From NCBI GenBank assembly GCA_028866275.1, contig JAGWIK010000009.1:8339-72338 (forward strand): a stretch of DNA of 64,000 bases, given 5' to 3'. Source of the stretch: Alphaproteobacteria bacterium (GTDB taxonomy: Bacteria > Pseudomonadota > Alphaproteobacteria > UBA9219). The notes under the pieces are model-generated. The model did not search any database. It saw only the letters and a program-made list of their open reading frames with translations, and was not told where the DNA came from. Below, piece after piece: positions 1-64,000 of the stretch; within the stretch, counting starts at the first letter, position 1; each line of letters starts with the position of its first letter. Made by a program: the position numbers and the translations under genes.

Positions 1-21
1 CCGTTTCTACCCCTCGGAGCC

Positions 22-366
22 TTGCTTGGCCTACAGCTCTATATGATGTCGCCTTTAAGCTGGGATGCTTTGTATGAGTGTTTGAAACTTGAGCTTTATA
101 TGCCGACAGTGCGCATTATGCTCTACGGGCTTTTCCCGGCTGCCATCGTGTTCTTTGTCATGGAAAAGGCCGCCCCCATACGTTGCTGCTGGGCGGGTAG
201 CATGGCCGCGCTGGCGGTCGCCTGTTTCGGCTATATCCTGCTGCGTCTGACCGATGGTATGGACGACCCCATGCGGGTGGCAATGTGGTATTTTATGCCG
301 GTGGGGCTGATGGCGGTGGTCGGCATGATGGCTGGCGGCATGACCCTGAAAAGGGTTTGGCGATAG
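22..366 (+). CDS. hypothetical polytopic membrane protein, possibly the 3' part of a gene that starts upstream of the window
   Basis: ORF track; hydrophobic Met-rich sequence; the frame is open from the window edge. Confidence 0.3.
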   Translation: MLGLQLYMMSPLSWDALYECLKLELYMPTVRIMLYGLFPAAIVFFVMEKAAPIRCCWAGSMAALAVACFGYILLRLTDGMDDPMRVAMWYFMPVGLMAVVGMMAGGMTLKRVWR

Positions 367-410
367 TCCCCTTTATTCTCTGCATTGCAATTGGCGCAGC
401 CCCATAATGA

Positions 411-968
411 ATGGAACAGTGGATGAAAACAGACATCATCGTGACGCAGTGGCTTAATTCCTTTGCCGGACAATCTGGTATCCTTGATTCTTTGATGATC
501 ATCCTAACCAGTTATGGAGTCGTTCTGCTGGTTGCGTTGATTGCAATGCGTTGGTGGTCAAAACGTGATCGACCAACTGTCCGCTATATGGCTATCTGTT
601 GCGGTATGGCCACGGCGTGCGGCCTCTTTTTAAACCAAATCATTCTTATCTTTCTTCATCGGATACGTCCCTATGATGCGGGGGTGACAAAGCTTCTTAT
701 TGACAAAAGCCACGACCCTTCGTTCCCATCCGATCATGCGACGGTGGTCTTTGCAATTGCCTTTTCGCTGTTACTTCAACGAGATCGCTACACTGGGTTT
801 TTCCTGGCATCTGGAGTCCTCATTGGCCTTTCCCGCATCTATGTTGGAACACACTATGTCTCCGACATTCTGGGTGGTGCATTGACCGCTACCGCCGCCA
901 CTTATCTGGTGGCGCGTCTGTACAAACAGGAATCACCACTTAACCGACTGCTTGTCAGGATATTATAG
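411..968 (+). CDS. PAP2 family phosphatase (undecaprenyl-diphosphatase-like)
   Basis: PAP2 motifs KxxxxxxRP, PSDH and SRIYVGTHYVSD; multiple TM helices. Confidence 0.8.
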   Translation: MEQWMKTDIIVTQWLNSFAGQSGILDSLMIILTSYGVVLLVALIAMRWWSKRDRPTVRYMAICCGMATACGLFLNQIILIFLHRIRPYDAGVTKLLIDKSHDPSFPSDHATVVFAIAFSLLLQRDRYTGFFLASGVLIGLSRIYVGTHYVSDILGGALTATAATYLVARLYKQESPLNRLLVRIL

Positions 969-1020
969 GGAGGGCGAAAATGTGCCCATCCTGTCTCTAA
1001 CGCCATAACACTAGCTCCAA

Positions 1021-1049
1021 TGTAACTTTTGCACGGCCTGAAGCGAATA
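1021..1049 (+). promoter_or_regulatory. ECF-sigma-like promoter motif copy 1 (TGTAAC-N17-CGAATA) upstream of mini-protein A
   Basis: TGTAAC at 1021-1026, 17-nt spacer, CGAATA at 1044-1049, about 60 nt before the ATG at 1110. Same architecture as the copies at 1276, 3396, 12074 and 19360. Confidence 0.5.
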
Positions 1050-1109
1050 GGTCGCATGATAAGCCATGCCTGAAGGCTGGCTTCGATAACCACAATCAGG
1101 AGAATTCTT

Positions 1110-1241
1110 ATGTCGCTCATGTGCAAAATGTCGAATAGCTGCTGTGCCACAAAAGGCATGTGCGTCCATGAAAAAATGATGATGATTATGGTGCTTATTG
1201 CCATGCCGGTGCTCGGACACTTCGTGTTGCGTTGGTTTTAG
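1110..1241 (+). CDS. unannotated 43-aa Cys-rich tail-anchored mini-protein A (MSLMCKMSNSCCATKGMCVHEKMMMIMVLIAMPVLGHFVLRWF)
   Basis: AGGAGA RBS 6 nt upstream of ATG. Four Cys in the N-terminal part, Met-rich C-terminal TM helix. Paralogous to the 51-aa ORF at 3486. Below the ORF-track length cutoff. Confidence 0.45.
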   Translation: MSLMCKMSNSCCATKGMCVHEKMMMIMVLIAMPVLGHFVLRWF

Positions 1242-1275
1242 GGCTGAGAAGGAATCTTTTGTGCGTGGAGTCCTA

Positions 1276-1304
1276 TGTAACTTTTCTGCAGGCTCCATCG
1301 AATA
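1276..1304 (+). promoter_or_regulatory. ECF-sigma-like promoter motif copy 2 upstream of the bufferin precursor gene
   Basis: TGTAAC at 1276-1281, N17, CGAATA at 1299-1304, 64 nt before the ATG at 1369. Confidence 0.5.
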
Positions 1305-1368
1305 GGGTGTCATGGTTCGACTTATCCCTGAGTTGTGACCTTTCATCAAACTAACCAAGGAGATCACG

Positions 1369-1734
1369 ATGAGTAAGATGCTTGAAAAGAACTATGGCTT
1401 AATCAACGCTGGCAAGAACGGCTGTCCGGGCAAACACCCCCATCCACAACCGTCAACTTCTACGGCGAGCAAGGCCGTCCTGTGCGCCGCGCTTGTTGGC
1501 CTGATGGCTGTTGGCGCTGCAGGCCAAGCCTTTGCCGCCGACAATGGCATGATGGCAGGCAAAGAAAAGTGCTACGGCATCGCCAAGGCTGGCAAGAACG
1601 ACTGCAAGTCCATGACCGGTTCGCACTCATGCGCTGGCATGTCCACCAAAGACAATGACCCCAACGACTTCAAGATGGTCAATACCGGCGAATGCGCCAA
1701 GGATGGCGGCACCATCGCGGCCCCCACGAAGTAA
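1369..1734 (+). CDS. bufA: bufferin-type RiPP precursor (DUF2282, BufA-like) with Sec signal peptide and an unusual ~30-aa N-terminal extension
   Basis: AGGAGA RBS. Core EKCYGIAKAGKNDCKS...HSCAG...GECAKDGG is typical of DUF2282. Hydrophobic h-region ends AFA/AD. Followed by DUF692, DUF2063 and DoxX. Confidence 0.7.
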   Translation: MSKMLEKNYGLINAGKNGCPGKHPHPQPSTSTASKAVLCAALVGLMAVGAAGQAFAADNGMMAGKEKCYGIAKAGKNDCKSMTGSHSCAGMSTKDNDPNDFKMVNTGECAKDGGTIAAPTK

Positions 1735-1791
1735 GAAGGCAACCGGGATACGGCCTCTGCGGAGGCCGTATCTTTTTCCTGCAGGGGAGTT

Positions 1792-2655
1792 TTGATGAGT
1801 AATCCATATCCCGATCTTGGTTTTGGCCTAGGCCTTCGTGCGCCTCATTATGAGCAGGTTTTACGCGAGAAACCCAAGGTCGATTTCTTCGAAATCATCT
1901 CCGAAAATTACATCGACGCGCATGAAGGCTATTGGGAGTATCTGGCCGATCTCCGCGCCCATTATCCGATGATCATGCATGGCGTGTCGATGAATATCGG
2001 CAGCGCCGATCCGTTCAACGACGACTATTTCCGTAAACTGAAAAAGCTGATTGACCATTTGCAACCGATCTGGGTGTCAGATCATCTGTGTTTTACAGGC
2101 CTCGGCGGCCACAACACGCATGACCTATTGCCGATCCCTTATGTTCAGGAGTCCTTGCAGCACGTTATTTCCCGTATTCATGAGGCGCAGGAAAAGCTAG
2201 GGCGGACGCTGGTGATCGAGAACCCATCGACCTATCTGGAGTTTCAAGCCTCGGATATTCCCGAATGGGAATTTCTGCGCGAAGTAGCGAAAGCGACTGG
2301 CTGCGGCGTCTTGCTCGACGTGAATAACGTCTATGTCAGCAGCTTCAATCACGGCTATGACCCGAAGCAATATATCGACGCCATCCCCGCCGATGCCATC
2401 GCCCAAATCCATCTGGCCGGACATTTGAATCTCGGCACGCACATCATCGACACGCATGACAATCATGTCATTGACGCGGTGTGGGATTTGTACGCTTACA
2501 CCGTTGCCAATAAAGGTTTGCACAGCACGATGATCGAGTGGGACGACAACATCCCCGCTTTTAATGTCCTTCTGGCTGAAATCAACAAGGCGCGCGATGT
2601 CGCCCTGCGTTCAACAACCAACGATGATGCCCATGTCTTACAACGCCGCGCTTAA
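1792..2655 (+). CDS. bufB: MNIO (DUF692) multinuclear non-heme iron oxidase, BufB-like
   Basis: N-terminus GLGLRAPHY... and overall DUF692/UPF0276 pattern; operon context with DUF2282 and DUF2063. Confidence 0.85.
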   Translation: MMSNPYPDLGFGLGLRAPHYEQVLREKPKVDFFEIISENYIDAHEGYWEYLADLRAHYPMIMHGVSMNIGSADPFNDDYFRKLKKLIDHLQPIWVSDHLCFTGLGGHNTHDLLPIPYVQESLQHVISRIHEAQEKLGRTLVIENPSTYLEFQASDIPEWEFLREVAKATGCGVLLDVNNVYVSSFNHGYDPKQYIDAIPADAIAQIHLAGHLNLGTHIIDTHDNHVIDAVWDLYAYTVANKGLHSTMIEWDDNIPAFNVLLAEINKARDVALRSTTNDDAHVLQRRA

Positions 2656-3400
2656 TCATTTACAGAGCAGCATTCTGCACGGCGATCCAGCCGAAGCCGC
2701 GTCGCTCGTGCGCCCGAAACCGCATTTGTCCGCCGAGAAGCAGTTGGGCGTTTACCTTGAAGGCTATCGGTTGCGACTTGTACAGGCTGTGCGCAATGAT
2801 TATCCCTGCCTTGGCCATTATCTCGGCGCAACGCGCATGAACGATCTGGTCGCGGCTTATGTGGAGGCGACACCTTCGTGCTCCTACAATCTCGATTTTT
2901 ATCCGTTCGGGTTTGGCGCGTTTGTCCGGCAGGCCAGTCAAGACCCGGCGGCACACGATCTCGCCGTACTAGAGCAGGCCATCGCCGAAATCTTCATGGC
3001 GCCTGACAGCAACCCACTGACCGCCGCCGTTTTTGCGCAGCTGGATCCGGAAACGCTGGGCAGTATGGTTTTCTACCCTCGCGCCGCGAACCGCCTGTTG
3101 CGCCTGACGCATGATGTCGAGCGCTACCTTGCGGCATGGAAGAAGGGCGAGCCGGAATTGACCATCGCTCCCGACAGGATTCACCTCTGTGTCTTGCGGC
3201 ACAACAACGAAGTGCAGCGGCATCGGCTGGAGCCGGAGGAATACCATCTGCTGGAAAATCTCGCGGCAGGACAAGTTTTTGGTCAGGCAATTGAGCCACC
3301 ACAGGCCAACCACCCACAAGACAGCGACCTTTTCGCCGCGAAGGTCATGAACTGGCTGCCGCGCTGGGTTGGAGAAGGTTTTTTCAAGCAGTCCATGTAA
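2624..3400 (+). CDS. bufC: DUF2063 MNIO partner protein, BufC-like (start uncertain, 2564-2633)
   Basis: Follows DUF692 with overlap; in-frame ATGs at 2624, 2627 and 2633 near the MNIO stop. Confidence 0.65.
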   Translation: MMPMSYNAALNHLQSSILHGDPAEAASLVRPKPHLSAEKQLGVYLEGYRLRLVQAVRNDYPCLGHYLGATRMNDLVAAYVEATPSCSYNLDFYPFGFGAFVRQASQDPAAHDLAVLEQAIAEIFMAPDSNPLTAAVFAQLDPETLGSMVFYPRAANRLLRLTHDVERYLAAWKKGEPELTIAPDRIHLCVLRHNNEVQRHRLEPEEYHLLENLAAGQVFGQAIEPPQANHPQDSDLFAAKVMNWLPRWVGEGFFKQSM

Positions 3401-3424
3401 CTTTCAGGCTTGTTCCCCCGAAGA
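3396..3424 (+). promoter_or_regulatory. ECF-sigma-like promoter motif copy 3 (TGTAAC-N17-CGAAGA) upstream of mini-protein B
   Basis: TGTAAC at 3396-3401, N17, CGAAGA at 3419-3424, 61 nt before the ATG at 3486; lies in the 3' end of bufC. Confidence 0.45.
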
Positions 3425-3485
3425 CGTTGGCAGAGACCAAAAACACCGTCCCATCGGGGCTAAACGTTATTTGCAGGAGGTTGTC

Positions 3486-3641
3486 ATGTCGGATTTATCC
3501 GAAAATCAAATCAAAGCTCAGGACGGCGAAAGCTGCGCAACCGGGGCCTGCGGCACCGGCATTTGCTCGCCCTGCACGATGATGAAGGTGATCATGATTG
3601 GCATGCTGGCCTTGGCTGGCTTCAAATATCTGGCGGGGTAA
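3486..3641 (+). CDS. 51-aa Cys-rich tail-anchored mini-protein B (MSDLSENQIKAQDGESCATGACGTGICSPCTMMKVIMIGMLALAGFKYLAG)
   Basis: Strong AGGAGG RBS 5 nt upstream of an internal ATG of ORF 3369..3641. Four Cys, then a Met-rich TM helix. Stop is 3 nt before DoxX. Paralogous to the 1110..1241 ORF. Confidence 0.5.
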   Translation: MSDLSENQIKAQDGESCATGACGTGICSPCTMMKVIMIGMLALAGFKYLAG

Positions 3642-3644
3642 GAA

Positions 3645-4127
3645 ATGACCAATCGGCAAACTCACGTGATCGAGAGCGGTTCAACATGCGGTACGATGTG
3701 CAAATGGATGGGGCAAGGCATGCGCGCCTATCTGGCTCTCACGAACTTTCTAAGTCCCTTGGTCTGGCTGGCGGCGCGGTTATGGATTGCGCGGGTGTTC
3801 TTCTATTCTGGATTGACCAAAATCCACGATTGGTCTTCGACGCTGTATCTTTTCGAGAACGAATACCATGTGCCGTTGCTGCCAATCCCTGTGGCGGCGT
3901 TCTCGGCGGCGCTGTTCGAATTAAGCTGTCCCGTGCTGCTCGTGCTGGGGTTCGGAACCCGTCTTGCCGCGCTGCCGCTACTGGCCATGACGGCGGTCAT
4001 CCAGTTCACCTATGACCAGAATATCGAGCATCTCTACTGGGCCTTGCTGCTCGGCCTCTTGCTGACCAACGGGCCGGGAAAACTGTCGGTCGATCATTGG
4101 GTGCGGCGGCGCTGGATGGGGCAATAA
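3645..4127 (+). CDS. bufD: DoxX family membrane protein (BufD-like)
   Basis: DoxX-like 4-TM pattern; operon position after DUF692/DUF2063. Confidence 0.7.
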   Translation: MTNRQTHVIESGSTCGTMCKWMGQGMRAYLALTNFLSPLVWLAARLWIARVFFYSGLTKIHDWSSTLYLFENEYHVPLLPIPVAAFSAALFELSCPVLLVLGFGTRLAALPLLAMTAVIQFTYDQNIEHLYWALLLGLLLTNGPGKLSVDHWVRRRWMGQ

Positions 4128-4128
4128 C

Positions 4129-4983
4129 ATGCCCCGCAACATCATCGATCTCGGCGAGCTTCATGACCGAATTGTCGTGTTTGGCGGTCCCTATAGCAAT
4201 CTTGAAGCGACCGAGGCTCTTCTAAAGACAGTTGACGATCTGGGCGTTCCGCGCAGCCATGTGCTGTGCACAGGCGATATGGTCGCGTATTGCGCCGATC
4301 CTGTCGAAGTGCTCGCCTTGTTGAGGTCGTCTGGGTTCGGCTTGCTGCTCAAGGGCAATTGCGAGGAAGCGCTGGCGAATAATGCGAAAGACTGCGGATG
4401 CGGCTTTGATGAAGGCTCGGCCTGTCATCGCCTGTCGAAGGATTGGTACAGCCACGCGGTGCAAAGCCTCGACGATGAAACAAAGCAATGGTTAGCGGGA
4501 TTGCCCGATCAGGCCGTATTCAACTTTGGGGGCAAGCGCTTCAGTGTCGTGCATGGCGGTGCCCGCCAGAATAATGCTTTCATTTTTGAAACGACGCCGC
4601 ATTCCGTTAAGCGTGAAGAAATAGAATTGGCCGGCAGTGACGCCGTTATCTGTGGCCACAGCGGCCTCTTTTTTACCGAAGTTTTTGGCGAGGCCTGTTG
4701 GCACAATGCCGGCGTTATCGGCATGCCTGCCAATGACGGAACGCCGCGCGTTTGGTACAGTGTCATCGATTCTATTCCTGAAGGCATCCGCTTTTCCCAT
4801 CTTCCTCTGGCTTACGACTTCAAAATAACCCAAGAGAAAATGCGTAAAGCAGGGTTGCCCGAAGGCTACGCTTCTGCCTTGGAGACGGGACTTTGGCCAT
4901 CGTGTGATGTTTTGACGGACGCAGAAAAGCAAAAATGCGGTGTAGAGGCGGTGCCGCGCCAGCACATTTGGAAAACGGTGTGA
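4129..4983 (+). CDS. calcineurin-like metallophosphoesterase
   Basis: VFGGPYSNLEA...GDMV and later GHSG motifs of metallophosphatases; 1-nt gap after DoxX. Confidence 0.55.
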   Translation: MPRNIIDLGELHDRIVVFGGPYSNLEATEALLKTVDDLGVPRSHVLCTGDMVAYCADPVEVLALLRSSGFGLLLKGNCEEALANNAKDCGCGFDEGSACHRLSKDWYSHAVQSLDDETKQWLAGLPDQAVFNFGGKRFSVVHGGARQNNAFIFETTPHSVKREEIELAGSDAVICGHSGLFFTEVFGEACWHNAGVIGMPANDGTPRVWYSVIDSIPEGIRFSHLPLAYDFKITQEKMRKAGLPEGYASALETGLWPSCDVLTDAEKQKCGVEAVPRQHIWKTV

Positions 4984-4998
4984 AGACAGTGCGGGGAA

Positions 4999-5676
4999 TT
5001 GATGAACAAATTTAACTTTAGTCAGCGTCTTATAAGCGAGCTACTCGGCACAGCTTTGTTGCTTGCTGTCGTTGTCGGTTCTGGAATCATGGGGGAGCGG
5101 CTGGCGGGTGGTAATGTTGCTCTTGCGCTGCTTGCCAATACTATTGCGACAGGCGCGGCGCTGGCGGTTCTTATCACAATCTTCGGGCCGATCTCCGGCG
5201 CGCATTTTAACCCCGCCGTGACCTTGGCTTTCTTTCTGAAGCGGGAAATAAATTGCCATACCGTTTTGGTCTATGTCGTAGCGCAGATTGCAGGCGGTGT
5301 GCTTGGCGTCTTTGCCGCGCACATGATGTTTGCCGAACCTGTTTTACAAATCTCGACAAAGCTACGGGACGGGTCGGCCTTGGCTTTTTCTGAATTTGTG
5401 GCGACATTCGGCCTCATGGCAACTATTCTCGGCACGGTACGTTTCAAGCCGGACTTTACGCCTGTTGCTGTTGGGCTTTATATCACCTCAGCCTATTGGT
5501 TTACGGCTTCGACCTCTTTTGCGAATCCCGCCGTGACGATTGCCCGATGCCTGTCTGATACATTCGCGGGAATTGCGCCGTCGTCCGCGCCCGTCTTTAT
5601 CGCGGCGCAGTTCCTGGGCGCGATCGTGGCTACCGCCGTGTTCGGCTGGTTGCTTAGAGAAAGGACTACCTCATGA
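4999..5676 (+). CDS. MIP family channel (aquaglyceroporin-like, possible arsenite channel)
   Basis: Two NPA boxes (HFNPAVT, FANPAVT); six TM helices. Confidence 0.85.
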   Translation: MMNKFNFSQRLISELLGTALLLAVVVGSGIMGERLAGGNVALALLANTIATGAALAVLITIFGPISGAHFNPAVTLAFFLKREINCHTVLVYVVAQIAGGVLGVFAAHMMFAEPVLQISTKLRDGSALAFSEFVATFGLMATILGTVRFKPDFTPVAVGLYITSAYWFTASTSFANPAVTIARCLSDTFAGIAPSSAPVFIAAQFLGAIVATAVFGWLLRERTTS

Positions 5677-6377
5677 CGGCGCGAACTGGACGCTTGCCGT
5701 TTGGCAGAATTATTGTCGTGGCGATCCTGCTGTCGCTGTTTGCGGCGGCATTCGCCTTCGACTTGCCGCATTACCTGACGCTTGATGCTTTGCGGGAACG
5801 GCAAATTGCGCTCAAAGCCTATCAAACGGCTCATCCATCGTTGGTCATAGCTGGGTTTTTTCTGATTTATGTTGCCGCGGCAGCGATGTCTTTCCCCGGT
5901 GCTACCGTGCTGACGTTACTGGGCGGCGCTTTGTTTGGTTTCTGGCAGGGACTTTTCGTGGTTTCTTTTGCCAGCACGATTGGGGCAACGCTGGCTTTTC
6001 TGTTGGCGCGGTATCTGTTGCGCGACTGGATTCAGAAGAAATATTACAAGCAACTTGCGATCCTGAATGCCGGATTTGAAAAGGAAGGCGCGTTTTACCT
6101 GTTCGCTTTGCGGCTCATGCCCGTATTCCCATTCTTTCTGGTCAATATCCTGACCAGCGTGATGCCGATCAAGACCCGCAGCTTCTACGGTGCAAGCCAG
6201 CTTGGCATGCTGCCGGGAACGGCGGTTTATGTTTATGCCGGGACGGAACTGGGTAAACTACAATCCGTGTCAGGTATCGCCTCACCATCGTTGATTGCTG
6301 CCTTTGTGTTGCTGGGGTTGTTTCCCTTGCTTGCTAAAAAAGGCATTTCTTATATTCGTAACCGGAGGCAAGCATGA
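5673..6377 (+). CDS. TVP38/TMEM64 (DedA/SNARE-associated) family membrane protein
   Basis: VTT-domain pattern; overlaps the neighbouring genes. Confidence 0.75.
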   Translation: MTARTGRLPFGRIIVVAILLSLFAAAFAFDLPHYLTLDALRERQIALKAYQTAHPSLVIAGFFLIYVAAAAMSFPGATVLTLLGGALFGFWQGLFVVSFASTIGATLAFLLARYLLRDWIQKKYYKQLAILNAGFEKEGAFYLFALRLMPVFPFFLVNILTSVMPIKTRSFYGASQLGMLPGTAVYVYAGTELGKLQSVSGIASPSLIAAFVLLGLFPLLAKKGISYIRNRRQA

Positions 6378-7813
6378 GCAAATACGACTATAACGTCATC
6401 GTTGTTGGCGCAGGGTCAGCCGGTTTGGTTTCCGCCTACATTGCCGCTACCGTGAAAGCTAAGGTTGCGCTGATTGAAAAGCATAAAATGGGCGGTGACT
6501 GCCTGAACACTGGATGCGTGCCCAGCAAGGCTTTGTTGCGTTCGGCTAAAATGCTGTCTTACGCCAAACGCGCCAAGGAATTCGGCTTTAACCGTACGGA
6601 AGTCGACTTTGACTTCGCCAAAGTGATGGAGCGCGTGCAGTCGGTGATCGCCTCCGTCGCGCCTCACGACTCGGTGGAACGCTATAGCCAACTGGGGGTC
6701 GCATGTATTTCCGGCGAAGCGCAAATTGTCGCGCCGCAAAAAGTGGAAGTGAATGGAAAGACGCTGACAGCGCGGAGCATCATTGTGGCGACGGGAGCAC
6801 GACCTTTGATTCCGCCAATTCCTGGGCTTGATCGGATAGACCATCTGACCAGCGACACGGTGTGGAATCTCCGCGAATTGCCGAAGCGTCTCGTTGTGCT
6901 TGGCGGCGGGCCGATTGGCGCGGAAATGGCGCAAGCTTTTGCGCGCCTTGGTTCCGACGTCACGATTGTCGAAATGGCTTCGCATCTTCTGGTGCGCGAA
7001 GACGCCGAGGTTATTGATCTGATCGCGCAACGTTTCCGCAACGAGGGCCTTACCGTTCTGACCGAACACAAGGCCAAGGCGTTCAGCAACAAGGATGGCC
7101 AGAAGGTTCTGACCTGCGAACACAATGGCAAGGATGTCGAAATTCCTTTCGATCAAATTATCGTCGCCCTAGGACGGCAGGCCAATATCAAGGGATTCGG
7201 CCTGGAGGAATTGGGCGTTAAACTCAGCCCGCGCAAAACCATCGAGGCCGACGCGTTTTTAGAAACCAACATCCCCAATCTTTATGTCTGCGGCGATGTG
7301 ACAGGACCATATCAGTTCACCCATACCGCCGCGCATCAGGCGTGGTACGCTTCCGTGAACGCGCTGTTCTCACCCTTCAAGCGTTTCAAGGTTGATTACG
7401 GCGTCATTCCATGGACGACCTTTACCGATCCGGAAGTCGCGCGTGTCGGCCTCAACGAGAAAGACGCCAAGGCGCAGAACATCCCCTACGAAGTCACGAC
7501 CTACGGCCTCGACGATCTTGACCGCGCCATCGCCGACAGCGAAGCACATGGCTTCGTGAAGGTTCTGACGGTTCAGGGCAAAGACAAAATTTTGGGTGTG
7601 ACCATTGTCGGAACACATGCCGGCGACATTATCCCTGAATTTATCCTTGCGATGAAGCACGGTTTGGGGCTGAACAAGATTCTTGGCACAATCCATATTT
7701 ATCCGACGCTTGGCGAGGCCAACAAATACGCGGCGGGCGCGTGGCGCAAAGCCCATGTTCCAGCCCTTGGATTAGCTGTTCTAAAAGTATTTCATGCATG
7801 GAGAAGGAATTAA
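6374..7813 (+). CDS. FAD-dependent pyridine nucleotide-disulfide oxidoreductase (mercuric reductase / dihydrolipoamide dehydrogenase-like, no NmerA and no C-terminal Cys pair)
   Basis: GAGSAG FAD motif; redox-active CLNTGCVPSK; dimerisation-domain C-terminus. Confidence 0.8.
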   Translation: MSKYDYNVIVVGAGSAGLVSAYIAATVKAKVALIEKHKMGGDCLNTGCVPSKALLRSAKMLSYAKRAKEFGFNRTEVDFDFAKVMERVQSVIASVAPHDSVERYSQLGVACISGEAQIVAPQKVEVNGKTLTARSIIVATGARPLIPPIPGLDRIDHLTSDTVWNLRELPKRLVVLGGGPIGAEMAQAFARLGSDVTIVEMASHLLVREDAEVIDLIAQRFRNEGLTVLTEHKAKAFSNKDGQKVLTCEHNGKDVEIPFDQIIVALGRQANIKGFGLEELGVKLSPRKTIEADAFLETNIPNLYVCGDVTGPYQFTHTAAHQAWYASVNALFSPFKRFKVDYGVIPWTTFTDPEVARVGLNEKDAKAQNIPYEVTTYGLDDLDRAIADSEAHGFVKVLTVQGKDKILGVTIVGTHAGDIIPEFILAMKHGLGLNKILGTIHIYPTLGEANKYAAGAWRKAHVPALGLAVLKVFHAWRRN

Positions 7814-7814
7814 A

Positions 7815-8786
7815 ATGGAAGGAAGCGCATTTATTGCCAGCTTCGGCAAAACGCTAAAAGACCACAACCTCACAATTGAGCGGAAAGCCGTAACGACTCT
7901 ACAAGTCAATATCGGCAAGCTGTGCAATCAGGCTTGCCACCATTGCCATGTCGAGGCGGGCCCCAAACGCACTGAAATCATGGAACGGCGCACCATCGAC
8001 CGTATTCTCGAACTTCTGGCAAACGAACCGCAGATAACGCTGGTGGATATTACCGGCGGTGCACCAGAACTCAATCCGCACTTCCGCGACTTTGTGAAAG
8101 TCCTTCGCAACATGGGTAAAGGCGTGATTGATCGCTGCAATCTTACCGTTCTGTTTGAAGAGGGACAGGAAGACACGGCTGAATTTCTTGCCCAACAGAA
8201 AGTGCAGATCGTCGCCTCGCTGCCCTGTTATCTGGAAGATAATGTTAACAAACAGCGCGGGCAAGGCGTATTCGGCAAAAGCATCGCTGCGCTGGAAAGA
8301 CTGAACGTCTTGGGGTATGGCCGCACGGGAAGCGGATTGGAAATCAATCTTGTTTACAACCCCGTCGGCACGCACCTTCCTCCAGCCCAAGAAAAACTCG
8401 AAGCCGATTATCGCCAGTATCTTTCAGAGAATTACGGCATTACCTTCAATCATCTCTTTACAATCACCAACATGCCGATCAAACGATTTGCCCATATGTT
8501 GGAACGTGATGGTTTTGCTGAGCAATACATGCAGCTTTTGATTGACAATTTTAACGTAGGTGCGGCTCGGCAAGTGATGTGTACGCAGCTTATTTCCATT
8601 GGCTGGGATGGCAAGCTGTATGATTGCGACTTTAACCAGATGCTTGGGATTCCGCTGAATTTCAAATCACGCACACTCTGGGACATTCCCTCGTTCGCGT
8701 CGCTGGATCGCGGTATTGCCTTCGCCGACCATTGCTTCGGATGCACGGCGGGCGCGGGAAGCTCGTGTACCGGTGCCTTGCTTTAA
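7815..8786 (+). CDS. arsS: arsenosugar biosynthesis radical SAM protein ArsS (Cys-containing, not Sec)
   Basis: CNQACHHCH radical-SAM motif; C-terminus CFGCTAGAGSSCTGALL; GGAGAAGG RBS before the ATG at 7815; adjacent to arsM. Confidence 0.8.
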   Translation: MEGSAFIASFGKTLKDHNLTIERKAVTTLQVNIGKLCNQACHHCHVEAGPKRTEIMERRTIDRILELLANEPQITLVDITGGAPELNPHFRDFVKVLRNMGKGVIDRCNLTVLFEEGQEDTAEFLAQQKVQIVASLPCYLEDNVNKQRGQGVFGKSIAALERLNVLGYGRTGSGLEINLVYNPVGTHLPPAQEKLEADYRQYLSENYGITFNHLFTITNMPIKRFAHMLERDGFAEQYMQLLIDNFNVGAARQVMCTQLISIGWDGKLYDCDFNQMLGIPLNFKSRTLWDIPSFASLDRGIAFADHCFGCTAGAGSSCTGALL

Positions 8787-8809
8787 CAATCCGCAACAGG
8801 AGATAAAAC

Positions 8810-9862
8810 ATGACTTCATCCGCCCAAGCCGTACAAAAAGACGTTCAGGAATATTACGGTGAAACACTGCAAAGCAGTGCCGATCTCAAGACCAGCGCCT
8901 GTTGTCCCATCGACAGCATGCCCGTACATTTGCAGCCTTATCTAAAAAAAGTCCACGCGGAAGTGCAGGAGAAATTTTACGGCTGCGGCTCGCCTATTCC
9001 CCAAGCACTGGAAGGCATGACGGTTCTTGATTTGGGGTGCGGCACAGGGCGTGATGTTTATGTTCTATCGCAATTAGTCGGAACAAAAGGCAAGGTGATC
9101 GGTGTGGATATGACCGAAGCGCAGCTCGCTGTTGCGAGGAAACATATCGCCTACCACACGGAAGCCTTTGGTTATCAGAAGCCGAATGTCGAATTTCACC
9201 ATGGCTATATCGAAAATCTCAAGACCATCGGCATTGCCGACACTTCGATTGATATCGTTGTGTCGAACTGCGTTATCAATCTTTCACCAGACAAAGAAGC
9301 TGTGTTCCGCGAGATTTTCCGCGTCCTGAAACCCGGCGGCGAGCTTTATTTCTCCGACGTCTTCACCGGACGGCGCGTGCCGAAAGCCCTGCAACACGAC
9401 AAGGAATTGCTGGGCGAATGCCTCGGCGGCGCGATGTATGTCGAGGATTTCCGGCGCATGTTGCGCAAGATCGGTTGCCTTGATTGCCGGATGATGAGTA
9501 AAGGACGCATTGCGCTCAACGAACCGTCTGTCGAACAGAAGGCCGGTATGATCGACTTTTATTCGATCACCGTTCGCGCCTTCAAATGCGACCTCGAAGA
9601 TATTTGTGAGGATTACGGCCACGTCGTCACTTACAAAGGCACGGTGGCCGAAGCGCCGCATGCCTTCCGGCTTGACGATCATCATCTGTTCAAGACAGGC
9701 ATGCCGGAACGCGTCTGCGGCAATACATGGAAAATGCTGATGGAAACGCGGTTTTCTCCGCACTTTTCTTCCATGGGGGATTTCTCGACCCACTACGGCG
9801 CGTTCGATTGCGCGCCAGCCACAGGAACGGAAAGCAACGCGCCCTCCGGCGCATGCTGCTAA
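8810..9862 (+). CDS. arsM: arsenite S-adenosylmethionine methyltransferase ArsM
   Basis: N-terminal YYGETLQSSADLKTSACCP conserved Cys pair; SAM-binding LDLGCGTG; additional Cys. Confidence 0.8.
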   Translation: MTSSAQAVQKDVQEYYGETLQSSADLKTSACCPIDSMPVHLQPYLKKVHAEVQEKFYGCGSPIPQALEGMTVLDLGCGTGRDVYVLSQLVGTKGKVIGVDMTEAQLAVARKHIAYHTEAFGYQKPNVEFHHGYIENLKTIGIADTSIDIVVSNCVINLSPDKEAVFREIFRVLKPGGELYFSDVFTGRRVPKALQHDKELLGECLGGAMYVEDFRRMLRKIGCLDCRMMSKGRIALNEPSVEQKAGMIDFYSITVRAFKCDLEDICEDYGHVVTYKGTVAEAPHAFRLDDHHLFKTGMPERVCGNTWKMLMETRFSPHFSSMGDFSTHYGAFDCAPATGTESNAPSGACC

Positions 9863-9880
9863 ATAACAACAAGAAGGAAT

Positions 9881-10732
9881 GTGAATATGCTTGGCATTAT
9901 CGGCGGAACCGGATTCTACAAACTCGAAGGGCTTGAGATCATCGAAGAGATGGATGTTTCCACTCCCTATGGCAAACCGTCGGCGCCTTTAGGCAAAGCA
10001 CGTTATGCCGGCAAGGAATTGTTTTTTCTGCCGCGCCACGGCGCGCATCATCAGTTCTTGCCGCATGAAGTCAATTACCGCGCGAATATCTATGCGTTGA
10101 AGCAAGCGGGGGTGCGGCAAATTGTCGGTTTCTCCGCCGTGGGCAGTTTGCGCGAGGAGATAGCACCGGGGGATCTTGCCATTCCCACGCAATATATAGA
10201 TTGGATTAAAGATGGTCGCATCAAGACTTTCTTTGGCAACGGCGTGACGGCGCATGTCTCGACAGCGGAACCCGTCTGCCCGAATCTTGTTAAGGGATTG
10301 GCCGAAGCGGCAGAGCGAATAAATGCAAAGCTTCACACCGGAAAAACATACATCTGCGTCGATGGCCCCCGCCTCGGCACGCGGGCGGAAAGCCATTTCT
10401 TCCGGCAAATCGGCGGCGATCTGGTCGGCATGACGAATGTGCCGGAGGTGTTTCTGGCGCGGGAAGCGCAGATAGCCTACGCGACAGTTGGTATCGCCAC
10501 CGATTACGATTGCTGGAAAGATAACCCCGCCGATCACGCCGACACCGCGACGATCATCGCGCGTTATGGCGCAAGCCTGCAAAAAGCCAACCTGCTGCTC
10601 AGAAACTTTCTTGAGCATGTTTTGCCGGAACCAAGCACGGCAAGCCGCGAGAGCCTGAAAGGTGCAGTGATGACGCCAGATCATGCGCTTTCGGCAAAGG
10701 CAAAAGAACTGCTGGCTGTGTTAAGAGCATGA
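9881..10732 (+). CDS. mtnP: S-methyl-5'-thioadenosine phosphorylase-like (PNP/MTAP family)
   Basis: IIGGTGFY N-terminus and GMTNVPE motif of MTAP. Confidence 0.8.
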   Translation: MNMLGIIGGTGFYKLEGLEIIEEMDVSTPYGKPSAPLGKARYAGKELFFLPRHGAHHQFLPHEVNYRANIYALKQAGVRQIVGFSAVGSLREEIAPGDLAIPTQYIDWIKDGRIKTFFGNGVTAHVSTAEPVCPNLVKGLAEAAERINAKLHTGKTYICVDGPRLGTRAESHFFRQIGGDLVGMTNVPEVFLAREAQIAYATVGIATDYDCWKDNPADHADTATIIARYGASLQKANLLLRNFLEHVLPEPSTASRESLKGAVMTPDHALSAKAKELLAVLRA

Positions 10733-11418
10733 AACTTTCGGTCATCATTCCGTTGGCTGAAGGCGAACAGGCTTGGCGCGATCTGCTGCCCGATCTTGCC
10801 GCCTTGCCTGCGGACAGCGAGGTTATCCTTGCGCTGCCGCAGGATGCCTCTCCACTCGATCTGCCGGCGATCCATTCCTCCCTCACCATACGGCAAGTGC
10901 GCGAAGGCTCCGGACGCGCCCGGCAGATGAACGCGGCGGCGCGCACAGCCCAAGGCGCTCAATTGTGGTTCCTTCACGCGGACTCCCGCCTGCATCCGGA
11001 GACGATACCTGCCTTGTTGCGCAGGCTGGGGGAATATCCCGACTGGCTGCTTTATGCCGATCTTGTCTTTTCCGCAGATGCGCCTTTCCTGATGAAGCTG
11101 AACGAAATGGGGGTTTGGTTTCGCTCCCATGCGCTTGGCATGCCCTTTGGCGATCAGGGGCTGTGCATCAGAAAAAAGACTTTCTATGAACTTGGCGGTT
11201 ACCCTGAAGATGTCGCGTATGGCGAAGACCATGTCTTCGTCTGGCGAGCGCGGCAGCGCGGCATCCGTCTGCGCCCTATGGGTGCACGCCTAACCACAAG
11301 CGCGCGCAAATACTGCGAGCGCGGCTGGCTGAAGACAACGCATTTGCATCTTTGTCTCACTCTGAGGCAGGCATGGCCGGAGTGGCGTAGACTTATGATG
11401 TCGGGTGATAAGGCATGA
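10729..11418 (+). CDS. family 2 glycosyltransferase associated with rSAM/ArsS clusters (TIGR04283-like)
   Basis: GT-A fold signature; position in the ars cluster. Confidence 0.6.
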   Translation: MKLSVIIPLAEGEQAWRDLLPDLAALPADSEVILALPQDASPLDLPAIHSSLTIRQVREGSGRARQMNAAARTAQGAQLWFLHADSRLHPETIPALLRRLGEYPDWLLYADLVFSADAPFLMKLNEMGVWFRSHALGMPFGDQGLCIRKKTFYELGGYPEDVAYGEDHVFVWRARQRGIRLRPMGARLTTSARKYCERGWLKTTHLHLCLTLRQAWPEWRRLMMSGDKA

Positions 11419-12122
11419 CCGGCGCGCTCGCCATCTTCGCTAAAACGCCTGGATTGTCGCCGGTTAAGACGCGACTTGCCACCGCTATCGGCGTTAAAAA
11501 GGCGGAAGAATTCTACCAGCATAGCGCCAAATGCGTCGAGGAACTCGCGCTTGATGCTTCGCGCATGAGCGAAGGCAGTCTTGTTCCTTACTGGGCGGTA
11601 GGCGAGCAAAACGGCCATGATCATCCTTTATGGATGAACATGAATCGTCTTTGGACTGGGCGTGGCGATTTAGGTGACCGGCTGCACCATGTTTACGCTA
11701 CGCTTCTGCAACAGCACGACCACGTTATCCTGATTGGCACCGACAGCCCCCAGCTTCCGGTTTCAGCCGTTCTAACCGCTCATGAGCATTTGAAGCGTAA
11801 AACCGGTCCTGTCATCGGCCCGGCGGATGACGGCGGTTACACTCTTTTCGGAGGGCATGTGCCCCTGCCACAGGCGTTATGGACGTCCGTGACCTACAGC
11901 GTCTCTACGACATGCGCAGATTTTGCAAAAAAGCTGAAGCCTTATGGCCCCATCCTGTTTCTTGAGCAAAGTTACGATATCGACATTCTGGACGATGTGA
12001 CAAAGCTACGAAACGATGAGGCCCGCATGATCGGCAAGGCTCAAAAAGCGCTGCTGGCATGGATTGAGCAGAATGTAACTTTCCGTGCGCATCCGGCGAA
12101 TGAGTACGAAGTCGTCGATTGA
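11415..12122 (+). CDS. DUF2064 / TIGR04282-like transferase associated with ArsS clusters
   Basis: N-terminal AIFAKTPGLSPVKTRL pattern; 4-nt overlaps with neighbours. Confidence 0.55.
   Translation: MTGALAIFAKTPGLSPVKTRLATAIGVKKAEEFYQHSAKCVEELALDASRMSEGSLVPYWAVGEQNGHDHPLWMNMNRLWTGRGDLGDRLHHVYATLLQQHDHVILIGTDSPQLPVSAVLTAHEHLKRKTGPVIGPADDGGYTLFGGHVPLPQALWTSVTYSVSTTCADFAKKLKPYGPILFLEQSYDIDILDDVTKLRNDEARMIGKAQKALLAWIEQNVTFRAHPANEYEVVD
12074..12102 (+). promoter_or_regulatory. ECF-sigma-like promoter motif copy 4 (TGTAAC-N17-CGAATG) internal to the array, upstream of DUF547-P450
   Basis: TGTAAC at 12074-12079, N17, CGAATG at 12097-12102, 34 nt before the ATG at 12137. Confidence 0.45.
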
Positions 12123-12136
12123 CCGGTGGAGTTTTT

Positions 12137-12889
12137 ATGAAAATCAGACTGATTACGTTTTTAACACTTTTGTTGGGCTTGTTTCTTACGGGCACGGCTC
12201 CGGCTTTGGCCTCCGACGACTACCTGACGCCTTATGACGGCTTGCTGGCGCAATATGTGAAGCCCGGCAACAAAGATGGCATTAACGCGGCGCTGGTCGA
12301 TTATCGCGGCTGGGCCAGAGATCCCCGGCATCTTCAGGCCATGGTGTCCTTGCAAAAGGCCAATCCGGAGACGCTTATCTCACGCGAAGAAAAAGCCTTC
12401 TGGATCAACGCTTACAATCTGCTGACCATCGATTTAATCATCCACCACCCCGACATTGCCAGCATCAAAGACCTCGGCAACTTATTGCAAAGTCCGTGGA
12501 AGGCCTATGACTGGAAGATTGGCGGCCACACTTATACGCTCGACGATATTGAGCAGAGGATTCTGCGCAAGCGCAACGATCCGCGCATTCACATGGCCAT
12601 TGTTTGCGCCTCGCTGTCTTGCCCCGATCTTCGTAATGAAGCCTATCGCGCAGATAAACTGGATGCTCAGCTTGACGATCAAGCCAGGAGGTTCCTGTCC
12701 AATCCCGCCAAGGGACTCAAAGTCATGCCTTCAGGCGTCATCCTGTCACCCATTCTGAAATGGTATGCGGAAGACTTTGGCGACGAAAAAGGCGTATTGG
12801 CTTTTGTTGCGCATTATGCCGTTGGTGTGCCGACCGGCGCAACCATTGATGATTATTTTACTTATAACTGGAATTTAAATCGTCCATGA
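12137..12889 (+). CDS. DUF547 domain secreted protein
   Basis: ATG at 12137 with GGTGGAG RBS; signal peptide MKIRLITFLTLLLGLFLTGTAPALA; the ORF-track start at 12119 is a TTG. Confidence 0.55.
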   Translation: MKIRLITFLTLLLGLFLTGTAPALASDDYLTPYDGLLAQYVKPGNKDGINAALVDYRGWARDPRHLQAMVSLQKANPETLISREEKAFWINAYNLLTIDLIIHHPDIASIKDLGNLLQSPWKAYDWKIGGHTYTLDDIEQRILRKRNDPRIHMAIVCASLSCPDLRNEAYRADKLDAQLDDQARRFLSNPAKGLKVMPSGVILSPILKWYAEDFGDEKGVLAFVAHYAVGVPTGATIDDYFTYNWNLNRP

Positions 12890-14373
12890 ATATCGGCACA
12901 AGTTCAAATCTATATGCTCCGTTTACCATTCGAGAATTGTTCAAACTTGGCGCGGCTTATATAGGGCTGCGCTATATGCCGGAGGTTCTTGGCGAATTGG
13001 TTGGACCGCAAACGCGGTATGGCGACCGCCGCCGCATCCGGAATCCCTTGCCCTTCGGCGCCTTCCGTGAAGCCATCCTGCTTGCCAATCCTTTGGATAT
13101 TCAGGCCGTTTTGAAAGACCATGGGGTGGAGCGTCCGGATTGCATACGCCACAGTTTCCAAATGACGAGTAAGAAGGACAATGCCTTCACAGCGCATGGC
13201 GATGTTCGAAAAAGACAGTTGAAGGATTTTTATGACTCCATGGCTCTGAAAACAGGCGTTGCCAATGAAGGAAAGTTGGAAGCTTTCGTTCGGCAGGAGA
13301 TTGCGGGTTGGCCACGATCCATCGACGATCTTGGCGATCAACTGACGATTCTCACGGCACGCACTTTATGCTACACATTCTTTGGCTATGACATGCCGCC
13401 GGACGAGGCCATAGCCATGAATCGCGCTTATAGCGGCGGGCTGCAAAACAACGTCCTGATAGGGTCGTTGATCCGGGCCTTTACCTGCAAAGGCAGTGAA
13501 AGCCTGCCTTTGCTCAACACGCCCCAAGCGGTAAAGGTTTTTCGCCAGATCACGGACAAGATCATTGGCAACGCTTTGGGGGTCGGAAGAGAACATTTTC
13601 CTGATAATTTCCTCAACAAGCTGATGACCAGCACAGGCTATTGGGACAATCCCTGTGACAAAAACGCGCGCGAGGAAGTGGCGGCGCAATTGACCATTCT
13701 CTTGGCCGGAGGCCATGAAGCACCGCGTAGCATGCTGTTCTGGGCGCTTAATCATGTCGCACGCGATAAAGCCGTTCAGGATACATTGAGTGATGAAGCA
13801 CGTATGGCTGCGTCTTCAGAAATGTCCGAGCCTTCCGTCAAGAAACGCCCCTTTGCCGTGAGCGTTCTGCTGGAATCCATGCGGCTCTACCCACCCGCCT
13901 TCGTCCTGTTTAAAACACCGGCCAACGATGTCAGGCTCCCGGACGGTGAAATCATCAGGCCGAAAACCTTGATTATGTTGCCGACAGCAGTCGTTCACCG
14001 CGATTCACGCCATTACGAGGCAGCGGATGAATTTCATCCGTACAATATGGATCATGCGCACATCAAAGCGCGACCAGCCGGGGCCTATCTGACCTTCGGG
14101 CGCGGTCCACACACCTGTCCTGGGCAGGGATTCGCCCTGCAGTTCGGCGCCATCGTCCTCGGTGAAATTCTTAACGAGAATAGGCTTGTTGCTCCCAATC
14201 CGGACATGCCACGCCCATCCAGTAAGGCGGTCATAGGCTCTCCAGCCGGAAGCCGCCTTGTGCTGCAACGGCGTGACAATTCTGGAGAAACGCATGCCCA
14301 CGTTTCTCCCTCACACCCTCAGGAAAACCCTAAAGCGCCCCAATGCCCGTTCAACTGGCATAGGTATTTATAA
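12886..14373 (+). CDS. cytochrome P450
   Basis: Heme-binding loop FGRGPHTCPGQGFA; ExxR present; ATGA overlap with the DUF547 stop. Confidence 0.85.
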   Translation: MNIGTSSNLYAPFTIRELFKLGAAYIGLRYMPEVLGELVGPQTRYGDRRRIRNPLPFGAFREAILLANPLDIQAVLKDHGVERPDCIRHSFQMTSKKDNAFTAHGDVRKRQLKDFYDSMALKTGVANEGKLEAFVRQEIAGWPRSIDDLGDQLTILTARTLCYTFFGYDMPPDEAIAMNRAYSGGLQNNVLIGSLIRAFTCKGSESLPLLNTPQAVKVFRQITDKIIGNALGVGREHFPDNFLNKLMTSTGYWDNPCDKNAREEVAAQLTILLAGGHEAPRSMLFWALNHVARDKAVQDTLSDEARMAASSEMSEPSVKKRPFAVSVLLESMRLYPPAFVLFKTPANDVRLPDGEIIRPKTLIMLPTAVVHRDSRHYEAADEFHPYNMDHAHIKARPAGAYLTFGRGPHTCPGQGFALQFGAIVLGEILNENRLVAPNPDMPRPSSKAVIGSPAGSRLVLQRRDNSGETHAHVSPSHPQENPKAPQCPFNWHRYL

Positions 14374-14405
14374 ATAAACAACCGCAGCGGTTTGACGAAG
14401 AGCGA

Positions 14406-15383
14406 TCATCGTGTCCGCGAATGACTGCGGCGAAGTGCCTCGTCCTCGCTCATACCACAATCGAGGCCGCCACGCTCGACGCCCTCGCGCCCGAAGCCGG
14501 CTTCCGCGACATCATCGCCTGCATTGCCGACTATCCCCTCAAGCAGATCGATCACCTCCTGCCGTGAAACGTCAAGCCCTGCCTCAGTGACCATTGGGAG
14601 GCGCGCATGGCGAAAGGGTTGCGTCAACATTCGATCAATACGCATTTCTTCCTTTTCGCGGAATTGCTCTAGCCCAATCTTCATCCTGTCATGTCCTTGC
14701 TCCGGCTGCGCGCGATAGGTACCGAACAGGCGATCCCATAGGGAGATGTTGAATCCGTAATTGCTGTTGATTTCGGCAACCGCCACTGAATGATGCACAC
14801 GGTGCATATCGGGTGTGACGAGGATGCGACGAAGTCTTTGATCCCATTTCGCCGGAAGCGCGATATTGCCATGATTGAACATGGCGCAGGCGTTTAAAAT
14901 GATTTCGAAAAACAGGACGGCTTCCGGCGGCGCGCCGATTGCGGCTACGGCGGCGAATTTAATAGCCATAGAGATAAGGATTTCAACGGGGTGAAACCGA
15001 AGCGCGGTCGTTACATCAAATTCAATGTCGGCATGATGAACACGGTGCAATCGCCACAAGATAGGAACTTTATGAAAAGTGACATGTTGGAAGTAAATCA
15101 TCAGGTCAAGAAACACCAGAGTCAGAAAGATATTCGCCAAAAAAGGCAGGCCAAAAAGAGGCAGAAAGCCCCACTGATGCTGGTTGACGCTAAGGGCAAA
15201 TCCAGCCAACGATACAGGAAAGACAAGACGCAGCACCGCAATATCCAGAATAACCAGCGCCAGATTGTGCGGCCAACGGTCACGGCGGCGTGTCTGTTGC
15301 GGCCGCCGCGGCCAAAAAGACTCAGCCACGGCCATAATGACGAAGACACCAAGGAAGACCGAAAGACGAAGAATATTTTCCAT
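14406..15383 (-). CDS. fatty acid hydroxylase / sterol desaturase superfamily membrane protein
   Basis: His boxes HRVHHAD and HRVHHS; multi-TM N-terminus. Confidence 0.75.
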   Translation of the reverse strand: MENILRLSVFLGVFVIMAVAESFWPRRPQQTRRRDRWPHNLALVILDIAVLRLVFPVSLAGFALSVNQHQWGFLPLFGLPFLANIFLTLVFLDLMIYFQHVTFHKVPILWRLHRVHHADIEFDVTTALRFHPVEILISMAIKFAAVAAIGAPPEAVLFFEIILNACAMFNHGNIALPAKWDQRLRRILVTPDMHRVHHSVAVAEINSNYGFNISLWDRLFGTYRAQPEQGHDRMKIGLEQFREKEEMRIDRMLTQPFRHARLPMVTEAGLDVSRQEVIDLLEGIVGNAGDDVAEAGFGREGVERGGLDCGMSEDEALRRSHSRTR

Positions 15384-15390
15384 GCCGCTT

Positions 15391-16098
15391 CTATTCAGCC
15401 GTAAAATGCAGATCGCGGTAATAGCCCGTCGCGGGCAACCCGCTATTATCGCAATCGGTCATAATCGCTACACCGTCAATGTTCGTAACGTCCATCCCAA
15501 ATAAGTTTTTGAAATCCTCGCGCACGTTGCGGACTTCGCTGACCCATCGCTCTGGCGTTGCAGGCTGTCCGGAACGCAGCGCGACCATCATGGCTTGATC
15601 CGTAAAGGCGTTCGGCCATGAGCTACCCACTGGCTGGCGGTTCGCCCACACATAATCGATTGCTTTTGTTCGCCACGGCATCAATGCGCTAGGCGCATAA
15701 ACGACATAAACGCGCGCGGCGTAATCGTCTCCGGCTTTGGTGGTATCATCCAAATCAGGATGCACCCCATCCGCGCGCCAGAACCAGCGCAGCACCGGCG
15801 TGCGCGTGAGGTCAACGGACATTCGGCGATACAAAGCCGAAGCCGTATCCTTGCATGTCGCCCGCAAGGTGTCCTGACCGATCAACTGGTAATTCGTATG
15901 CCCTTTGAATGAGCGTTCATCCCAGCTGGCCATTTCGTCATGGCTAAAGGTTCCAATCAACACGTCTTCAGCTAATGCGACGTTAGATTCCCCAGCTGTT
16001 GCCAGAAAGATCAAACCTATGAACAGGACAAACTGGACTTTAGGGTAATGCCTATACAGCCAGTGAGCAACGCGATTGAGCCATGAATTCATCTGCAC
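15391..16098 (-). CDS. DUF3047 family secreted protein
   Basis: Signal-peptide-like N-terminus; domain-pattern recognition only. Confidence 0.45.
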   Translation of the reverse strand: MQMNSWLNRVAHWLYRHYPKVQFVLFIGLIFLATAGESNVALAEDVLIGTFSHDEMASWDERSFKGHTNYQLIGQDTLRATCKDTASALYRRMSVDLTRTPVLRWFWRADGVHPDLDDTTKAGDDYAARVYVVYAPSALMPWRTKAIDYVWANRQPVGSSWPNAFTDQAMMVALRSGQPATPERWVSEVRNVREDFKNLFGMDVTNIDGVAIMTDCDNSGLPATGYYRDLHFTAE

Positions 16099-16113
16099 AT
16101 CCCGAAAATCTCT

Positions 16114-16770
16114 TTAGGCCGCTGTTTTCCAGTGAGGCGGCAATGTTTTAGAAAAATAGGGAAGATTTTCGACCTCCGTTTTCCATGTTTTCAGGTTTTC
16201 GGGCATAGTGGCCAGCAGATCGTAGTTGCTGTTCTTGAGCTTCAATCTTCCCAACATCGCTATCAATGGATAAAAACAAAAATCGACCGCACATGGCGCG
16301 TTGCCGTGAAAGAACTTCCCTTTTATTCCGGTCGCCAGCATTTCAAGATTGCTGGTGACGACATTGCTGGCGGTTTCGACGACCGAGGCATCGAGCAACC
16401 CTTCCGGCTTTATCAGCAGCTCCTCCACCATGCGGCGCACGGGTGGAAAGAGGTAGGCGTCCATCTCATAGATGGTTCGCCGGGCAATGGCGCGGTCTTT
16501 CGGTTCGCACGGCCAGATCGAAGGCGTTTGATCCTGAAAGGTTTCTTCAAGATATTCCAGAATGGCCATTGATTCATAAAGGGCGAAGCCGTCATGGACA
16601 ATCGCCGGCGCTCTGCCGCGCGGATTGATGGCGCGATATTCGGGCGTCTGGAGTTCGCCTTTGTCTCGGCTGAGAACATGCAGCTCGTAAGGAATATTCT
16701 TGTATTCCAATGCAAGCCACACACGCCATGCAAACGGAGAGCCGGAGAGATAGTAAAAGGACAGAGCCAT
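16114..16770 (-). CDS. glutathione S-transferase
   Basis: N-terminal thioredoxin-like GST domain LSFYYLSGSPFAWRVWLALEYKNIPYE. Confidence 0.8.
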   Translation of the reverse strand: MALSFYYLSGSPFAWRVWLALEYKNIPYELHVLSRDKGELQTPEYRAINPRGRAPAIVHDGFALYESMAILEYLEETFQDQTPSIWPCEPKDRAIARRTIYEMDAYLFPPVRRMVEELLIKPEGLLDASVVETASNVVTSNLEMLATGIKGKFFHGNAPCAVDFCFYPLIAMLGRLKLKNSNYDLLATMPENLKTWKTEVENLPYFSKTLPPHWKTAA

Positions 16771-16771
16771 G

Positions 16772-17182
16772 TCACACCGCCATCAGGATGGTATAGGCCA
16801 TAATCATCTGGCAGCCGAAACCCACGGCAAAAGCGATGGTGCGGAAAAACGGAATGCCGAGCATATAAATCACCAGATGCGCGACGCGCGAAGCAAAATA
16901 CACCGCCGCCGCCATGGCGGTTAAGGAATTGGACAGCCCAAGCACATGCACGATGATTGCCAGCGGTGCGAACACGACCAGATTCTCAATCGCGTTGCGA
17001 TGGGCGCTCATACAGCGAAAGGCCCATTTCGCTTCGGGGTGACTGTCCGGTTCGGGATTGCCGAGGGCGCGCCACAGCCCCATTTCAACCATGCGATTGA
17101 GGATATAGGGTACCCAGATCAGTCCCGTTAGCAAAGCGGACAGAGCGGTGTAGCGCAATTCCGGCGAGAGTGCTGTCGTCAT
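16772..17182 (-). CDS. MAPEG family (membrane-associated glutathione-metabolism) protein
   Basis: 4-TM ~135-aa protein adjacent to the GST; MAPEG-like pattern. Confidence 0.55.
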   Translation of the reverse strand: MTTALSPELRYTALSALLTGLIWVPYILNRMVEMGLWRALGNPEPDSHPEAKWAFRCMSAHRNAIENLVVFAPLAIIVHVLGLSNSLTAMAAAVYFASRVAHLVIYMLGIPFFRTIAFAVGFGCQMIMAYTILMAV

Positions 17183-17195
17183 AGTATGGCCTCCT

Positions 17196-17552
17196 TCAAG
17201 CCGCTCGGTGTTTGTTCTCTGTAAAGGCTCGCGATTCCTCTGCCAACGCGACGATGTCCTTGTTGGCTGTCGCCACGATACCCCATTCTTTCATCAACCG
17301 TCCGCGACATTCATAAGAGCCAAGGCAACCGAAATCAATCAATGCCGCAATACGACTGGCCGGAAGTTTCATCACGAGATGGCCGTTGTGCAGCTTGGCG
17401 AATACCTTGCCGTCGACGCGCAGGCAATCAAAGCCGAATAGTTTGACGCGCTCGACATGCGTGTCGGTTGCGCCATAGAACGCTGCCAATTTGGCGAATA
17501 GCTTTTCCCCCGACGATGCGGGAACGGAGGACTTAGGTTTGCGGGCAATCAT
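17196..17552 (-). CDS. TfoX/Sxy N-terminal domain-like protein
   Basis: Size and pattern only. Confidence 0.35.
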   Translation of the reverse strand: MIARKPKSSVPASSGEKLFAKLAAFYGATDTHVERVKLFGFDCLRVDGKVFAKLHNGHLVMKLPASRIAALIDFGCLGSYECRGRLMKEWGIVATANKDIVALAEESRAFTENKHRAA

Positions 17553-18094
17553 CAGGCAACCCTGCGAAATTTTCCACCAGGGCCGCCGAGCTTCTTTTGG
17601 ATATTGGCGAACGCCATATTCAGCATCATCGGCATCATATAAACCGCCATGAAACGCATCAACCCCGGACGCCAGTTGAAATAGGTGCGGAAGACAAGTT
17701 CCGAACCTTTATCGCGGGAACGCACTAGCAGGATCACATAGTGGTTCTCCGTCGGCACCATCATTGTGTTCTCCGGCTGGAAGGCGAAGGCATAGCCTTT
17801 GGGCGGATCCCACCAGATGATGCGTTCGACCACATTGCCCATCATGCCAATAGCGCAGGCTCTTTCCGATCCCACGCCGCACTGTCCGGAGCCGTTTTTG
17901 GAATGGGCGTGATTCATGTTCAACGCCTTCAGCATCGGCACCCATTGGCTGACATTTTGTGGTTCGGAAACATAGGCGAAGAGACGTTCCGGCGAAACGT
18001 CAAAACGCGCCACGCCTTCAAAGCGCAGCGGTACGCCGAGTCGTTTAGCGGCGTCAATCGTGGATAAATCCGAAAATGTCGCGGCGTAGGTCAT
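17552..18094 (-). CDS. SRPBCC (polyketide cyclase/START-like) family protein
   Basis: Pattern-level resemblance only. Confidence 0.4.
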   Translation of the reverse strand: MTYAATFSDLSTIDAAKRLGVPLRFEGVARFDVSPERLFAYVSEPQNVSQWVPMLKALNMNHAHSKNGSGQCGVGSERACAIGMMGNVVERIIWWDPPKGYAFAFQPENTMMVPTENHYVILLVRSRDKGSELVFRTYFNWRPGLMRFMAVYMMPMMLNMAFANIQKKLGGPGGKFRRVA

Positions 18095-18111
18095 GGGTAT
18101 ATCCTTTCGTT

Positions 18112-18528
18112 TCAGCCTTGGGCGATGGCTTCTTTCAATTGTTCATTGGTCATGGCTTGACCGGCAATTCCCCATGCGCCATCGACGGCATGCACGACAT
18201 TGACCCAGATATGGTCTTTGGGATGTTTGCCGCCGGACATCTCGTGGATGATGGCGGTCGCTTCCTCGATATAACCGATCTGAACCTCGCGCGTGGCGAA
18301 GGCGAATGACGGCACTTTCCATTCGATCAGGGCGACCGGAGATTCTTGCAAGCCGGAAAAAGTGCTGTCCTTTGCCAGTACATGAACGGAGCCGATGATG
18401 TTCGGCGTCAGAACCTTGTTTCCGGACAGGCCGTGCCATTTCAGAAAGGCCTCGGACAATTTGGCAAGCGCGGCCTTCTCGCTGCCTTGGGGTAAAACGT
18501 CTTCCGTGAGGGTGAGAGTAAGGGGCAT
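18112..18528 (-). CDS. tautomerase-superfamily-like protein (Pro1 after the initiator Met)
   Basis: MPLTL N-terminus; ~138 aa, two-half organisation. Confidence 0.3.
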   Translation of the reverse strand: MPLTLTLTEDVLPQGSEKAALAKLSEAFLKWHGLSGNKVLTPNIIGSVHVLAKDSTFSGLQESPVALIEWKVPSFAFATREVQIGYIEEATAIIHEMSGGKHPKDHIWVNVVHAVDGAWGIAGQAMTNEQLKEAIAQG

Positions 18529-18642
18529 AGTGGCTCCATTGGTTGGTTGCGCGCATGCGGCGTGAGATCGTGGTTACTCACGGTCAATATCAGAACACTC
18601 GTTCTGGTATTTGTCAAGGCAATCTACAACCACTGCCGAAGG

Positions 18643-19254
18643 TTAACGTTGCTCAAGGGTCTTTAGCGCGACGGATACCATGTTCTCGACGGTTTTACGG
18701 CCACCGCCGGAGCGATTAAGCGCCGATGCGGCATGTACGATCCCGACAAAAAAATCGGCTTCACGCTTAATGTCGAATGAGGGGGGTAATTCGCCCTTGG
18801 CAACGGCGTTACCCAACGCGCGGCGGAAGCTGAAGGAAAGTCTTTTGCGGAAGGCGGCGATCTTTTGCGCCGTTTCCGGCTCATGCGGTGCAACTTCGCT
18901 TGCGCTGTTGCACATCAGGCAGCCGAGTTTGGCTGCGGGTTGGGCTGAAACTTTGACCAGACGAGAGAAAAAGCCCCGAATCTCGGCGAGCGAAGCTTTC
19001 GGGTGTTCAACCGTGCCAAAAATGGATTCGATAATCGTATTCTGATAATGATCCAGCGCCGCTAGAAATAGCCCATGTTTGTTGCCGAACTCTCCATACA
19101 GCCCGTAGCGGCTGACGCCGGTGGCGGCAACCAGATCGTCGATAGACGTATCGAAATACCCCTTTTTCCAAAATACCGACATGGCCTTGGTCAAGGCGTC
19201 CTTGGAATCAAATTCACGCGTGCGCGCCATGGGGGAAAAGCCTTTCTTTAACAA
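18643..19254 (-). CDS. TetR/AcrR family transcriptional regulator
   Basis: N-terminal HTH TSIDDLVAATGVSRYGLYGEFGNK. Confidence 0.8.
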   Translation of the reverse strand: MLKKGFSPMARTREFDSKDALTKAMSVFWKKGYFDTSIDDLVAATGVSRYGLYGEFGNKHGLFLAALDHYQNTIIESIFGTVEHPKASLAEIRGFFSRLVKVSAQPAAKLGCLMCNSASEVAPHEPETAQKIAAFRKRLSFSFRRALGNAVAKGELPPSFDIKREADFFVGIVHAASALNRSGGGRKTVENMVSVALKTLEQR

Positions 19255-19359
19255 AATGCATGTTCTGTCTTTATGCGCTTGGAGTCAAGAAACAAGCCCC
19301 TTTTCATCTGGTTTCTCTTTCTCATGTGAGGGGAGTAGATAAAAAATAGTATTTCTGCC

Positions 19360-19388
19360 TGTAACTGTATGCTCAAACGGGACGAATA
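19360..19388 (+). promoter_or_regulatory. ECF-sigma-like promoter motif copy 5 (TGTAAC-N17-CGAATA) upstream of the AhpD-like gene
   Basis: TGTAAC at 19360-19365, N17, CGAATA at 19383-19388, 43 nt before the ATG at 19432. Confidence 0.45.
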
Positions 19389-19431
19389 AGGTGATGCTTC
19401 TTATCGCTCTCCAGCCTCGAAGGGGTCATAC

Positions 19432-20007
19432 ATGACATATCCAGTTCACACAGAAACAACTGCACCCGAAAACGCGCGCGCCATTCTGGCGCAAGCGAAG
19501 GGAAAATTCGGCTTTATCCCTAATCTTTTGGGGACGATGGCCAACGCGCCGGCTTTACTCAAAAGCTATCTTACCCTGGCGCAAATATTTGAAGAGACTT
19601 CTCTAACTCCAACAGAACAGCAGATTGTTCTGTTGGCGGCCAGTTATTCGAACGGCTGCACCTATTGCATAGCAGCGCACACGGTCATTGCCGGGATGAA
19701 GAATGTGCCAGCCGAAGTCGTAGCTTCGCTACGGAACAATAAGCCGATCAAGGATGCAAAGCTCGAAGCCCTGCGTTTGTTTGCTTTTGATGTTACCGAA
19801 AAGCGTGGGCATCCTTCCGAAGAAAGCCTGAAACGTTTTCTGGCTGCCGGATATACACCAGTGCAAGTACTGGAAGTTGTTCTGGGCGTTGGCTTTAAAA
19901 CCTTGTCCAACTACACCAACCATCTGACAAAAACTCAGCTCGATTCCGCTTTTTCCAACGCAATCTGGACGGAAGCAAAGCAAGAATGCGCGTGTTGCTG
20001 CGCTTAG
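19432..20007 (+). CDS. carboxymuconolactone decarboxylase / AhpD-like protein with Cys-rich C-terminal tail (KQECACCCA)
   Basis: AhpD-core CxxC-type motif CTYCIAAH; C-terminal ECACCCA. Confidence 0.7.
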   Translation: MTYPVHTETTAPENARAILAQAKGKFGFIPNLLGTMANAPALLKSYLTLAQIFEETSLTPTEQQIVLLAASYSNGCTYCIAAHTVIAGMKNVPAEVVASLRNNKPIKDAKLEALRLFAFDVTEKRGHPSEESLKRFLAAGYTPVQVLEVVLGVGFKTLSNYTNHLTKTQLDSAFSNAIWTEAKQECACCCA

Positions 20008-20019
20008 GATGCCGGAGGG

Positions 20020-20721
20020 GTGTATCCCATGAACTGGCTTGCCAGTAACTGGAACGATCTGTTGCCGTCTCCATGGTCGAGCGCGGCTCTGACGCTTGTC
20101 TCCATTTTCTGTGGCGCCATCGTTGGCATCGAGCGCGAGAGAAAGGAGAAATCTGCAGGGCTACGCACGATGATTTTGATTAGCGCAGGCTCAACCGTCT
20201 TTACGCTCGCCTCCTTCGTTTTGGCTGGAAATCAAGGCGATCATGGGCATGTCGCCGCCCAGATCGTCAATGGTATTGGCTTCCTCGGCGCAGGAGCCAT
20301 ATTACGCGGCACCTATGGCGTAAGAGGCATGACGACGGCGGCAACGATCTGGGCTGTCGCTGCGATGGGCATGGTGGTGGGGACCGGCTACGCTGGCGCA
20401 GGACTGGGGTTGGCGGGTCTCATTTTGACCGTATTGGTCAGTGCCACGGCACTGGATAATCGGTATCTAGGCCCCTGCAAACTTGCCCAAGTGCTTGTTT
20501 CCTATGACGCGATGGGCGGGAAGACATCCGTCAAACTTGATCGCATTCTCGACGATCACCGTATCGCGAAACAGGTGCGCAAAACGCAATCCTTGGAAGA
20601 CGGCTCGTTTCAGTTGCGCCTGACCTACTGCAACGTTCACAAACATCACAAAGAATTCTTGCCTCAAATTGCCGAAATGCCTGAAGTGCGTGAGATACGC
20701 AAAGAGGCGCATCCTTCTTAA
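20020..20721 (+). CDS. mgtC: MgtC/SapB family membrane protein
   Basis: N-terminal MgtC signature LVSIFCGAIVGIERE. Confidence 0.8.
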   Translation: MYPMNWLASNWNDLLPSPWSSAALTLVSIFCGAIVGIERERKEKSAGLRTMILISAGSTVFTLASFVLAGNQGDHGHVAAQIVNGIGFLGAGAILRGTYGVRGMTTAATIWAVAAMGMVVGTGYAGAGLGLAGLILTVLVSATALDNRYLGPCKLAQVLVSYDAMGGKTSVKLDRILDDHRIAKQVRKTQSLEDGSFQLRLTYCNVHKHHKEFLPQIAEMPEVREIRKEAHPS

Positions 20722-21089
20722 CAACACCCCGTTGCTTCGACCGGAGCCGATTGACCGCTAACAAAATCTTTGTACGCTTTGAAAGCTTTTAACGCCCACA
20801 TCTCGCCAACGCAGCCGCCCATGACGGAGGCCGTTGCCAAAAATTCACCCAGCTCGTTTTGTGTCGCACCAAGCTGGACGGCCTGTTGCACGTAGAATTT
20901 AAGGCATGGCTCGCAACGGGCGGATATCGACCACAGGATCGCCGATAACGCCTTGAAGCGAGCTGGCACAGCCCCTTCCGTGAAAACAACGTCCTGCCGC
21001 ATCTGATGTATATGTTTGGTTGTGCCGTTTGTGATCTGTCCAAACTCGGCAAGCAACCCTAAGGCTGGATCAATATCTGTTAGAGACAT
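20718..21089 (-). CDS. small carboxymuconolactone decarboxylase (CMD) family protein ending in GCC
   Basis: CEPCLKFY motif of the CMD/AhpD core; immediately downstream of merP on the same strand. Confidence 0.6.
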   Translation of the reverse strand: MSLTDIDPALGLLAEFGQITNGTTKHIHQMRQDVVFTEGAVPARFKALSAILWSISARCEPCLKFYVQQAVQLGATQNELGEFLATASVMGGCVGEMWALKAFKAYKDFVSGQSAPVEATGCC

Positions 21090-21103
21090 GGTGTTTACTC
21101 CCT

Positions 21104-21382
21104 TTATGGTTTCACGGATGATGGATAACCTGCGTTTTCGGTGGCCTGAGTTAACGCCGAAATGGTGGTCTTGGCGTCATCGAAGGTTACAACGGCTTCC
21201 CGATTCTCAAACCTGACCTCGGTTTTTTCGACGCCAGAAACTTTCGAGAGGGCTTTCTTGACCGTGATCGGGCAAGCGGCACACGTCATGCCGGGCACCG
21301 ATAGAGTGACTGTTTGAGGAGCAGCCCATGCGGGGACGCTAAATGTGGCGAGAAGCATGATAAGAATGGCGCGTTTTTTCAT
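21104..21382 (-). CDS. merP: periplasmic mercury-binding protein MerP
   Basis: Signal peptide plus HMA motif GMTCAACP. Confidence 0.85.
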   Translation of the reverse strand: MKKRAILIMLLATFSVPAWAAPQTVTLSVPGMTCAACPITVKKALSKVSGVEKTEVRFENREAVVTFDDAKTTISALTQATENAGYPSSVKP

Positions 21383-21394
21383 GATAACTCCTAT

Positions 21395-21742
21395 TCAGAT
21401 GAACAATGGCAACACGTAGGGAAAGCCGATTGCAATCGCCACAAGAGCAGCCACAATCCAAAAGAGGCCTTTATAAGCTGCCCTGACTTGAGGCACGGCG
21501 CATATTTCACCGGGCTTGCAGGCAGTGATTGGACGGAAAATGCGGCGATAAGCGAGAAAGAGCGCGATGAGAGCTGCCCCAATGAAAATGGGGCGATATG
21601 GCTCCAGAACGGTCAGATTGCCGATCCACGCCCCGCTGAATCCCAGCGTGATGAGAACCAAAGGTCCAAGACAACAGGTGGAGGCCAGAATTGCCGCTAA
21701 CCCTCCGGCAGTCAGCGCGTTTTTTTCGTTTAACAAAGCCAT
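21395..21742 (-). CDS. merT: mercuric transport protein MerT
   Basis: 115 aa, 3 TM, CCLGP motif in the first helix. Confidence 0.8.
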   Translation of the reverse strand: MALLNEKNALTAGGLAAILASTCCLGPLVLITLGFSGAWIGNLTVLEPYRPIFIGAALIALFLAYRRIFRPITACKPGEICAVPQVRAAYKGLFWIVAALVAIAIGFPYVLPLFI

Positions 21743-21771
21743 AATTATTCCTATTTGTTAGCCAGTTCTTA

Positions 21772-21802
21772 TCCTAAACCCTGCACCATGGTGCAGGATC
21801 AA
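21772..21802 (-). promoter_or_regulatory. MerR-type promoter/operator for merTP: -35 TTGATC, 19-bp spacer holding an 18-bp perfect palindrome CCTGCACCATGGTGCAGG (21780-21797), -10 TTAGGA
   Basis: Read directly on the minus strand; the long-spacer architecture with a dyad is the hallmark of MerR-regulated promoters. Confidence 0.55.
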
Positions 21803-21814
21803 GAGGGATTTTAC

Positions 21815-22213
21815 ATGACGGCCACATTGACCATAGGCAGCCTCGCGCAAGCCGCAGGCGTAAACATTGCGACCATCCGTTACTACCAGCGGCGCGGTTT
21901 GCTGGAAGAGCCGGACAGGCCGTTACGTGGTTATCGCCGCTATCCTGTTGACATGGCGAAGCGGGTTCGTTTCATCAAGCGCGCGCAGGCGCTTGGCTTT
22001 ACATTGGAAGAAATCATCGCGTTGATGCGGCTTGAAAAAATGAATTGTTGCGCCGATACCAGAATGCTGGCGACGCACAAGGTAGCCTCTATCAAACAGA
22101 AACTTGCCGATCTTACGGCAATGAAGAAAGCACTGATGCAACTAATAAACCAATGCGATGCCGGAAACCGGCGCGGGAAATGTCCGATTATCGATCTTCT
22201 GGGGCATGACTGA
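21815..22213 (+). CDS. merR: Hg(II)-responsive MerR family regulator
   Basis: N-terminal HTH; Cys residues at the positions of the Tn501 MerR C82/C117/C126 metal-binding site; AAGAGGG RBS; divergent from merT. Confidence 0.85.
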   Translation: MTATLTIGSLAQAAGVNIATIRYYQRRGLLEEPDRPLRGYRRYPVDMAKRVRFIKRAQALGFTLEEIIALMRLEKMNCCADTRMLATHKVASIKQKLADLTAMKKALMQLINQCDAGNRRGKCPIIDLLGHD

Positions 22214-22332
22214 ATAAAGGGAGACAAAATGTGCAAGAAACTCGGCCCAAGCTTCCATGTTAAGCGATCGTAAAGCATGAAGGGGTAAAATCCTGACTTG
22301 TCCGAAAGGGTTAATGGGGTTACCCTAAGCGC

Positions 22333-22725
22333 ATGAGGAAGTCGTTTCTTGCCAGATTTATGGCTCTCTTGTTGAGCTTGTCGCTGGTCATCGGTCAAGG
22401 GCCGTTGAGCATGGCGGTGGCTATGCCTGCGATTAACATGGATCAGATGTCCGTGATGGCAAATATGTCTGGAATGGGCATGACGGCTTCGGCCTCCGAC
22501 GGGACTCAATCCGAAGAAAGAGACTGCTGTTCACAATCGACCAAGGATCGCGCCATGAAAGGCGGCATGTGCGGTGCGTGCTGCGTGGCGATGGCTCAAA
22601 TAGGCATGCTGCCTGCTCAATTCCCAGTGCCCATCCAGTATGGCATCAGCCAGTTTTATGGAATGACGGACACGTCTGCGATCAGCAGAAATACACCACC
22701 GGATCCACCCCGGCCTAAAGTCTAA
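22333..22725 (+). CDS. Met/Cys-rich secreted protein, candidate periplasmic metal-binding protein
   Basis: Signal peptide; Met-rich stretch MDQMSVMANMSGMGM; Cys cluster CCSQ...MCGACCV; immediately upstream of the RND tripartite genes. Confidence 0.45.
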   Translation: MRKSFLARFMALLLSLSLVIGQGPLSMAVAMPAINMDQMSVMANMSGMGMTASASDGTQSEERDCCSQSTKDRAMKGGMCGACCVAMAQIGMLPAQFPVPIQYGISQFYGMTDTSAISRNTPPDPPRPKV

Positions 22726-22862
22726 ATCCCCACAATCGAACGCTGCGAATGCGTTGCCGTTCATTGAGTGATCGGTGCGCTTGTCCGTATGCGCTTCCTT
22801 GATGCTCGACCTTAAACATTGGTGGTCTGCTGGAAACAGATTGCCGCAAAAGGGGGATAACC

Positions 22863-24053
22863 ATGATCCGGATATTCAAATTAGTCCTGCTTGTTTTGTC
22901 GATAACGATCGGCACGGCAAGCGCGCCTGCGGTGGCTGATGACGGAGGTAAAGGCAAGGTTCTCTTTTACCGTGCTCCCATGAGTTCCGATGTCTCGCCA
23001 ACTCCCAAAAAGGACGAAATGGGGATGGATTACATCCCCGTCTATGAAAGTGATGCGAAAGAAAAGGTCGGTACGGTAAAATTAAGTGCCGAACGCATCC
23101 AGAAACTTGGTGTGCGGACAGAAGCCGTTGAACGGCGCGATATAACGCATCCTGTCCACGCGCTTGGAACCATCCAGATTGACGAAACGCGCCAGACGGT
23201 TATCGCGCCGCGCTTTGAAGGATGGATTCAAAAACTCTCGGTCAACGCTACCGGCCAAAAGGTCAAAAAAGGCGATGTGCTGTTTGACTTCTACAGCCCC
23301 CAGTTGCTCCAGATCGAAAACGAGTATCTTGTCTCCCGTTCCGATATGCCAGCCATGAAGAATAGTGGCGGTTCTCTTGAAAAACTGCGAACTCTGGCTG
23401 TTTCAGAAGAAGAAATTCAGCGGTTGCAGCGCGATAAAACCGCCAGCAACAGCATAGCCATTCGCGCTCCTGCCGATGGCACGGTTATGGAAAAAACCGC
23501 CATCGAAGGCATGAAGTTTTCGGCTGGCGATACGCTTTACCGGCTGGCCGATCTCGGCAATGTGTGGGTTGTCGCCAATGTCTTTGAACATGACTTGTCG
23601 AGTATTGTAGTCGGCCAGCCCGTAAAAGTTACGATCCACGCTTATGAAGGTAAGTTCTTTGAAGGCAAAGTTGAGTTTATTTATCCCGATCTTAACAAGG
23701 ACACGCGCGCTGCCAAGGTGCGTATTGAGTTACCTAACGCGGATGAACTGTTTCGAAAGGATATGTTTGTCGATGCGACGATTGATGTGAAAGAAACCGA
23801 TCATGTGCTAGCCGTTCCGGTTTCGGCGGTGCTGAACAGCGGCAAACGGCAGAGCGTTCTGGTTGATTTGGGTGACGGGAAGTTCCAGCCCCAATCCGTC
23901 AAAACCGGCAAACGTGGCGGTGATTATGTTGAAATTCTCGATGGGTTGAAGGAAGGTGATCGCGTCGTTACATCCGCCAACTTCCTGATCGACTCCGAAA
24001 GCAATCTACGCGCTGCTTTGCAAAGCTTTACTGCACCGGAGGTCAAGCCATGA
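22863..24053 (+). CDS. RND efflux periplasmic adaptor (CusB/CzcB family)
   Basis: Signal peptide; HlyD/biotinyl-lipoyl-like and beta-barrel patterns; overlaps the downstream pump gene. Confidence 0.85.
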   Translation: MIRIFKLVLLVLSITIGTASAPAVADDGGKGKVLFYRAPMSSDVSPTPKKDEMGMDYIPVYESDAKEKVGTVKLSAERIQKLGVRTEAVERRDITHPVHALGTIQIDETRQTVIAPRFEGWIQKLSVNATGQKVKKGDVLFDFYSPQLLQIENEYLVSRSDMPAMKNSGGSLEKLRTLAVSEEEIQRLQRDKTASNSIAIRAPADGTVMEKTAIEGMKFSAGDTLYRLADLGNVWVVANVFEHDLSSIVVGQPVKVTIHAYEGKFFEGKVEFIYPDLNKDTRAAKVRIELPNADELFRKDMFVDATIDVKETDHVLAVPVSAVLNSGKRQSVLVDLGDGKFQPQSVKTGKRGGDYVEILDGLKEGDRVVTSANFLIDSESNLRAALQSFTAPEVKP

Positions 24054-27000
24054 TCGCCCGCATCATCCGCTGGTCGGCGGAGAACAAGTTTCTTGTTCTT
24101 TTGGCGACACTCTTTATCACCGCATCCGGTATCTATGGTGTCATTCATGTGTCATTGGACGCTATTCCCGATCTTTCGGACGCGCAGGTTATTATTTACA
24201 CCGAATATCAAGGACAAGCCCCGCAGGTTGTTGAAGATCAGATAACTTACCCCCTCACCAGCGCCCTTATCAGCGTCCCGCATTCCAAGGCTGTGCGTGG
24301 CCTGTCCATGTTCGGCGCATCCTTCGTCTATGTTATTTTCGAGGATGGAACCGATATTTACTGGGCGCGTAGCCGGACGCTTGAATATCTGAACTCCATC
24401 TCCGGTCGCTTGCCGCAAGGCGTTACGCCGTCTTTAGGGCCGGATGCTACGGGCGTTGGTTGGGTTTATCAGTATATCGTTGTCGGAGCCGAAAAAACTT
24501 TGGCCGAATTGCGTGGGTTGCAGGATTGGACGTTGCGTTACGGCCTTGCACGCGCCGAAGGCGTGGCCGAAATTGCCAGCGTTGGCGGTTTCGTTAAGCA
24601 ATATCAAGTTGTCGTTGATCCACTCCGCTTACAAGCCTACGGCATTTCTTTGTCGGCGGTGACGCAAGCCATCAAACAAAGCAATCGCGATGTCGGTGGA
24701 CGCTCCTTGGAAATGACCGAAACCGAATATCTGGTGCGCGGGCGCGGCTATTTGCACGATCAATCCGAGCTGGAACAAATCGCGCTGCGTAGCACCGACG
24801 GCACACCTGTCTTATTGCGCGATGTAGCGAGCATTGAACTTGGCCCCGATGAACGGCGCGGCCTGACCGAATATAACGGCGAAGGCGAAGCGGTTGGCGG
24901 CATTGCGTTGCAACGTTTCGGACAAAATGCGCTTGATGTCATAAAAAATGTCAAGGCCCAGATCGAAACTATAAGACCCAGCCTGCCGGAAGGCGTCAGC
25001 ATCAAACCGGTCTATGATCGTTCCGCTCTCATCTACCGCGCTATTAAGAATCTTGACCGCACGTTGATCGAAGAAAGCATTGTCGTCGCGGTTGTATGTT
25101 TTCTGTTTTTACTGCACGCGCGTAGTGCTCTGGTCGCCATCCTTATGTTGCCGATCGGCGTGTTGCTGGCTTTTGCCGCAATGTATGCGGTGGGGATAGG
25201 CTCCAATATCATGAGTCTCGGCGGCATCGCCATTGCCATCGGCGCGATGGTCGACGCGGCCATCGTTATGATCGAGAACGCCCACAAACATCTTGAACGC
25301 GCCGCGCCGGACGAAAGCAGATTCAAAGTTCTGGTCGATGCGGCGTGCGAGGTCGGGTCATCGCTGTTTTTCAGCCTCCTAATTATTACGGTTTCATTCT
25401 TGCCGATTTTTACGCTTGAAGCGCAGGAAGGGCGGTTGTTCCGGCCTCTGGCTTTGACCAAGACCTTCGCTATGGCTTCAGCAGCCTTGTTGTCGGTGAC
25501 GCTGGTGCCTGTATTGATGACTCTGCTCATTCGCGGACGAATCACGCCGGAAAACAAAAACCCGATCAATCGTGGACTGATACGGATGTATCGGCCTGTC
25601 ATCGCCACGGTTCTACGCTACCGAAAAACGACTATCGCGCTGGCTTTGGCTTTATTGCTGGCTTCGGCCTATCCAGCCACTCAGATCGGTTCTGAGTTTA
25701 TGCCAAACCTCAATGAAGGTACGCTGCTTTTCATGCCGACGATGTTACCGGGGATTTCAATCACCAAGGCGGCTGAGCTGTTACAAACCCAGGACCGCAT
25801 CATCAAGTCGTTTCCCGAAGTCGAAAGCGTGTTCGGCAAATCAGGCCGCGCCGAAACCGCCACAGACCAGGCGCCGACGGAGATGTTCGAAACCAATATC
25901 AATTTGAAGCCGCAGGATGAATGGCCGCAAGGCATGACGCTCGACAAGCTGATTTCCGATATGGACGGGGCGCTGCAGCTTCCCGGTGTCAGCAATGCGT
26001 GGACGCAGCCCATTCGTAACCGTATCGATATGCTTTCGACCGGTATCCGGACGCCTTTGGGCATCAAGGTGTTCGGCAAGGATTTGGCGCAGATCGAAGA
26101 TGCCGCCCGACAGATCGAAAGAGTCCTGCACACAATTTCTGGCACGTCGAGCGCTTATGCCGAGCGTGTGACGGGTGGTTACTATCTTAACATCGACCCC
26201 GACCGCATGGCTCTGGCGCGTTACGGACTGACCATTAGCGATATTCAGGATGTCATCTCAACGGCGCTTGGCGGCGAAATGATTACGACTACCGTTGAAG
26301 GCCGCGAGCGCTATGGCGTTAATGTACGGTATCCGCGTGATTTTCGTTCTGACCCACAAGCGATTGCCGAACAGGTTTTGGTTCCTATCGCCTCCGGGGG
26401 CATGATCCCGTTGGGGCAAGTTGCGCATATATCGTTGTCGCAGGGGCCATCTTCCATCCGTACCGAAAACGCGCAACTGGCTGGCTATATCACCATCGAC
26501 ATTCATGGCCGTGATATTGGCGGCTATGTCGTGGAGGCCAAGAAAGCCCTGCAAGAGAAGGTCAAATTGCCAACCGGCGTTTACCTCGTCTGGAGTGGGC
26601 AGTTCGAATATATGCAGCGCGCGATGGCGAAGCTGGAAATCGTTGTGCCGGTGACGCTGCTCATTATTTTTATGCTGCTTTACCTGAATTTTAGGCGAAT
26701 GACGGAGGCATTGATTGTTTTTATGTCCCTGCCGTTTTCATTAATCGGCGGTCTGTGGCTGATGTACGCGCTACAATTCAACTTTAGCGTTGCCGTTGCC
26801 GTTGGCTTTATCGCGCTCGCTGGCGTAGCGGCGCAAACAGGCGTGGTGATGCTGGTCTATCTCGACCACGCCTATGGGAAAATGCGCCTTGCCCGTCAAG
26901 GCCAGCCGATAACGACCGGCGATCTTTATGCCGCGATCATGGAAGGCGCTGTCGAACGTGTGCGTCCCAAAATGATGACCGTCAGCGCGATCATGGCAGG

Positions 27001-27166
27001 GCTTTTGCCAATTATGTGGAGCAACGGGACGGGTTCGGAAGTCATGCAACGTATTGCTGTGCCGATGCTCGGCGGCATGGTGTCGTCAACCTTGCTGACG
27101 CTGATTGTCATTCCTGCCGTTTATGCGCTCGTAAAACGTCCAAGCGTTACGGAGATAGCCCCATGA
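24050..27166 (+). CDS. heavy-metal efflux RND pump (CusA/CzcA family)
   Basis: 1038 aa, 12-TM RND with two large periplasmic loops; HME-type N-terminus. Confidence 0.9.
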   Translation: MIARIIRWSAENKFLVLLATLFITASGIYGVIHVSLDAIPDLSDAQVIIYTEYQGQAPQVVEDQITYPLTSALISVPHSKAVRGLSMFGASFVYVIFEDGTDIYWARSRTLEYLNSISGRLPQGVTPSLGPDATGVGWVYQYIVVGAEKTLAELRGLQDWTLRYGLARAEGVAEIASVGGFVKQYQVVVDPLRLQAYGISLSAVTQAIKQSNRDVGGRSLEMTETEYLVRGRGYLHDQSELEQIALRSTDGTPVLLRDVASIELGPDERRGLTEYNGEGEAVGGIALQRFGQNALDVIKNVKAQIETIRPSLPEGVSIKPVYDRSALIYRAIKNLDRTLIEESIVVAVVCFLFLLHARSALVAILMLPIGVLLAFAAMYAVGIGSNIMSLGGIAIAIGAMVDAAIVMIENAHKHLERAAPDESRFKVLVDAACEVGSSLFFSLLIITVSFLPIFTLEAQEGRLFRPLALTKTFAMASAALLSVTLVPVLMTLLIRGRITPENKNPINRGLIRMYRPVIATVLRYRKTTIALALALLLASAYPATQIGSEFMPNLNEGTLLFMPTMLPGISITKAAELLQTQDRIIKSFPEVESVFGKSGRAETATDQAPTEMFETNINLKPQDEWPQGMTLDKLISDMDGALQLPGVSNAWTQPIRNRIDMLSTGIRTPLGIKVFGKDLAQIEDAARQIERVLHTISGTSSAYAERVTGGYYLNIDPDRMALARYGLTISDIQDVISTALGGEMITTTVEGRERYGVNVRYPRDFRSDPQAIAEQVLVPIASGGMIPLGQVAHISLSQGPSSIRTENAQLAGYITIDIHGRDIGGYVVEAKKALQEKVKLPTGVYLVWSGQFEYMQRAMAKLEIVVPVTLLIIFMLLYLNFRRMTEALIVFMSLPFSLIGGLWLMYALQFNFSVAVAVGFIALAGVAAQTGVVMLVYLDHAYGKMRLARQGQPITTGDLYAAIMEGAVERVRPKMMTVSAIMAGLLPIMWSNGTGSEVMQRIAVPMLGGMVSSTLLTLIVIPAVYALVKRPSVTEIAP

Positions 27167-28557
27167 AAAAGTCTTGGCACATCATATCACTCATCGGGAT
27201 CACGATTCTTTCCGCCTGTGCGATGGGTTCTGATTATCAGCGTCCATCTATTGAAATCCCCCTCTCTTACAAGGAAGATTACGGCGAATGGCGACAGGCC
27301 GTACCGCAAGATGAAAATGATCGCGGCGCGTGGTGGTCGATCTATCACGACTCCGTTCTTGACGATCTGGAACAACAGCTTGTTCTATCGAACCAAAATC
27401 TAAAAGCTGCCGAGGCCGCCTACCGCCAAGCCAACGCAGTAACAGACGAAACACACAGTGCCTTGTTTCCATCCCTGACGCTGAATTCATCAGCTGGACT
27501 CCAAAAGGGAACGATGCCGACTCCTGTAGCTGCCGATAGTCTCTATGGCTCAGCTTCATGGACACTGGATGTATGGGGACACATCCGGCGTGGGGTCGAA
27601 AGCGACGAAGCCAAAGCACAAGCCAGCAGTGCCGATCTCGCTGCGGCCAAACTGTCGATGCAAGCAGCCTTGGCAACCAATTATTTTGATCTTCGCGCTC
27701 AAGACGAACTGAAACGCCTCTATGACCAGATGGCGGAGGTTAATCACAAAGCCTTGGAACTTGCACAACGGCACTACGACACTGGCATTGGCGATTTGAC
27801 CGCTGTTTTAGCCGCGCAGTCGCAACTTGAAGACGTGCAATCTCAATCCATCAACACCAGCATTCGTCGTGCAAAGCTTGAACACGCCATTGCCGCACTG
27901 GTTGGCAAAACACCTGCTGAATTCTCTTTGCCGCCGGAACAATTTTTCGATGCTGTGCCAGAGATACCTGTGGGCTTGCCCTCGGCATTACTAGAACGCC
28001 GCCCTGATATTGCATCATCCGAACGCATGGTGGCAGCGGCGAATGCCCAGATTGGCGTTGCAAAAGCGGCGTGGTTTCCTGACCTAACGCTTTCAGCATC
28101 ATCTGGTTATACCAGCATGGCGTTGGGTAAATTGCTGCAAATCTCCAACAGTTTCTGGGCGTTTGGCCCGACCTTGGCTGAAACCTTATTCGATGGCGGA
28201 GCGCGTGAAGCCCGCGCAAAAAAGGCCAACGCCGCTTACGATCAAAGCGTTGCCAATTACCGGCAAAGCGTTCTGACTGCTTTCCAGCAGGTAGAGGATA
28301 ATCTTGCTGCCTCACGCATCCTGACCGAACAACAGAAAGTCAAAGAAAAATCCGTTACCCATGCGCGAACCATCGAACGCCTTATGGCGCATCACTATAT
28401 GGACGGGCTTGAATCCTACAGCAACGTCCTGATGGCAAAAATCGCCAGCCTTGAGGCCGAACAATCCCTGTTGTCGATCCGCCGAGAACGTTTGGAGGCC
28501 AGCATAGGGCTTGTTCAGGCTTTGGGCGGCGAGTGGGAGCGTAGCCATAAAGATTGA
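27163..28557 (+). CDS. RND efflux outer-membrane lipoprotein (NodT/CusC family)
   Basis: ATG at 27163 overlaps the cusA stop (ATGA); GGAGA RBS; lipobox LSAC. The ORF-track 5' extension to 27016 overlaps the pump gene. Confidence 0.85.
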   Translation: MKKSWHIISLIGITILSACAMGSDYQRPSIEIPLSYKEDYGEWRQAVPQDENDRGAWWSIYHDSVLDDLEQQLVLSNQNLKAAEAAYRQANAVTDETHSALFPSLTLNSSAGLQKGTMPTPVAADSLYGSASWTLDVWGHIRRGVESDEAKAQASSADLAAAKLSMQAALATNYFDLRAQDELKRLYDQMAEVNHKALELAQRHYDTGIGDLTAVLAAQSQLEDVQSQSINTSIRRAKLEHAIAALVGKTPAEFSLPPEQFFDAVPEIPVGLPSALLERRPDIASSERMVAAANAQIGVAKAAWFPDLTLSASSGYTSMALGKLLQISNSFWAFGPTLAETLFDGGAREARAKKANAAYDQSVANYRQSVLTAFQQVEDNLAASRILTEQQKVKEKSVTHARTIERLMAHHYMDGLESYSNVLMAKIASLEAEQSLLSIRRERLEASIGLVQALGGEWERSHKD

Positions 28558-28575
28558 GTTTTGAACACGCGACAA

Positions 28576-28809
28576 CTACCTGCAGCCTCTCAATTGTTGC
28601 CGAACAATGGCGTAATCCGTAAGCGCGGAAATAGATGCGCTTTTCTCATTCATTTCTTTGATCTCTTCAGCCAACTTTTTTTGGAATTCATGGCTATATT
28701 CTTTAATCGGTGGACACACGCAGGCGAGATCAGAATTTCCCGTCGCGCAGGCTGCCAACAAGCTCGTCGCGAGTACGAGGGGCAGTAAGTGTTGCTTGAA
28801 GTTGGGCAT
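28576..28809 (-). CDS. o-spanin-like lipoprotein (Rz1-like), gene embedded in / overlapping the i-spanin gene
   Basis: GGAGA RBS; MPNFKQHLLPLVLATSLLAAC lipobox; out-of-frame overlap with 28730..28969. Confidence 0.45.
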   Translation of the reverse strand: MPNFKQHLLPLVLATSLLAACATGNSDLACVCPPIKEYSHEFQKKLAEEIKEMNEKSASISALTDYAIVRQQLRGCR

Positions 28810-28969
28810 TTTTGATCTCCATGGCTTTTTGAAGTTGGTCGTAGCGTTCGGCGTTGCGGCCTTCTTGGCGGGCACCGAGCAGGATGGCGGTGACGGAAGC
28901 CGCGATAGCGCCCCATCCGATGAGGCGCATCGCGTTGCTGGAAAGCCAGCCGGTGAGGATGGCAAACAT
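28730..28969 (-). CDS. i-spanin-like protein (Rz-like): N-terminal TM plus coiled-coil
   Basis: N-terminal TM LIGWGAIAASVTAILLGA followed by a charged helical region; start overlaps the stop of the upstream lysis gene. Confidence 0.45.
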   Translation of the reverse strand: MFAILTGWLSSNAMRLIGWGAIAASVTAILLGARQEGRNAERYDQLQKAMEIKNAQLQATLTAPRTRDELVGSLRDGKF

Positions 28970-29631
28970 CAGCGCAACCCTTTCCGGCGGTCGTCAATCC
29001 GCGCCCAGATCATGACGCCGATGCCGATCAGCGTGACGGATAGAAGCAGCCATTTTACGCCATCGAGATACGGCGCGATGCTGAGCAACGCGTCGCGCGC
29101 GGGATCGACGCTTTCGCGTACCGCTTCCAGAACGCCGACACCAACCGTGGCAGCCGTCGCGGTTTGACCGCCTTTGACGGTGCGGCTTTGCTGCAGATTT
29201 TGCACTGGTGGTTCGACACCGGCCAGCACCAACGCCTTGTCGATTTGCGCGTCGGTGTAAGGCTGCTGGCCGTTTTCCTGAAGGATGATGGCTTTGACCA
29301 CCGGCTTCAGGTCGGTATAACTATGCATGTTGACGCTTTGGCTGGCGGTAAAGCCTGTTTTGGCCACCACTTCGGCGACATAGGCGTTGGTTTGGTTCTC
29401 ATTTGGCGGCGCCCACCGTCCGATCAGGTCGTTGACGGTCTGAAGCCCGTATTTGTCCTGATAGGTGATCAGCGTACGGGCGATGGCGCGGATGCCGTAG
29501 ATCGGGCTTTGGAAGACGAAGAAATCGGCATCCGTTTGCTGCTCCGCCAATCCTTGCCACGGATCCTTGGATTTGCGGATATTGCCGGGGTTGTTGTTGC
29601 GCATGCCGCGCGATGGGATGGTCGTGGTCAT
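28969..29631 (-). CDS. lysis-module protein, putative endolysin-like with C-terminal TM anchor
   Basis: Position between tail fibers and spanins; NNPGNIR motif; C-terminal TM WLLLSVTLIGIGVMIW. Catalytic family not identified. Confidence 0.35.
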   Translation of the reverse strand: MTTTIPSRGMRNNNPGNIRKSKDPWQGLAEQQTDADFFVFQSPIYGIRAIARTLITYQDKYGLQTVNDLIGRWAPPNENQTNAYVAEVVAKTGFTASQSVNMHSYTDLKPVVKAIILQENGQQPYTDAQIDKALVLAGVEPPVQNLQQSRTVKGGQTATAATVGVGVLEAVRESVDPARDALLSIAPYLDGVKWLLLSVTLIGIGVMIWARIDDRRKGLR

Positions 29632-29711
29632 AAACTTCTCCTGTTGCTGGACAAAGAAAAAGGCCGCCTTGTCAGGGGCGGCCCACCAAAAAACCTGATA
29701 CGATCAGGTGT

Positions 29712-29948
29712 TCAACGTGGCGCGAACCACCGCAAAAGATTGTCGAGCGCGAAACCACCGATCGCGCCGAGTGCAAGAATGACGGCGAAACCGCCTTTCC
29801 ATCGGCTGGCGGTGCGGTCGAGATCGGCCAGTTTGGTATCCATGCCATCGAGCTTGGTCTTGAGTTCGCTCACGGCGGTGGTCAGGGCGGCGACTTGCGC
29901 CTCCAGCCTGCCAATGCTGCGGAAATACTCGATGTCATTGGGATTCAT
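29712..29948 (-). CDS. small coiled-coil protein with C-terminal TM helix (putative holin-like)
   Basis: Internal Met start MNPNDIEYF; TM GGFAVILALGAIGGFAL; lysis-module position. Confidence 0.3.
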   Translation of the reverse strand: MNPNDIEYFRSIGRLEAQVAALTTAVSELKTKLDGMDTKLADLDRTASRWKGGFAVILALGAIGGFALDNLLRWFAPR

Positions 29949-29989
29949 GTCGGGTTCCTCTGGTTCCGGCGGATTGCATCTTGAAGAGA

Positions 29990-30298
29990 TCATGTTCCGA
30001 CCACCGTGACGAATGTTTGTGCTGCGCTGGTTTTACCCGTTCCATTGCCGACGGCGGCAATAGCGGTTTGGGCGATGTCGGCAATACCGGAGCCGTTGCC
30101 AACGGTGACGAGGCTGGTTTGTTCAATGCTGGCGATGCCAGACCCGTTTCCCACCGTGGTGACGGTGCCTGCGGCAACGCTGACGCGCCGCGCCCCATCG
30201 CCCACGGTGACGAGGGCGATTTGCTCGACATCGGCAACCGTGGACATCAAGCGGATTCCAGACCGAGCTGGCAGAGATTGACGGCGGACGGTGTCCAT
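29990..30298 (-). CDS. tandem-repeat (3 x ~20 aa VTVGNGSGIA-I-QT) beta-rich protein, tail-fiber associated
   Basis: ~60-bp DNA periodicity at 30010-30240; repeats visible in the translation. Confidence 0.3.
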   Translation of the reverse strand: MDTVRRQSLPARSGIRLMSTVADVEQIALVTVGDGARRVSVAAGTVTTVGNGSGIASIEQTSLVTVGNGSGIADIAQTAIAAVGNGTGKTSAAQTFVTVVGT

Positions 30299-31329
30299 GC
30301 CCCACCGCCCGGCGCTTGCGGAAATGTGGCCGAGAGGTACCAGAACGCCGCGCCTGTGGTCAGGACAAAGGACGATGAGACATCATCGACGCCGTTCACA
30401 CGGGCATGCAGTTTCAAATTCCGTGAACCGGAATCCTCCTTACGGGCGCAAGCTGTGACGACGACCCCGTCGATAACGGTGGGAGAACCTGGCAGATCGG
30501 TGATGTTGTAATAGTCAAAGGTGCCTGTCTGGCTCGTGGAGTTGTAGGTGGTGGTCTGATAAGCCTGCCCATCGACCGCGGCCCAGTTGGCGACTGCGCC
30601 ACCGACGCGCGACCATTGGGTCTGGTCGCCCACCGCGTTGGGCAGACTTGTCCAGACCGAACGCGGTGGCACCAAAGTGGTGGCCGTGTCAGTGCCATCG
30701 CTGGTGTAGGACACCAGATCGTCGATAACGATATTCTGACCGGAGGACTGATATCCAGCTGAAGTCATCGTGATGTACTGGAGCGCAAAATTAATCCCCA
30801 GCGTGGCTGTAATAATCATGCTGCCATTCAAGGCCAGCGTCAGCCAGCCGGAATGGGGATTGCAGGAAACGGAAAGCCAGTATTGAGTATTTCCGCTGAC
30901 AACATAGGCTGACGATGTCACCAGCACCGCATTGTTTGAATTCTGCCGGATGCGGAATGTACCCGTATTATCGAGGGTGACACGAAACCCGTCAGCGCCT
31001 TGGCCACCCGCTTGGGGTGGCGGTGTCACGGTGAATTGGAAGAGATTGCCTTCACCGGCAGGGAGCGAGGGCAAGAACCAGCCCATGCCCAGATAGCGTG
31101 TACCGATATTCGGCACTGCCCAAATCACGCCGCTGTTGACAAAGTTGCCGAGATTAAGAGCCTTCGAGGTTACGCCGCTGCCCTGCAACGAGCGCACGCC
31201 CGTTGTGGTGGAGATGCTCATGAAGTTGCCGTTGGAGAGCTGAGCCGTCCACGGTTGGGATATCTGGGCCAGATCGTTGACGGCGCCGAATTGCTCGAAG
31301 CCGCAGGCCCATTCAAGGGTAAGCGTCAT
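30247..31329 (-). CDS. phage tail fiber protein
   Basis: Gly/Ser/Thr-rich beta-rich composition; position after the host-specificity gene. Confidence 0.5.
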   Translation of the reverse strand: MTLTLEWACGFEQFGAVNDLAQISQPWTAQLSNGNFMSISTTTGVRSLQGSGVTSKALNLGNFVNSGVIWAVPNIGTRYLGMGWFLPSLPAGEGNLFQFTVTPPPQAGGQGADGFRVTLDNTGTFRIRQNSNNAVLVTSSAYVVSGNTQYWLSVSCNPHSGWLTLALNGSMIITATLGINFALQYITMTSAGYQSSGQNIVIDDLVSYTSDGTDTATTLVPPRSVWTSLPNAVGDQTQWSRVGGAVANWAAVDGQAYQTTTYNSTSQTGTFDYYNITDLPGSPTVIDGVVVTACARKEDSGSRNLKLHARVNGVDDVSSSFVLTTGAAFWYLSATFPQAPGGGAWTPSAVNLCQLGLESA

Positions 31330-31339
31330 GGTGTCTTTC

Positions 31340-32095
31340 TCATCCTACGTAGAGACCGCTGAACCGGAAATTCGTAGACGCAGCATAGGTCGCCGTCAGG
31401 GAATTCGCGGTTGCACCCGTCGATGTCGGCGTCAGATGATAGCCCGTGATGGCTTTGTTGGCGGTAGCGTTGTTGGCCTGCGCGTCCGTCGTGCCGGGGA
31501 TTGATGAGGGATAGGTTGTCGCACTTTCGGTCATGATCGCGCCGATAATCAGGCCGGTGGTCGCCAAGGCATAGGCCGAAAGCGTGGCGGTCGTGTTGGT
31601 TCCGTCATAAAACCAACCAAGCGGCATGAGCATGGCTCCAGGTGAGAGTTCGAAAATCACGAGTGCCGCATTGCCTGCGGAGATAGGGTTTTGCGTCGCG
31701 CTTTCGCCTGTGCCTGCGATTTTCATGAACATATCTGTCCATGTAGAGCCACCGCTGTCGATAAACGAGTTTTTTATCCAGCCGCTTCCCGCGTTGAAGC
31801 TCCCACCGCCCGTGATGGCAACCAAAAGATTGCCGGATGTCGGCGCGGCGCCGAAGGTTGCCCCTGTGATCGATGATCCTGCGGCAGCCGCGCTCTGCAC
31901 AACGCTTGCGGCACCAGGCGTAGAGGAACTCGACGGATTGACTTGCACCCATGCGGTACCGCTCCAGACAAAGGTATTGCCGGTGTCGGTTTCATAATAG
32001 AAGGATGTGGCACCCGACGGTATGTTGGGCGTCGTCGGACGCGCGGCATGCGTCCCGCGCCCGAAATAATCGGTGATCATGGTCGAAGCGGTCAT
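31340..32095 (-). CDS. phage tail fiber-like protein
   Basis: Composition and position. Confidence 0.4.
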   Translation of the reverse strand: MTASTMITDYFGRGTHAARPTTPNIPSGATSFYYETDTGNTFVWSGTAWVQVNPSSSSTPGAASVVQSAAAAGSSITGATFGAAPTSGNLLVAITGGGSFNAGSGWIKNSFIDSGGSTWTDMFMKIAGTGESATQNPISAGNAALVIFELSPGAMLMPLGWFYDGTNTTATLSAYALATTGLIIGAIMTESATTYPSSIPGTTDAQANNATANKAITGYHLTPTSTGATANSLTATYAASTNFRFSGLYVG

Positions 32096-32102
32096 GTTTT
32101 CC

Positions 32103-34922
32103 TCAATTTACGGAGATATAGGCCGATCCTGTCCAGAGATAGAGCTTGCCGTTATCGGCGGCCATGTAACAGGCGATGCCGATGCTGGCTGGCGTAAGAG
32201 AGGTAGGACGATTGGCAAGCGTTCCGGATTGGAACAATTGTTTGTAGGCAGAATTGCCGTCAAAGGTGCCGATGGTGTGTCCATGGTCGTCGGCGATCAA
32301 GGCAGCGGTGCCGGAAGCCTCGCCGGTCACCAGCGGCAGCCCATAGCCGTAACTATTGCCGATCCCGCCGCCGACGGCGCTGATGACGCCGCCCGACGCC
32401 GTGATCGTGGTTCCGTCCACCTTGACGATGCCGAAGGCGCTGGCGCTGCCGATCTGAACCGCAGGTGCCGCGTCCGACCGCATATAGGTGGTGGCCGAAC
32501 CGTTAATCGCCGCGCTTCCTGCCGTTGCCGTGGGATTGCCCGCCGTTCCCCCTGAACCGCCCGATGCCGCCACGGTTGAAAGACCCGTCACGCGACCTGC
32601 GACATCCACCGTGACGACCGGAATGGCGCTGGCACTGCCATAGGTGCCAGCGGTCACACCCGAACCAGGCAAATCCGCCGCCACCAACGCCCGAAAAGCC
32701 GGAGCCGCCGCAGACCCCGATATGGGGCTGGCATAAACAAGATTGGCAGCCTGATTGGCCTTCGCCACCGTAAGCGTGCCGGAGCTTGTGACCGGCGAAC
32801 CTGATACGGAGAACTCGCTGGGCATACTCAAGCCGACGCTCGTCACCATGCCGGAATTTGTGGCGGCGGTGACTTGGCCGGAGGCGTTGACGGTGATGCC
32901 ACCGTAAGTCCCCGCCGAAGCCAGCAACGGAAATCCTGTCCCCACCGGAGCATAGGTATAAGCGGTACAGGTTGATAAATCCTGCACACCATTGCCCCAG
33001 ATATTGAAGCTCTGCAGCTTCACATAAAGTGTCTGTCCGACATAGGCTTGCGGCAGGTTGTATTGAAACACAGTGCCATCTAGCCGGACGAACGATGCGC
33101 CTGTCGCATGAACGCCCGCCGTGGTGCCGTAGAGGCCGCGATAAAGCGGGTTGAGATTGTATTTGCCGGTCGCCGTCAGTGTCGCATTCTCATAGGCCAA
33201 CAACTCGCCGTCGCAGTAGCAAAGTGTGCGCCCCGCCGCAGCATCGGCAGCACTGCCGGATGATAACGTACCACCGCTTTCGTTGAGATCGACGGAGAGC
33301 GTGTCGGTGCTGTCTGGATTGGTGCCAGAGAATGACGACAGCGCAGCGGTTAGCATGCCCATGCGCGCTGGCCCGTTGATGGCGCCAACCATCTGGTAAT
33401 TGACGTTGTCTACCGAAATCCAGACGTTGCAACCACCCCAATTGGGATCGGCGACATCGGCAACACCGCCTGACGCGGCGATCCAAACCTGAGCCACGCC
33501 GCCGGTCAATGTTGCGGCCGGTTCGAAAATCACTGGCGTATTGACGGAAGCCGGAACAACGGCGGGGTTCAGCGTCAGGCCGTTGCTGTTGGTCTGCGCG
33601 GGATAGGCGGTAGCCGTCGCGGTGCCGGACGGAAACTCCTCGGCAACGATGGTGAGGATGCCTTGATCATCCTCTTCAATCGACGTGATGCGCACAGGAA
33701 CCTTGCTCATCCCCATGCCGCTGTCGGTCAGCGTCACCAAATCCATCGGCTCCAAGAGGAAATATTCCCACGACAGCTTGAAGGTGTAGGTGTTGCGGAT
33801 ATTGACCGAGCGCTGGACGATCAGGTTTGCAGCGATGTTGGCAACAGCGGTCGAGGTAAATTCATGGGCGGTGACCTGACTGCCCACGCGTAGACCAAAA
33901 CCCTCGATGCTGGCCTGGTCGCGCGCTTCCACGATATTGGAGGCATAGCGTACCGTCCGGTCGGCATATTCGAGGCGATAGCAATTATAGGCATCGGCAG
34001 GGTCGGAACGGATCAGCTGCACCGGATCGGCGTTGTCCGGCACTACATAATCGCTGTCGGACAGGTCATAGATCGGCGTGACGTTGGGGACAAAGACATA
34101 GCCGTTGCCGCTGACCGGCGCGTCACCATAGGGAATGGCTTTCAGCACCGACCCCGACCAGACCGGTGCGGTGTTGGTGATCTGGAACCACCGCGCCAGC
34201 ACATCATTGGCTTTTTCCACCGAGTCCAGCACCGGCGAAAAGTCGAGGCCAAGCGCGCGGCAATAGGTCTGCCACGACGCATCGCCTGTGGTCTGGGCGT
34301 TGGAGCCGGAGAACCATGACGTATTGTCGATCGTAGCGGACGGTAAGCCAACACCATGCAGACCGGTAAGATAATCCAACCCCACCGAAGGAATGTCGGC
34401 ATCGCCCTGAGCGTTAATGCCTGTGTTGTAAAGCGCGCCCATTACCTCGACGCGCAAGTTCGGCAGGGAGTCGTTGCTTCCGAGGTTAAAATTCGCCGCT
34501 GCGAGATAGGCGGTATAGGGATAGGCGATCGCCTGAGACGAATTGTAGGATTGCAACCACGACCACGGCGTCTGTGTGGCGCTGCCGGTATAGCCGGTAA
34601 AGCCGAGATTGGAATCGGTGATGCCGGTATAGCGGTCTTTTTGCTTCCAGACTTGGCCGAAGCCGTTGATCGGCCCCGCGCAGACCCCAAGTTCCAAACT
34701 GGCCGAATAGGTATAGCTGGTGGTGGCGCTCTTGCCGCCCTTGCCAACCTTTTGGCGCTGCGGATGCGCCTGAAAGTTTCCGTACCAAATGATATTGAGG
34801 CCGCCAGCCGACTTGCCCCAGATCAACGGCACCGGCAGCGAGGCTGTCGAAGTGTTGACGCGCAGCTGGGTAAACTCCGGTCTAACGTTGGGCGTCTTGG
34901 CGCCACCGAACAGGCCGCTCAT
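32103..34922 (-). CDS. phage host-specificity / central tail fiber protein (GTA gp15 / lambda J-like)
   Basis: 939 aa; follows the NlpC/P60, DUF2163 and DUF2460 trio as in GTA-like tail modules. Confidence 0.7.
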   Translation of the reverse strand: MSGLFGGAKTPNVRPEFTQLRVNTSTASLPVPLIWGKSAGGLNIIWYGNFQAHPQRQKVGKGGKSATTSYTYSASLELGVCAGPINGFGQVWKQKDRYTGITDSNLGFTGYTGSATQTPWSWLQSYNSSQAIAYPYTAYLAAANFNLGSNDSLPNLRVEVMGALYNTGINAQGDADIPSVGLDYLTGLHGVGLPSATIDNTSWFSGSNAQTTGDASWQTYCRALGLDFSPVLDSVEKANDVLARWFQITNTAPVWSGSVLKAIPYGDAPVSGNGYVFVPNVTPIYDLSDSDYVVPDNADPVQLIRSDPADAYNCYRLEYADRTVRYASNIVEARDQASIEGFGLRVGSQVTAHEFTSTAVANIAANLIVQRSVNIRNTYTFKLSWEYFLLEPMDLVTLTDSGMGMSKVPVRITSIEEDDQGILTIVAEEFPSGTATATAYPAQTNSNGLTLNPAVVPASVNTPVIFEPAATLTGGVAQVWIAASGGVADVADPNWGGCNVWISVDNVNYQMVGAINGPARMGMLTAALSSFSGTNPDSTDTLSVDLNESGGTLSSGSAADAAAGRTLCYCDGELLAYENATLTATGKYNLNPLYRGLYGTTAGVHATGASFVRLDGTVFQYNLPQAYVGQTLYVKLQSFNIWGNGVQDLSTCTAYTYAPVGTGFPLLASAGTYGGITVNASGQVTAATNSGMVTSVGLSMPSEFSVSGSPVTSSGTLTVAKANQAANLVYASPISGSAAAPAFRALVAADLPGSGVTAGTYGSASAIPVVTVDVAGRVTGLSTVAASGGSGGTAGNPTATAGSAAINGSATTYMRSDAAPAVQIGSASAFGIVKVDGTTITASGGVISAVGGGIGNSYGYGLPLVTGEASGTAALIADDHGHTIGTFDGNSAYKQLFQSGTLANRPTSLTPASIGIACYMAADNGKLYLWTGSAYISVN

Positions 34923-35371
34923 GCCGCACCTTCCCGAAATGGGTCAAAGAATTTGAGATGCCTATTGGCGGAAAGCGGACTGGACAGGGAAAGATCACTT
35001 TCCACCACCATGCCTTCGGGCTGATAGGCATGCACCACAAGACACGGCGACAGGCCGACGACAATACCGCCATGCGAATAAGCGCGGCCAATGCGCCAGA
35101 TTGCGACATCGCCAAGCTGTGGCGTTTCGACTTCATGCCCATAGGTGGCAAGGAACCCCAGATAGCGTTCATCATCACGGTGCAGATGCCACTCGTCCGG
35201 ATAGGGGCGCGGGTCAAAGGGCAGCACGATGCCGCAATCCACATAGACCCGTACCAGCAGCATGCCGCAGTCGACGCCAGCACCCAGTACATCCGCCTGA
35301 TGGTGATAGGGCGTGCCGATCCAGCGCCGTGCTTCGGCAGCCACGGCGGCGCGTTGTTCCAGAACGGTCAT
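34919..35371 (-). CDS. phage NlpC/P60 family cell-wall peptidase (tail-associated)
   Basis: Cys-His peptidase pattern; conserved position. Confidence 0.65.
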   Translation of the reverse strand: MTVLEQRAAVAAEARRWIGTPYHHQADVLGAGVDCGMLLVRVYVDCGIVLPFDPRPYPDEWHLHRDDERYLGFLATYGHEVETPQLGDVAIWRIGRAYSHGGIVVGLSPCLVVHAYQPEGMVVESDLSLSSPLSANRHLKFFDPFREGAA

Positions 35372-35379
35372 GGACAGGC

Positions 35380-36258
35380 CTACATTAAGGCCATTTCGGG
35401 CGGTGGCACGAAGGGATAGCCACGGAAATGGGCGAGATTGTTAAACCGGCTCTGGCAAGTCGCCATGGTCTTGTCGCAGCCCTTGTAGACAACGAAACTA
35501 TCGCCCGCCGTTGGCAGGTAATCGAGTGGACGCATCAACGTTAGTCCAGAGCTTGTCGATTGCCGCACCGTGCGCGACACGCCGACATTCGCACCGCTTT
35601 CGAAGGTGATCGTGCCTTGGTCGTAAGTATCCAGCGTCGATCCTGACCACGGGATGAAGGTTAGGGTCGGGGTTGCGCCCACCGTACCAGATGCGCCATT
35701 GGCGGATTTGAGAATAGCGCAAAGCCCGTCATACAGCGTGTTGAGACAACCCGGTTGCCAGATATCACGCGGCATATCGATTGCCAGCTTGTTGAGCATC
35801 GACTTGACCGTCATCTTGCAGCTCAACCGCCCGATATTGTCGACCGTAGCAATAAGCCCATGAAACATGACGATGGCTGCGCTGCCTATCACCGACCCGC
35901 CGGGAGCAGTTAGCACCGCGCGCGCCCGTTCAAAGGTCGCCCCGTCAAACCTTCCTTCGCGCACGGCGATTGGCCACGGCAATCCAGCGATGGTCGAGGT
36001 CGGCTTGAACGAAATATCCAACGACTGTTCGTCGATATCGACGCCGCAGGTTTGTTTCAGCTTAAGTCCGTCGATCAGAACGTCGCCTGCGACATAGACC
36101 AGCGCTGGGCCACCGGAGACGGGGATCGTCACCGTGTATTGCGCGTTCGTGTAACGGGCGACGGTGCCATCGGCCAGCGTGAGGGTAAAACAATCTGCAA
36201 AGGTCAATTCGCGGTTGGTCTGAAGGGCGGCGATGACGGCGGTAGGGGCGGATTTCAT
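35380..36258 (-). CDS. phage conserved protein (DUF2163, BR0599-like)
   Basis: Position and size in a GTA-like tail module. Confidence 0.55.
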   Translation of the reverse strand: MKSAPTAVIAALQTNRELTFADCFTLTLADGTVARYTNAQYTVTIPVSGGPALVYVAGDVLIDGLKLKQTCGVDIDEQSLDISFKPTSTIAGLPWPIAVREGRFDGATFERARAVLTAPGGSVIGSAAIVMFHGLIATVDNIGRLSCKMTVKSMLNKLAIDMPRDIWQPGCLNTLYDGLCAILKSANGASGTVGATPTLTFIPWSGSTLDTYDQGTITFESGANVGVSRTVRQSTSSGLTLMRPLDYLPTAGDSFVVYKGCDKTMATCQSRFNNLAHFRGYPFVPPPEMALM

Positions 36259-37088
36259 GGGAGCACCGTCACCAGTTTGAGTTCATGCAGCGTCCACAGA
36301 TTGGCCATGAATTCCTCGAAATCCTGAGCGTCAGCGGCAAAACGGCAGACAAAATAGTAACGGAACGATGCCGTGATCTGACTGCCGGTCGTCGGAGCCG
36401 TATTGAAAGTCAGCGTGTTGGGCGAAGCGAACGAATAGCTGGTCGGATCTTGCAAAACGCCCGCGACATAGACGCCCGCGAGATCGGCGGAAAAGACATA
36501 CCCCACCGGTTCCGCCGCTTCGCCCACCGTGCGTATCAGCGTAAAGACAGTGGTTGTGCCGTCGCCTGTGCCTTGTGCGCCCATCGTCACATGACTGTCG
36601 GCTGTGTTCTGCGTGACCGCGCCAAGATCGAGCAGAAACGTGTCGTATTGCCCTCGACGCGCCATAAAGAAGCCCATCAGGGTCTGGATCTCCTGTGTGG
36701 CGTCGCCGCGCAGGACTTCGAAGGTCAGTGTCAGGTCGTAAATGGCATATTGCTGCCACGCTGTGCGGATTTCGCGTCCGGACACATGATCGGCGACGCG
36801 CGTCTTGAATTTCGGCGCGACATGGACGCTCCAGCCCAGACCAGGGGGCAATGGGAATTTTTCTGTATTCACAGTCGGCGGACTCCCGATCAGAATAAGG
36901 GATTCGATAGCGACAAAGGCAAGCCGTAACGGCGCATCGCCCTTGGCGGCGCTTTCGGCATAAATGGCGTTCAAGCGCAACGGCGATGTGGTTTTGGCTG
37001 GAACCTCCACCGCCGTGTAATTGACGCGTGCAGGCGCAGAGCCTTTCGCCGCTGTTTCAGCGACGACAAGATTAAGACGTGCGACCAT
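36255..37088 (-). CDS. phage conserved tail protein (DUF2460, TIGR02217-like)
   Basis: Position and size. Confidence 0.55.
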   Translation of the reverse strand: MVARLNLVVAETAAKGSAPARVNYTAVEVPAKTTSPLRLNAIYAESAAKGDAPLRLAFVAIESLILIGSPPTVNTEKFPLPPGLGWSVHVAPKFKTRVADHVSGREIRTAWQQYAIYDLTLTFEVLRGDATQEIQTLMGFFMARRGQYDTFLLDLGAVTQNTADSHVTMGAQGTGDGTTTVFTLIRTVGEAAEPVGYVFSADLAGVYVAGVLQDPTSYSFASPNTLTFNTAPTTGSQITASFRYYFVCRFAADAQDFEEFMANLWTLHELKLVTVLP

Positions 37089-38069
37089 TTACGAGATGAG
37101 TTTCGCGCCAACCTGCAGTGCATTCACCGCCGCATATGTCCAGCTACCACCCGTGTTGGGATCGGTGGCAAAAATATCGGTATGAGCCGCATAGGAGGCG
37201 TTGGTGTTGACCACCGCACCCACCGCTTGAACAGCACCCGACTGGATGACGGATTTAACCTGACGCTGACCGGAATCGTCCTGCCGCGCAACGACGATGC
37301 TCTGCACAGCGAGGATTTGCGGCGCATTGGCAACAGGCGACAGCGTATAAAGGTCGATATCGCCCGCCGTGGCGCAAGACACATAGGAGCTGTCATCCAT
37401 GTATGGATTGCTGGCCAGTTGCCAATTGGACGATGCCGAACCGGTCGGCGTCCATTGCGTTGAAACTCCGGCTCCACTCGGCACTTGTGCAGGAACGCGG
37501 GTGTTGCCGATGAAATTGTTCAGTGATGCACCGGTGTTATCACAGATGTAGAAGTCATCGACGATAGCGTTGCCGAGCGATCCAAAATCAAGCTGATCAA
37601 CGCCTGTCGATCCGTTGTTCTGCGTATTGGCAGAGACAAGCGATAGAACGATGGTTTCATTGACCCGCACTGTGACCGCACCTCCCGTGGCGGCGATGAC
37701 GCCATAGACTTCGATATATTGCCAGACCGCGCCAGGGATCACTGCCATCGGCGGCGACGATACGGGATTGCTTGAATATTGCGGCGTGCAGGTGATTGCG
37801 CCCGCCGAGGTGAATTTGAGGCTGAAATTTGTGCCCTTGGTCGAGTCATTGAAATTGACCGTGACGCCCGACGTGTTTTCGATCGCAAAGCCACAGTAAA
37901 AAGTACCGAGCCGCGCCGGAAGATTAATCTGCCCCAGCTTGGCGCAACCGCCACCAGCGCGGCCTTGCCCGGGCAGGATGGTGGCGTTGGTAAAACCAAG
38001 ACTTGCCAACGCCGACGCGGGAGCCAGCGTCGTTAGATAATCGAAGCCTGCGCATTTGATGAGAGCCAT
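37089..38069 (-). CDS. extra phage structural protein of unknown function between tape measure and distal tail genes
   Basis: 326 aa Ser/Thr/Gly/Asn-rich; not part of the canonical GTA-like gene order. Confidence 0.35.
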   Translation of the reverse strand: MALIKCAGFDYLTTLAPASALASLGFTNATILPGQGRAGGGCAKLGQINLPARLGTFYCGFAIENTSGVTVNFNDSTKGTNFSLKFTSAGAITCTPQYSSNPVSSPPMAVIPGAVWQYIEVYGVIAATGGAVTVRVNETIVLSLVSANTQNNGSTGVDQLDFGSLGNAIVDDFYICDNTGASLNNFIGNTRVPAQVPSGAGVSTQWTPTGSASSNWQLASNPYMDDSSYVSCATAGDIDLYTLSPVANAPQILAVQSIVVARQDDSGQRQVKSVIQSGAVQAVGAVVNTNASYAAHTDIFATDPNTGGSWTYAAVNALQVGAKLIS

Positions 38070-38140
38070 AGTTTTTTCGCCTGATTTTTGTTATGCAGGA
38101 TCGAGTGGCGCAATTTTCAACCAGAAACCCATGGTGCATC

Positions 38141-38341
38141 ATGAGCAGCAAAGACATCACGATTTCCCTGACAAAACCGCAGGCAAAAGCTTTGTCCCGG
38201 ATTATCCAATTCTGGACAAATACTGTCTCGCCCGTTGAAGAAGGGACAAAATGCAAGAAATGGATCGAGCAAGATTTGGCGCATGGCAGAAACATTGCCG
38301 AACAGATTGTCTCGATTCTTCCCGAAGCGGCGGTCTACTAA
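38141..38341 (+). CDS. opposite-strand small ORF (66 aa) in the 277-bp gap inside the tail operon; possible moron
   Basis: Only plus-strand ORF in the structural module; charged amphipathic sequence; no strong RBS. Confidence 0.25.
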   Translation: MSSKDITISLTKPQAKALSRIIQFWTNTVSPVEEGTKCKKWIEQDLAHGRNIAEQIVSILPEAAVY

Positions 38342-38346
38342 TCGCC

Positions 38347-41300
38347 TTACGTTCGAAAAGCCCCATTGCGCGCCTGATTGGAAAGCCACCGCCGCATCGA
38401 CGATCCTTGTTGCGTTAGCACGGAATGAAGATCGACATTGCTTCCAGCGTTGATCGTAGGAGAGTAGTGAAAGTTGGTATCGCCGGATGCGCGTGCATTA
38501 TAGGTGTTGCCGCCCACCGATGCCGGAGCCCCGTTCGAATTGGCAAACCTCATGTTTTCGGCAACTCCTTGTGGCAACGCCATGCTTTTGTTGTCGCCGT
38601 AGCCAAGCATGGATTTACCTGATCGGATATTGGCGGCTTGTGCGGCAGGAACGATGATTTCGCCTTTATGAATTTGTGCCACCATGTCGCGTGGCACGCT
38701 ATCCGTGCCAGTATCGAACATCGCCATCATACCAAGAAGGCTTCCGAGACCGCCGCCACCACCGGATGCTGACTCCGTTGAAAGAGCCGCCGTGTTCGCC
38801 GTGACCGCGCTGGTGTTGATATCGGTCTGAACGGTGTTGCCGAGCAGATTGGTCGTCTGCGATGCGGTGTTGCCAGTCGTCGCGGCGGTTCCGGCTGTGG
38901 TCGCCGTGGTATTGGCGGTGACAAGCGCACCGTGACCCGTGAGCGATGCCGTCAGCGAGGTCAAAGCTGCTGTGTTGGTGGTAATTGCAGTCGTTTGCGC
39001 TGTCTGGCCACCGATACCCGCCGCGTTGCCGCCGAGACCGAGCAATGACCCTGCGCCGCGTCCAGCACCGCCGCCACCGAACATCGGCGCGGTGAGGCTG
39101 GACATCTCTTTCGCCAGCCCAGAAAAAGCCTGCTTGATGCCGGACTGGATAAAACTCAACACCATCGACTGGGCGAGTTTCCGCATACCTGCCTGCAGCG
39201 TTTGCGTGCCGCGCAACATGCCTTCGATCGAGGAGTCGAACGCGTGTTCGATAGGGGCGAAGGTACTTTCCCACGCCTGTGTGACCTGCTGCGCCGCCTG
39301 TTTGTTCAGATTGGCGGTATCCAGCGCGTATTGCTCGGAGGCCGCTGCCAGCTTGGCTTGCGCCTCGGCGATTTGCACGGGCGTGCTGTTGCCGTCATTG
39401 ATGGTGTCGTTAAATTCCGCCTGTTTGGCAACAAACTCCGCCTTCAGCGCGTCCATGCGGCGGTCGAGGTCGGCCTTGGCGCCTTCGCCGCTGATATCGC
39501 CAAACAGCGTATCGATGATACTACCGTCTTTCTTGCCTTTCGGCGCGGGCGCGCCTGCGAGGTCGATCTTGGCGATTTCTGCTTTGCTCGCCAGCGCGAT
39601 CTGGCGGATTTTGCGGTCGTCTTGGATTTGCTGTTGCAAGAGGCGCGTCTTTTCGTCGAGCGCGGTCTTGTAGTTTTTGATGTCGTTGCCGTAGAGATCT
39701 TGTCCTTTCTGCACCCACTGGTCGGCAAGGGCGATTTGCTGGGCGACATTGCTTTTCGACGCCTCAATCTTGAGACGCATGGTTTCGGAAAAATTCTGCC
39801 ACTCGTCGGTCAGCGATTTGGTGTCGAGTTCATGCTGATCGGCGGCGATCTGCTTGCGGATTTGGATTTCCGCTTTTGATCCAGCTTGCACCTGGTCGAG
39901 ATGCTCTCGCCAGAATTGCAGCTCGTATTGCTTTTCCTGATCGCCCGAAAGGCGACGGGCGACTAGTTCCTCTTCAAGCTGATCGCGCAGCCCCTGCATC
40001 TGACCGGCGCCGACGCGGTTGTTCACTTCTCGCTTCTGGCGTTGCAGAAGGGCGATGTTGTCCTGAATAATCTCTGCTTCGCCGCCAGTCGCGGTTTTCA
40101 GAGCTTCTTCGTCGCGCGCCAGTTCCTGTTTAATGCGCCCGCGTTCGGCATCGTCGGCCTTGAGTTTCAGGTTCTCGTCCTGAATCTCACGTAAGATACG
40201 CAGCTGCTCGCCACCGGATGTTGGCGTGCCAACCGACGGCACGGTAGCACTGGCCGAAAGACTTGTGACAGCCTGTTTGGCGCTGTGGAAGCCATTGATC
40301 AGATAGGCCACGCCCTCAAGCACATGGGCGACACCGGCATTGAAGGCGTTCGCCCAGCTGCTGTCGCCAATAGCGCGGGTGAGATTCTGCCATGCGTTCT
40401 TGAGGTCGTTGGTGCTGTTCTGCAGTGGCGTCAGACCGTCATTGACCAACGGGCCAAACTTCGCCTGCAGGGCATCGATGGCGACCTTGTAGGCTTGCGC
40501 TTTCTGGCCGCTTTCGTTGAAGTCGTGAATGGCTTGCGCCTGCGCGACCGACAGGAATGAAAATCGCTGGTCGAGCTTGGTGATGCTGTCATAGCCGCCA
40601 TTCAGCGTCGAAATCAGCTCCTCGGTCGCCTTCGGCACATCGCTGCCTGTGACGCGGGCATAACCAACGGCGGCTTGGCTCAACGCAACATAAGAACCAG
40701 TGCCGATATCCCGCTGCCGCGCAAACATCTCGACCATCTGGGTGGCGGTCTCGGTGTTGGCACCATGAAGCTGACGGATCGTGTCGATATAAGAGGCGAT
40801 CTGACCTTTGCTCGTGCCAAAATTCGCGCCTGTCGCGTCCATAGCGGCTTGAATCTGGCCGAAGGATTCCGCCCATTGTTCCGCCACGCGCAAAGCGCCG
40901 ATAAAGGCGCCCGTTACGGCTACGACAGCGCCAACGACCAGCGTGGTCGGCGTTACCAAGGTACGAAAGGCTCCGGCAAGCCCGCCCGTGCGCTCGGACA
41001 GGACGATGATCGACCCTGCGGCGCGTTTATAGGAACCAATCAGGGTTTCATGGGCGAGAACCAGCTTTTCGCGGAAAATCTGGGCATTGTGTTCGCCCGC
41101 GCCGGATAGCTCATCCATCGGGCCGCGCGCTTGTTGAAGTTGAGCGCGGAGTTTCGCAACGCTGCTCTGCGCAGAAGATGCCGCCGTCGCCGCTTGCGCC
41201 AGTCCGGCCTTCAACTGATCGGAGGCCGATGAACCAGCTTCGCGCATCTGTGCCGCCATATTCCGCAACTCGGCGGTCGTGGCCGATAGATCGGCCTTGG

Positions 41301-41367
41301 CGACCGCGAGCTTGGCGGTCAGGCCGGTGACGTCGGCGGTGATCGATACGGCGATGTTAGAGGACAT
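38347..41367 (-). CDS. phage tail tape measure protein
   Basis: 1006 aa, Ala/Gln-rich coiled-coil, Gly-rich segments. Confidence 0.85.
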   Translation of the reverse strand: MSSNIAVSITADVTGLTAKLAVAKADLSATTAELRNMAAQMREAGSSASDQLKAGLAQAATAASSAQSSVAKLRAQLQQARGPMDELSGAGEHNAQIFREKLVLAHETLIGSYKRAAGSIIVLSERTGGLAGAFRTLVTPTTLVVGAVVAVTGAFIGALRVAEQWAESFGQIQAAMDATGANFGTSKGQIASYIDTIRQLHGANTETATQMVEMFARQRDIGTGSYVALSQAAVGYARVTGSDVPKATEELISTLNGGYDSITKLDQRFSFLSVAQAQAIHDFNESGQKAQAYKVAIDALQAKFGPLVNDGLTPLQNSTNDLKNAWQNLTRAIGDSSWANAFNAGVAHVLEGVAYLINGFHSAKQAVTSLSASATVPSVGTPTSGGEQLRILREIQDENLKLKADDAERGRIKQELARDEEALKTATGGEAEIIQDNIALLQRQKREVNNRVGAGQMQGLRDQLEEELVARRLSGDQEKQYELQFWREHLDQVQAGSKAEIQIRKQIAADQHELDTKSLTDEWQNFSETMRLKIEASKSNVAQQIALADQWVQKGQDLYGNDIKNYKTALDEKTRLLQQQIQDDRKIRQIALASKAEIAKIDLAGAPAPKGKKDGSIIDTLFGDISGEGAKADLDRRMDALKAEFVAKQAEFNDTINDGNSTPVQIAEAQAKLAAASEQYALDTANLNKQAAQQVTQAWESTFAPIEHAFDSSIEGMLRGTQTLQAGMRKLAQSMVLSFIQSGIKQAFSGLAKEMSSLTAPMFGGGGAGRGAGSLLGLGGNAAGIGGQTAQTTAITTNTAALTSLTASLTGHGALVTANTTATTAGTAATTGNTASQTTNLLGNTVQTDINTSAVTANTAALSTESASGGGGGLGSLLGMMAMFDTGTDSVPRDMVAQIHKGEIIVPAAQAANIRSGKSMLGYGDNKSMALPQGVAENMRFANSNGAPASVGGNTYNARASGDTNFHYSPTINAGSNVDLHSVLTQQGSSMRRWLSNQARNGAFRT

Positions 41368-41648
41368 GGCTCATGAGTCTCTTGAATTATTCCTGCCGAA
41401 GCTTCATGCTCTGCGCCTACATAATGGTCGGGGATGCGTGATCGGATGTCCAAGACGCAAGTCCAAAGGTTCGCGCACCCTTGTCGTAGAGTGGGTTTTG
41501 TTCCCCGATCGCCCTTATGATTTGTATCCGACAAACCACTTCAGCAGCATGTGCGCGGGCGGATTCTTGCGCCAATAGGCAAGCAGATCGAGATAAACAG
41601 GAAACGGTAGCGCATCGATTTCGGACGGCGTGTAACCGCATGCCGTCA

Positions 41649-42023
41649 TCAGGCTTCCGTAGATTTCGACCCAGTCGAGGTCGTTGAGGTTGCCGGCTCC
41701 ACCGGCTGCGCTTCCCCCGGTTCGATCGCCCGCATTTCGACGCCCATCAGCTTGGCGATTTTCTCTACCGCCACTCTCAGTTCAGGAAAGGTCACGCCGA
41801 CAATGGCATCGACGTCTGCCGCCGTAACGGCGGAATTTGCCGCATGCATGGCGAGATAAAGGATAGTCGTCTGCGCCCCCATGCCTTCGGGACTGTCGAT
41901 GCCGATGCGGGTGAAAGCGGGACCAGCTTGGCGTAATTGTCCCAAGGTTAGCGGCGCGATAGGAAAATTCTGGCCGCCCAGCGTGATGCTGCGTTCGTCG
42001 GACATAGTGCTTGTTCCTTTCAT
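41649..42023 (-). CDS. phage tail assembly chaperone-like protein
   Basis: Position between the major tail and tape measure genes. Confidence 0.45.
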   Translation of the reverse strand: MKGTSTMSDERSITLGGQNFPIAPLTLGQLRQAGPAFTRIGIDSPEGMGAQTTILYLAMHAANSAVTAADVDAIVGVTFPELRVAVEKIAKLMGVEMRAIEPGEAQPVEPATSTTSTGSKSTEA

Positions 42024-42034
42024 GTTGGAGAAGA

Positions 42035-42832
42035 TTAAACTTGGTCGCTCGACCAGTCGAAGACGCGACCAAGGCTGTCGGCGAAGGCCGAGAATTCAAA
42101 ATCGGGGATGGTGAAATCCTCGTTCTTGAAATTCCATGTGGTCTTGGTGGGAATGCATTGGTAAAGGGTCAACGCTAGCTTGTTGCCTTGGAAGCTGTTG
42201 CCGAGATTGAGCCGGAAAATCGGCGACGATCCCATCAGCTGGTTATAAGCAGTGATGCGCGCGCCGGTCGTCGTCTGGAAATACGCGTAGGAAATCACGA
42301 CCCTGACTCCCGCAAGCTGATCGGCACTGCTGAAGGTATAAGTGCCAGTCGTCATATCGACGCTGTACTGTCCCGCCGTCGGTGCCGATGCGACGCGCGT
42401 CAGCTGAATTCCCGTAGAGGCGTTGAACACGCCCAGATCGACGCCAGGGTTGCCCGACGACATGGCCGAGCCATTGACGACGACGATTTGGTAGGGGGTC
42501 GCTGGAATGGGGGTGCCAGCGGGGCCGCCTTCATCGACCACCTGAATCTGCTCGCCGGTGGTGAGGTTTTGTCCGAAGAAGGCGTCGTTAAGCGAACGGG
42601 CGTTGATCTTGGCGAATTTGGATTTGCCGGTGATCTTCATCTTGCCGCGAGCAACGGCGACGGGCGCTTGGTATTGCCCCGTCAGTTCCTTGGCGTCGAA
42701 GGACATATCGACGCTGACGTCTTGCAAAGTGCCGATGCGCGTGGGCGTCGGCGTTGCGATATCGGTGCGCACAAGAAACAGGGTTCCGGCACCGAAGCTG
42801 TATTGTTCAAGAGGCATGGGTGGCTCCATCAA
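42035..42832 (-). CDS. phage major tail protein
   Basis: Position and size. Confidence 0.55.
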   Translation of the reverse strand: MMEPPMPLEQYSFGAGTLFLVRTDIATPTPTRIGTLQDVSVDMSFDAKELTGQYQAPVAVARGKMKITGKSKFAKINARSLNDAFFGQNLTTGEQIQVVDEGGPAGTPIPATPYQIVVVNGSAMSSGNPGVDLGVFNASTGIQLTRVASAPTAGQYSVDMTTGTYTFSSADQLAGVRVVISYAYFQTTTGARITAYNQLMGSSPIFRLNLGNSFQGNKLALTLYQCIPTKTTWNFKNEDFTIPDFEFSAFADSLGRVFDWSSDQV

Positions 42833-42910
42833 AGGGATGCGCCGTCATCACGACGGTGCGGATGCCTTGCCGAAGGGCATGTCGGCGTTCCACAGATTGA
42901 GGCTGTGGAA

Positions 42911-43333
42911 TTACGGAATGAGGATTTTCACGGGGATGATCGCTTTGGCGATGCCGTCCAGCACGCCGGGGAATTGTTCGATATTGCCTTCAATCCACGC
43001 ATGCGAGACAAGCCCGCCAAGGGTCTGCACGCCGCTGACGATGTTCGGCACCAGCGCCGCCTCGATTGCGTCGATGATGTCGTTAAGCCCTTGCTCCGGA
43101 TTGGCGTTCGGGTCTTTGCCGACATCCGTGTAAACCCAAAGTTCAGCCGTGATCGTGCGTTTGGGCGGCAGGCCGCGTACCTCGCGTGGCGGGTAATGCG
43201 TGCCCGTCGACTGAACGAACAAGGCAGGAAACGACGCGACCTTGCTCCATAATTGCAGACGGCGACCGCTGGTGTTGAAGGTTGTCGCTGTCAGCGCGAG
43301 ATTGAACAAGGCGGTTATGATTTCCTCGCGCAT
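42911..43333 (-). CDS. phage tail completion / DUF3168-like protein
   Basis: Position and size. Confidence 0.35.
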   Translation of the reverse strand: MREEIITALFNLALTATTFNTSGRRLQLWSKVASFPALFVQSTGTHYPPREVRGLPPKRTITAELWVYTDVGKDPNANPEQGLNDIIDAIEAALVPNIVSGVQTLGGLVSHAWIEGNIEQFPGVLDGIAKAIIPVKILIP

Positions 43334-43336
43334 GCG

Positions 43337-43825
43337 CTAATCCTTAACCCGTTCGTTCATCGCTGCCGTCAGTTCCGTTACCGCCTCCGATTCCACTTCG
43401 GCGAGGCCGCCGCGCAGGTAAAAGCGTTCTTCAAGATCGACATCGCGCGGATGCGCGCTGACATTGATGCGCGTCGGCGAAATATCGCGCCCGAAGGCTT
43501 CCGTGATTGTCCGGCTGTGTTGGCGAAGTTTGACGGCGCGATGCACGCCATATTCCAACGCGCCAGCCTTGATATATTCGGCGCGCGAAAGATTGCCTTC
43601 CAGCGTCACCAGCCCTTTGATCTTTTCCGGATTGTCAAAGACCTTGGAGATGATTTCATCTTTGAGTTTGCCCGTCCGCTCCGGCGCCAGCGCGCGCACC
43701 CGACCATAAAGCTCGTCGGTCAGTTTCTGGATACGGGTTAGCAGCGTGTCATGGATTTCCTTCGGCCATTCGGCAAAACGCGCTTCAACGGCGCGGTCAC
43801 CGGAAATAACAGCGTCAAAATCCAT
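43337..43825 (-). CDS. HK97 gp10-like head-tail joining protein
   Basis: Position; pattern-level. Confidence 0.45.
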   Translation of the reverse strand: MDFDAVISGDRAVEARFAEWPKEIHDTLLTRIQKLTDELYGRVRALAPERTGKLKDEIISKVFDNPEKIKGLVTLEGNLSRAEYIKAGALEYGVHRAVKLRQHSRTITEAFGRDISPTRINVSAHPRDVDLEERFYLRGGLAEVESEAVTELTAAMNERVKD

Positions 43826-43827
43826 GG

Positions 43828-44514
43828 TTAGATCGCCAGCGGTACGCGATATTTTTCAAGAACGGCGGCAATATCGGGCGGGAATGGCCCCGTTTGACCA
43901 GGCAAAGCACCGATCCAATATTGCTCATTGCCAACACCAGGCTCGCCTTGGCTGCGCAGGAACGGATCACGGCCACGGGCTTTGAAACGGGCGGTGACCA
44001 AACGCAACACGGCCATTTCGAGATCGGCGGGCGGCGTACCCGATCCGGCCTCAAAATACCCCGCCTGATACCGGACGGTGTATTGATCGGGTGACCAGCC
44101 GGTCGGATAGCCCGTGTTTGGATCAATCTTCGTCAGCCACCCATCGGCGGTATCGACAATAAAATCGGTGCCTTCCGTCAGGGCGTTGGTCACACCCACC
44201 GCCACCGTATCCGTGACCGAGGTCACAGACACAATCGGCCAGCGCGAAAGCTGCAATTCCGACAACATGCCCGTCACCTGATAGGGGTATGGGTCACGGT
44301 CGGGATAAATGACGTCCTGCACCGTCTCAATTGGAAACGCGCGATTGCAATATTGCGCCACCAACGCCGACTGCTCGGTGATAAAGCGCGCCAGCGTGGC
44401 ATCGCTGGAGGTGTCGGTCGATGGGATCGCCAAATCGTCCTTGATGTTTGCCAGCGTTGTCAGGTCATAACTCGACGCTGGTGTCAGAACGGTTGTGACG
44501 ATCCGAACCGCCAT
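43828..44514 (-). CDS. phage gp6-like head-tail connector protein
   Basis: N-terminal DLAIP...ITEQSALVAQYCNRAF resembles the connector family. Confidence 0.45.
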   Translation of the reverse strand: MAVRIVTTVLTPASSYDLTTLANIKDDLAIPSTDTSSDATLARFITEQSALVAQYCNRAFPIETVQDVIYPDRDPYPYQVTGMLSELQLSRWPIVSVTSVTDTVAVGVTNALTEGTDFIVDTADGWLTKIDPNTGYPTGWSPDQYTVRYQAGYFEAGSGTPPADLEMAVLRLVTARFKARGRDPFLRSQGEPGVGNEQYWIGALPGQTGPFPPDIAAVLEKYRVPLAI

Positions 44515-44515
44515 G

Positions 44516-44746
44516 TTAGCTCCGCTTGCGGGTTTTGTAGGATTGACCGGTGACAGGCTTTACAGGGCTTTCCGCTGCCGGTTGGCTCTGTTCTCCGGCT
44601 GTTTGCGTCTGTGCTTTGTCAAAGACGCTTTTGCAAAGCTTCGCCTTGCCGTCCGCGATCAGCTTGTCTGCGACCACGTCCGGCACAACCCGCTTTTCAC
44701 CCGCGCGATGCGGACGCATGTCGCGGGTGAATTCGACCATCTTCAT
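44516..44746 (-). CDS. small phage protein (head module)
   Basis: ORF between the connector and capsid-associated genes. Confidence 0.25.
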   Translation of the reverse strand: MKMVEFTRDMRPHRAGEKRVVPDVVADKLIADGKAKLCKSVFDKAQTQTAGEQSQPAAESPVKPVTGQSYKTRKRS

Positions 44747-44749
44747 GGC

Positions 44750-45187
44750 TTACACCGCCGCCAGTTCGCGTTCACCGCCGAGGATAATGTCGGCTGCGAC
44801 CAGAATCGCAGGCGACGTACCACCGGTAAAGGCGACAGCCGTCACCGCGCGGATAAACCGAGCCGCCCCCGTAAGGTCGATGGCGGCGGTATTCTCGCTG
44901 TTGGCCGCCGTCAGGGCTGCCGTTTGCTGCACAGCGCTGCCGATTTGGTAATTGCTCCAAGTGGCGTTGTCAGGCGAATGCTGCAGCGTGGTTTGCACAG
45001 ATGTGGTAGTGGGGGCGCCACTTTCCGCACCGACCACCTGATGCAACACGCAGGATCCCGCCAGATTATGCAACGCTCGGTCGATGCTGGCGCCGTTGAT
45101 GGTACCAGCGGCTGCACTTTCGGGAAACACGCTGGTGACGGGAACGACAAGCGACCCGATATTGCGTTGGATGACGATATCAGACAT
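44750..45187 (-). CDS. phage head-associated protein (unknown; possibly a decoration protein)
   Basis: Position directly downstream of the major capsid gene. Confidence 0.3.
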   Translation of the reverse strand: MSDIVIQRNIGSLVVPVTSVFPESAAAGTINGASIDRALHNLAGSCVLHQVVGAESGAPTTTSVQTTLQHSPDNATWSNYQIGSAVQQTAALTAANSENTAAIDLTGAARFIRAVTAVAFTGGTSPAILVAADIILGGERELAAV

Positions 45188-45229
45188 AGGGATTCTCCAT
45201 GGTTAGGTGGTGGTTGATTGAACGGCTGT

Positions 45230-46660
45230 TTACTGAACCGCAGGCGCCCAGCGAACGAACTGCAGCACGGCGCAACCGGAGTCGTGCCGCAGCTGGAAGT
45301 CGTGTTCGGTGATGGCGCGGATCAGCGTCTGGTCGTACTGGAAGGCCGACACCGTATTGCCGCCGGCATCGGTGTAAGTGCCTTCGCGCGACACGGCGAG
45401 TTCGAGGCTCATCGAGTCGAGGATCATGGCTTCGGTCATCTCGGCCAGAATGATGAACGAGCAATCCTTGTTCGTGCCGGTCGGATCCCAGATATTGATT
45501 GGAATCTGGGTCGTTTTCTTGAACGAATAGCCGTAGAGCGTGCCCTTCGACAATTCGTCGCGGAAGACGTACAAGCCAAGCGAGTTCAGCAAGCCGAACA
45601 GGTAATTGTACGTCCGCTGATGCATGAACCAGACGCGCTTGCGATCCGGCACGTTGGCGACATCGAGACGGTTGATCAGGCCGGTCAACTCGTTCACCAC
45701 CGTCGTTTCCGTGTAGGTCTCGTTTGAGGTGATGAAGTTGCCGCCGTTCTGGCCTAGCAGCGGATTGCCTGCCGAACCATTAACGGCTGCCGTCGAGTCA
45801 GAAGTCGAACTCCACACACCCGCCGTGCCGCCTTGCGAGGCAGCCCATGCGTTGGCGAAGCCGGTAAAGCCCATTGGAGCCGCCTGTGTGCCATCGCCGA
45901 GCAGGAAGGCCAAGTCTTCACGAAGCGCGATAACCTCGACCAGATCGTCGCGCACCATGGCGTCAATCGCCGGATCGGCGTAACGCATCAAGTCGTTCGA
46001 GATCGGCACCAGCGCCGTCAGTTTCTTGAAGCTGGCGACAATCTGCTTCAAGGTCTGCTGCGAGGTGGCAATCTGCGAGTTTTCTGTGCCGTAGCTCGCC
46101 GTTGCAGGGCTGGCCTGACCTGGCAAGGTCATCGTGCCGCGAGGCATAGGGATGACACGCGGATTGGAACCGCGCACCACCGCCGCCGGACGCAGAAGCT
46201 CGATAACCTCATTCATGTAATCCGGAGGCACGATGAAGCCGCCCGCCGGGCCGGTCGACGCGACCAGAGCGCGGGTGACAGGATGGCTTTCACCGTAGAC
46301 TTCGTGCGATGCCTGACGGGCGCTGAACAGATTGCCCCCGCCATAGGCCATCATCTTGGCCGCTGCACCGATGACAAGACTGCGTTCCTTGACGTAACGG
46401 TCAGTCTCTACCGACGCTGGTGCCTTGTTGATGTGATTGACTTGCCCTGCAACCGGCTGGGCAGTTTCTGCGGAAAGCGCCTGTGCTTCCTTGGCGCGGA
46501 CGATTTGCGCGTCAAGATCGGTGACGGCACGTTTCTTTGTCTCATAGTCGGCCTGTTCGGCTTCGGTGAGGATCGGTTTTTCGGCAAGCGTCTTAAAATC
46601 ATCGAAGGCGCGCGCGCGTTGTTGCAACAGTTCTGCGATTTTAGTCATAGGGGGCTCCAT
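45230..46660 (-). CDS. HK97-family major capsid protein with N-terminal coiled-coil delta domain
   Basis: 476 aa; N-terminal coiled-coil; position after the protease. Confidence 0.75.
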   Translation of the reverse strand: MEPPMTKIAELLQQRARAFDDFKTLAEKPILTEAEQADYETKKRAVTDLDAQIVRAKEAQALSAETAQPVAGQVNHINKAPASVETDRYVKERSLVIGAAAKMMAYGGGNLFSARQASHEVYGESHPVTRALVASTGPAGGFIVPPDYMNEVIELLRPAAVVRGSNPRVIPMPRGTMTLPGQASPATASYGTENSQIATSQQTLKQIVASFKKLTALVPISNDLMRYADPAIDAMVRDDLVEVIALREDLAFLLGDGTQAAPMGFTGFANAWAASQGGTAGVWSSTSDSTAAVNGSAGNPLLGQNGGNFITSNETYTETTVVNELTGLINRLDVANVPDRKRVWFMHQRTYNYLFGLLNSLGLYVFRDELSKGTLYGYSFKKTTQIPINIWDPTGTNKDCSFIILAEMTEAMILDSMSLELAVSREGTYTDAGGNTVSAFQYDQTLIRAITEHDFQLRHDSGCAVLQFVRWAPAVQ

Positions 46661-46747
46661 CTGAGGGAAAGGCCGTCATCACGACGGTCTAATGCGCCTT
46701 GCCCAAGGGCGGGTGGGGCGTCGACCGGCAACGTGCCGGTCGAAAGG

Positions 46748-47644
46748 TCAATGCTTTTGCGTCAGGGCTTGAATATCCGCTTTGCGACGGCGCAGGTCGG
46801 CACTTCGCGCATCGTCCTGTCCGGCAGCGTCATCCTCGTCACCGTCATCATTGGCGGCATCGGCATTATCTTCGCCGTCACCGGCATCCTGCTGCTTGTT
46901 CTTGAGTGCCGTGCGCAGGCAACGCTGGGCAGCCTTTAGGGAACGGCCCAGCGCGCGATGTGTGTCGCTGGCATCTTCATGCAGGTCGGACAGATCGGCG
47001 CTGTTATTGCTGTTGCAGTCATTCTGTTCCTCGATATTGTCCATTTGGTCGCCGAGGCTCTTGTGCCGTTCCATGGCGCGCTGCAAATGATCGGCGACAT
47101 CGTTGAGTTGCTTTTTGGTCGTGGCGGATAGTTTCTTGCCGGCGCGTGTCTGGGTATTGGTCATGGTTCGGTTCTCCTGAGGTTGCGCTCGTGCCGTCAC
47201 TGCCGCGCCGGGGTCGGCAGGCACCGAGCAAAAGGAACATTCCAGCAATTCCCATTTGGTGAAGCGCTGCCCACCATATGGTTTCTTGGGATCAAGCGGT
47301 TCGCTTTCGGATACGTCGAACCCGACGGACACGCCCGATACAATCCCATTTTTGACAAGACCGCGCACCTCATCGGCCTTGGGAGAGATGCCCATAGGCG
47401 CGAAAGTAATGCGCGCGCGAATTTTGTCGCCCTCGATCGCCAGATCAGCCGCGCGTCCTACCGGCACATCGGGATTGTGCTGCCAAAGGACGATGGGGTT
47501 AGCGAGGTAATTGGTCATGTCGCAGCCGGACGGCACGAGGATATGGCCGTCACGCGCCAAGGCTGAGGTCGAAATAATCACCTCGACTTCGTTTTCGCCA
47601 AGCGCGTTAATTTGCGCGGCAACTGCTGCACGCATCATTGTCAT
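46748..47644 (-). CDS. HK97-family prohead protease with acidic C-terminal extension
   Basis: N-terminal half matches the prohead peptidase pattern; acidic tail. Confidence 0.7.
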   Translation of the reverse strand: MTMMRAAVAAQINALGENEVEVIISTSALARDGHILVPSGCDMTNYLANPIVLWQHNPDVPVGRAADLAIEGDKIRARITFAPMGISPKADEVRGLVKNGIVSGVSVGFDVSESEPLDPKKPYGGQRFTKWELLECSFCSVPADPGAAVTARAQPQENRTMTNTQTRAGKKLSATTKKQLNDVADHLQRAMERHKSLGDQMDNIEEQNDCNSNNSADLSDLHEDASDTHRALGRSLKAAQRCLRTALKNKQQDAGDGEDNADAANDDGDEDDAAGQDDARSADLRRRKADIQALTQKH

Positions 47645-47662
47645 GTCTTTTCTCCAAGTTGT

Positions 47663-49012
47663 TTAAAGTTCGCCTTGCGGATCAAGCTGCGGGTCGGGAT
47701 CGCCGCTTGTGGGCACGCCAGGTTTCGGCAAGTTTCCGCTTTCCGGTCGTCCGGCTCCGTCTGGCGCCGTGCCCGTCATGTCGGAACCCAGCGCCGCCGT
47801 GTTGGCTGGCACCATGAGTTTGTCGCCGCCATCCACGGGCGGCAGGCCTTCGGAGCGGCGCACTTCGTTCGGCGTCAGGATTCCGGTCAGCACGCCGAGA
47901 CGCGCCGCGTTGTAGCGGGTCATGATGTCGGCGCGGAGCAGCTGCCCTTCGTCAAAATCAACTTCGATACCTTCCTTGTCGAGGCCGAAAACCTGTTCAA
48001 ATTTCTGCTCGGCGATGACCAGATCGGGCATCACCGTGTGATTGACATAGGCCTGTTCTTCCTCGGCGGGCGTGATTTTGCTCGACGCGCTGCCGACGAC
48101 ACCAAGGCGGCTTAAGGGCACGTCGTAGTAACGGGCGATGTCGGCGATTTGCAGATTACGCTGTTGAATAAATTCCAGATCGACGGAGGTCAGCTGAACG
48201 GCTTGCCATTCGACACCTTCCTCCAGCACCGCCGTTTGCCCGACATTCTGCAAGCCGCCTGTGAAGGCCTGCCATTGCTGCTTCAACCGTAAGGCGGCTT
48301 GTTCCGACAGGCGGGTTTTGGCTTTCAAGACACCGGATGGACGCGCGCCGTTACCGACCCAGCGCGACGCCTGTTGTTCAAGCCCCATTGCCAACCCGAT
48401 AGCGTCACGCGCTAGCCCAATCGTCGACACGCCGACCAGCGTGTTAAAACTGATGCCCCGCATATGGAACATATCCTCTTCGGGAACCGCCACCGGCATA
48501 TCCCGCAGCATAGCGATCTGCCAGAGGCCGATGCGGTTGACGTTGTAAAAGATCGAGCCGTCCGACGCTTCCAGAACCATAACGGCGTCGGGGTTGATAG
48601 GGATCAGCTCGACCGGATTCCCACGGCGATCGCGCAAAATCGCGGCATAAGCGTTGCCGCGCAGCAAATAACCGATCATCATCTGTTGCCAGAATTCAAA
48701 CCATGTTTGCTGCCGGTTCGGTCGTGCGAACAGTTTGGCGACGATATGGTCTTTAACCGGATCGCGCCCGCCGTCCTTGTTTGGGACGAACAAACGCGGT
48801 GTGCAGCGCGCGACATCTTTGGCGCGGATGGCGACACAGGCATAGACAGCGCTGACCGCCATCGCAGTTGCCTGCGAAATCATCAGCCCTGACGCGCTCG
48901 GCACTGAACCAAGCGGCGGGATCATGCCATAGGACGGCACACCCGCCGACGCGCGGCTTTGCTTCGGCGTGAAGGCACGCCCAATTGCAGTGAAGATTGC
49001 AGGAAGCTTCAT
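47663..49012 (-). CDS. phage portal protein (HK97 family)
   Basis: 449 aa; position between terminase and protease. Confidence 0.8.
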   Translation of the reverse strand: MKLPAIFTAIGRAFTPKQSRASAGVPSYGMIPPLGSVPSASGLMISQATAMAVSAVYACVAIRAKDVARCTPRLFVPNKDGGRDPVKDHIVAKLFARPNRQQTWFEFWQQMMIGYLLRGNAYAAILRDRRGNPVELIPINPDAVMVLEASDGSIFYNVNRIGLWQIAMLRDMPVAVPEEDMFHMRGISFNTLVGVSTIGLARDAIGLAMGLEQQASRWVGNGARPSGVLKAKTRLSEQAALRLKQQWQAFTGGLQNVGQTAVLEEGVEWQAVQLTSVDLEFIQQRNLQIADIARYYDVPLSRLGVVGSASSKITPAEEEQAYVNHTVMPDLVIAEQKFEQVFGLDKEGIEVDFDEGQLLRADIMTRYNAARLGVLTGILTPNEVRRSEGLPPVDGGDKLMVPANTAALGSDMTGTAPDGAGRPESGNLPKPGVPTSGDPDPQLDPQGEL

Positions 49013-49086
49013 CGCAGCAAAACTGACCTTTCAAGAAAAATGTGCATGCAGAGCCGCCAAATCAGATGCCAGCGGCGGCTCGCCGC

Positions 49087-50778
49087 TCATATCATCAGCA
49101 GTCCGCGTTCTTCGTAAACTGAGCCACCTTGCGCGGTCTGTAATCTTCCAATCGCCATAACGGCGGCGACAATCGCGTCAATGCGCTCGGTCGAGCGTTC
49201 TTTGTCCGGCTTTTCGTTACCGGCTGGATCGCGGCGCACGGTGACGTTCGACGCGCACCATGTGGCGACGGGGTTGTTGCCGTGCTGCAGCAAGCGTCCG
49301 ATCAACAAGCGCATAAATTCTGCTGCCGCTGGCCCCATGCTGATGAAGCCCTGACCAAATTCGACCATACTTATCCCTTCGTCCTGAAGGTTGCGTACCA
49401 ACTCGCCCGCGAAAGTGCGGTCGTAGGCAATTTCAAGAATGTTGAATCGTGTCGCCAGTTCCAGAATCTCGGCTTCGAGAAACTGAAAATCCGTCGTGTT
49501 GCCTTCGGTTGCGATCAAGTAACCCTGATCGCGCCAATGGGTGTAGGGCGCGCGGTCGCGCCTGACGCGCCGCAAAATGTCTTCCTGCGGGCACCAATGC
49601 CGCCAGATGATCTTCGTCTTTTCATTCGGTCGCTCCGGTGGAAAGACCAGCGCCAGCGACGACAAATCGTTGACGCGAGCCAAATCAAGACCACCGTAAC
49701 AAGTTCTGCCGACCAATTCATCCTCGTTAAAGGAGGTGGAACCGTCAGCCCACACGCCCATATCGATCCAGCGCGTGGCCTGTTCCGTCCATTCGTTGAG
49801 GCGCAGCCGCCGAATGGCGTTTTGCTGCGCGGGCATCTCGCGCGCTTCCTCAACCTGTCGTTTCAAATCCTCCGTTTTCACGGTAACGCCAAGGCTTGGA
49901 TTGGCCTTGATCCAGACGGCGGGGTTCGTCCAATCATCGCCATCGTCGATGGTAGCGATATAGGCAAACCAGCTATCGGCGGTTTCTGCCGATATCGATC
50001 CTTCCAGCGCCTTGACCGAAAACTCATGATGTTGCCAGCAAACTGACTGACGGTCATGACCTGCGGTCGTGATCTCGAATATCAGCGGCTGGCGCCGCGC
50101 GCCGGTCGCCGTGTTGAGTTTCTGAATGATTTCCGCATTCGGGTGCTCATGAACCTCGTCCACCGCCGCAAAATGCACATTAAGACCGTCCATCTTCGTG
50201 GCATCAGCCGACAGAGGCCGGAACCAGCTTGAGGTTGGCAGCACCGCCAGATTGTTGACGGTACGCGCAACCCGTGCGCGCAACGCCGGACTGGCGCTGA
50301 CCATGCGCTCGGCCTCGCCGAAGATGATCCGCGCCTGATCGCGGGTTGTGGCAGCGGCATAGACATGAGAGCCAAGCTCGCCGTCTGCCACCAGCGCATA
50401 GAGCGCGGTGCCAGCCAACAAAACCGACTTGCCGTTTTTGCGCGCCACCTCGACATAGGCCGTGCGGAAGCGCCGCAGCCCGTTCTTGCGCTTCCAGCCA
50501 TAGAGCGATCCAATGACAAAAGCCTGCCAAAGCTGAAGCTCGAACGGCTGTTCCGCCCATTCGCCAGTTGAATGGCGGAGGTGGCTGAAGAACGCGATGG
50601 CGTGCCGCGCCGCATCGCCGTCCCAGACCAACCCACGTTTCTTCCCATGGATCAGATCATCAAGATGCCGCTGGCAAGCCAGCCTGACCAGCTTTCCGGC
50701 GACGATCTTGCCGTCGATAACAGCGCGGGCGTAAGCCTCGACCGGACATGCCTTGGGCTTACGTCTCTTTACCGCCAT
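49087..50778 (-). CDS. terminase large subunit
   Basis: 563 aa; ATPase Walker A-like region near the N-terminus and a nuclease C-terminus. Confidence 0.85.
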   Translation of the reverse strand: MAVKRRKPKACPVEAYARAVIDGKIVAGKLVRLACQRHLDDLIHGKKRGLVWDGDAARHAIAFFSHLRHSTGEWAEQPFELQLWQAFVIGSLYGWKRKNGLRRFRTAYVEVARKNGKSVLLAGTALYALVADGELGSHVYAAATTRDQARIIFGEAERMVSASPALRARVARTVNNLAVLPTSSWFRPLSADATKMDGLNVHFAAVDEVHEHPNAEIIQKLNTATGARRQPLIFEITTAGHDRQSVCWQHHEFSVKALEGSISAETADSWFAYIATIDDGDDWTNPAVWIKANPSLGVTVKTEDLKRQVEEAREMPAQQNAIRRLRLNEWTEQATRWIDMGVWADGSTSFNEDELVGRTCYGGLDLARVNDLSSLALVFPPERPNEKTKIIWRHWCPQEDILRRVRRDRAPYTHWRDQGYLIATEGNTTDFQFLEAEILELATRFNILEIAYDRTFAGELVRNLQDEGISMVEFGQGFISMGPAAAEFMRLLIGRLLQHGNNPVATWCASNVTVRRDPAGNEKPDKERSTERIDAIVAAVMAIGRLQTAQGGSVYEERGLLMI

Positions 50779-51226
50779 TCAGATATTCCTCGAACGGGTC
50801 AACGGTTTCGGATGGTGCCTCCATACGGATACGCGACCGCGACGAAGGCGTCAGGCCGAATTCGCCTTCGATCTGCGCCATCTGCAGCAGGCATTTGTTC
50901 GCCACCGCCAAAAACGGGTTCTGGATGATGTTGTCGCTGGTGGTCTTAACGACGGGGCCGCGCTTTTTGATCTCGGCCTCGGCGTCGACCCATCGGCACC
51001 ACACCACCGCATAGCGGGCGAGCGCGCCGGCATCGAGTTCCGTCATCACACCGTAACGCGCCAGCGTTTTTGCCAGCTCCGTGAACTTGGCTTTGGCACG
51101 GTCATCGAGATGCGACGGCGGTTCGGGGATGGTTACCGGCGGCTTTGGTTCTTTCTTGTTCAACCGACCAGGCCGCGCCGTTCCCTTGACCAGCTTGAGA
51201 TGCGTGGGCAACGGTTTTCCCACCAT
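50759..51226 (-). CDS. terminase small subunit, P27 family
   Basis: N-terminus GKPLPTHLKLVKGTARPGRLNKKEP; overlaps TerL. Confidence 0.7.
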   Translation of the reverse strand: MVGKPLPTHLKLVKGTARPGRLNKKEPKPPVTIPEPPSHLDDRAKAKFTELAKTLARYGVMTELDAGALARYAVVWCRWVDAEAEIKKRGPVVKTTSDNIIQNPFLAVANKCLLQMAQIEGEFGLTPSSRSRIRMEAPSETVDPFEEYLNGGKET

Positions 51227-51241
51227 GATGAACTCCTGCGG

Positions 51242-52456
51242 CTATGTATCCAATTTAGCCTCCTTGCCCGTGAACTCTTCCCAGCGCTTGACGATGACGT
51301 CGCAATATTTGGGATCGAGTTCGATCAATCGCGCCTGCCGATCCGCTTTTTCACAGGCGATCAGCGTGGTTCCAGAACCGCCAAAGCAGTCCAGAACGAT
51401 GTCGCGGCTCTTGCTGCTGTTGCGGACGGAGCGTTCGACCAGCTCGACCGGCTTCATGGTTGGGTGCAGATCGTTGACACGCGGTTTGTTGACGAACCAG
51501 ACGTCGCCCTGATCGCGCGCGCCGCACCAGAAACGGTCAATGCCTTGCTTCCAGCCGTAGAGGATGGGTTCGTACTGCCGCTGATAATCGGCGCGCCCCA
51601 GCGTGAAGGTGTTTTTCGCCCAAATGACGAAGGTCGACCATTTGCCGCCAGCCTCAACAAATGCCTTCTGCAGCGTGTGAAGCTCGCTCGACGACATGCA
51701 AACATAGATCGCGCCTTTGCAGACGGCGAGCATATTGACGCAGACATCGTACAGAAACTGCTCAAACCCGTCGCCGAGATTATCATTCAGGATGGCGCGG
51801 TTCTTGCCGCGCATCTTGTCTTTGGGCGTATTGGCGTAATTGACGTTATATGGCGGGTCGGTAAAGACCATGTCCGCCAACGCGCCATCAAGGACTTTCT
51901 CGACATTCGCCAACACCGTGCTGTCGCCGCAGAGCAGACGATGATTGCCGAGGATGTAAACATCGCCTGGCTTTGTTTTGGGTTCCACCGGAGCTTCGGG
52001 AACCGCATCCTCGTCGGTCAGGCCGTCGGATTCATCTTCCGTCAGGCTTTTCAGCTCGTCGGCGCTGAAGCCCGTCAGACCGAGGTCGAAACCAGCGTCT
52101 TTCAGTTCACCCAATTCGAGGGCGAGCAATTCATCATTCCAACCGGCGTTCAACGCCAGTTTGTTATCGGCGATGACATAGGCCTGTTTTTGAAGCGGCG
52201 TCAGGTGAGCCAAGGCGATCACGGGCACTCTGGTTATACCGAGTTTGTGGGCGGCGAGAATGCGGCCATGCCCAGCGATAACGCCGCCGTCGCCGTCCAC
52301 GAGGATCGGGTTCGTCCATCCGAATTCCTTCATACTCTCCGCGATTTGTTCGACCTGCGCGTCCGTGTGGGTTCGGGCATTCCGCGCATAGGCGACAAGG
52401 CTGTCGATCGGGCGATATTCGACCGCCAGATCGCGTAACTTGGCGTCTTCCGCCAT
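51242..52456 (-). CDS. ParB-like nuclease domain fused to a DNA N6-adenine / N4-cytosine methyltransferase
   Basis: N-terminal ParB-N pattern (GHGRILAAHKLG); DPPYNVNY motif IV. Confidence 0.8.
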   Translation of the reverse strand: MAEDAKLRDLAVEYRPIDSLVAYARNARTHTDAQVEQIAESMKEFGWTNPILVDGDGGVIAGHGRILAAHKLGITRVPVIALAHLTPLQKQAYVIADNKLALNAGWNDELLALELGELKDAGFDLGLTGFSADELKSLTEDESDGLTDEDAVPEAPVEPKTKPGDVYILGNHRLLCGDSTVLANVEKVLDGALADMVFTDPPYNVNYANTPKDKMRGKNRAILNDNLGDGFEQFLYDVCVNMLAVCKGAIYVCMSSSELHTLQKAFVEAGGKWSTFVIWAKNTFTLGRADYQRQYEPILYGWKQGIDRFWCGARDQGDVWFVNKPRVNDLHPTMKPVELVERSVRNSSKSRDIVLDCFGGSGTTLIACEKADRQARLIELDPKYCDVIVKRWEEFTGKEAKLDT

Positions 52457-52458
52457 CG

Positions 52459-52467
52459 CCCCCCCCC
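52459..52467. repeat. 9-nt homopolymeric C/G tract 2 nt upstream of the ParB-methylase start codon (RBS region)
   Basis: mRNA reads AAGGGGGGGGGCG-AUG; candidate slipped-strand phase-variation site. Confidence 0.6.
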
Positions 52468-52548
52468 TTCGTCATTCTGGCTGTGGATACGAAAAACCCA
52501 AAATCGGTCGCATCATCAAAAGGTGGCCAGGTTTTAACCGCCCCCCGT

Positions 52549-52830
52549 CTAATGACGTCCGCGTCCGTGAATTTTGTTGTGGCAGCCGCGATGTACGGCT
52601 GCGAGATTGCTTGGATCGTCCGTGCCACCATGCCGCTTCTCGACAAGGTGGTGCGCCGTGTCGGCGCCGGGCTGGCCGCAGACATGACAGACGCCACCGT
52701 CCCGCGCGATCACCGATGCCGCTAGCTTGCGCCACGCCTGCGTGCCGTAGGCACGGTCGATGCCGTCGCGGCGGACGCGCTTTGCCGGCGCCCAGCCGTG
52801 CGGACGGTGGACGGGCGGCTTCCATGGCAT
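52549..52830 (-). CDS. HNH endonuclease
   Basis: CHVC...HHLVEKRHGG...HRGCHNKIH zinc-finger HNH motif; near the terminase as in cos-packaging phages. Confidence 0.8.
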   Translation of the reverse strand: MPWKPPVHRPHGWAPAKRVRRDGIDRAYGTQAWRKLAASVIARDGGVCHVCGQPGADTAHHLVEKRHGGTDDPSNLAAVHRGCHNKIHGRGRH

Positions 52831-52836
52831 GTTTGT

Positions 52837-53340
52837 TTAATCGGCGCGGTGGATCAGCTTGGCGCGTCCGGCCATCATCCCCAGCAGGCGGTCGACGACA
52901 TCGGCGCTGTGGCCGCCGATGTGCCATTCGCGTACCGCCGTGATCTCTGGGTACTTGTCGGCATAGGCGTGGCTGTTCTTGTAATTGTAAATCGTGATGA
53001 CCGACTTGCCTGCGGGGCGGATGACCCATTCGGCTTCGGTTTTGTAGCCGTCACCTTTGGCTGGTTCGCCCCAAACCTCGACAAGGTCTTGGTAGCTGGC
53101 TTCAATGGTGGCGCGGTAGCTCGTGTCCTTCTTGCCAGCCTCGATAACGCGCGGCTTCGTCCGCGCCGCCTTGCGTCCGGCCTCGAAGGCGCAGAGCAAG
53201 GCGGTGCGCAAGCCCCAGACACTGACGTCGTGGAAGTCGAGGCTGTCGGCGTTGCGCGTTTCCAGCGTTTCTATCCGCAGTTGTTTCTTGGCGATCTCGG
53301 CGATGATGGCGTCGGCGTCGGTCATGGCTGCCTCCCTCAA
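52837..53340 (-). CDS. hypothetical phage protein
   Basis: ORF only. Confidence 0.3.
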   Translation of the reverse strand: MREAAMTDADAIIAEIAKKQLRIETLETRNADSLDFHDVSVWGLRTALLCAFEAGRKAARTKPRVIEAGKKDTSYRATIEASYQDLVEVWGEPAKGDGYKTEAEWVIRPAGKSVITIYNYKNSHAYADKYPEITAVREWHIGGHSADVVDRLLGMMAGRAKLIHRAD

Positions 53341-53567
53341 ACCGAACCGCGATGCATCAGCAGCGCGGTTTTGAACAAGGCCTCGATTTCTGGGATCTGG
53401 CTTTCAAAGCCAAGTACCGTACCGATGGCTAAATTCTGTTCGCCTTGCTCCATGGCAGCACTGGCTTCCTTGGCCAGTTGTGCCATCTCGGTCAGGCGTT
53501 GGGTTAGGCCTTCAAGATTGGCAGCGATGACCGTCTTGGTAACGCTTGCTTTGTCGGTGTTTTTCAT
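53337..53567 (-). CDS. small hypothetical phage protein
   Basis: ORF only; 4-nt overlap with the downstream gene. Confidence 0.25.
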   Translation of the reverse strand: MKNTDKASVTKTVIAANLEGLTQRLTEMAQLAKEASAAMEQGEQNLAIGTVLGFESQIPEIEALFKTALLMHRGSV

Positions 53568-53669
53568 GGCGTCCTCCGTTTGTTTACGACACCATGAACG
53601 CTCTTCTTCCGCTGATTATCAACGAAAGAAGCGATTGTTTCATTGCTAAGAATGGAGGCAGCGAGACCA

Positions 53670-54083
53670 TCAATGATCGCTCTGTGCTGGCGCAGCAATC
53701 TTATAGACCCGTTTTCCAAATTCAGGTTTGTTGGAAACGACGGAGTATCCGTTGGCCGGTTTTTCGGAAACGATTTGGTAACCACGTTTCTTAGCCAGCG
53801 CGTGCGAGAGCGCGGCGCGCACCGTATGTTTTTGCCAACCCGTCACGCCGATGATGTCGTCGATCGTCGCGCCTTCAGGGCGTTTCAGTAATTCGACAAT
53901 GGCTTCCAACTTGCTGACCTTGCCCACCGGCATCGTGGCGACCGCCTCCAGCGCCGCCTTCATCGGCACGCTCATTTCCGTATCGGGATGCTTGCCGTTG
54001 CTGGCGGGTTTGGCTTTTTTCGGGGCCGCCTTCGCTTTGGGGGCGGAAGGCTTTTTCGTTTTGTTCGTTTTCGGTTTGCTCAT
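53670..54083 (-). CDS. DUF3489-like protein with Lys/Pro/Ala-rich N-terminus
   Basis: Pattern WQKHTVRAALS and basic AKPK-rich N-terminus. Confidence 0.4.
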   Translation of the reverse strand: MSKPKTNKTKKPSAPKAKAAPKKAKPASNGKHPDTEMSVPMKAALEAVATMPVGKVSKLEAIVELLKRPEGATIDDIIGVTGWQKHTVRAALSHALAKKRGYQIVSEKPANGYSVVSNKPEFGKRVYKIAAPAQSDH

Positions 54084-54106
54084 GACGGTTTCCTTTCTGT
54101 TCATCC

Positions 54107-54643
54107 TCAGGCGCAATCGAACCAGCGCATGCATGTCGCCAGCAGATGGTTGTAATCGCCTGCGGAAGCCTCGCTCATGAAGGCTTTAATCTCATCGGCT
54201 GGCACGCCAGCCTTGCGCGCCGTGCCTTGGCAGCGACCGAGAATGTAAAAAGCGTTGCCGTCCTTTCCCGTCAGTTGCACATGGACGTGCGGGTATTTTG
54301 TGGTCTGTTCCTGCGGTTCAACGCGGATGCCCACATAACGCGCGTAACTGTGGCCTTCCGGATTGACGTAGAGCGGTTCGCGTCCAGGCGCGGTGATTTC
54401 AATCGCCATAATCAAGCCGTTTCGTGAGCCACCTTTGCCGTCGAGCCAGTCGCGGCTGGCGTAAAAATCCTGCGCAAAGGCATCGTATTCTTCCGCGCTC
54501 ATCGCCTTGGTTTCGACGATTGTCGTGTCCAGCGGGTCAAGCCCGAAGGAACTTTCCTTGACATCGTCGATGCATGACGGCTTGCGGGCGTATCCGACTT
54601 TGATTGTTCCGTTCATGGATGCCTCTTTGCTAATCACGCACAC
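54107..54643 (-). CDS. hypothetical phage protein
   Basis: ORF only. Confidence 0.3.
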   Translation of the reverse strand: MCVISKEASMNGTIKVGYARKPSCIDDVKESSFGLDPLDTTIVETKAMSAEEYDAFAQDFYASRDWLDGKGGSRNGLIMAIEITAPGREPLYVNPEGHSYARYVGIRVEPQEQTTKYPHVHVQLTGKDGNAFYILGRCQGTARKAGVPADEIKAFMSEASAGDYNHLLATCMRWFDCA

Positions 54644-54870
54644 ATGAACGCTTCATTCGCGGAGATTATCCACTCAATTAGCGAGCAATCTTATGGCTTT
54701 CTGCAGTGCGCGCCGATCCTCCTCGGACAAATCAGCTTTTGCTGGCCGGTCATTGTTTTCATGGTCGGATCATGTCGAACAGTATGACCATGTATCGGCA
54801 AATTCGGCATTCATGGTCGAACATGTTCACAGTATCCGACAGTGAAAATCATACGAACAAATCCCCATGC

Positions 54871-56331
54871 TCACTCGTCACGGGCTGCAGCAGCCGTGAG
54901 AGTTCGGAACGCATAAGCTGCAGCCAGCGGCACAACCCCGTTGCCGCAGACGCGCAATCTGTCCACCCGATAGGCCATCCCATCAGCCATTCGACAAACG
55001 GCGGGTTTAAGGTGAGAGGGAACGCGCTCCCATTCGTCATGCTCCGAGGGGCCTGGCGGCCAAGCAGGCAATTCGTCTCCACATCCGCCGTCGCCGTCCC
55101 GTCCTTCCAGTCGCGCGTCGTCGGCGTCGCCCATGCCTCCACAATTTCCGTCCGGTTCATCCCGCTCGACCGTTTGCCCGAACAGGCGCGCGGTGTCGGC
55201 CATGTCTTGCTGGCCTCCGTCAGGCTGATGCCGTGATCCGAGCTTGTGCTGCCCGGTTCCTGCGCTCGTGGCGTCGGCCATTGCGCTCTTGCTACGCGAT
55301 AACGTCCGCCGCTTTTTGCCTTTGCCAGATCCTGTTTGGTGTAGGGGAAGCCTTGCGGTTGAAGAACCGTCTCGGCAAGGCTCGGTGTACGCAGGACATT
55401 TCTCCCGTCCTTGCGGATCATCTTTTCTGGAGGCCGTGCGCGTTGCACCAGAGAATCCGTCGCTGTCGCCGTCGGCCACAAGGCCGTCTGCGCCGTAAGT
55501 GATCCGAAGCATCGATCCGTCCGGTCGCCGTTGCGCTTTATGAAACTGTCCTGCTTCTCGGTCGTTTCCTGCGCGCGCGGAGTCAGCCAAAGCTGGGCGC
55601 TGACTTCCAGCCGTCCCTTCGGATTCCCAGCCAAAATCTCTCTGCGTGAAGCCTCGTTCGCCGAAGACACCCGCGCGGTAGGCCAGGATGAACAGTCGTT
55701 CGCGTTTGTGGGACGCACCGACTTCTGCCGCTGTAAACAAGCCAGCCTTAACGCGGTAACCCATTGATCGAAGGTCATCATGGACTTGTTCGAAGCCCAA
55801 TCGTAGATGTCCGCCGACATTTTCGAAGAAGCAGATCGGCGGTTTGATTGCACGGACGATGCGGGCGATGTGCGGCCAGAGGTGGCGCGGGTCTTTGTCG
55901 CCGAGCTTGCGCCCCGCGACGCTGAATGGCTGGCACGGATAGCCGCCATGGATGATATCCACCGCTTTGCGCCACGCTTTGCCGTCAAAGGATTTAACGT
56001 CGTCCCAGAGAGGCGCGCGATCCAGGGTCGCGTTTTCCATCCGTGCCACGAGAGTGGCCGCGGCATAGGCGTCCCGCTCGACGTAACAAACAGTTCGATA
56101 GTTTGGGATGGCGATGTGAAGGCCGAGGTCGAGGCCACCGACGCCCGCGCAGAGCGAGATCCCGCGCAAGCTCCGCCCGCCATCAGTTGCGTCAACGCAT
56201 CCGGCGGTAGATAGAGCCATGCCATTCAAACCATACTCCTGAATTTCATTTGTGGTCGAGAATAAAACACGCGATGTGACGGCCCGTGCCTTTGCCCTGG
56301 GATCCATCTTCGATGGCGCACCAGCGGACAT
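54871..56331 (-). CDS. DNA cytosine-5 methyltransferase
   Basis: Motif I LCAGVGG, motif IV GGYPCQPFS, motif VI ENVGG. Confidence 0.85.
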   Translation of the reverse strand: MSAGAPSKMDPRAKARAVTSRVLFSTTNEIQEYGLNGMALSTAGCVDATDGGRSLRGISLCAGVGGLDLGLHIAIPNYRTVCYVERDAYAAATLVARMENATLDRAPLWDDVKSFDGKAWRKAVDIIHGGYPCQPFSVAGRKLGDKDPRHLWPHIARIVRAIKPPICFFENVGGHLRLGFEQVHDDLRSMGYRVKAGLFTAAEVGASHKRERLFILAYRAGVFGERGFTQRDFGWESEGTAGSQRPALADSARAGNDREAGQFHKAQRRPDGSMLRITYGADGLVADGDSDGFSGATRTASRKDDPQGREKCPAYTEPCRDGSSTARLPLHQTGSGKGKKRRTLSRSKSAMADATSAGTGQHKLGSRHQPDGGQQDMADTARLFGQTVERDEPDGNCGGMGDADDARLEGRDGDGGCGDELPAWPPGPSEHDEWERVPSHLKPAVCRMADGMAYRVDRLRVCGNGVVPLAAAYAFRTLTAAAARDE

Positions 56332-56370
56332 CGCCGAGATTACGAACCGTTGCGCCAGCGGCGAGCATCA

Positions 56371-56673
56371 TCAGAACCCATTTGTCGATGGGATAAACCA
56401 TGACAACTCGCTTGCCTTTGAGATGCTCTTCAATGCATTTGCGCGCCCAGGCGGTCGCGCCTTTGCGTTTACCGTTATGTAGAACGGTAAACGCAAAGGC
56501 GGATTGACGTAATTGGATTCACCCCATTCGGCATCAAGCCCGTCGAAATCATCGGGTTTTGGAAACGGGCAAGGATCAAACGTGAAACCAAACTCGGCCT
56601 GCAACTGCGACATCAGATCGGGCGGTGTCAGCCAATAATGCTTGCCATCGCCATTTCCGTTTTCGAATCCCAT
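56371..56673 (-). pseudogene. truncated/disrupted phage Dam-like N6-adenine methyltransferase (pfam05869-like)
   Basis: WLTPP...[10 protein letters not shown] and NPP motifs. The frame runs through an 18-bp perfect inverted repeat and ends after only 100 aa. Confidence 0.4.
56459..56500. repeat. perfect 18-bp-stem hairpin (GCCTTTGCGTTTACCGTT-ATGTAG-AACGGTAAACGCAAAGGC) inside the Dam-like ORF
   Basis: Read directly from the sequence. Confidence 0.7.
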
Positions 56674-56754
56674 GTTGTCGCCATTGAAACGCTTGTTGCG
56701 AAAGGTCTGAGCCGCGATCGCACGACCCAGACCCCATCCGCAACGGACGTATGC

Positions 56755-57219
56755 TTAGTTGCTTGCAGGCAGATACGGTTTGACCGCGTCAAACTTGCTG
56801 TCTTCCTGCTGGCCGAGAGCGTCCAGTTCCTGCTTGAACCCAGCGACCGCTTGCGCCGAGGCTGTCAGCGCGGACTGCGCGGCGGTGAAGGCGGCAAGCT
56901 TCGTGTTGAAATCTGTCAACGCGTTCTCATAGCTCTGCACGACCTGATCGAGCGTGGGAGCGGTGCCGGTTCCGGCGTTTTGGCCGCTGGCATTGGGATC
57001 GGTGGTCCCAGTGCCAGTGCTGCCAGCTTGGGCGTTAGGATCGGTCGTGTTGGTGGGATCAGTCATACTTGTCTCCATTTGTTGGGTTGTTGAGGATAAG
57101 ACTTGAGGTATTGCGTTGCGCACCCGCGCGGCCCAAGCCGCGAAAGTGTGCAGGCAATCTCTGGATACGGTCAGAAGGTTCATGGCTTCTCCGTGAATGG
57201 GGGTGCGCGCCGTCGGCAA
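56755..57219 (-). CDS. small Thr/Gly/Asp/Pro-repeat protein (TDPN-x-GSTGTGT repeats) with helical C-terminus
   Basis: DNA repeats at 57000-57070; the start may be the internal Met (METSMTDP). Confidence 0.3.
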   Translation of the reverse strand: MPTARTPIHGEAMNLLTVSRDCLHTFAAWAARVRNAIPQVLSSTTQQMETSMTDPTNTTDPNAQAGSTGTGTTDPNASGQNAGTGTAPTLDQVVQSYENALTDFNTKLAAFTAAQSALTASAQAVAGFKQELDALGQQEDSKFDAVKPYLPASN

Positions 57220-57540
57220 ACGAACATGTGCGCGATACTGTTTGATGATGTGTGATGATGTCCGACAGTGTCAGATGGTGTCGGACGGAACGGGCAATTT
57301 ATGAGGCGATTTCATCGCCAAATTGTCCTTAAATTGCCGCGATCAGGCGATCATGTCCGCGTCATGGTCGGATGATGTCTTGAAAATGCGGATACTGTGC
57401 GAAGGTGTGGGGAAGTGTGGGGTACTGTTCGATAATGTGCGCGCCGACATGCGTGGTGCACGTAATTCCCCAATCCTGCCGACGACTATGGCAAAAAATG
57501 TTGCATTTGTTGAGAACAAAAATGTTGCATTTGCATTTTT

Positions 57541-57936
57541 TTACGACCCGCCATCCCGCTCGTTCAGGAAGGTTGCGATTTTGGCGAGCGCAAAGACCCA
57601 TTGCCGCCACGCCGTGCTACGGTCGCATCCCAATTCCATGCATATTCTCTTCCACCGCACCTTGGCCGCGCGTTTCCAGACCAGCTTGCGTTCGTCGACT
57701 TCAATGTAGCCCATCCATGTGAAGGTTTCTTCGAGGCGCGTGATTTCTTCCGTGCGCGGGCGAAGCTTGAGCGGCGGTTGGTCTTGCTGCAAAACCTCCA
57801 GCTCGGTGTATTTGATCTTCGGCCACAGGTTGAAATACCCCTGAACCACCACCGGTGGTAGCTTTCTTAAGGTCGCCACCGCATCCTCCAATTGATCGGC
57901 GACAAGGCTCGGTGTCCAGCGTTCAGGTTTTTTCAT
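57541..57936 (-). CDS. hypothetical phage early protein
   Basis: Internal Met start MKKPERW; overlaps the upstream small gene. Confidence 0.3.
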   Translation of the reverse strand: MKKPERWTPSLVADQLEDAVATLRKLPPVVVQGYFNLWPKIKYTELEVLQQDQPPLKLRPRTEEITRLEETFTWMGYIEVDERKLVWKRAAKVRWKRICMELGCDRSTAWRQWVFALAKIATFLNERDGGS

Positions 57937-58138
57937 GTTCGTGCCTTTGTTTGGGGACGGGGATGTCGGTTTTGCCGTAAAGCTTCTCGCCGATCTGGCA
58001 GAGCAGTTCTTTTTCCGGCCATGTGAGGCGGCTGTCCGCGATGGAGACGACAAGGATTCCTTGTTCGCGCCAGCCATCGCGTTTGATGTCTTCGACAGGG
58101 GTGCGCTCCCCATCGCAGGAATAGGGAAACGACCTCAT
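57923..58138 (-). CDS. small hypothetical phage protein, translationally coupled (ATGA overlap) to the upstream gene
   Basis: ATGA overlap at 58135-58138. Confidence 0.3.
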   Translation of the reverse strand: MRSFPYSCDGERTPVEDIKRDGWREQGILVVSIADSRLTWPEKELLCQIGEKLYGKTDIPVPKQRHEHEKT

Positions 58139-58662
58139 GCGTTGCCTCGCGCCTTGTAATGCAAAGCCCAGTCGAGAACCGCCAGCGCACCCACCGTCTC
58201 CCGATCGACGCCGATGAAGCCCTTGCGCCGCAGGGCGTCGAGCAAGCTTTGCTGGTCGATGCCGTTGCCACCGGTGACGAGCTTGTGGACATCAGGCATC
58301 GCCACGCCGATATAGGGGATCTGCCGCCAGTCGCACCAGCCAGTGAGATGCCCCAAGAACCCACCGTAAACGATGGCGCTTTGCATGCTGGAATGATGCG
58401 GAACGTCGGCAAAGACCACCGCGTCGAAGGCACCGTATTTTTTAGAAATCTCGTCGAGCCAATAGCGGAAGCGCACGAACTTCATGCCTTCGCCTTCATA
58501 TTCGGATGAGCGGAAGAATTTGTGGTTGAAGCTGATATCGCCGTCGCGTTCATGCACCGCCCAGCCGGTTTGAAGACCGAGCGTGATGGCAAGCAAGGAA
58601 CAATTGCGGACGGACGAAAATGCGAGAGCGGTTCTGTTGAGGGGAACGGGTAGCGCGGACAT
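58135..58662 (-). CDS. RuvC-like / Holliday-junction-resolvase-like fold protein (putative)
   Basis: LLAITLGLQTGWAV resembles a RuvC/YqgF N-terminal strand but lacks the first catalytic Asp; GAGG RBS at the internal Met. Confidence 0.3.
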   Translation of the reverse strand: MSALPVPLNRTALAFSSVRNCSLLAITLGLQTGWAVHERDGDISFNHKFFRSSEYEGEGMKFVRFRYWLDEISKKYGAFDAVVFADVPHHSSMQSAIVYGGFLGHLTGWCDWRQIPYIGVAMPDVHKLVTGGNGIDQQSLLDALRRKGFIGVDRETVGALAVLDWALHYKARGNA

Positions 58663-58741
58663 GATAAACCTCTGTTTCAAAAATTGCGGATTGGGTGAAA
58701 ACGGCGGGGCGCATGGTGGTGCACGCGCCTTGCGCATGAAT

Positions 58742-59761
58742 TCAGTTCGTCGCGCCATAGGCAGCCTCCCTTGGCTTGACGAGAAATTTGAAACTCCGTC
58801 CCAGCGTGCGCGTCAGCGCGTCGCCGTAATGATTTTCGAGATAGCTGGCGTGAAAGCCGGTGGGCGCGAAAATGATGCCACCGTCGATGTCGAAGACGCA
58901 CGGCTCCAACCACCGCCGGATCGCGCTTGCATTGAAGGCGTAATGGCGTTTGAGTTTTTCGAGCAACGCGTCAGGCAAAGGCGGATAGTCCGGCAAAACG
59001 ACAGGAGCATCCGTTTTGCCGCCCACCGTCGCCGCATCGGGATGAAACCGCAGTTCGCGATCCAGCCAATTCAACCACGCCTGCCGCCAGCCTTTTTCGC
59101 TACGCCGTATGCCGCTACCTTTGCCAAAACCAAAATACTGCTTGAACCGCATCGCCTGCTGTTCGATGGCAGCGTCCGACCAGCCGCGCGTTTTGGCGAC
59201 CTCCCGCCAATCCTCGGACAGCGACCAATCGGTTGTGATCGCGCAGACCTCGGTTTTCGGCTTAGCGGTTTTCGCTGGGGGGCTTACAGGGGGTATAGAT
59301 TCTGGCTTATGGACTCTGGACTCTGGCTTCTGGGGCTCGGAACCTTGCTCAGATGGTTGCTCGGCATTTTGCTCGGTAAGCGCAAAAATTCCTTTGCTAT
59401 TCAAGAAGCTGGCTTGCCCTCCTTTCGCGCCGTTCTGACGCAGTTTTTGACGTTTGCGATTGTCGCGCACCATGCGGCGGCAATAAATGCGACCCTGCGA
59501 GTCGCGGGAAAAAACACCGTTCCGTGAAAGCTCGCCGAGTAGCGATTCAACCTCCTGTTCAGAAACACCGCTCAAGCGCGCGATGTCCGTCGAGGAACAA
59601 GGTCGTCCTGCCACGGCTACGAAGCCGGTCGGGTTGGATTTTGCCGCGAGGCAGAGAAGCCGCATCCAGAATCCCTGTGCCGCGAAAGAGCACAGGCGAA
59701 GCGATGGATCGTTTTCCCAATCGTTCCAGAAAAACTTGCTCCACGGGTTCGCTACGTTCAT
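58742..59761 (-). CDS. DUF1376 (YdaU-like) phage replication-associated protein with low-complexity PE/SP repeats
   Basis: N-terminus WSKFFWNDWENDPSL...AQGFWMRLLCLAA. Confidence 0.55.
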   Translation of the reverse strand: MNVANPWSKFFWNDWENDPSLRLCSFAAQGFWMRLLCLAAKSNPTGFVAVAGRPCSSTDIARLSGVSEQEVESLLGELSRNGVFSRDSQGRIYCRRMVRDNRKRQKLRQNGAKGGQASFLNSKGIFALTEQNAEQPSEQGSEPQKPESRVHKPESIPPVSPPAKTAKPKTEVCAITTDWSLSEDWREVAKTRGWSDAAIEQQAMRFKQYFGFGKGSGIRRSEKGWRQAWLNWLDRELRFHPDAATVGGKTDAPVVLPDYPPLPDALLEKLKRHYAFNASAIRRWLEPCVFDIDGGIIFAPTGFHASYLENHYGDALTRTLGRSFKFLVKPREAAYGATN

Positions 59762-59820
59762 GCGGCGACTCCTGAGGGCAAACAGGGTATGGCGGCTGGC
59801 GCAATGGACACGATAAAGGA

Positions 59821-60051
59821 TCAGGCTGCGCGCGCGGCGGTATGGCTCAGCGGAACGCCGGGATCCTTGTCCGTGATCTGATGGAGTTGTTGCTGCTCGT
59901 AGGCGTCAATGTCGCTTAAGCGGTAAAGTACATGGCCACCAATTTTGAGGAAAAGGGGGCCGCAGCCGCGCTGCCTCCAACGATCCAGTGTTTTGGGATT
60001 AAGTCCCCACCGTTTCGACAGTTGATAAACATTGAGATGACGTTCTTCCAT
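59821..60051 (-). CDS. HTH_17/AlpA-excisionase-like DNA-binding protein
   Basis: YQLSKRWGLNPKTLDRWRQRGCGP pattern. Confidence 0.6.
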   Translation of the reverse strand: MEERHLNVYQLSKRWGLNPKTLDRWRQRGCGPLFLKIGGHVLYRLSDIDAYEQQQLHQITDKDPGVPLSHTAARAA

Positions 60052-60127
60052 TGAGGTCTCCGCGAAAAAGTTGCGTGAGACCCTTCAATGTTCACATCCT
60101 TGAGACTCGAAAAAGGCTCCAAAATAC

Positions 60128-60413
60128 GACCGAAATTATTTTTTATCTGCTTGTCCCCATTGGGTAAAAACGTTGTGACCAAAATATCCGGACGTTTCGG
60201 TCGTAATTTTGGTCGATTCCATGCGAATCAATTTGTCTGTGGAGCCATTTCATCATCGTGGGTGCTCTCATGGCACAAGTTTATCTTTTTGGGAGTCAGG
60301 ATTGCGCTGGTTGGGCAGGCATGAACGACTGAAATGATGACCGAAATTCTCTCTTTAGGCGTTTGGTTTTTATGGAGAAAATGAACCGACCGAAATTGGC
60401 ACATATTTCGGTC
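60128..60413. promoter_or_regulatory. array of at least 6 direct and inverted GACCGAAAT(T) repeats, including the perfect IR GACCGAAAT-N8-ATTTCGGTC; putative operator/immunity region
   Basis: Copies at 60128, 60177 (one mismatch), 60195 (reverse), 60205 (reverse), 60339, 60388 and 60405 (reverse). Confidence 0.5.
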
Positions 60414-60436
60414 ATTATATCAGTTCAAAAGAAGAA

Positions 60437-61132
60437 TTAACGGCTGTTCTTTTTCTGTGCGGTGTAGTGAGGGCGCAAATTATTGACGATGGTTTGATAG
60501 GCTGGGGTGCGCACGTCCTTCATTTCCTTTTGCGCCCATGCCCGGAGGAAACGGGCCTCTGCCGCAAGAGAGGACTCGATTTCCCCGCGAGCAAGGCGTT
60601 GCCGGTATTGTTCGATAATGCCAGTCATGACGCTTGGTCTGCCTGCAGACGGTGAGGTAAAGCCAGTCTTGTTTGCGGGAAGGATGCGCTGTTTCAGATT
60701 ATGCTCGGCTTCAAATCTGTCGCGTTCGGTTATGCTGATTTCCAAAGTTCCAACGGTGAGCAGGCACCCCTTGGCATTGTAGGGGGTGGCGTACATTTTC
60801 TGTTGATCCAACGACAGGAACCTTCGGACTTCCACGGGTTGCTCTGTGCGAAAAACTTTCCGCAGCTCCACTGGCTCTACAACGTAGTAGCCAGTGAGAC
60901 TGTCCATATCGACTTGCACCGGAACGGTTTCGCCATCTGCTGTTTTCTTTGGAACGTAAACAGCAACCACCGCATCGCTGAGCCATGTGTGAACTCCTAA
61001 AAGGCCACGCTCAACGAAATATCCGAGGTCTTGAATGGAGAGTCGCCAACGATTAGCAATCTCATCAAAACTGTAGTGATCCTTTTTTGTCCAGGGCATA
61101 GGCAACCCACACAATGCATTAAAATTACACAA
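60437..61132 (-). CDS. hypothetical protein at an integrase-proximal moron/regulator position
   Basis: ORF only; no recognisable domain. Confidence 0.3.
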   Translation of the reverse strand: MCNFNALCGLPMPWTKKDHYSFDEIANRWRLSIQDLGYFVERGLLGVHTWLSDAVVAVYVPKKTADGETVPVQVDMDSLTGYYVVEPVELRKVFRTEQPVEVRRFLSLDQQKMYATPYNAKGCLLTVGTLEISITERDRFEAEHNLKQRILPANKTGFTSPSAGRPSVMTGIIEQYRQRLARGEIESSLAAEARFLRAWAQKEMKDVRTPAYQTIVNNLRPHYTAQKKNSR

Positions 61133-61292
61133 TGTTAGCAGAACGTTTGTTCTGATTACAAATCAATACAATCTTGAGTGGACATCATTCAACATAAATG
61201 TTCTTCGGGTTGTGTTTTTTGACGTGGATAGCAGCCATTTTGTGGGATTTTCCTACCCAAAAATCAGACCATTATGGTTAACGTCGTTCTTT

Positions 61293-61685
61293 TTATCCGG
61301 CCTGAAATCCAAACCGCGTTCGCTGTTCATGCCACAGCAAGGGAAAAGGCTTGAGAAGATCGAGAACACGCAGGCCTTTTGGCTGCTGTCCATCGAGGAT
61401 CGCCAGCTTGATGTCGGGAGCAAGAAGGGCAAGCCGCAGAACGCGACACACATATGTGTGCGAGATTTTCATCTGAGTGGCCAGTTCTTCGGCTGATTTC
61501 ATTTTTCCTAAAAAGAGAAGTTTTTGCCATGCATGAGCGCGCGCCAAGACAAGGATCAGGTGATCATTTTCTTCCGGCTCGATTTGTGGCAGTGAGGTTG
61601 CATTCGGCAGAATAATGCGCGTGCGACCGCTCTTGCGCGTTAGGTTGATGGGAATATGCACGGTGAGCGGCGATTGTTTCTTCAT
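61293..61685 (-). CDS. small protein co-transcribed downstream of the serine recombinase (ATGA overlap)
   Basis: Overlap 61682-61685. Confidence 0.3.
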   Translation of the reverse strand: MKKQSPLTVHIPINLTRKSGRTRIILPNATSLPQIEPEENDHLILVLARAHAWQKLLFLGKMKSAEELATQMKISHTYVCRVLRLALLAPDIKLAILDGQQPKGLRVLDLLKPFPLLWHEQRTRFGFQAG

Positions 61686-63076
61686 GCGGCAGCCGATGGT
61701 TGCCTGGAAGCCGACAGGTCACGTGCCAGCCCTTCAAATCCGGCGTTGCGAAACTTGACGTCAATGCCGTCCTCTTTGATCGTGATGCGTTCAATCAGCA
61801 AATTGACGATGCGCGCCTGTTCGGACGGAAATAGTTCGTTCCAAACAGGATCGATGTCACGCAGGGCTTGGCGCACTTCCTTTTCCGTGATTTTTTCATC
61901 ATACGCCTTTGCCGCCGCCCATGTTTTGACCACCATGTCAGGCTTGGCGAACAACTCGCGTATTTGGGCAAAAACGATGCCCTCCAACTCTCCAGCCGCC
62001 ACGCTGCCTATAGAGCATTCGTCGCTCCCACCGCGCAGTTGTTGGCTTGGCCTGTAATAACGATATTTTTTGCCATTGCGGAGCGTATGCACTGGGGTCA
62101 TCGGCAAGTTGCATTGGCCACAATACACCAGCCCTTTGAGCAGGGCTGTTTCTACCGTGACGCTTCTATGGCGACGCGTCCGTGGACTTTCGCCTACCGA
62201 GGTATGCACACGATCCCACGTCTCTTGATCGATGATAGCTTCGTGCTGGCCTGGATAAAAATTTCCCTTGTGATGTACCTTGCCGAGATAAATTTGATTT
62301 TCGAGGATGCGGTAAATCTGGACTTTGCACAGCGGAGAGCCATAACGATGCCTGCCAGTCTGTGTGATATACGTCTTGCCAGTTATGCCCTGCAGGCGCA
62401 ATTCCCGTTCCAGCTGCGTGACCGATCTCAGTTCGATGAAGCGTTGGAAGACAAATTGAACGATTTTGGTTTCCTTGGGATTTATAATCAGCTTGCGATC
62501 GGCGACATCGTAACCAAGCGGTGGGCAGCCGCCCATCCACATGCCCTTCTTTTTACTGGCGGCGACCTTGTCGCGGATACGTTCACCGGTCAGCTCGCGT
62601 TCAAATTGGGCGAAGGACAGCAGGATATTCAGGATCAGACGTCCCATCGGCGTGGTGGTGTTAAATTGCTGCGTGACGGAAACAAAGCTGACATTGTGTT
62701 TGTCAAACAGGCCGATCAGTTGGGCGAAATCGAGCAATGAGCGTGTCAGGCGGTCGATTTTGTAGACGACAACGACGTCAATTTTGCCGCCCTGTATGTC
62801 GGACAGAAGATGCTTCAACCCCGGACGGTTCATGTTGCCGCCCGAAAACCCACCGTCATCATAAAGATTGTGAACAAGAACCCAGCCTTCATGGCGTTGT
62901 GACGCGATGTAGGACTCGCAGGCGTCTCGCTGGGCATCAAGGCTGTTGTATTCCTGTTCCAGCCCTTCATCTGATGATTTGCGGGTGTAGATGGCGCAGC
63001 GGGTACGAGGTTTGGCGGCGGCGTTCATCATTTCTCCTTCCTCACGATCAATCCGAAGAAGGCTGGCCCCGACCAT
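61682..63076 (-). CDS. large serine recombinase (phage integrase)
   Basis: N-terminal resolvase domain with YTRKSS catalytic Ser context; recombinase domain and Cys-containing zinc-ribbon-like C-terminus. Confidence 0.85.
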   Translation of the reverse strand: MVGASLLRIDREEGEMMNAAAKPRTRCAIYTRKSSDEGLEQEYNSLDAQRDACESYIASQRHEGWVLVHNLYDDGGFSGGNMNRPGLKHLLSDIQGGKIDVVVVYKIDRLTRSLLDFAQLIGLFDKHNVSFVSVTQQFNTTTPMGRLILNILLSFAQFERELTGERIRDKVAASKKKGMWMGGCPPLGYDVADRKLIINPKETKIVQFVFQRFIELRSVTQLERELRLQGITGKTYITQTGRHRYGSPLCKVQIYRILENQIYLGKVHHKGNFYPGQHEAIIDQETWDRVHTSVGESPRTRRHRSVTVETALLKGLVYCGQCNLPMTPVHTLRNGKKYRYYRPSQQLRGGSDECSIGSVAAGELEGIVFAQIRELFAKPDMVVKTWAAAKAYDEKITEKEVRQALRDIDPVWNELFPSEQARIVNLLIERITIKEDGIDVKFRNAGFEGLARDLSASRQPSAAA

Positions 63077-63474
63077 GTCTTGCCGGTGATGATCTGCGCG
63101 ATGCGCGAAAGGCTCTGATATTTACGGCCATCGAAGGCAAAGCCATCGTTCAGCACCGTCACCTGATATTCGATGCCCCGATAGACCCGGCTAAGGCGTG
63201 TTCCCACCAGAGGGCGCTGGATGACATTTCTGCGTTTTCCGTTCAGGTTTTTCCTGATACGGGTATTGGCGATCGCCTCCAGACGTTGCTCCAGAGTTCC
63301 TGTTTCGCCGTCCCACGCCAGTTCCTGAATGCGATAGGTCAGTTGATTAATCGCCCAAGTCCGGTTGGGCCGCTCCGGCAGCTCTGCCTTGTAAAGCTCG
63401 CGCCAAAGCTTTCTCAACTGTGTGAAAGGCGCGGTCTGCAGGGCAGTAATCTGGGCTAAAACATCATTATTCAT
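63028..63474 (-). CDS. DUF2924-like protein commonly paired with serine recombinases
   Basis: C-terminal KYQSLSRIAQIITGKTWSGPAFFG pattern; the start may be at the internal Met. Confidence 0.35.
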   Translation of the reverse strand: MNNDVLAQITALQTAPFTQLRKLWRELYKAELPERPNRTWAINQLTYRIQELAWDGETGTLEQRLEAIANTRIRKNLNGKRRNVIQRPLVGTRLSRVYRGIEYQVTVLNDGFAFDGRKYQSLSRIAQIITGKTWSGPAFFGLIVRKEK

Positions 63475-63649
63475 TGTCCTGCTCCTGCATGACATGAATG
63501 CTTCCGTTAAGCCTGAAGTCCAGAGCTTTCCACGCCATAAGCGCTTTATTATCCGCATTTATTCGTTGCTTTTGACGTAAGACGCCAAGAGCCAAAATGG
63601 AGGCAATTTCGGTCTTGGTACGATCATCGGGGGCAGGACGTTTTTTCAT
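63467..63649 (-). CDS. small hypothetical protein at the prophage edge
   Basis: ORF only. Confidence 0.2.
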   Translation of the reverse strand: MKKRPAPDDRTKTEIASILALGVLRQKQRINADNKALMAWKALDFRLNGSIHVMQEQDNE

Positions 63650-63790
63650 GCCGCAATGATAATCGGCGCCGGCGCGCCCTCAACGAATCCGATGACGATG
63701 GTTGGTGTTCTTTTGGTCGTTTTGCAAAAAATCGCACAGGGAATGCGATTAAAAACCGGTAAAAAATAAATCGAACAAAATCATGTGGTT

Positions 63791-63902
63791 AATCTCTGCA
63801 CATGACGCGGAGAAGTGCAGGACTCTCTTCAGGAAAAACGCCGTTTCAGGACAAAAAGGGGACAATAAGGGGTAGTGAAGTGCTTCGTCATGTGCAGAGA
63901 TT
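63791..63902. repeat. 17-bp perfect inverted repeat AATCTCTGCACATGACG ... CGTCATGTGCAGAGATT separated by ~78 bp, just outside the last prophage gene
   Basis: Arms at 63791-63807 and 63886-63902. Confidence 0.6.
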
Positions 63903-64000
63903 TTTGCAAAAAGACCTGCGAAATAAGGCCGAAATCATGATGGACGGATTGGTGCTAAAAAGTTTTTTCTGTAAGAACTGGCGGAAGGGATGAGATTCGA

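Follow-up and report, generated by a model that had tools for sequence, protein, structure and literature searches.

Five candidate ECF16-type (SigF/NrsF) promoters at a bufferin operon and at further genes in a 64-kb stretch of alphaproteobacterial DNA

Five copies of a two-box element, TGTAAC-N17-CGAA, lie in the 64,000-nt stretch of alphaproteobacterial DNA analysed here (the window), and by analogy with characterised systems they are very probably promoters for RNA polymerase carrying an ECF16-group (SigF-type) sigma factor. The sites match the published ECF16 (SigF/NrsF) consensus, (T/C)GTAAC-N17-CGAA, letter for letter. A sequence-only reading had taken the element for an unassigned ECF-like promoter; the ECF type is confirmed, and the match gives it a group. 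The motif is not new, and the window adds one more case to a system already described, not a new kind of regulation. The consensus has been validated in Caulobacter, Brucella and Bradyrhizobium, and genes induced by RpoE7 in Sinorhizobium match it. The Brucella BcrS study gave (T/C)GTAAC-N17-CGAA with start sites by 5′-RACE, the Caulobacter form GTAACC-N16-CGAA is backed by 5′-RACE and lacZ deletion constructs, and the Bradyrhizobium form is tGTAACc-N16-CGAA (equivalent to (T/C)GTAAC-N17-CGAA), with the start site 6 bp past the -10 box. If the promoters are used as the comparison implies, the five sites would switch on a copper-binding bufferin operon together with lineage-specific extra genes.

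The pattern TGTAAC-N17-CGAA occurs exactly five times in the window, always on the plus strand, and the coordinates, strand, letters and 17-nt spacer previously reported for the five copies were all recovered. Dinucleotide-preserving shuffles give 0.13 expected matches for this pattern and 0.01 for TGTAAC-N17-CGAAKR, and none of the 100 shuffles has five or more matches, in agreement with the earlier statement that the copies are highly non-random. Allowing one mismatch adds a single match, intragenic, at 7196 on the minus strand, and the total of 6 against 2.7 expected is at chance level. When a position weight matrix (PWM) trained solely on 30 sites from other genomes was applied, the top five matches in the window were the five sites (24.7, 22.4, 21.6, 21.1 and 14.8), followed by a next-best match of 11.4; the shuffle maximum has a mean of 13.0 and a highest value of 17.9. 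Four of the five sites outscore every shuffle, and site 3 (CGAAGA), at 14.8, falls within the range of the shuffle maxima. The end of the motif lies 61, 65, 62, 36 and 44 nt before an ATG for sites 1 to 5, respectively; all five sites thus fall in the zone 30-70 nt ahead of called gene starts, which takes up 1.9% of window positions and strands. The placement upstream of start codons had been seen correctly, but the true range is 36-65 nt instead of 16-64 nt, because the 16 nt had been counted from a TTG at 12119 and not from the ATG at 12138.

It had also been stated that the window holds no sigma/anti-sigma pair and that the cognate factor lies elsewhere; this overlooked the 3′ half of nrsF (DUF1109/NrsF, the anti-sigma of SigF) at 1..366 on the plus strand. 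The frame is open from base 1 and truncated at the left end of the window, with about the first 94 codons missing and the C-terminal 121 residues visible. The fragment matches Pfam PF06532 (43.5 bits, cut-off 26.8; profile positions 122-202 of 204) and has 78% identity to residues 95-214 of the NrsF (215 aa) of L065, which with this value and 78% nucleotide identity is the closest relative among the retrieved loci. Against the NCBIfam NrsF equivalog model it scores 12 bits (cut-off 300), as expected because it is half a protein from a diverged lineage. Two functionally important cysteines have been reported in NrsF/OsrA (C129/131 and C179/181); the fragment has four cysteines, none aligned to the 'ECxxC' column of the relatives, and the second cysteine column is variable among the relatives too. 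No ECF sigma gene was found inside the window. In every relative with nrsF, the sigma gene is directly upstream, and the sigma-nrsF pair lies immediately next to buf genes in L001, L005, L008-L011, L017, L023, L051, L057 and L058. The order in L065 is ECF sigma (Sigma70_r2 and r4_2), nrsF, motif, 43-aa homolog, motif and bufA, and the sigma gene overlaps the start of nrsF. Because the window opens inside nrsF and the NrsF of L065 directly follows an ECF sigma, it is most likely that the cognate sigma gene lies about 0.3-0.8 kb to the left of position 1, off the window.

Among the retrieved related loci, conservation at orthologous positions holds for P1, P2 and P3-type sites and fails for P4 and P5. 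Sites upstream of bufA and doxX were found in more than 12 alphaproteobacterial loci, and in other genomes the motif also stands ahead of genes that are classic for ECF16 regulons (MsrB-like, Met-rich MrpX-like and DsbD-like). Sites 1 and 2 are kept as footprints in L065, where the -35 and -10 boxes are conserved and the spacers and flanks have diverged. P1 (1021..1049, +; TGTAAC-N17-CGAATA, an exact match, PWM 21.1) is separated from nrsF by a PAP2-family phosphatase gene (411..968, +; Pfam PAP2), which is missing at this place in L065, where nrsF is followed directly by the promoter of the 43-aa protein. Downstream of P1 is mini43 (1110..1241, +), encoding a 43-aa Cys/Met-rich protein with a single transmembrane helix. 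Profile searches gave no matching Pfam or NCBIfam model for mini43, and it belongs to a conserved family of 72 homologous protein clusters (31-65 aa long, 39-47 aa in nearly all cases) in which M1, S2, M4, C5, G16, M17, C18, H20, E21 and M24 are invariant. A P1-like motif precedes homologous mini-protein genes in L060-L067, L073 and L076-L078.

P2 (1276..1304, +; TGTAAC-N17-CGAATA, an exact match, PWM 22.4) stands ahead of bufA, and a motif at the orthologous position before the precursor gene is present in L001, L005, L007-L010, L046, L048, L051, L057 and L058. The locus has the components that define a bufferin-1 (buf1) cluster, that is, the DUF2282/BufA1 bufferin-1 precursor bufA (1369..1734, +; Pfam DUF2282, 8.5e-21), the MNIO (DUF692) modification enzyme bufB (1795..2655, +; Pfam MbnB_TglH_ChrH, 8.6e-105; product identical to MDE1900970.1), the DUF2063/HvfC partner protein bufC (2624..3400, +; Pfam DUF2063, 8.1e-13; start codon uncertain) and doxX, or bufD (3645..4127, +; Pfam DoxX, 1.5e-17). 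DUF2282-DUF692-DUF2063-DoxX genes are experimentally established SigF targets; the bufferin operon is a textbook case, and the core of the regulon is therefore already known. A 13-bp GC-rich hairpin followed by a U-run (1745..1780, +; predicted fold energy -27.8 kcal/mol, z-score -3.4), flagged by the terminator scan after bufA, looks like an intrinsic terminator or attenuator.

P3 (3396..3424, +; TGTAAC-N17-CGAAGA) matches the core exactly with a weaker PWM score of 14.8, and the TAA stop of bufC (3398-3400) lies inside its -35 box. The same arrangement, with the bufC TAA stop within TGTAAC, is seen in L057, there ahead of MerT-HMA-DsbD, and doxX has its own motif in L001, L008-L010, L051, L057 and L058. 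Between P3 and doxX lies mini51 (3486..3641, +), which encodes a 51-aa Cys-rich protein with a single transmembrane helix and belongs to a rare conserved family, whose other members are P0241 (E = 5e-10) and P0242, a 51-aa ORF after doxX in L001 and, in L060 and L077, ORFs that follow ECF16 motifs. The mini43 and mini51 families recur behind an ECF16 motif near sigma-nrsF on independent contigs (L060, L061-L064, L066, L067, L073 and L077). Both mini-protein genes are unannotated. Under the reading that all five sites jointly are ECF16 promoters, which we hold with high confidence from the analogy, sites 1-3 would serve the bufferin operon bufA-bufB-bufC-doxX and the two Cys-rich mini-proteins.

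After doxX, ten tightly packed genes (4129..12122, +; gaps of ≤23 nt or overlaps) form an arsenic-type array, with Pfam assignments that include a metallophosphoesterase, a MIP channel, VTT/DedA, a pyridine-nucleotide disulphide oxidoreductase, radical-SAM+DUF3641, an ArsM-like methyltransferase, a PNP/MTAP-like phosphorylase, GT2 and DUF2064. A scan of the array found no terminator-like or sigma70-like signal above shuffle level. Because the genes are so tightly packed, the array is probably co-transcribed from P3, and also from P2 by read-through. The organoarsenical cluster extension had been tied into the regulon before; site 4, however, lies after the arsenic genes, not before them, and any membership of the array in the regulon would, judging from the gene packing, come through site 3 and operon read-through.

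P4 (12074..12102, +; TGTAAC-N17-CGAATG, an exact match, PWM 21.6) precedes a gene for a DUF547 protein with a signal peptide (12138-12889, +; Pfam DUF547) and a cytochrome P450 gene (12886-14373, +; Pfam p450). A Shine-Dalgarno sequence accompanies the ATG at 12138, with which the signal peptide begins. P5 (19360..19388, +; TGTAAC-N17-CGAATA, an exact match with the best PWM score of the window, 24.7) is intergenic, ahead of a gene for an AhpD-like/CMD-family protein with a Cys-rich C-terminus (19432-20007, +; Pfam CMD; NCBIfam peroxidase-related, AhpD core domain) and an MgtC-family gene (20020-20721, +; Pfam MgtC). An alternative would restrict the true SigF promoters to P1-P3, leaving sites 4 and 5 fortuitous or non-functional and their genes under TetR or upstream read-through. 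Neither site has been kept in the homologous loci L054-L056: no motif lies upstream of DUF547 in L054, and P5 has no counterpart before the 70%-identical AhpD-like homologs of L054-L056, where the AhpD-like gene is within an HxlR-tautomerase unit. Moreover, site 4 is within an annotated coding region, and a TetR-family gene (18643..19254, -; Pfam TetR_N and TetR_C_13) is divergent to site 5. However, two extra exact matches on the right strand, 36-44 nt before start codons, have a chance probability of about 3e-6, sites 5 and 4 rank first and third by PWM, above all shuffles, and site 4 is in a C-terminal tail of the DUF2064 protein that is not conserved, as homology to the L054 DUF2064 protein stops at residue 217, before the motif. 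We therefore consider this restriction unlikely and retain all five sites as probable ECF16 promoters. Because sites 4 and 5 are missing from homologous loci of 65-70% identity, they look like lineage-specific recruitments, and the TetR regulator, which shares the intergenic region with P5, may provide a second input. The earlier proposal of one regulon thus remains plausible in linking the bufferin operon, DUF547-P450 and the AhpD-like gene, with the qualification that sites 4 and 5 are unconserved in the retrieved homologous loci.

It is very improbable that the motif is instead an operator at which a transcription factor, activating or repressing, binds DNA through two direct half-sites. 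Nothing specific favours this, beyond the fact that any bipartite upstream motif with fixed spacing could qualify in principle and that a DNA-binding role was once suggested for DUF2063. The two boxes are not related to each other, either as direct or as inverted repeats, and a 17-nt spacer in copies that all point strictly the same way as their downstream genes is what promoters show. Identical sequences have mapped starts and sigma dependence in four species, and a window scan found no sigma70-like promoter beside the five sites. Least probable of all, and effectively refuted, is that the copies cluster by chance or are left over from a promoter cassette or repeat that was duplicated or mobile: sites 1 and 2 do agree at a few positions outside the boxes (TGTAACTTTT and CGAATAGG), but the shuffle counts speak against chance, the spacers and flanks are neither homologous nor alignable among the five copies, which therefore are not a repeated element, and both boxes are kept at orthologous positions in genomes with diverged flanks.

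With the five sites read as ECF16 promoters, the characterised ECF16 systems suggest how they would work. NrsF, a six-helix anti-sigma, would keep the sigma factor inactive at the membrane, and thiol-reactive or metal stress would make it let SigF go; the inducers in characterised systems are copper, chromate/cadmium, HOCl or H2O2. SigF-RNA polymerase would bind TGTAAC(T) as the -35 box and CGAA(T) as the -10 box, and transcription would start about 6-8 nt past the latter, giving 5′ untranslated regions of about 30-60 nt. P1 would drive the 43-aa Cys/Met-rich membrane mini-protein and P2 bufA-bufB-bufC for bufferin, a copper-chelating RiPP, with the hairpin after bufA probably setting an excess of precursor over enzymes. 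P3 would drive mini51 and doxX, and read-through would carry transcription on into the ten genes of the arsenic-type array; P4 would drive the DUF547 protein and the P450, and P5 the AhpD-like protein and MgtC. We infer the adjacency of sigF, the use of the sites, the inducing signal and the read-through into the arsenic-type genes.

The closest comparison is with Caulobacter crescentus/vibrioides, in which sigF-nrsF adjoins CC3254-57 (buf1ABCD) and buf2 is also in the regulon. Both systems have the same boxes and spacing (GTAACC-N16-CGAA = GTAAC-N17-CGAA), an NrsF/DUF1109 anti-sigma, the core DUF2282-DUF692-DUF2063-DoxX operon and a similar leader length (transcription of CC3254 starts at -61, and here 65 nt separate the end of the motif from bufA). 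They differ in the base after GTAAC, which is T here and C in Caulobacter, and in that the buf locus here has three separate promoters (mini-protein, bufA and mini-protein-doxX), a PAP2 gene inserted after nrsF, and extra targets unreported in Caulobacter (DUF547-P450, AhpD-like-MgtC and probably the arsenic-type array). In Sinorhizobium meliloti, with RpoE7-EcfR7 and SMb20530-20527, the promoter of the target, AATGTAAC-N17-CGAATG, has exactly the form of sites 1-5, and the operon it serves is also of the DUF692/DUF2063 type, whereas the regulon is essentially the sigma operon and one divergent operon. The same sigma/anti-sigma families and the consensus (T/C)GTAAC-N17-CGAA are shared by Brucella melitensis BcrS-AbcS, Azospira suillum SigF-NrsF and Bradyrhizobium EcfF-OsrA (start sites by 5′-RACE or primer extension in Brucella and Bradyrhizobium, and from RNA-seq coverage in Azospira). 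Their regulons are small and act against thiol or methionine oxidation stress, and their cargo (MsrPQ/YedYZ, Met-rich MrpX/BcrX, MetSO reductases and thioredoxin/DsbD) is not present in this window; the relatives L009, L089 and L091 carry cargo of this kind behind the motif. Similarly, RpoQ-RsqA of Cupriavidus metallidurans is an ECF16 sigma with a membrane anti-sigma adjoining a DUF2282/MNIO metallophore operon (gig) in a metal-resistance context. However, no ECF16-type motifs were found upstream of gig and its RpoQ dependence was not demonstrable, whereas the consensus here is perfect. Several ECF16 paralogs may coexist in one genome.

The window contains exactly five copies of the pattern TGTAAC-N17-CGAA[T/G][A/G], at 1021, 1276, 3396, 12074 and 19360 (sites 1 to 5), always on the + strand, and a pattern search thus bears out the coordinates, strand and sequences of the sequence-only reading. 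In dinucleotide-preserving shuffles of the window, the full pattern is expected 0.01 times and TGTAAC-N17-CGAA 0.13 times, and no shuffle gave five copies, in agreement with the earlier claim that their number is not random. When one mismatch was permitted, just one further match appeared, which is intragenic and at chance level. A position weight matrix (PWM) trained on 30 sites, all from other genomes, places the five sites as the top five scores in the window. Each copy had also been said to lie upstream of a start codon; this is true of all five, each ATG having a Shine-Dalgarno sequence, but the distance from the motif end to the ATG is 36-65 nt rather than 16-64 nt. Such upstream placement applies to 1.9% of window positions and strands. 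Apart from the two boxes, the five copies have only a short T-run 3' of the -35 box in common. An origin as repeat copies or by duplication was ruled out because the spacers and flanks cannot be aligned among the copies.

The motif had been read as an ECF-sigma promoter, which was right in kind but under-identified, as it is the published consensus of ECF16, the SigF-type sigma group. In Caulobacter, 5'-RACE and promoter-lacZ truncations defined the SigF element GTAACC-N16-CGAA upstream of sigF, CC3254-57 (DUF2282-DUF692-DUF2063-DoxX) and CC2907-05. The Brucella BcrS paper gives the ECF16 consensus as (T/C)GTAAC-N17-CGAA, with a -35 box TGTAAC and a -10 box GCGAA(A/T) mapped by 5'-RACE; the group-16 proposal of the Bradyrhizobium paper is tGTAACc-N16-CGAA, the EcfF start site lying 6 bp 3' of the -10 box; and the S. 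meliloti RpoE7 target SMb20530, which is induced on RpoE7 overexpression, bears AATGTAAC-N17-CGAATG. GTAAC-N17-CGAA and GTAACc-N16-CGAA have one and the same geometry, and the sole difference from the GTAACc consensus is that the window sites carry T instead of C after GTAAC. Judged by sequence, the five sites are of the known SigF/NrsF (ECF16) promoter type, found here beside its own anti-sigma gene and its classic bufferin target. Neither the promoter type, nor the sigma/anti-sigma pair, nor the connection to bufferin operons is new. We assume by analogy that the inducing signal of the window regulon is carried over from other ECF16 systems, and ECF16 paralogs, if present, could share the sites.

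Pfam assigns the frame open from base 1 to a stop at 364-366 to PF06532 ("NrsF, negative regulator of sigma F") at 43.5 bits, above the gathering cut-off of 26.8. The match covers profile positions 122-202 of 204, so the left edge of the window falls midway through nrsF. Of the four Cys in this fragment, none falls in the ECxxC column of related NrsF proteins, and they do not line up clearly with C131/C181. The earlier statement that no sigma/anti-sigma pair lies in the window holds for the sigma factor but not for the anti-sigma factor, which is present as this partial gene at the left edge. No ECF sigma gene was found in the window: a tblastn search with three ECF16 sigmas gave nothing below E = 0.98, and Pfam detected no sigma domain in the candidate mid-sized ORFs of its right half. 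We infer that sigF is located about 0.3-0.8 kb to the left of the window, because in L065, the closest related contig, the sigma gene (136-663; Sigma70_r2, r4_2) overlaps the start of nrsF (653-1300). L065 was found via the 43-aa protein behind site 1; it matches window 1-351 at 78% of nucleotides, and its NrsF is likewise 78% identical. Its nrsF is followed by the motif, a 43-aa homolog, the motif again and bufA. When L065 is aligned with the window, TGTAACTTTT and CGAAT are kept while the intergenic DNA around them has diverged, a pattern by which sites 1 and 2 qualify as a phylogenetic footprint. With respect to an autoregulatory promoter of sigF, L065 has a CGAAT 15 nt into the contig, whose -35 box would lie beyond the contig edge, and the strict pattern is absent from the short doxX-sigF intergenic regions of three other loci (L051, L057 and L058). 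In the window, nrsF is separated from the first SigF promoter by a PAP2 phosphatase gene (411-968), an insertion relative to L065.

Site 2 precedes bufA (DUF2282; 1369-1734), which is followed by bufB (MNIO/DUF692; 1795-2655) and bufC (DUF2063; to 3400), and site 3 precedes doxX (3645-4127), all on the + strand and all with Pfam support. By domain content, bufA-bufB-bufC-doxX is a bufferin-1 cluster, and the bufferin-1 cluster of Caulobacter is under SigF control and induced by copper. Directly 3' of bufA is a 13-bp hairpin with a U-run (1745-1780, -27.8 kcal/mol), which, from its predicted fold, is likely an attenuator fixing the precursor:enzyme ratio. The TAA stop of bufC sits inside the -35 box TGTAAC of site 3 (3396-3401), and the same arrangement over the bufC stop is found in the 70%-identical relative L057 (11626-11631); however, the cargo behind it is MerT-HMA-DsbD in L057 and mini51-doxX in the window. 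Among 50 loci with MNIO homologs, those from alphaproteobacteria have GTAAC[C/T]-N16-CGAA[T] shortly before the gene for the precursor (BufA1 or Cys-rich BufA2-like), and often a second site upstream of doxX. The relatives that the scan of genome contigs gave were at most 67% identical. An ECF sigma gene and nrsF lie directly 5' of the buf genes in L001, L005, L008-L011, L017 and L023, and also, according to precomputed Pfam calls, in L051, L057 and L058. A second MNIO (MDE1901276.1), a bufB paralog of 77% identity, is encoded outside the window on a 63-kb contig with a neighbouring NCBI accession, which probably belongs to the same MAG; if so, this lineage would have two buf operons, as in Caulobacter.

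Two unannotated mini-proteins are encoded behind sites 1 and 3, one of 43 aa (1110-1241) and one of 51 aa (mini51; 3486-3641). No Pfam or NCBIfam model matches the 43-aa ORF, but homologs form 72 clusters; almost all are 39-47 aa long, and they share invariant Cys, His and Met residues. These Cys/Met-rich, single-transmembrane proteins start with MS[LMV]MC and have an invariant GMC[IV]HE core before the transmembrane helix. ECF sigma, NrsF or buf genes lie within 4 kb of the 43-aa homolog in 21 of 28 metagenomic loci; the homolog is behind the motif in L060, L064 (with a 16-nt spacer), L066, L067, L073 and L076-L078, and in the Novosphingobium-like contigs L061-L063 its gene is placed between bufA and bufB and has a motif of its own. 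The 51-aa family, also single-transmembrane and Cys-rich, has an SC.T..CG.K.CSPC-like motif before its helix and is rarer than the 43-aa family, with a handful of homologs. Only two were found in a library of 1.84 billion representative proteins, one of them in L060 (2868-3023), right after sigma-nrsF and behind the motif; a homolog in L077 (about 1810-1660, - strand) is likewise behind the motif, and one in L001 (7889-7737, - strand) lies 3' of doxX in a motif-driven operon. L060 and L077 bear both families, each with its own motif. The two mini-proteins show no significant mutual similarity, and a paralogous relationship was rejected. From this conservation and gene context, both appear to be real and ECF16-linked, and the bufferin and MNIO surveys consulted describe neither family. 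As to function, the two could be thiolate binders of metal or metalloid anchored in the membrane, modulators of NrsF or DoxX, or extra MNIO substrates.

The sequence-only reading had tied the bufferin operon, the organoarsenical extension and the AhpD-like gene into one regulon. This stands for the bufferin core, a classic SigF target; for the arsenic-type part we only infer it, and sites 4 and 5 are not conserved in the related loci L054-L056. From doxX to the P450 gene (3645-14373), fourteen + strand genes follow each other, overlapping or no more than 23 nt apart, and sigma70-type promoters and terminators across the window are at shuffle level, the bufA hairpin excepted. Because of this tight packing and lack of signals above shuffle level, the arsenic-type genes may be driven from sites 3 and 2: site 3, together with site 2 via read-through, would transcribe the radical-SAM/DUF3641, ArsM-like and PNP genes, and site 4 would act as an internal booster within the array. 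Window 4129-16098 is syntenic with the JGI metagenome contig L054 (1-5243), in the order ArsM-like methyltransferase, PNP/MTAP-like phosphorylase, the gene at the GT2 position, which has no Pfam call in L054, DUF2064 and DUF547, then FA_hydroxylase and DUF3047 on the - strand. L054 has an extra CDP-alcohol phosphatidyltransferase, whereas the window has an upstream radical-SAM+DUF3641 gene in a region outside the part of L054 compared. By gene content, this set looks like an organoarsenical biosynthetic cluster of the arsenosugar or arsenolipid type.

Site 4 falls in the final 18 codons of DUF2064, in a C-terminal tail that is not kept in the 65%-identical L054 homolog, and the cargo behind it is a signal-peptide DUF547 protein followed by the P450. 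Site 5 lies in the divergent TetR/AhpD-like intergenic region, with the AhpD-like protein and MgtC as cargo; the NCBIfam model "arsenosugar biosynthesis-associated peroxidase-like protein" matches the AhpD-like gene weakly. In the PWM scan, site 5 is the best match (24.7) and site 4 the third (21.6), both exceeding every shuffle, and the chance of two such well-placed additional matches is ~3e-6. In L054-L056, however, no motif precedes the AhpD-like genes (70% identical), which lie behind an HxlR-tautomerase unit, nor is there one before DUF547 in L054, a gene that comes after the CDP-alcohol phosphatidyltransferase gene. Despite the missing motif, the arsenic-type, DUF547, FA-hydroxylase and DUF3047 genes of these loci are syntenic. 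We read sites 4 and 5 as candidate lineage-specific recruitments, with lower confidence than for sites 1-3. In L054, a Phage-tail_3/Rcc01698_C gene lies 3' of the AhpD-like gene.

Taken jointly, it is a tentative proposal, to which we give slightly less than even chances, that the 43-aa family is a widespread, overlooked component of ECF16/NrsF and bufferin systems and that in this lineage the SigF regulon has been extended to organoarsenical-type metabolism, the P450 and AhpD-like/MgtC. If the extension is true, copper-peptide defence would be coupled to metalloid and thiol stress. Some 20 kb of this uncultured alphaproteobacterium now have a regulator assigned to them, with an explicit and testable model in which a copper-chelating RiPP is controlled by a single sigma factor and a single membrane redox/metal sensor, NrsF. 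The extension, in itself modestly interesting, would illustrate how an ECF regulon grows, by placement of a 27-bp two-box promoter in gene tails or intergenic regions before new cargo. The mini-protein families are by-products; in many metagenomic contigs they are again found beside sigF-nrsF and buf genes, and the recovery of two Cys-rich membrane families in this way suggests that the ECF16 motif is usable as a flag for tiny genes overlooked by annotation.

Neither Rfam nor tRNA scans gave a hit anywhere in the window. Two large + strand ORFs at 22863-27166 resemble by sequence the adaptor (CusB/HlyD-like) and pump (CusA-like) of an RND-type metal efflux pair and have no ECF16 motif upstream. 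The region from about 30000 to 64000 has, by the look of its translations alone, the appearance of phage, GTA or integrative-element DNA, with tail-fibre-like and tape-measure-like ORFs and DUF3489, DUF6362 and DUF2924 genes. A second CMD-family gene with a Cys-rich C-terminal tail (20718-21089, - strand) shows 74-77% DNA identity, a weak match in the plasmid collection, to CMD genes of Cupriavidus metallidurans megaplasmids.

Follow-up and report, generated by a model that had tools for sequence, protein, structure and literature searches.

Cysteine, histidine and methionine are the standard ligands of Cu(I) and Hg(II). MgrB, a small Cys-containing membrane peptide, inhibits its own sensor, a histidine kinase, and DoxD and DoxA form a two-subunit thiosulfate:quinone oxidoreductase. 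MauE, a relative of DoxX, replaces DsbB by means of a CXC site and quinone (bioRxiv 10.64898/2026.03.05.709764). According to surveys of bufferin clusters, the conserved genes comprise only those for the precursor, the MNIO, the DUF2063 protein, DoxX, the sigma factor and NrsF (PMC11626156, PMC12452194); other genes are very rare, and unannotated ORFs formed no families (PMC12452194). In Caulobacter, DoxX is dispensable for both bufferin maturation and copper protection (PMC11626156). The experimentally defined SigF promoter is GTAACC-N16-CGAA, and NrsF signalling relies on Cys residues, with the authors allowing for “another yet unknown sensory component” (PMC3511200). In Azospira, SigF/NrsF controls the Met-rich sacrificial peptide MrpX (20% Met) together with a methionine sulfoxide reductase (PMC4436054). 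The two mini-protein genes described here appear to be recurrent, overlooked components of metal-stress and copper-defence (bufferin) clusters, and one of the two families lies next to the enigmatic DoxX.

Two mini-protein genes in a bufferin locus

The window, by which we mean the whole 64-kb stretch of DNA analysed, contains a bufferin locus with the following features, all on the + strand.

22–366, +: nrsF, 3′ part, for the SigF anti-sigma factor; cut by the start of the window (Pfam PF06532 NrsF, E=1.9e-12, profile positions 120–203 of 204)
1021–1049, +: SigF-type ECF promoter P1, TGTAAC-N17-CGAATA, 61 nt before ORF A (pattern search)
1098–1103, +: Shine-Dalgarno sequence AGGAGA of ORF A, 6 nt before the ATG (read from sequence)
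1110–1241, +: ORF A, A-type mini-protein, 43 aa; Cys3-His, Met-rich N-terminal segment of ~22 aa, then a C-terminal TM helix
1276–1304, +: SigF-type promoter P2 before bufA, TGTAAC-N17-CGAA (pattern search and published SigF site)
1369–1734, +: bufA, bufferin-1 type precursor, DUF2282 with Sec signal (Pfam PF10048, E=5e-24)
1795–2655, +: bufB, MNIO maturase (NCBIfam NF050167 MNIO_BufB, 362.5 bits against a cut-off of 310; Pfam PF05114)
2624–3400, +: bufC, DUF2063/HvfC-like partner protein (Pfam PF09836, E=1.6e-13)
3396–3424, +: SigF-type promoter P3, TGTAAC-N17-CGAAGA, overlapping the bufC stop codon, 62 nt before ORF B (pattern search)
3475–3480, +: Shine-Dalgarno sequence AGGAGG of ORF B, 5 nt before the ATG (read from sequence)
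3486–3641, +: ORF B, B-type mini-protein, 51 aa; charged N-terminus, Cx4Cx4CxxC ending in CSPC at the helix cap, conserved Lys, TM helix
3645–4127, +: doxX, bufD/HvfX-like (Pfam PF07681, E=1.8e-18; weak MauE match)

The C-terminus of NrsF is encoded at 22–366 and sigF is located beyond the window edge; the window is without a mer operon. The bufC start codon was picked among the in-frame ATGs that overlap the end of bufB. The lone membrane-core Cys of the window DoxX (ELSCP) is replaced in the DoxX of one homologous locus, L099 (ELVMP).

The translations of ORF A (MSLMCKMSNSCCATKGMCVHEKMMMIMVLIAMPVLGHFVLRWF) and ORF B (MSDLSENQIKAQDGESCATGACGTGICSPCTMMKVIMIGMLALAGFKYLAG) agree with the coordinates and lengths given in the first-pass annotation, which had also correctly assigned a strong Shine-Dalgarno site to each ORF and noted that 3 nt separate the ORF B stop (3641) from the doxX ATG (3645). 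Its description of a common architecture, with four Cys, a Met-rich junction and a hydrophobic C-terminal helix, is matched by the sequences and by AF2 models, in which the helix spans residues 19–42 of ORF A and 29–50 of ORF B. Confidence in the models is low to moderate, with a pLDDT of 70 for ORF A and 63 for ORF B, and the Cys heads lack a confident fold. Met accounts for 9 of the 43 residues of ORF A (21%). A six-frame scan of the window for at least three N-terminal Cys followed by a C-terminal hydrophobic helix returned ORF A and ORF B alone, besides nrsF fragments.

Both ORFs had been described as unannotated, which appears to hold for ORF A and does not hold for ORF B. ORF A itself was not found in a collection of 5.8 billion protein clusters (best match 86% identical), which fits with its not having been called in the source record. 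ORF B is the NCBI hypothetical protein KGI37_04915 (51 aa, 100% identical); in the mechanical ORF list it is nested, as had been noted, in a longer TTG-started ORF of 90 aa (3369–3641). Pfam and NCBIfam scans (E≤1) gave no match for either ORF, and we found no description of either mini-protein family in Pfam, NCBIfam, the PDB or the literature.

Conservation and family structure

The A family comprises 40 unique sequences of 39–45 aa, with the motif MSxMC-x4-5-C-x4-5-G-x-C-x-H-E-K-MMM followed by the TM helix and a mean composition of 17% Met and 3.2 Cys. The protein search yielded 18 homologues, in which M1, S2, M4, C5, C11, G16, M17, C18, H20, E21, M24 and M25 are invariant, and metagenomes add 43 A-type loci; the pattern M..xC..C..G.C.H is present in all 40 unique sequences. 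The B family is rarer, with nine sequences that share SCxTxxCGxxxCSPCxMxK ahead of the TM helix. A profile search of 1.84 billion representatives gave six B-type matches (E 1.6e-26 to 3.3e-4), and further members occur at L001 and L111. Across both sets of unique sequences (40 A-type, 9 B-type), the TM segment varies while the Cys/His/Met positions are invariant. Nucleotide differences are skewed towards the third codon position, with 449/342/764 in pairwise A-type comparisons and 196/137/269 for the B-type (3/3/14 between L001 and L089). The homologues have GGAG or GAGG Shine-Dalgarno sites 5–8 nt before the ATG.

These features bear on whether the two ORFs are chance reading frames or non-coding leaders of bufA and doxX. 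Such a reading could account for the shortness of both ORFs, for the missing call of ORF A in the source record and for the small size of the B family. It is nevertheless strongly disfavoured, with hardly any chance of being correct: same-length homologues with invariant Cys/His/Met occur across distant genomes, substitutions show third-position bias, Shine-Dalgarno sites and dedicated promoters are conserved, the sequences are retained while the gene neighbourhood changes, and no Rfam family matches the region. Both ORFs are very probably real, conserved, ECF-controlled genes.

The first-pass annotation had called the two ORFs paralogous and had pointed to a shared SC(C)AT string. Paralogy is not supported: profile–profile alignment of the families gave an hhalign probability of 10% over 9 TM columns only, ORF B scored E=3.5 against the A-family HMM, and the string is not conserved across the A family. 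A divergent tandem copy of 44 aa at L092 reaches 20.6 bits with the A HMM and contains a CGTCGS string that recalls the B-type motif, and a very remote common ancestry may still connect the two families. Judged from their sequences, ORF A and ORF B represent two distinct, previously undescribed families of putative tail-anchored mini-proteins, and we infer that they are translated in vivo.

Predicted placement in the SigF regulon

The core TGTAAC-N17-CGAA is found at 1021–1047 before ORF A, at 1276–1302 before bufA and at 3396–3422 before ORF B, in line with the copy that had been reported ~60 nt ahead of each mini-protein gene, and it matches the published SigF site GTAACC-N16-CGAA. The window holds five copies of GTAAC-N17-CGAA, compared with 0.13 expected from shuffles, and none of 100 shuffles reached five. 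The P1-type motif also precedes A-type homologues at L081, L085, L097, L101, L106 and L111, and the P3-type motif precedes B-type homologues at L097, L099 and L111 and the doxX/B-type operon at L001 and L089. In the 160 nt ahead of the gene, a cognate ECF promoter is present at 22 of 40 loci for the A-type and at 4 of 8 for the B-type; where the locus encodes an ECF sigma factor with a small ZAS anti-sigma factor, the promoter has the form GTAAGGA...CGAC. Complete sigF-nrsF pairs adjoin the homologues at L001, L081, L096, L097, L099, L101 and L111. With a promoter of this type and a sigF-nrsF pair at the locus, ORF A and ORF B are predicted members of the SigF (ECF16-type) regulon.

An ECF sigma gene is found within 4 kb in nearly every locus. 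The A-type gene comes first in A-ECF sigma-ZAS operons (L090, L109, L114, L116) and lies immediately beside sigF-nrsF in the window and at L097, L101 and L117. Together with the Cys-dependent signalling of NrsF and its possible further sensory component (PMC3511200), this arrangement would suit regulatory mini-proteins, either feedback modulators or co-sensors, which would tune SigF release by binding to NrsF or by tethering the small, soluble ZAS anti-sigma factor, comparable to the feedback of MgrB on PhoQ. We consider such a role decidedly unlikely: that one family would serve both NrsF with its six TM helices and the soluble ZAS, which are unrelated anti-sigma types, argues against a specific regulatory fit, many copies reside in structural operons far from a sigma gene (precursor/MNIO, merT/merA), and B-type genes follow doxX rather than nrsF. 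The A-type protein was also considered as a ZAS anti-sigma factor (H-x3-C-x2-C) in its own right and rejected, with no zf-HC2 match and a spacing of C-x5-C-x6-C-x-H; genuine ZAS proteins are encoded separately beside many homologues.

A-type genes in MNIO clusters and other contexts

Conservation in syntenic bufferin loci had been put forward as a test of the two ORFs, and they withstand it. MNIO/bufferin-type clusters hold 19 of the 40 unique A-type genes, and B-type homologues adjoin doxX or bufferin genes and sigF-nrsF; the two types occur together in the window, at L097 and at L111. Both recur in bufferin clusters of unrelated lineages, and the earlier statement that they are not described bufferin components is borne out by the bufferin/MNIO surveys, which list none (PMC12452194, PMC11626156). 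Neither family is bufferin-specific. Roughly every second A-type gene belongs to a different ECF-controlled thiol/metal context, namely a DsrE/cytochrome, thioredoxin-CcdA or mer neighbourhood. There, the A-type gene is the first gene of A-DsrE-SoxA/TsdA-NPCA operons, as it is of A-ECF-ZAS operons, and at L123 it is flanked by merT and DsrE-merA. Among 80 species-level relatives of the window BufB, a B-type gene accompanies only one and an A-type gene none, and this rarity indicates that bufferins can generally function without the mini-proteins.

Within MNIO clusters, the A-type gene is located between the precursor and the MNIO gene, the precursor being BufA1 at L081, L096 and L106, oxazolin-like at L120 and of a CKGxNSCKG type at L108; at L111 it comes immediately after bufC. 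We retained an additional MNIO/BufC substrate as a candidate role for the A-type (possibly also the B-type) protein because its gene repeatedly occupies this position. Its Cys residues would be converted in the cytoplasm to 5-thiooxazoles or oxazolone-thioamides, and the product would be a membrane-anchored metallophore that is not Sec-exported. The placement just ahead of the MNIO gene, 21–81 nt away from it, is the classic precursor position (L081, L096, L102–L106, L108, L113, L119, L120) and spans three precursor classes, almost half of the unique A-type sequences come from MNIO clusters, and the literature describes tandem precursor genes as well as membrane proteins (TIGR04222) that have been proposed as MNIO substrates (PMC12452194). 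This role is unlikely, however, given that a canonical signal-peptide precursor is present in every inspected MNIO cluster with an A-type gene, that no MNIO gene was found within flanks of up to 6 kb for about half of the A-type genes (L085, L086, L090, L121, L123 and many A-DsrE-SoxA operons), that A-type proteins show no sequence similarity to BufA1, Buf2 or oxazolin cores, and that B-type genes follow doxX and not the MNIO gene. Membership in a known precursor class (BufA1, BufA2, oxazolin) was rejected: the mini-proteins have neither a Sec signal nor a DUF2282 fold, lack the BufA2 and EGKCG signatures, match no Pfam or NCBIfam model, and carry their sole hydrophobic segment at the C-terminus.

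B-type genes and DoxX

The B-type gene is in contact with doxX in five of nine cases, in either gene order and in some with start/stop overlap. At L001, L089 and L098, doxX comes first and joins the B-type gene through an ATGA or 4-nt overlap, and at L099 the B-type gene is ahead of doxX; in two further cases its neighbour is not doxX but the gene of a CPxC two-helix mini-protein. Adjacency that is preserved despite a changed gene order is a classic comparative-genomics sign of physical partnership, and for this reason the B-type protein probably works together with DoxX.

The same neighbourhood is relevant to a second reading, in which both proteins are thiol/thioether redox modules and not metal ligands. 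The CSPC motif of the B-type would provide a redox-active dithiol to a DoxX scaffold that has none; together they would make up a split oxidoreductase for thiols or sulfane sulfur that is linked to quinone, similar to DsbB/MauE or DoxDA. The Met/Cys-rich A-type, tethered to the membrane, would act as a sacrificial sink or as a relay for reactive species of chlorine, oxygen or sulfur, and Msr, thioredoxin-CcdA or DsrE would regenerate it. In agreement with this, AF2 places CSPC at the helix N-cap, like thioredoxin-type CxxC sites, the window DoxX matches MauE weakly and its sole membrane-core Cys is changed in L099, doxX, the B-type gene, msrB and msrA form one operon behind a SigF promoter at L001, thioredoxin, CcdA, DsrE and TsdA/SoxA-like genes adjoin A-type genes, and the Met content of MrpX (20%; PMC4436054) is close to that of ORF A and to the A-type mean. 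However, MrpX is soluble, Sec-exported and devoid of Cys, whereas the A-type has no signal peptide and its invariant Cys3-His pattern resembles a metal site; the charge bias suggests cytoplasmic heads, where HOCl scavenging and DsbB-like oxidation are unexpected, and the mer, HMA and bufferin links indicate metals. We regard redox modules as possible, if somewhat unlikely.

A putative metal-ligand or relay role

The gene context favours metal/thiol handling, and we tentatively prefer a metal-ligand or relay mechanism. Metal or oxidant stress would cause NrsF to release SigF, and ORF A and ORF B would then be transcribed from their SigF-type ECF promoters; as these promoters are shared, the two proteins would be made together with bufferin (BufABC) and DoxX. 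At the membrane surface, the A-type would offer Cys5, Cys11, Cys18, His20 and a Met ladder as ligands, and the B-type its Cx4Cx4CxxC with CSPC at the helix N-cap. These heads may act as binding sites or relays for thiophilic metals (Cu(I), Hg(II), Cd(II)) or for redox equivalents, which would liken them to the small mer-encoded membrane proteins with Cys pairs. The B-type protein is most likely an accessory subunit of DoxX or, where doxX is not its neighbour, of the CPxC two-helix protein, and the A-type may be a recurrent accessory of operons that encode Cys-rich metallophores for export (BufA1, Buf2-like, oxazolin-like and NPCA-repeat proteins).

The Cys heads are probably on the cytoplasmic side. 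On the N-side, the net charge amounts to +1.7 for the A-type and +1.1 for the B-type, compared with +0.45 (A) and +0.56 (B) in the C-tail, and this difference slightly favours helices that are oriented N-in; periplasm-facing heads fit equally well with the neighbouring periplasmic thioredoxin/CcdA genes. Likewise, the DsrE, TsdA/SoxA-like cytochrome, MsrAB and DoxX contexts point to sulfur/redox chemistry as much as to metal binding.

Comparison with known systems

The A-type and B-type proteins resemble MgrB as putative single-pass membrane proteins of about 45 aa with Cys of probable functional importance, encoded in the predicted regulon of a system that they could modulate and located next to sensor/anti-sigma genes. 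They differ from it in having no sequence relationship, in occurring with two anti-sigma types and in being often part of structural operons. The putative B-type/DoxX pair resembles DoxDA and MauE/DsbB in combining a DoxX-superfamily membrane protein with a separately encoded subunit, in the CxxC/CXC dithiol near the membrane and in the tight linkage or translational coupling of the B-type gene to doxX; the systems differ in that DoxA is much larger than and unrelated to the B-type, and in that the active-site Cys of MauE and DsbB are part of these proteins themselves.

MerE, MerF, MerT and MerC are likewise short inner-membrane proteins with boundary Cys pairs that relay thiophilic metal. An A-type gene lies between merT and merA at L123 and beside mer/HMA genes at L094 and L097, and the CPxC two-helix partner of the B-type resembles the small Mer proteins in layout. 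Mer transporters have 2–4 TM helices with Cys inside or between them, whereas the mini-proteins have one helix and an extramembrane Cys head; identity with a Mer-type transporter was rejected, as neither ORF matches a Mer family of Pfam or NCBIfam (E≤1).

MrpX of Azospira suillum (PMC4436054) is also small, belongs to a SigF/NrsF regulon with the same promoter type and has nearly the Met content of ORF A; Msr enzymes are present in the same genomes, and at L001 the B-type gene shares an operon with msrB and msrA. MrpX is soluble, periplasmic, Sec-exported, rich in charged residues and without a Cys cluster, whereas the mini-proteins have no signal peptide, a C-terminal TM helix and invariant Cys (with His in the A-type), and no sequence similarity between them and MrpX was detected. 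Assignment to an MrpX-like class of sacrificial peptides was rejected on the TM anchor, the invariant Cys and the missing signal peptide, despite the similar Met content. With the bufferin core, that is BufA, BufB, BufC and BufD (DoxX) with SigF-NrsF (PMC11626156, PMC12452194), ORF A and ORF B share the locus, the promoters and the predicted regulon.

Architecture of the locus

ORF A and ORF B encode Cys-rich, tail-anchored mini-proteins of 43 and 51 amino acids, and we refer to their respective families as A-type and B-type. The genes are arranged as follows, with P1, P2 and P3 denoting SigF-type ECF promoters (TGTAAC-N17-CGAA).

22–366, 3′ part of nrsF (PF06532; anti-sigma factor of SigF), opening the window
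411–968, PAP2 phosphatase gene, following nrsF
1021, promoter P1
1110–1241, ORF A; Shine–Dalgarno (SD) sequence AGGAGA at 1098–1103, 6 nt before the ATG
1276, promoter P2
1369–1734, bufA (DUF2282)
1795–2655, bufB, encoding the MNIO maturase (MNIO_BufB, 362.5 bits; cut-off 310)
about 2624–3400, bufC (DUF2063)
3396, promoter P3, overlapping the bufC stop codon
3486–3641, ORF B; SD sequence AGGAGG at 3475–3480, 5 nt before the ATG
3645–4127, doxX (BufD/HvfX-like)

The translations in the first-pass annotation matched ours exactly. Its description of the ORFs as unannotated was partly right, failing for ORF B, which is in GenBank as KGI37_04915 from an alphaproteobacterial MAG. Scanning all six frames of the window for at least three N-terminal Cys combined with a C-terminal hydrophobic helix gave ORF A, ORF B and nrsF fragments only. 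Furthermore, the TGTAAC-N17-CGAA motif occurs five times against 0.13 expected, a count reached in none of 100 shuffles. Together, the scan and the motif excess show that the observation is real and not a chance pattern.

A terminator-like hairpin with a T-run at 1758–1770, directly 3′ of bufA and 5′ of bufB, could act as an attenuator that fixes how much precursor is made relative to enzyme. Downstream of doxX, a tightly packed run on the same strand (4129–8786) comprises genes for a metallophosphoesterase, an MIP channel, a DedA/VTT protein, a pyridine-nucleotide-disulfide oxidoreductase and a radical-SAM DUF3641 (ArsS-like) protein, with DUF2064 and DUF547 genes farther downstream (11415–12889). 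We take these genes to be an arsenosugar/arsenolipid-associated set, which may be read through from P3.

Two conserved families of small membrane proteins

Searching protein collections returned 18 homologues of ORF A (40–45 aa), and a metagenome scan added 43 further A-type loci. Positions M1, S2, M4, C5, C11, G16, M17, C18, H20, E21, M24 and M25 are invariant, while the hydrophobic tail is variable; all 40 unique sequences show the pattern M..xC..C..G.C.H followed by a transmembrane (TM) helix. The B-type family is smaller. A word-indexed protein search with ORF B recovered only itself, and a profile built from two sequences added just one member in the same kind of search. HMMER profile searching of 1.84 billion representatives then yielded six members (E-values from 1.6e-26 to 3.3e-4), and an additional one is encoded at L111 (L-numbers denote homologous loci in other genomes or metagenomes). 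The family shares the motif S-C-x-T-x-x-C-G-x-x-x-C-S-P-C-x-M-x-K, and the helix after it ends in Y-F.

Nucleotide differences at codon positions 1, 2 and 3 number 449, 342 and 764 in the A-type family and 196, 137 and 269 in the B-type family, a third-position bias in both. The closest B-type pair differs at 3, 3 and 14 sites, with 10 synonymous and 6 non-synonymous codon changes. An SD sequence precedes every homologue inspected, and an Rfam search of positions 900–3700 matched no RNA family. Given the conserved residues, this bias, the SD sites and the lack of an Rfam match, chance ORFs or non-coding leaders are very unlikely. We also considered transcription-attenuation leader peptides, suggested by the runs of Met and Cys codons, and rejected them because the full-length protein, including its TM helix, is kept before differing downstream genes.

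Neither family is represented in Pfam, NCBIfam or the PDB sequences, and PDB sequence searches gave nothing meaningful for either. Pfam also matched ORF A to "Delta ctenitoxin" (19.9 bits; cut-off 27), which we discounted as an artefact of the Cys pattern. In tblastn searches of plasmids, the A-type query found no match and the B-type query only spurious IS3 matches.

The two ORFs had been described as paralogous, with one architecture that includes a shared SC(C)AT string. This string is not kept within the A family, and hhalign comparison of the family alignments gave a probability of 10%, aligning nine TM columns only; the term paralogues is therefore not warranted. At L092 the regular A-type gene is directly preceded by a divergent 44-aa A-like tandem copy (5810–5944, +; MSQTCSTEQCEEKCGTCGSHNK... 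followed by a TM helix) that has four Cys, with the His at position 14 replaced by Cys. It could be an evolutionary link between the families. Because its score with the A profile is 20.6 bits and it carries a CGTCGS string recalling the B-type motif, A-type and B-type proteins may have a very remote common origin. We treat them as two families with one architecture.

AlphaFold2 models contain one long helix each (residues 19–42 in ORF A and 29–50 in ORF B), with the ORF B CSPC at the helix N-cap. The Cys heads are of low confidence in both, too low for a metal site to be derived from the models. Net charge on the N-terminal side is +1.7 (A) and +1.1 (B), against about +0.5 for the C-terminal tail, a distribution that weakly favours cytoplasmic heads. 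Heads facing the periplasm would be equally compatible with the neighbouring periplasmic thioredoxin and CcdA genes.

Promoters and the ECF regulon

The window motif is the same as the SigF site determined by experiment in Caulobacter, GTAACC-N16-CGAA (PMC3511200). SigF-type motifs also precede A-type genes at L081, L085, L097, L101, L106 and L111, B-type genes at L097, L099 and L111, and the doxX/B-type operons at L001 and L089. Loci encoding an ECF sigma factor with a small soluble zinc anti-sigma (ZAS) carry a different conserved promoter, TGTAAGGA...CGAC, which is found upstream of the small genes and of the sigma gene as well as of operons nearby. Such ECF-type sites lie within 160 nt upstream in 22 of the 40 unique A-type and 4 of the 8 B-type loci; in several loci without one, the gene is internal to an operon. 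This conservation across loci makes membership, at promoter level, in an ECF metal/oxidant-stress regulon a conserved property.

The fourth SigF-type match in the window (12074–12100) falls inside the end of the DUF2064 gene, just before the DUF547 gene (12137–12889). The fifth (19360–19386) precedes a CMD/AhpD-like gene (19432–20007) whose product has a Cys-rich tail, ...ECACCCA; the product of a second CMD gene (20718–21089, minus strand) ends in ...TGCC.

Some ZAS-type proteins are very short (59–90 aa; L092 3851–4030, L090 6735–7007, L086 8414–8608 and L094 5093–5272), with the pattern MLNCK...HLMMCxGC and no TM segment, and pair with ECF sigma factors controlling 40-aa A-type variants. 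A-ECF-ZAS operons (L090, L109, L114 and L116) could point to feedback regulation of NrsF or ZAS by the mini-proteins. We consider this role unlikely, as the family occurs with two unrelated anti-sigma types.

Genomic context of A-type genes

MNIO/bufferin-type clusters hold 19 of the 40 unique A-type sequences. The gene often sits between precursor and MNIO genes, and it does so with three precursor classes: BufA1 (L081, L096 and L106), an oxazolin-like EGKCG precursor (L120) and a CKGxNSCKG precursor (L108). Elsewhere it directly follows bufC (L111) or lies after nrsF and before bufA (window and L101). A precursor-like position is what an MNIO substrate would show; however, each MNIO cluster inspected has a canonical precursor as well and many contexts contain no MNIO, making a substrate role rather improbable.

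Contexts of other kinds include about a dozen operons of A-type, DsrE, SoxA/TsdA-like cytochrome and NPCA-repeat secreted protein genes, divergent from ECF and ZAS genes. The A-type gene is also found before a thioredoxin gene (L085), after thioredoxin and CcdA genes (L086) and within a merT-A-DsrE-merA mercury-resistance operon (L123, 2522–5414). The NPCA(x)K-repeat proteins that recur in the ECF/ZAS-controlled operons are about 90 aa long, with a signal peptide and 8–10 Cys (L086 6826–7116, L092 6633–6902, and also L129–L143), and possibly form a further class of Cys-repeat proteins that bind metal in the periplasm.

Genomic context of B-type genes and linkage to doxX

A-type and B-type genes co-occur in the window, L097 and L111. 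Among 80 loci of species-level BufB relatives, tblastn with both ORFs gave only noise; a feature scan and HMM search then identified a B-type gene, a 51-aa relative of ORF B, in L001 only, and an A-type gene in none. Both are accessory, not core, components of bufferin loci.

B-type genes have bufABC and sigF-nrsF close by at four loci: the window, L001, L099 and L111. The B-type gene comes first, with doxX directly adjacent, in the window and L099, while doxX comes first in L001, L089 and L098, with an ATGA or 4-nt overlap. L001, the closest relative, is from a Rickettsiales MAG whose BufB is 67% identical. Behind its SigF promoter, a doxX, B-type, msrB, msrA operon (4329–2757, −) runs divergently from sigF-nrsF-bufABC, and an N-terminal hydrophobic segment suggests that its MsrA is exported.

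Proteins of 66–68 aa with two hydrophobic segments, the second starting with CP(V/M)C, are candidates for a third small-protein family, with a layout resembling MerE/MerF. Their genes are directly 3′ of B-type genes (L097 3068–3268, +; L100 5043–5249, +) or of doxX (L111 1356–1201, −), and none occurs in the first 14 kb of the window. L097 also contains a 56-aa soluble Cys/His ORF (2565–2735, +; …NCPLCHTEEE…GSCTTGHCR), which is flanked by nrsF and the B-type gene and has a SigF-type promoter of its own at 2459.

Proposed function

The proteins of both families are conserved and under ECF control, each with one helix and a head of invariant Cys (plus His/Met) residues, and both families are genetically tied to systems handling thiophilic metals or thiols. 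We propose a role at the membrane surface, where the heads would bind Cu(I), Hg(II), Cd(II) or redox equivalents or pass them on, with A-type proteins accompanying operons that make exported Cys-rich metallophores. B-type proteins would work with DoxX, since their adjacency survives inverted gene order and translational coupling is found.

A redox module or sacrificial sink is a less likely alternative; it would be in line with the msrBA, DsrE and TsdA contexts, the precedent of MrpX within a SigF regulon (PMC4436054) and MauE as a DsbB-like enzyme (bioRxiv 10.64898/2026.03.05.709764). A bolder reading, which we regard as unlikely, would make both families new working parts of MNIO/bufferin-type metal defence, with A-type proteins as leaderless membrane-anchored MNIO clients or obligatory membrane adaptors, and B-type proteins as the missing redox- or metal-active subunit of DoxX. 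The CSPC dithiol on the quinone-binding DoxX scaffold would then form a split thiol:quinone oxidoreductase or a Cu(I)/Hg(II) relay. DoxX is reported to be dispensable for bufferin maturation and of unknown function (PMC11626156). The bolder reading, if correct, would give the conserved, so far functionless DoxX (BufD/HvfX) a biochemical role.

Significance and relation to known systems

The finding is real and grows to two undescribed families, their function being inferential. These Cys-rich membrane proteins of 40–57 aa escaped notice largely through their small size and inconsistent annotation, and HMMs for annotation can now be derived from both. Under ECF control, they recur alongside bufferin-type clusters as well as mer, DsrE and thioredoxin modules. 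The position of A-type genes between precursor and MNIO genes suggests a new membrane-anchored MNIO client or membrane adaptor, and the tight, order-independent linkage of B-type genes to doxX offers a concrete way to test what DoxX does. Their main value is that they open DoxX, and the steps of bufferin-type metal defence that take place at the membrane, to testing.

Bufferins and oxazolins are a very widespread, recently discovered class of copper-binding RiPPs. Published bufferin gene inventories end at the precursor, MNIO, DUF2063, DoxX, SigF and NrsF; the bufferin/MNIO surveys list neither mini-protein gene among the components and describe extra conserved genes as very rare, with unannotated ORFs forming no families (PMC11626156, PMC12452194). 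In function, the two families come closest to MrpX, the small membrane proteins of the Mer systems, DoxDA-type enzymes with two subunits and feedback peptides like MgrB. Where membership could be tested, A-type and B-type proteins fell outside these groups, and the one known system to which they belong, at promoter and locus level, is the SigF regulon.

Follow-up and report, generated by a model that had tools for sequence, protein, structure and literature searches.

A question raised by this locus is why a bufferin precursor should carry, ahead of its Sec signal peptide, a degenerate copy of the very segment that its maturation enzymes are expected to modify. The locus lies in a window of 64,000 nucleotides, which is the whole stretch of DNA that was analysed, and positions 1369-4127 hold a bufferin-1 operon encoding a DUF2282 precursor, a BufB-type MNIO, a DUF2063 partner and a DoxX protein (Table 1). 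The operon is directly 3' of nrsF and has a sigmaF-type promoter, GTAACT-N16-CGAA, in front of it. A bufABCD-type operon had been claimed in the preliminary description of this DNA, and the curated models of Pfam and NCBIfam agree with that claim for all four genes. The 121-aa BufA product matches DUF2282 (PF10048) well above threshold over residues 65-112 (E 5e-24, 84.5 bits, GA 22.4). An alignment of 40 sequences shows its four conserved Cys residues (C68, C79, C88 and C109) to be invariant, the spacing from CysI to CysII is 11 residues, and an AF2 model of the core built from that alignment has a pLDDT of 74-90, with strands at residues 65-69 and 100-105 and a helix at 108-111. A sequence search of the PDB returned no relatives of BufA or BufC, and the nearest solved structure to BufB is 3BWW. 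The start of bufC at 2633 was set by analogy with the 23-nt overlap in two related loci (L001 and L002), and the ATG codons at 2624 and 2627 are also possible.

Table 1. Features of the bufferin-1 locus and its surroundings, in window coordinates.
Feature	Position	Strand	Description or basis
nrsF, 3' part, cut by window edge	1..366	+	anti-sigma factor of sigmaF; PF06532
sigmaF-type promoter motif 5' of orf43	1022..1047	+	GTAACT-N16-CGAA; pattern search
orf43	1110..1241	+	small Cys/His/Met-rich protein with C-terminal transmembrane segment (MSLMCKMSNSCCATKGMCVHEK...)
sigmaF-type promoter motif 5' of bufA	1277..1302	+	GTAACT-N16-CGAA; pattern search
Shine-Dalgarno AAGGAG	1357..1362	+	6 nt 5' of ATG 1369; read from sequence
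bufA	1369..1734	+	DUF2282 bufferin-1 precursor, 121 aa; PF10048 match
pseudo-core M1-C19	1369..1425	+	degenerate copy of M61-C79; CysI replaced by Asn, CysII kept
Pro/His-rich linker (PGKHPHPQPSTSTASK)	1426..1473	+	length varies among homologues (alignment)
h- and c-regions of predicted Sec signal peptide (AVLCAALVGLMAVGAAG QAFA)	1474..1536	+	hydropathy, charge count
duplication source M61-C79 (MMAGKEKCYGIAKAGKNDC)	1549..1605	+	CysI to CysII of mature peptide; repeat alignment
13-bp GC-rich hairpin with U-run between bufA and bufB	1745..1781	+	terminator- or attenuator-like
bufB	1795..2655	+	MNIO maturase; PF05114 E 7e-106; NF050167 MNIO_BufB
bufC	2633..3400	+	DUF2063 partner protein; PF09836 50.9 bits (GA 27.2)
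internal sigmaF-type promoter motif	3397..3422	+	overlaps bufC stop codon; pattern search
orf51	3486..3641	+	small protein with cytoplasmic Cys cluster (CATGACGTGICSPC) and C-terminal transmembrane segment
bufD	3645..4127	+	DoxX-family membrane protein; PF07681 67.4 bits (GA 23.6)

The order of DUF2282 precursor, MNIO, DUF2063 protein and DoxX protein is that of bufferin 1 of Caulobacter vibrioides (buf1ABCD, CCNA_03363-03366; PMC11626156), and the two systems also share the four conserved Cys, the CysI-CysII spacing of 11, a Sec-type signal peptide (predicted for the window precursor), a location next to sigF-nrsF and a GTAAC[CT]-N16-CGAA promoter. Unlike Buf1, the window has two extra small Cys-rich membrane ORFs, an internal sigmaF-type promoter motif before orf51-doxX, and a precursor whose 35-residue n-region holds the degenerate CysI-CysII copy. 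MNIO, DUF2063 and DoxX proteins and a Sec-exported Cys precursor are likewise found in the oxazolin/Hvf system of Haemophilus influenzae (HvfABCX) and in the fontiphorin and gonophorin "captophorins" (PMC11252979, PMC13097082), but the Hvf and captophorin precursors are built on EGKCG repeats whereas that of the window has a DUF2282 fold. The window BufB also differs from the Hvf enzymes in that it exceeds the cutoff of the NF050167 MNIO_BufB equivalog model (362.4 bits, cutoff 310) and is below that of the HvfB model (243.6 against 360), and BufD likewise scores under the cutoff of the NF050144 HvfX family equivalog (57 bits, cutoff 80). Apart from the precursor N-terminus, the operon is of the ordinary copper-stress bufferin type.

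Control by sigmaF and NrsF was absent from the preliminary description. The ORF at 22-366 matches profile positions 120-203 of PF06532 NrsF (47.9 bits), and the truncated nrsF is collinear with the full sigF-nrsF pair of a related locus (L086). No sigF was found in the rest of the window, and, by comparison with L086, the gene presumably lies beyond the left edge of the window. A search of the window for the sigmaF-type pattern (consensus GTAACC-N16-CGAA; PMC3511200) gave five matches, all on the + strand, against 0.32 expected, and the motif preceding bufA also occurs in L001, L002, L005, L086 and non-extended alphaproteobacterial relatives. With this promoter motif and NrsF at 22-366, the operon would belong to a SigF/NrsF regulon; Buf1 is regulated by SigF (PMC11626156). 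The hairpin between bufA and bufB is predicted to be stable (MFE -27.8 kcal/mol, z -3.75) and has analogues 3' of bufA in L001 and L002. No riboswitch or leader RNA was detected, since an Rfam search over positions 1-8000 at E<=1 gave no matches.

How firmly is the unusual N-terminus of BufA established? By charge and hydropathy count, the n-region ahead of the h-region has 35 residues and a net charge of +4, and the stretch of about 30 residues that had been claimed at this place is real. Next come 17 uncharged residues and then QAFA|AD, where a cut after A56 is predicted from the same counts, a 35-residue n-region being atypical. The h- and c-regions are conserved with those of non-extended relatives, which start MNKSVLCAALVG, and the layout of the extended precursors is an n-region of 16-35 aa (charge +2 to +5), an uncharged h-region of 17-22 residues and then AxA. 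The remark that Sec substrates do not usually have so long an n-region was a fair one, though autotransporters provide a precedent for extended signal peptides (PMC2805444). Because AAGGAG precedes ATG 1369 and the frame has no ATG, GTG or TTG from M4 to M46, the start cannot be moved downstream past the extension; the downstream non-ATG start that had been considered as a way of removing the extension does not exist in this frame. The NCBI call (MDE1900969.1) begins at M4 and still includes the motif, and the extension has its own ATG start in L001, L002-L004, L005, L086 and P0006. On these features of the genes, translation of the extension appears secure. A Tat signal and a lipoprotein signal were also considered and rejected: inspection of residues 1-35 in all seven extended sequences turned up no RR pair, and C40 lies in the middle of the h-region within AVLCAAL, where positions -3 to -1 (A-V-L) do not fit a lipobox and AxA follows 14 residues later. 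AF2 is uninformative on the extension because residues 1-56 have a pLDDT of 45-50 (single chain, 40-sequence alignment).

The extension most resembles a part of the protein to which it is attached. M1-C19 aligns with M61-C79 in exact register (+60 codons) with identities at 10 of the 19 positions, and the DNA contains a 41-nt direct repeat (1384-1424 versus 1564-1604) that is 78% identical and, since its spacing is 180 nt, in frame. When the window extension was compared with the rest of the protein, one of 5000 shuffles scored as well. The best ungapped match of the extension was its own CysI-CysII segment in four proteins, with at most one shuffle as good (0-1 of 5000). DUF2282 was the sole Pfam family to which isolated extensions matched, in two of five cases and both times under threshold; the window's own isolated extension gave no DUF2282 match. 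The earlier proposal that the extension is a degenerate duplicate of the core motif is therefore borne out by an in-register repeat in both DNA and protein, and that of an internal duplication draws support from the repeat in the window gene together with the like result in four homologues. Extended genes have 216-288 nt between the promoter and the CysI codon; in relatives that lack the extension, the median is 171 nt. These comparisons identify the extension as a real insertion that arose by duplication; the copy is old. A recent gene conversion linking extension and core was rejected, as its own core is no better a match to the extension than are the cores of other genes, and so was recruitment of a pre-existing 5'UTR, as the promoter-to-core distance is 45-117 nt longer than in relatives.

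The motif of the extension, [NSD]-Y-G-[LI]-x3-G-x-N-x-C, is present in six other sequences from separate assemblies, so that the sample of extended precursors is n=7 in all, and the carriers are a handful of uncultured Alphaproteobacteria. The motif is kept in P0002, P0003, P0268 and L086, and P0006 has the C-terminal part only (KNGC).

By what mechanism might such a copy serve the precursor? The reading that we favour, tentatively, is that this sigmaF/NrsF-controlled bufferin-1 operon has a precursor whose extension is a leader-like or pseudo-substrate handle for BufBC. BufA would be synthesised in the cytoplasm, and BufB (MNIO) and BufC (DUF2063) would turn CysII (C79) and CysIII (C88) into 5-thiooxazoles, as happens to CysII and CysIII in Buf1 of C. 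vibrioides, the one bufferin for which this chemistry and Cu binding are known (PMC11626156). The Sec signal peptide would be cut after A56, and the 65-residue Cu-binding peptide would work in the periplasm. In the history of the gene, about 19 codons, from the mature start through CysII, were copied in frame ahead of the signal peptide, and an internal Met turned into the new start codon. The copy has lost CysI, which makes a structural disulfide, and retained the Y-G-[LI]...G-x-N-x-C skeleton around the enzyme-targeted Cys. Facing the cytoplasm as a long, positively charged n-region and later discarded with the signal peptide, this pseudo-core would supplement the leader as a tethered pseudo-substrate of BufB/BufC that raises local affinity or detains the precursor at the maturase, so that it would reach Sec fully modified. 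It is such a binding or hold-back function that we infer for the extension.

There is precedent for a leader role of this part of the precursor. In the Hvf system the signal sequence is needed for efficient modification: HvfA without it is poorly modified, and the signal peptide acts as a leader (bioRxiv 10.64898/2026.07.17.739211). That preprint cites Junger et al. 2026 for a leader role in bufferins. How premature export is avoided is a stated open question (PMC12452194). Like the leaders of classical RiPPs that are bound by RRE domains (e.g., MbnA-MbnBC), the extension is N-terminal, faces the cytoplasm, is cut off from the product and could guide the maturase; unlike them, it precedes a Sec signal peptide, duplicates the core itself and has a candidate binder only. 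DUF2063 partners carry an RRE-like domain (PMC12452194). The extension is dispensable in general, since thousands of bufferin precursors work without any, and most of the motif can be lost, since P0006 retains only its last residues.

An alternative, which we consider unlikely but the most serious of those weighed here, is that the extension is a tolerated relic of an old in-frame duplication in a weakly constrained n-region, where it adds positive charge, does no harm and has no specific partner. The n-regions of Sec signal peptides generally tolerate variation, and other bufferins do without the extension. It is confined to one 50%-identity cluster among 1.84 billion representatives, its motif is in none of 83 bufA genes (80 species-representative loci, full-length scan), and a pattern scan of 185,579 species-representative genomes found nothing. 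A profile search with the N-terminal region only returned five proteins, one of them a new member (P0268), and was not exhaustive, since P0001-P0003 are missing from its output. Across these searches, the extension comes out as very rare. A near-neutral linker (pooled pN/pS of 0.84 for residues 23-34) and the disappearance of most of the motif from P0006 would also be in keeping with a relic. However, the Y, G, [LI], G, N and C of the motif are invariant or nearly so in six sequences despite synonymous sites that are near saturation (pS ~0.7), and the conserved positions of the extension are those conserved across DUF2282, which is unexpected for a spacer that contributes only charge. The frame and the ATG start, moreover, are kept in every locus read. 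Pooled pN/pS is 0.44 for the motif (residues 6-22) and 0.28 for the core; the motif is under moderate constraint, less than the core and about as much as the signal peptide. Identity is seen at 16-18 of 22 sites in codon positions 1+2 but at 2-7 of 11 in position 3, and by this comparison the motif is evidently held at the amino-acid level and not at the DNA level.

It is improbable, in our estimate, that the extension is instead a third modification site, at which BufB would make a thiooxazole of C19, either so that the signal peptide, cleaved or not, carries a cytoplasm-facing Cu-binding group or to prime processive modification of the core. The preliminary description had also raised a second N-terminal modification site as an alternative to internal duplication. 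The local CysII context, G-K-N-x-C, is retained in the extension, and BufBC modify a Cys of such context in Buf1 (PMC11626156). The residues that flank Cys are little conserved for DUF2282-type MNIOs, which by implication make little demand on them (PMC13097082). Against this possibility, the Asp ahead of CysII has become Gly or Ser in the extension, and the product would be discarded with the signal peptide, with no obvious use. Three of the seven extensions (window, P0002 and L086) have Pro directly after this Cys, which is at least unusual. One of two general routes to a thiooxazole passes through an azetidinone by way of the deprotonated amide N-H C-terminal to Cys (PMC13097082), and Pro is without that N-H; the argument is weak because the other route does not need it.

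Of slightly lower probability again is an export-kinetics module, in which the long n-region slows or re-routes Sec targeting and so gives the maturase more time without contacting BufBC. The n-h-AxA architecture with its long charged n-region would suit such a role, and it is explicitly acknowledged that export must not come too early (PMC12452194). Long conserved extensions of signal peptides also have precedent in the ESPR of autotransporter and two-partner-secretion proteins, which likewise stands before a normal n-h-c Sec signal peptide (PMC2805444). The resemblance is architectural only: the window's cargo is a 65-residue RiPP instead of a passenger of type V, and while the window extension is copied from its own cargo, the ESPR has no such origin. 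To our knowledge, the extension has no sequence similarity to the ESPR motif, and a Pfam scan of the isolated extensions gave only DUF2282. A module of this kind would, in addition, leave the mimicry of CysI-CysII by the extension unexplained.

The most doubtful of the functional readings is a two-in-one substrate, in which C19 would also become a thiooxazole and the 56-residue signal peptide would serve as a membrane-tethered, cytoplasm-facing Cu(I) ligand or release a small cytoplasmic metallophore on degradation; in a related version, occupancy of BufBC by the pseudo-core would be a checkpoint that licenses Sec export after core modification. If the two-in-one reading is true, one gene would give both a periplasmic and a cytoplasmic copper buffer. 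An annotation artefact, with the true start downstream and the extension an untranslated 5' leader, is largely refuted and very improbable: an in-frame GTG would give a canonical MNKAVLCAAL start in L005 alone and NCBI picked M4 and not M1 in the window, but the window, L001 and L002 have no ATG, GTG or TTG after the motif until midway through the h-region, the upstream ATG has a good Shine-Dalgarno sequence in the window, L002 and L005 (a weaker purine-rich one in L001 and L086), and the frame survives linker indels with conservation that is protein-level and not DNA-level.

Two small genes that were absent from the preliminary description, orf43 (43 aa, upstream of bufA) and orf51 (51 aa, between bufC and doxX), each lie behind a sigmaF-type promoter motif of their own. 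orf43 has an AGGAG Shine-Dalgarno site, and its homologues adjoin buf operons in L007 (56% identity), L038 and L086. It had no match in NCBIfam and none above threshold in Pfam, where the one sub-threshold match was to PF17492, a spider-toxin family (19.9 bits versus 27). orf51, annotated by NCBI as hypothetical protein KGI37_04915, has a GGAGG Shine-Dalgarno site and one homologue (P0270/L009), near a buf operon, and matched nothing in Pfam or NCBIfam.

Bufferins and related MNIO products stand out among RiPPs in being exported by the general Sec pathway, and two questions are currently open in the field: how the precursor is recognised by BufB and BufC, and how export is held back until the precursor is fully modified (PMC12452194). 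That the signal peptide doubles as a leader has been reported only recently, and here a copy of the enzyme's target segment has been added to that leader. An N-terminal addition that is conserved and derives from the part that the enzyme modifies may be a natural handle on substrate recognition before export. Closely related BufB/BufC pairs with 71-75% identity serve precursors with and without the extension, and such pairs are ready-made natural controls; the L007-type BufBC, at 71% identity, naturally partners a non-extended precursor. If the extension does nothing, it would be a small lesson in how much an n-region tolerates. If it binds BufBC, it would define a minimal recognition motif and would show that a RiPP leader can arise by duplication from its own core.

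The four plus-strand genes that the preliminary description had placed at 1369-4127 were recovered by ORF calling and domain matching (see table), and the profile check that it proposed for the 121-aa product matched DUF2282. The maturase scored above the curated NCBI BufB equivalog cutoff (362 versus 310 bits) and passed none of the HvfB, MbnB, ApyH and ChrH equivalogs. An AF2 model of the precursor from a 40-sequence alignment (pLDDT 74-90 over the mature domain) has strands at residues 65-69 and 100-105 and a short helix at 108-111, which is the fold of two strands and a short helix described for Buf1 (PMC11626156). Thus, the operon belongs to the known bufferin-1 (Buf1) kind and is ordinary in that respect, and the novelty is the N-terminal extension on its precursor, a feature of DUF2282 precursors of which no mention was found in the literature searched.

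Features of the window and of related loci (L-numbers)
Feature	Locus	Position	Strand	Details
nrsF (anti-sigma factor), cut by window start	window	22-366		PF06532 positions 120-203
orf43	window	1110-1241		strong Shine-Dalgarno; own sigmaF-type promoter motif at 1022-1047
bufA (precursor)	window	1369-1734	+	121 aa; DUF2282 (PF10048), E 5e-24, residues 65-112
bufB (MNIO family)	window	1795-2655	+	PF05114, E 7e-106
bufC	window	2633-3400	+	DUF2063, 50.9 bits
orf51	window	3486-3641		51 aa; between bufC and doxX; GGAGG Shine-Dalgarno
bufD (DoxX protein)	window	3645-4127	+	67.4 bits
Co-oriented genes directly downstream of doxX	window	4129-14373		metallophosphoesterase, MIP channel, VTT/DedA protein, MerA-like FAD disulfide oxidoreductase, ArsS (TIGR04167, 447 bits versus cutoff 300), arsenite-methyltransferase-like protein, PNP-family phosphorylase, GT2, DUF2064, DUF547, P450
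Efflux genes	window	21755-28557		MerR-family regulator, then CusB/HlyD-type membrane fusion protein, RND pump (803 bits to ACR_tran), outer-membrane factor
DUF3489 and DUF6362 proteins	window	about 52400-58800	-	among many ORFs without Pfam matches
orf43 homologue	L007	8036-8164
orf43 homologue	L038	near 5723-5842	-
orf43 homologue	L086	1400-1534
Genes at the orf51 position	L007	8036-9065		orf43 homologue, MerT (116 bits), MerP-like HMA protein, 80-aa GDCC-motif Cys-rich protein
Gene at the orf51 position	L001	2302-2592		periplasmic HMA protein, CxxC motif degenerate

The full order sigF-nrsF-orf43-bufA is seen in L086, a closely related metagenome contig. Five plus-strand sites in the window (1022, 1277, 3397, 12075 and 19361) read GTAACT-N16-CGAA, the reference being the experimentally defined Caulobacter sigmaF-binding sequence GTAACC-N16-CGAA (PMC3511200); 0.32 were expected, and five were reached in 0 of 100 shuffles. 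The bufA ATG has one such site 66 nt upstream, and the motif also precedes bufA in L001, L002, L005, L086 and non-extended alphaproteobacterial relatives. Site 12075 is upstream of a DUF547 protein/P450 (12119-14373) and site 19361 upstream of an AhpD-like CMD protein and MgtC (19432-20721), and the five-site excess, with these two included, suggests that the sigmaF regulon of this genome is larger. A GC-rich 13-bp hairpin with a trailing U-run stands between bufA and bufB (-27.8 kcal/mol, z -3.75), with structurally equivalent hairpins of different sequence in L001 and L002; it may be a leaky terminator that sets the precursor:enzyme ratio.

The small ORFs orf43 and orf51 are part of the locus and both encode an N-terminal Cys cluster (CATGACGTGICSPC in orf51) and a C-terminal transmembrane segment, and the sigmaF-type motif ahead of orf51 (3397-3422) overlaps the bufC stop codon. 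The orf43 family is conserved (41-44 aa, MS[LM]MCK..C..G.C[IV]HEK and then the transmembrane segment), with no Pfam match above threshold and no NCBIfam match. It adjoins buf operons in the window, L007, L038 and L086, upstream of bufA in all except L007, where it lies between bufC and a MerT/MerP-like pair. The product of orf51, a hypothetical protein in the NCBI annotation, has a single detectable homologue (P0270), encoded near the buf operon of a Rickettsiales MAG (L009), ~1.8 kb upstream of bufA on the opposite strand; in the relatives L007 and L001 the place of orf51 is taken by other small metal-handling genes. Farther along the window, the run downstream of doxX resembles a cluster for arsenosugars or organoarsenicals beside the copper system, the RND genes probably form a heavy-metal efflux system, which reinforces the metal-stress theme of the region, and the minus-strand segment may be mobile or phage-derived.

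The long extension claimed in the preliminary description lies within the translated ORF and gives an n-region of 35 residues with a net charge of +4, after which come 17 uncharged residues and QAFA/AD. An AAGGAG Shine-Dalgarno stands 6 nt before the ATG at 1369; the next ATG, M4, is the start chosen by NCBI (MDE1900969.1) and keeps the motif inside. No in-frame ATG, GTG or TTG occurs between codons 4 and 46, the latter already mid-hydrophobic region, and every extended gene whose DNA was read begins with an ATG of its own, with a Shine-Dalgarno that is clear in L002 and L005 and weaker but purine-rich in L001 and L086; a mis-called start, with a downstream non-ATG codon removing the extension, is hardly credible. 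In L086, a perfect 24-nt tandem duplication (1648-1695, two copies of AACAATCATAAAGAGATCACCATG) covers the Shine-Dalgarno and the start of the extended bufA and yields a second in-frame ATG further upstream.

The extension is present in six further sequences from other assemblies (n=7 with the window): P0002 (L001), P0003 (L002-L004), P0268 (L005), the L086 gene and P0006, which retains just the KNGC end of the motif. The accession numbers of P0006 (MDE1901275.1) and of the window protein lie close together, so the same MAG probably carries P0006 on a different contig, as a second bufA paralogue whose extension is shortened (MATAEKNGCGKK...). The common motif, [NSD]-Y-G-[LI]-x3-G-x-N-x-C, is followed by basic residues and a linker that is Pro-rich in three sequences and of a short GKK type in three. 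Nei-Gojobori counts over four extended genes gave pN/pS of 0.44 for the motif (pS 0.70), 0.84 for the linker, 0.48 for the signal-peptide h/c region and 0.28 for the core, and the motif is therefore kept at the protein level, to roughly the same degree as the signal peptide.

The internal duplication suggested earlier is borne out by an in-frame direct repeat of 41 nt (78% identity, spacing exactly 180 nt) and by 10 identities in 19 positions when M1-C19 is set in register with M61-C79, the CysI-CysII segment of the core. When the window extension was shuffled 5000 times, just one shuffle found an equally good match anywhere in the protein; P0002, P0003 and P0268 each have their best ungapped match at their own CysI-CysII segment, ending at CysII, a score reached by 0 of 5000 shuffles. 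In the window protein, P0003 and P0268, the initiator Met aligns with a Met where the mature peptide begins. When extensions were searched in isolation against all Pfam, those of P0003 and P0268 matched DUF2282 only (E 0.025 and 0.0019, both below the threshold of the family, profile positions 5-21), and that of the window has no match. In place of CysI the extension has Asn, Ser or Asp; it has kept the CysII position, its G-x-N-x-C context and the Y-G-[LI] strand, which are positions conserved across DUF2282. The promoter CGAA is 216-288 nt from the CysI codon in extended genes, whereas the median for eleven relatives that lack the extension is 171 nt; extra sequence was inserted, and the frame has not just run on into an existing 5'UTR. 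The extensions do not resemble their own cores more than those of other genes, and the similarity resides in codon positions 1 and 2 (16-18/22, versus 2-7/11 at position 3); on these comparisons the duplication is old, and upkeep by recent gene conversion was rejected.

A profile of the four full-length extended precursors, run against 1.84 billion cluster representatives, gave 1356 matches, among which P0002 alone (185 bits) covered profile positions 1-20; the next match (113 bits) begins at position 21. Those of the longer matches that were inspected had over-called starts and lacked the motif. Of the 83 bufA genes at the best 80 loci in a collection of 185,579 species-representative genomes, 0 have the motif; scanning those genomes directly with the pattern also gave no extension, and a JGI metagenome scan found one extended gene, that of L086. 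The window BufB is closest to those of other extended loci (75% for L002, 73% for L001), with that of L007 nearly as close (71%) beside a non-extended precursor starting MNKTVLCAAL. This fits an extension that arose once, within one small clade of uncultured Alphaproteobacteria.

What role might the extension have? In C. vibrioides Buf1, CysII and CysIII become 5-thiooxazoles and CysI and CysIV form a disulfide (PMC11626156). The signal peptide is reported to be the leader, according to a citation in bioRxiv 10.64898/2026.07.17.739211, and the authors of an MNIO landscape study hold that some mechanism must block export before modification (PMC12452194). Since the remainder of the fold is missing from the extension, which would be cleaved off along with the signal peptide, conservation of its motif cannot serve the mature structure and would point to the cytoplasmic machinery. 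Given the kept CysII context, the leader role of the signal peptide and the need to block early export, we tentatively favor a tethered pseudo-substrate or added leader element for BufBC that would raise or prolong engagement of the precursor with these proteins. A relic that is simply tolerated is a less likely explanation. It is doubtful that the extension Cys is a true third modification site; the Cys-Pro context in 3 of 7 sequences weighs weakly against it, and only if the azetidinone route applies, which needs an amide N-H on the C-terminal side of Cys (PMC13097082). An export timer independent of BufBC, like the extended signal peptide region (ESPR) of autotransporters (PMC2805444), is improbable; that likeness is architectural, whereas the likeness proposed to RiPP leaders is functional, and in contrast to both the extension derives from the precursor's own core. 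The extension does not amount to a new system, but it is a natural experiment on a question still open in the field.
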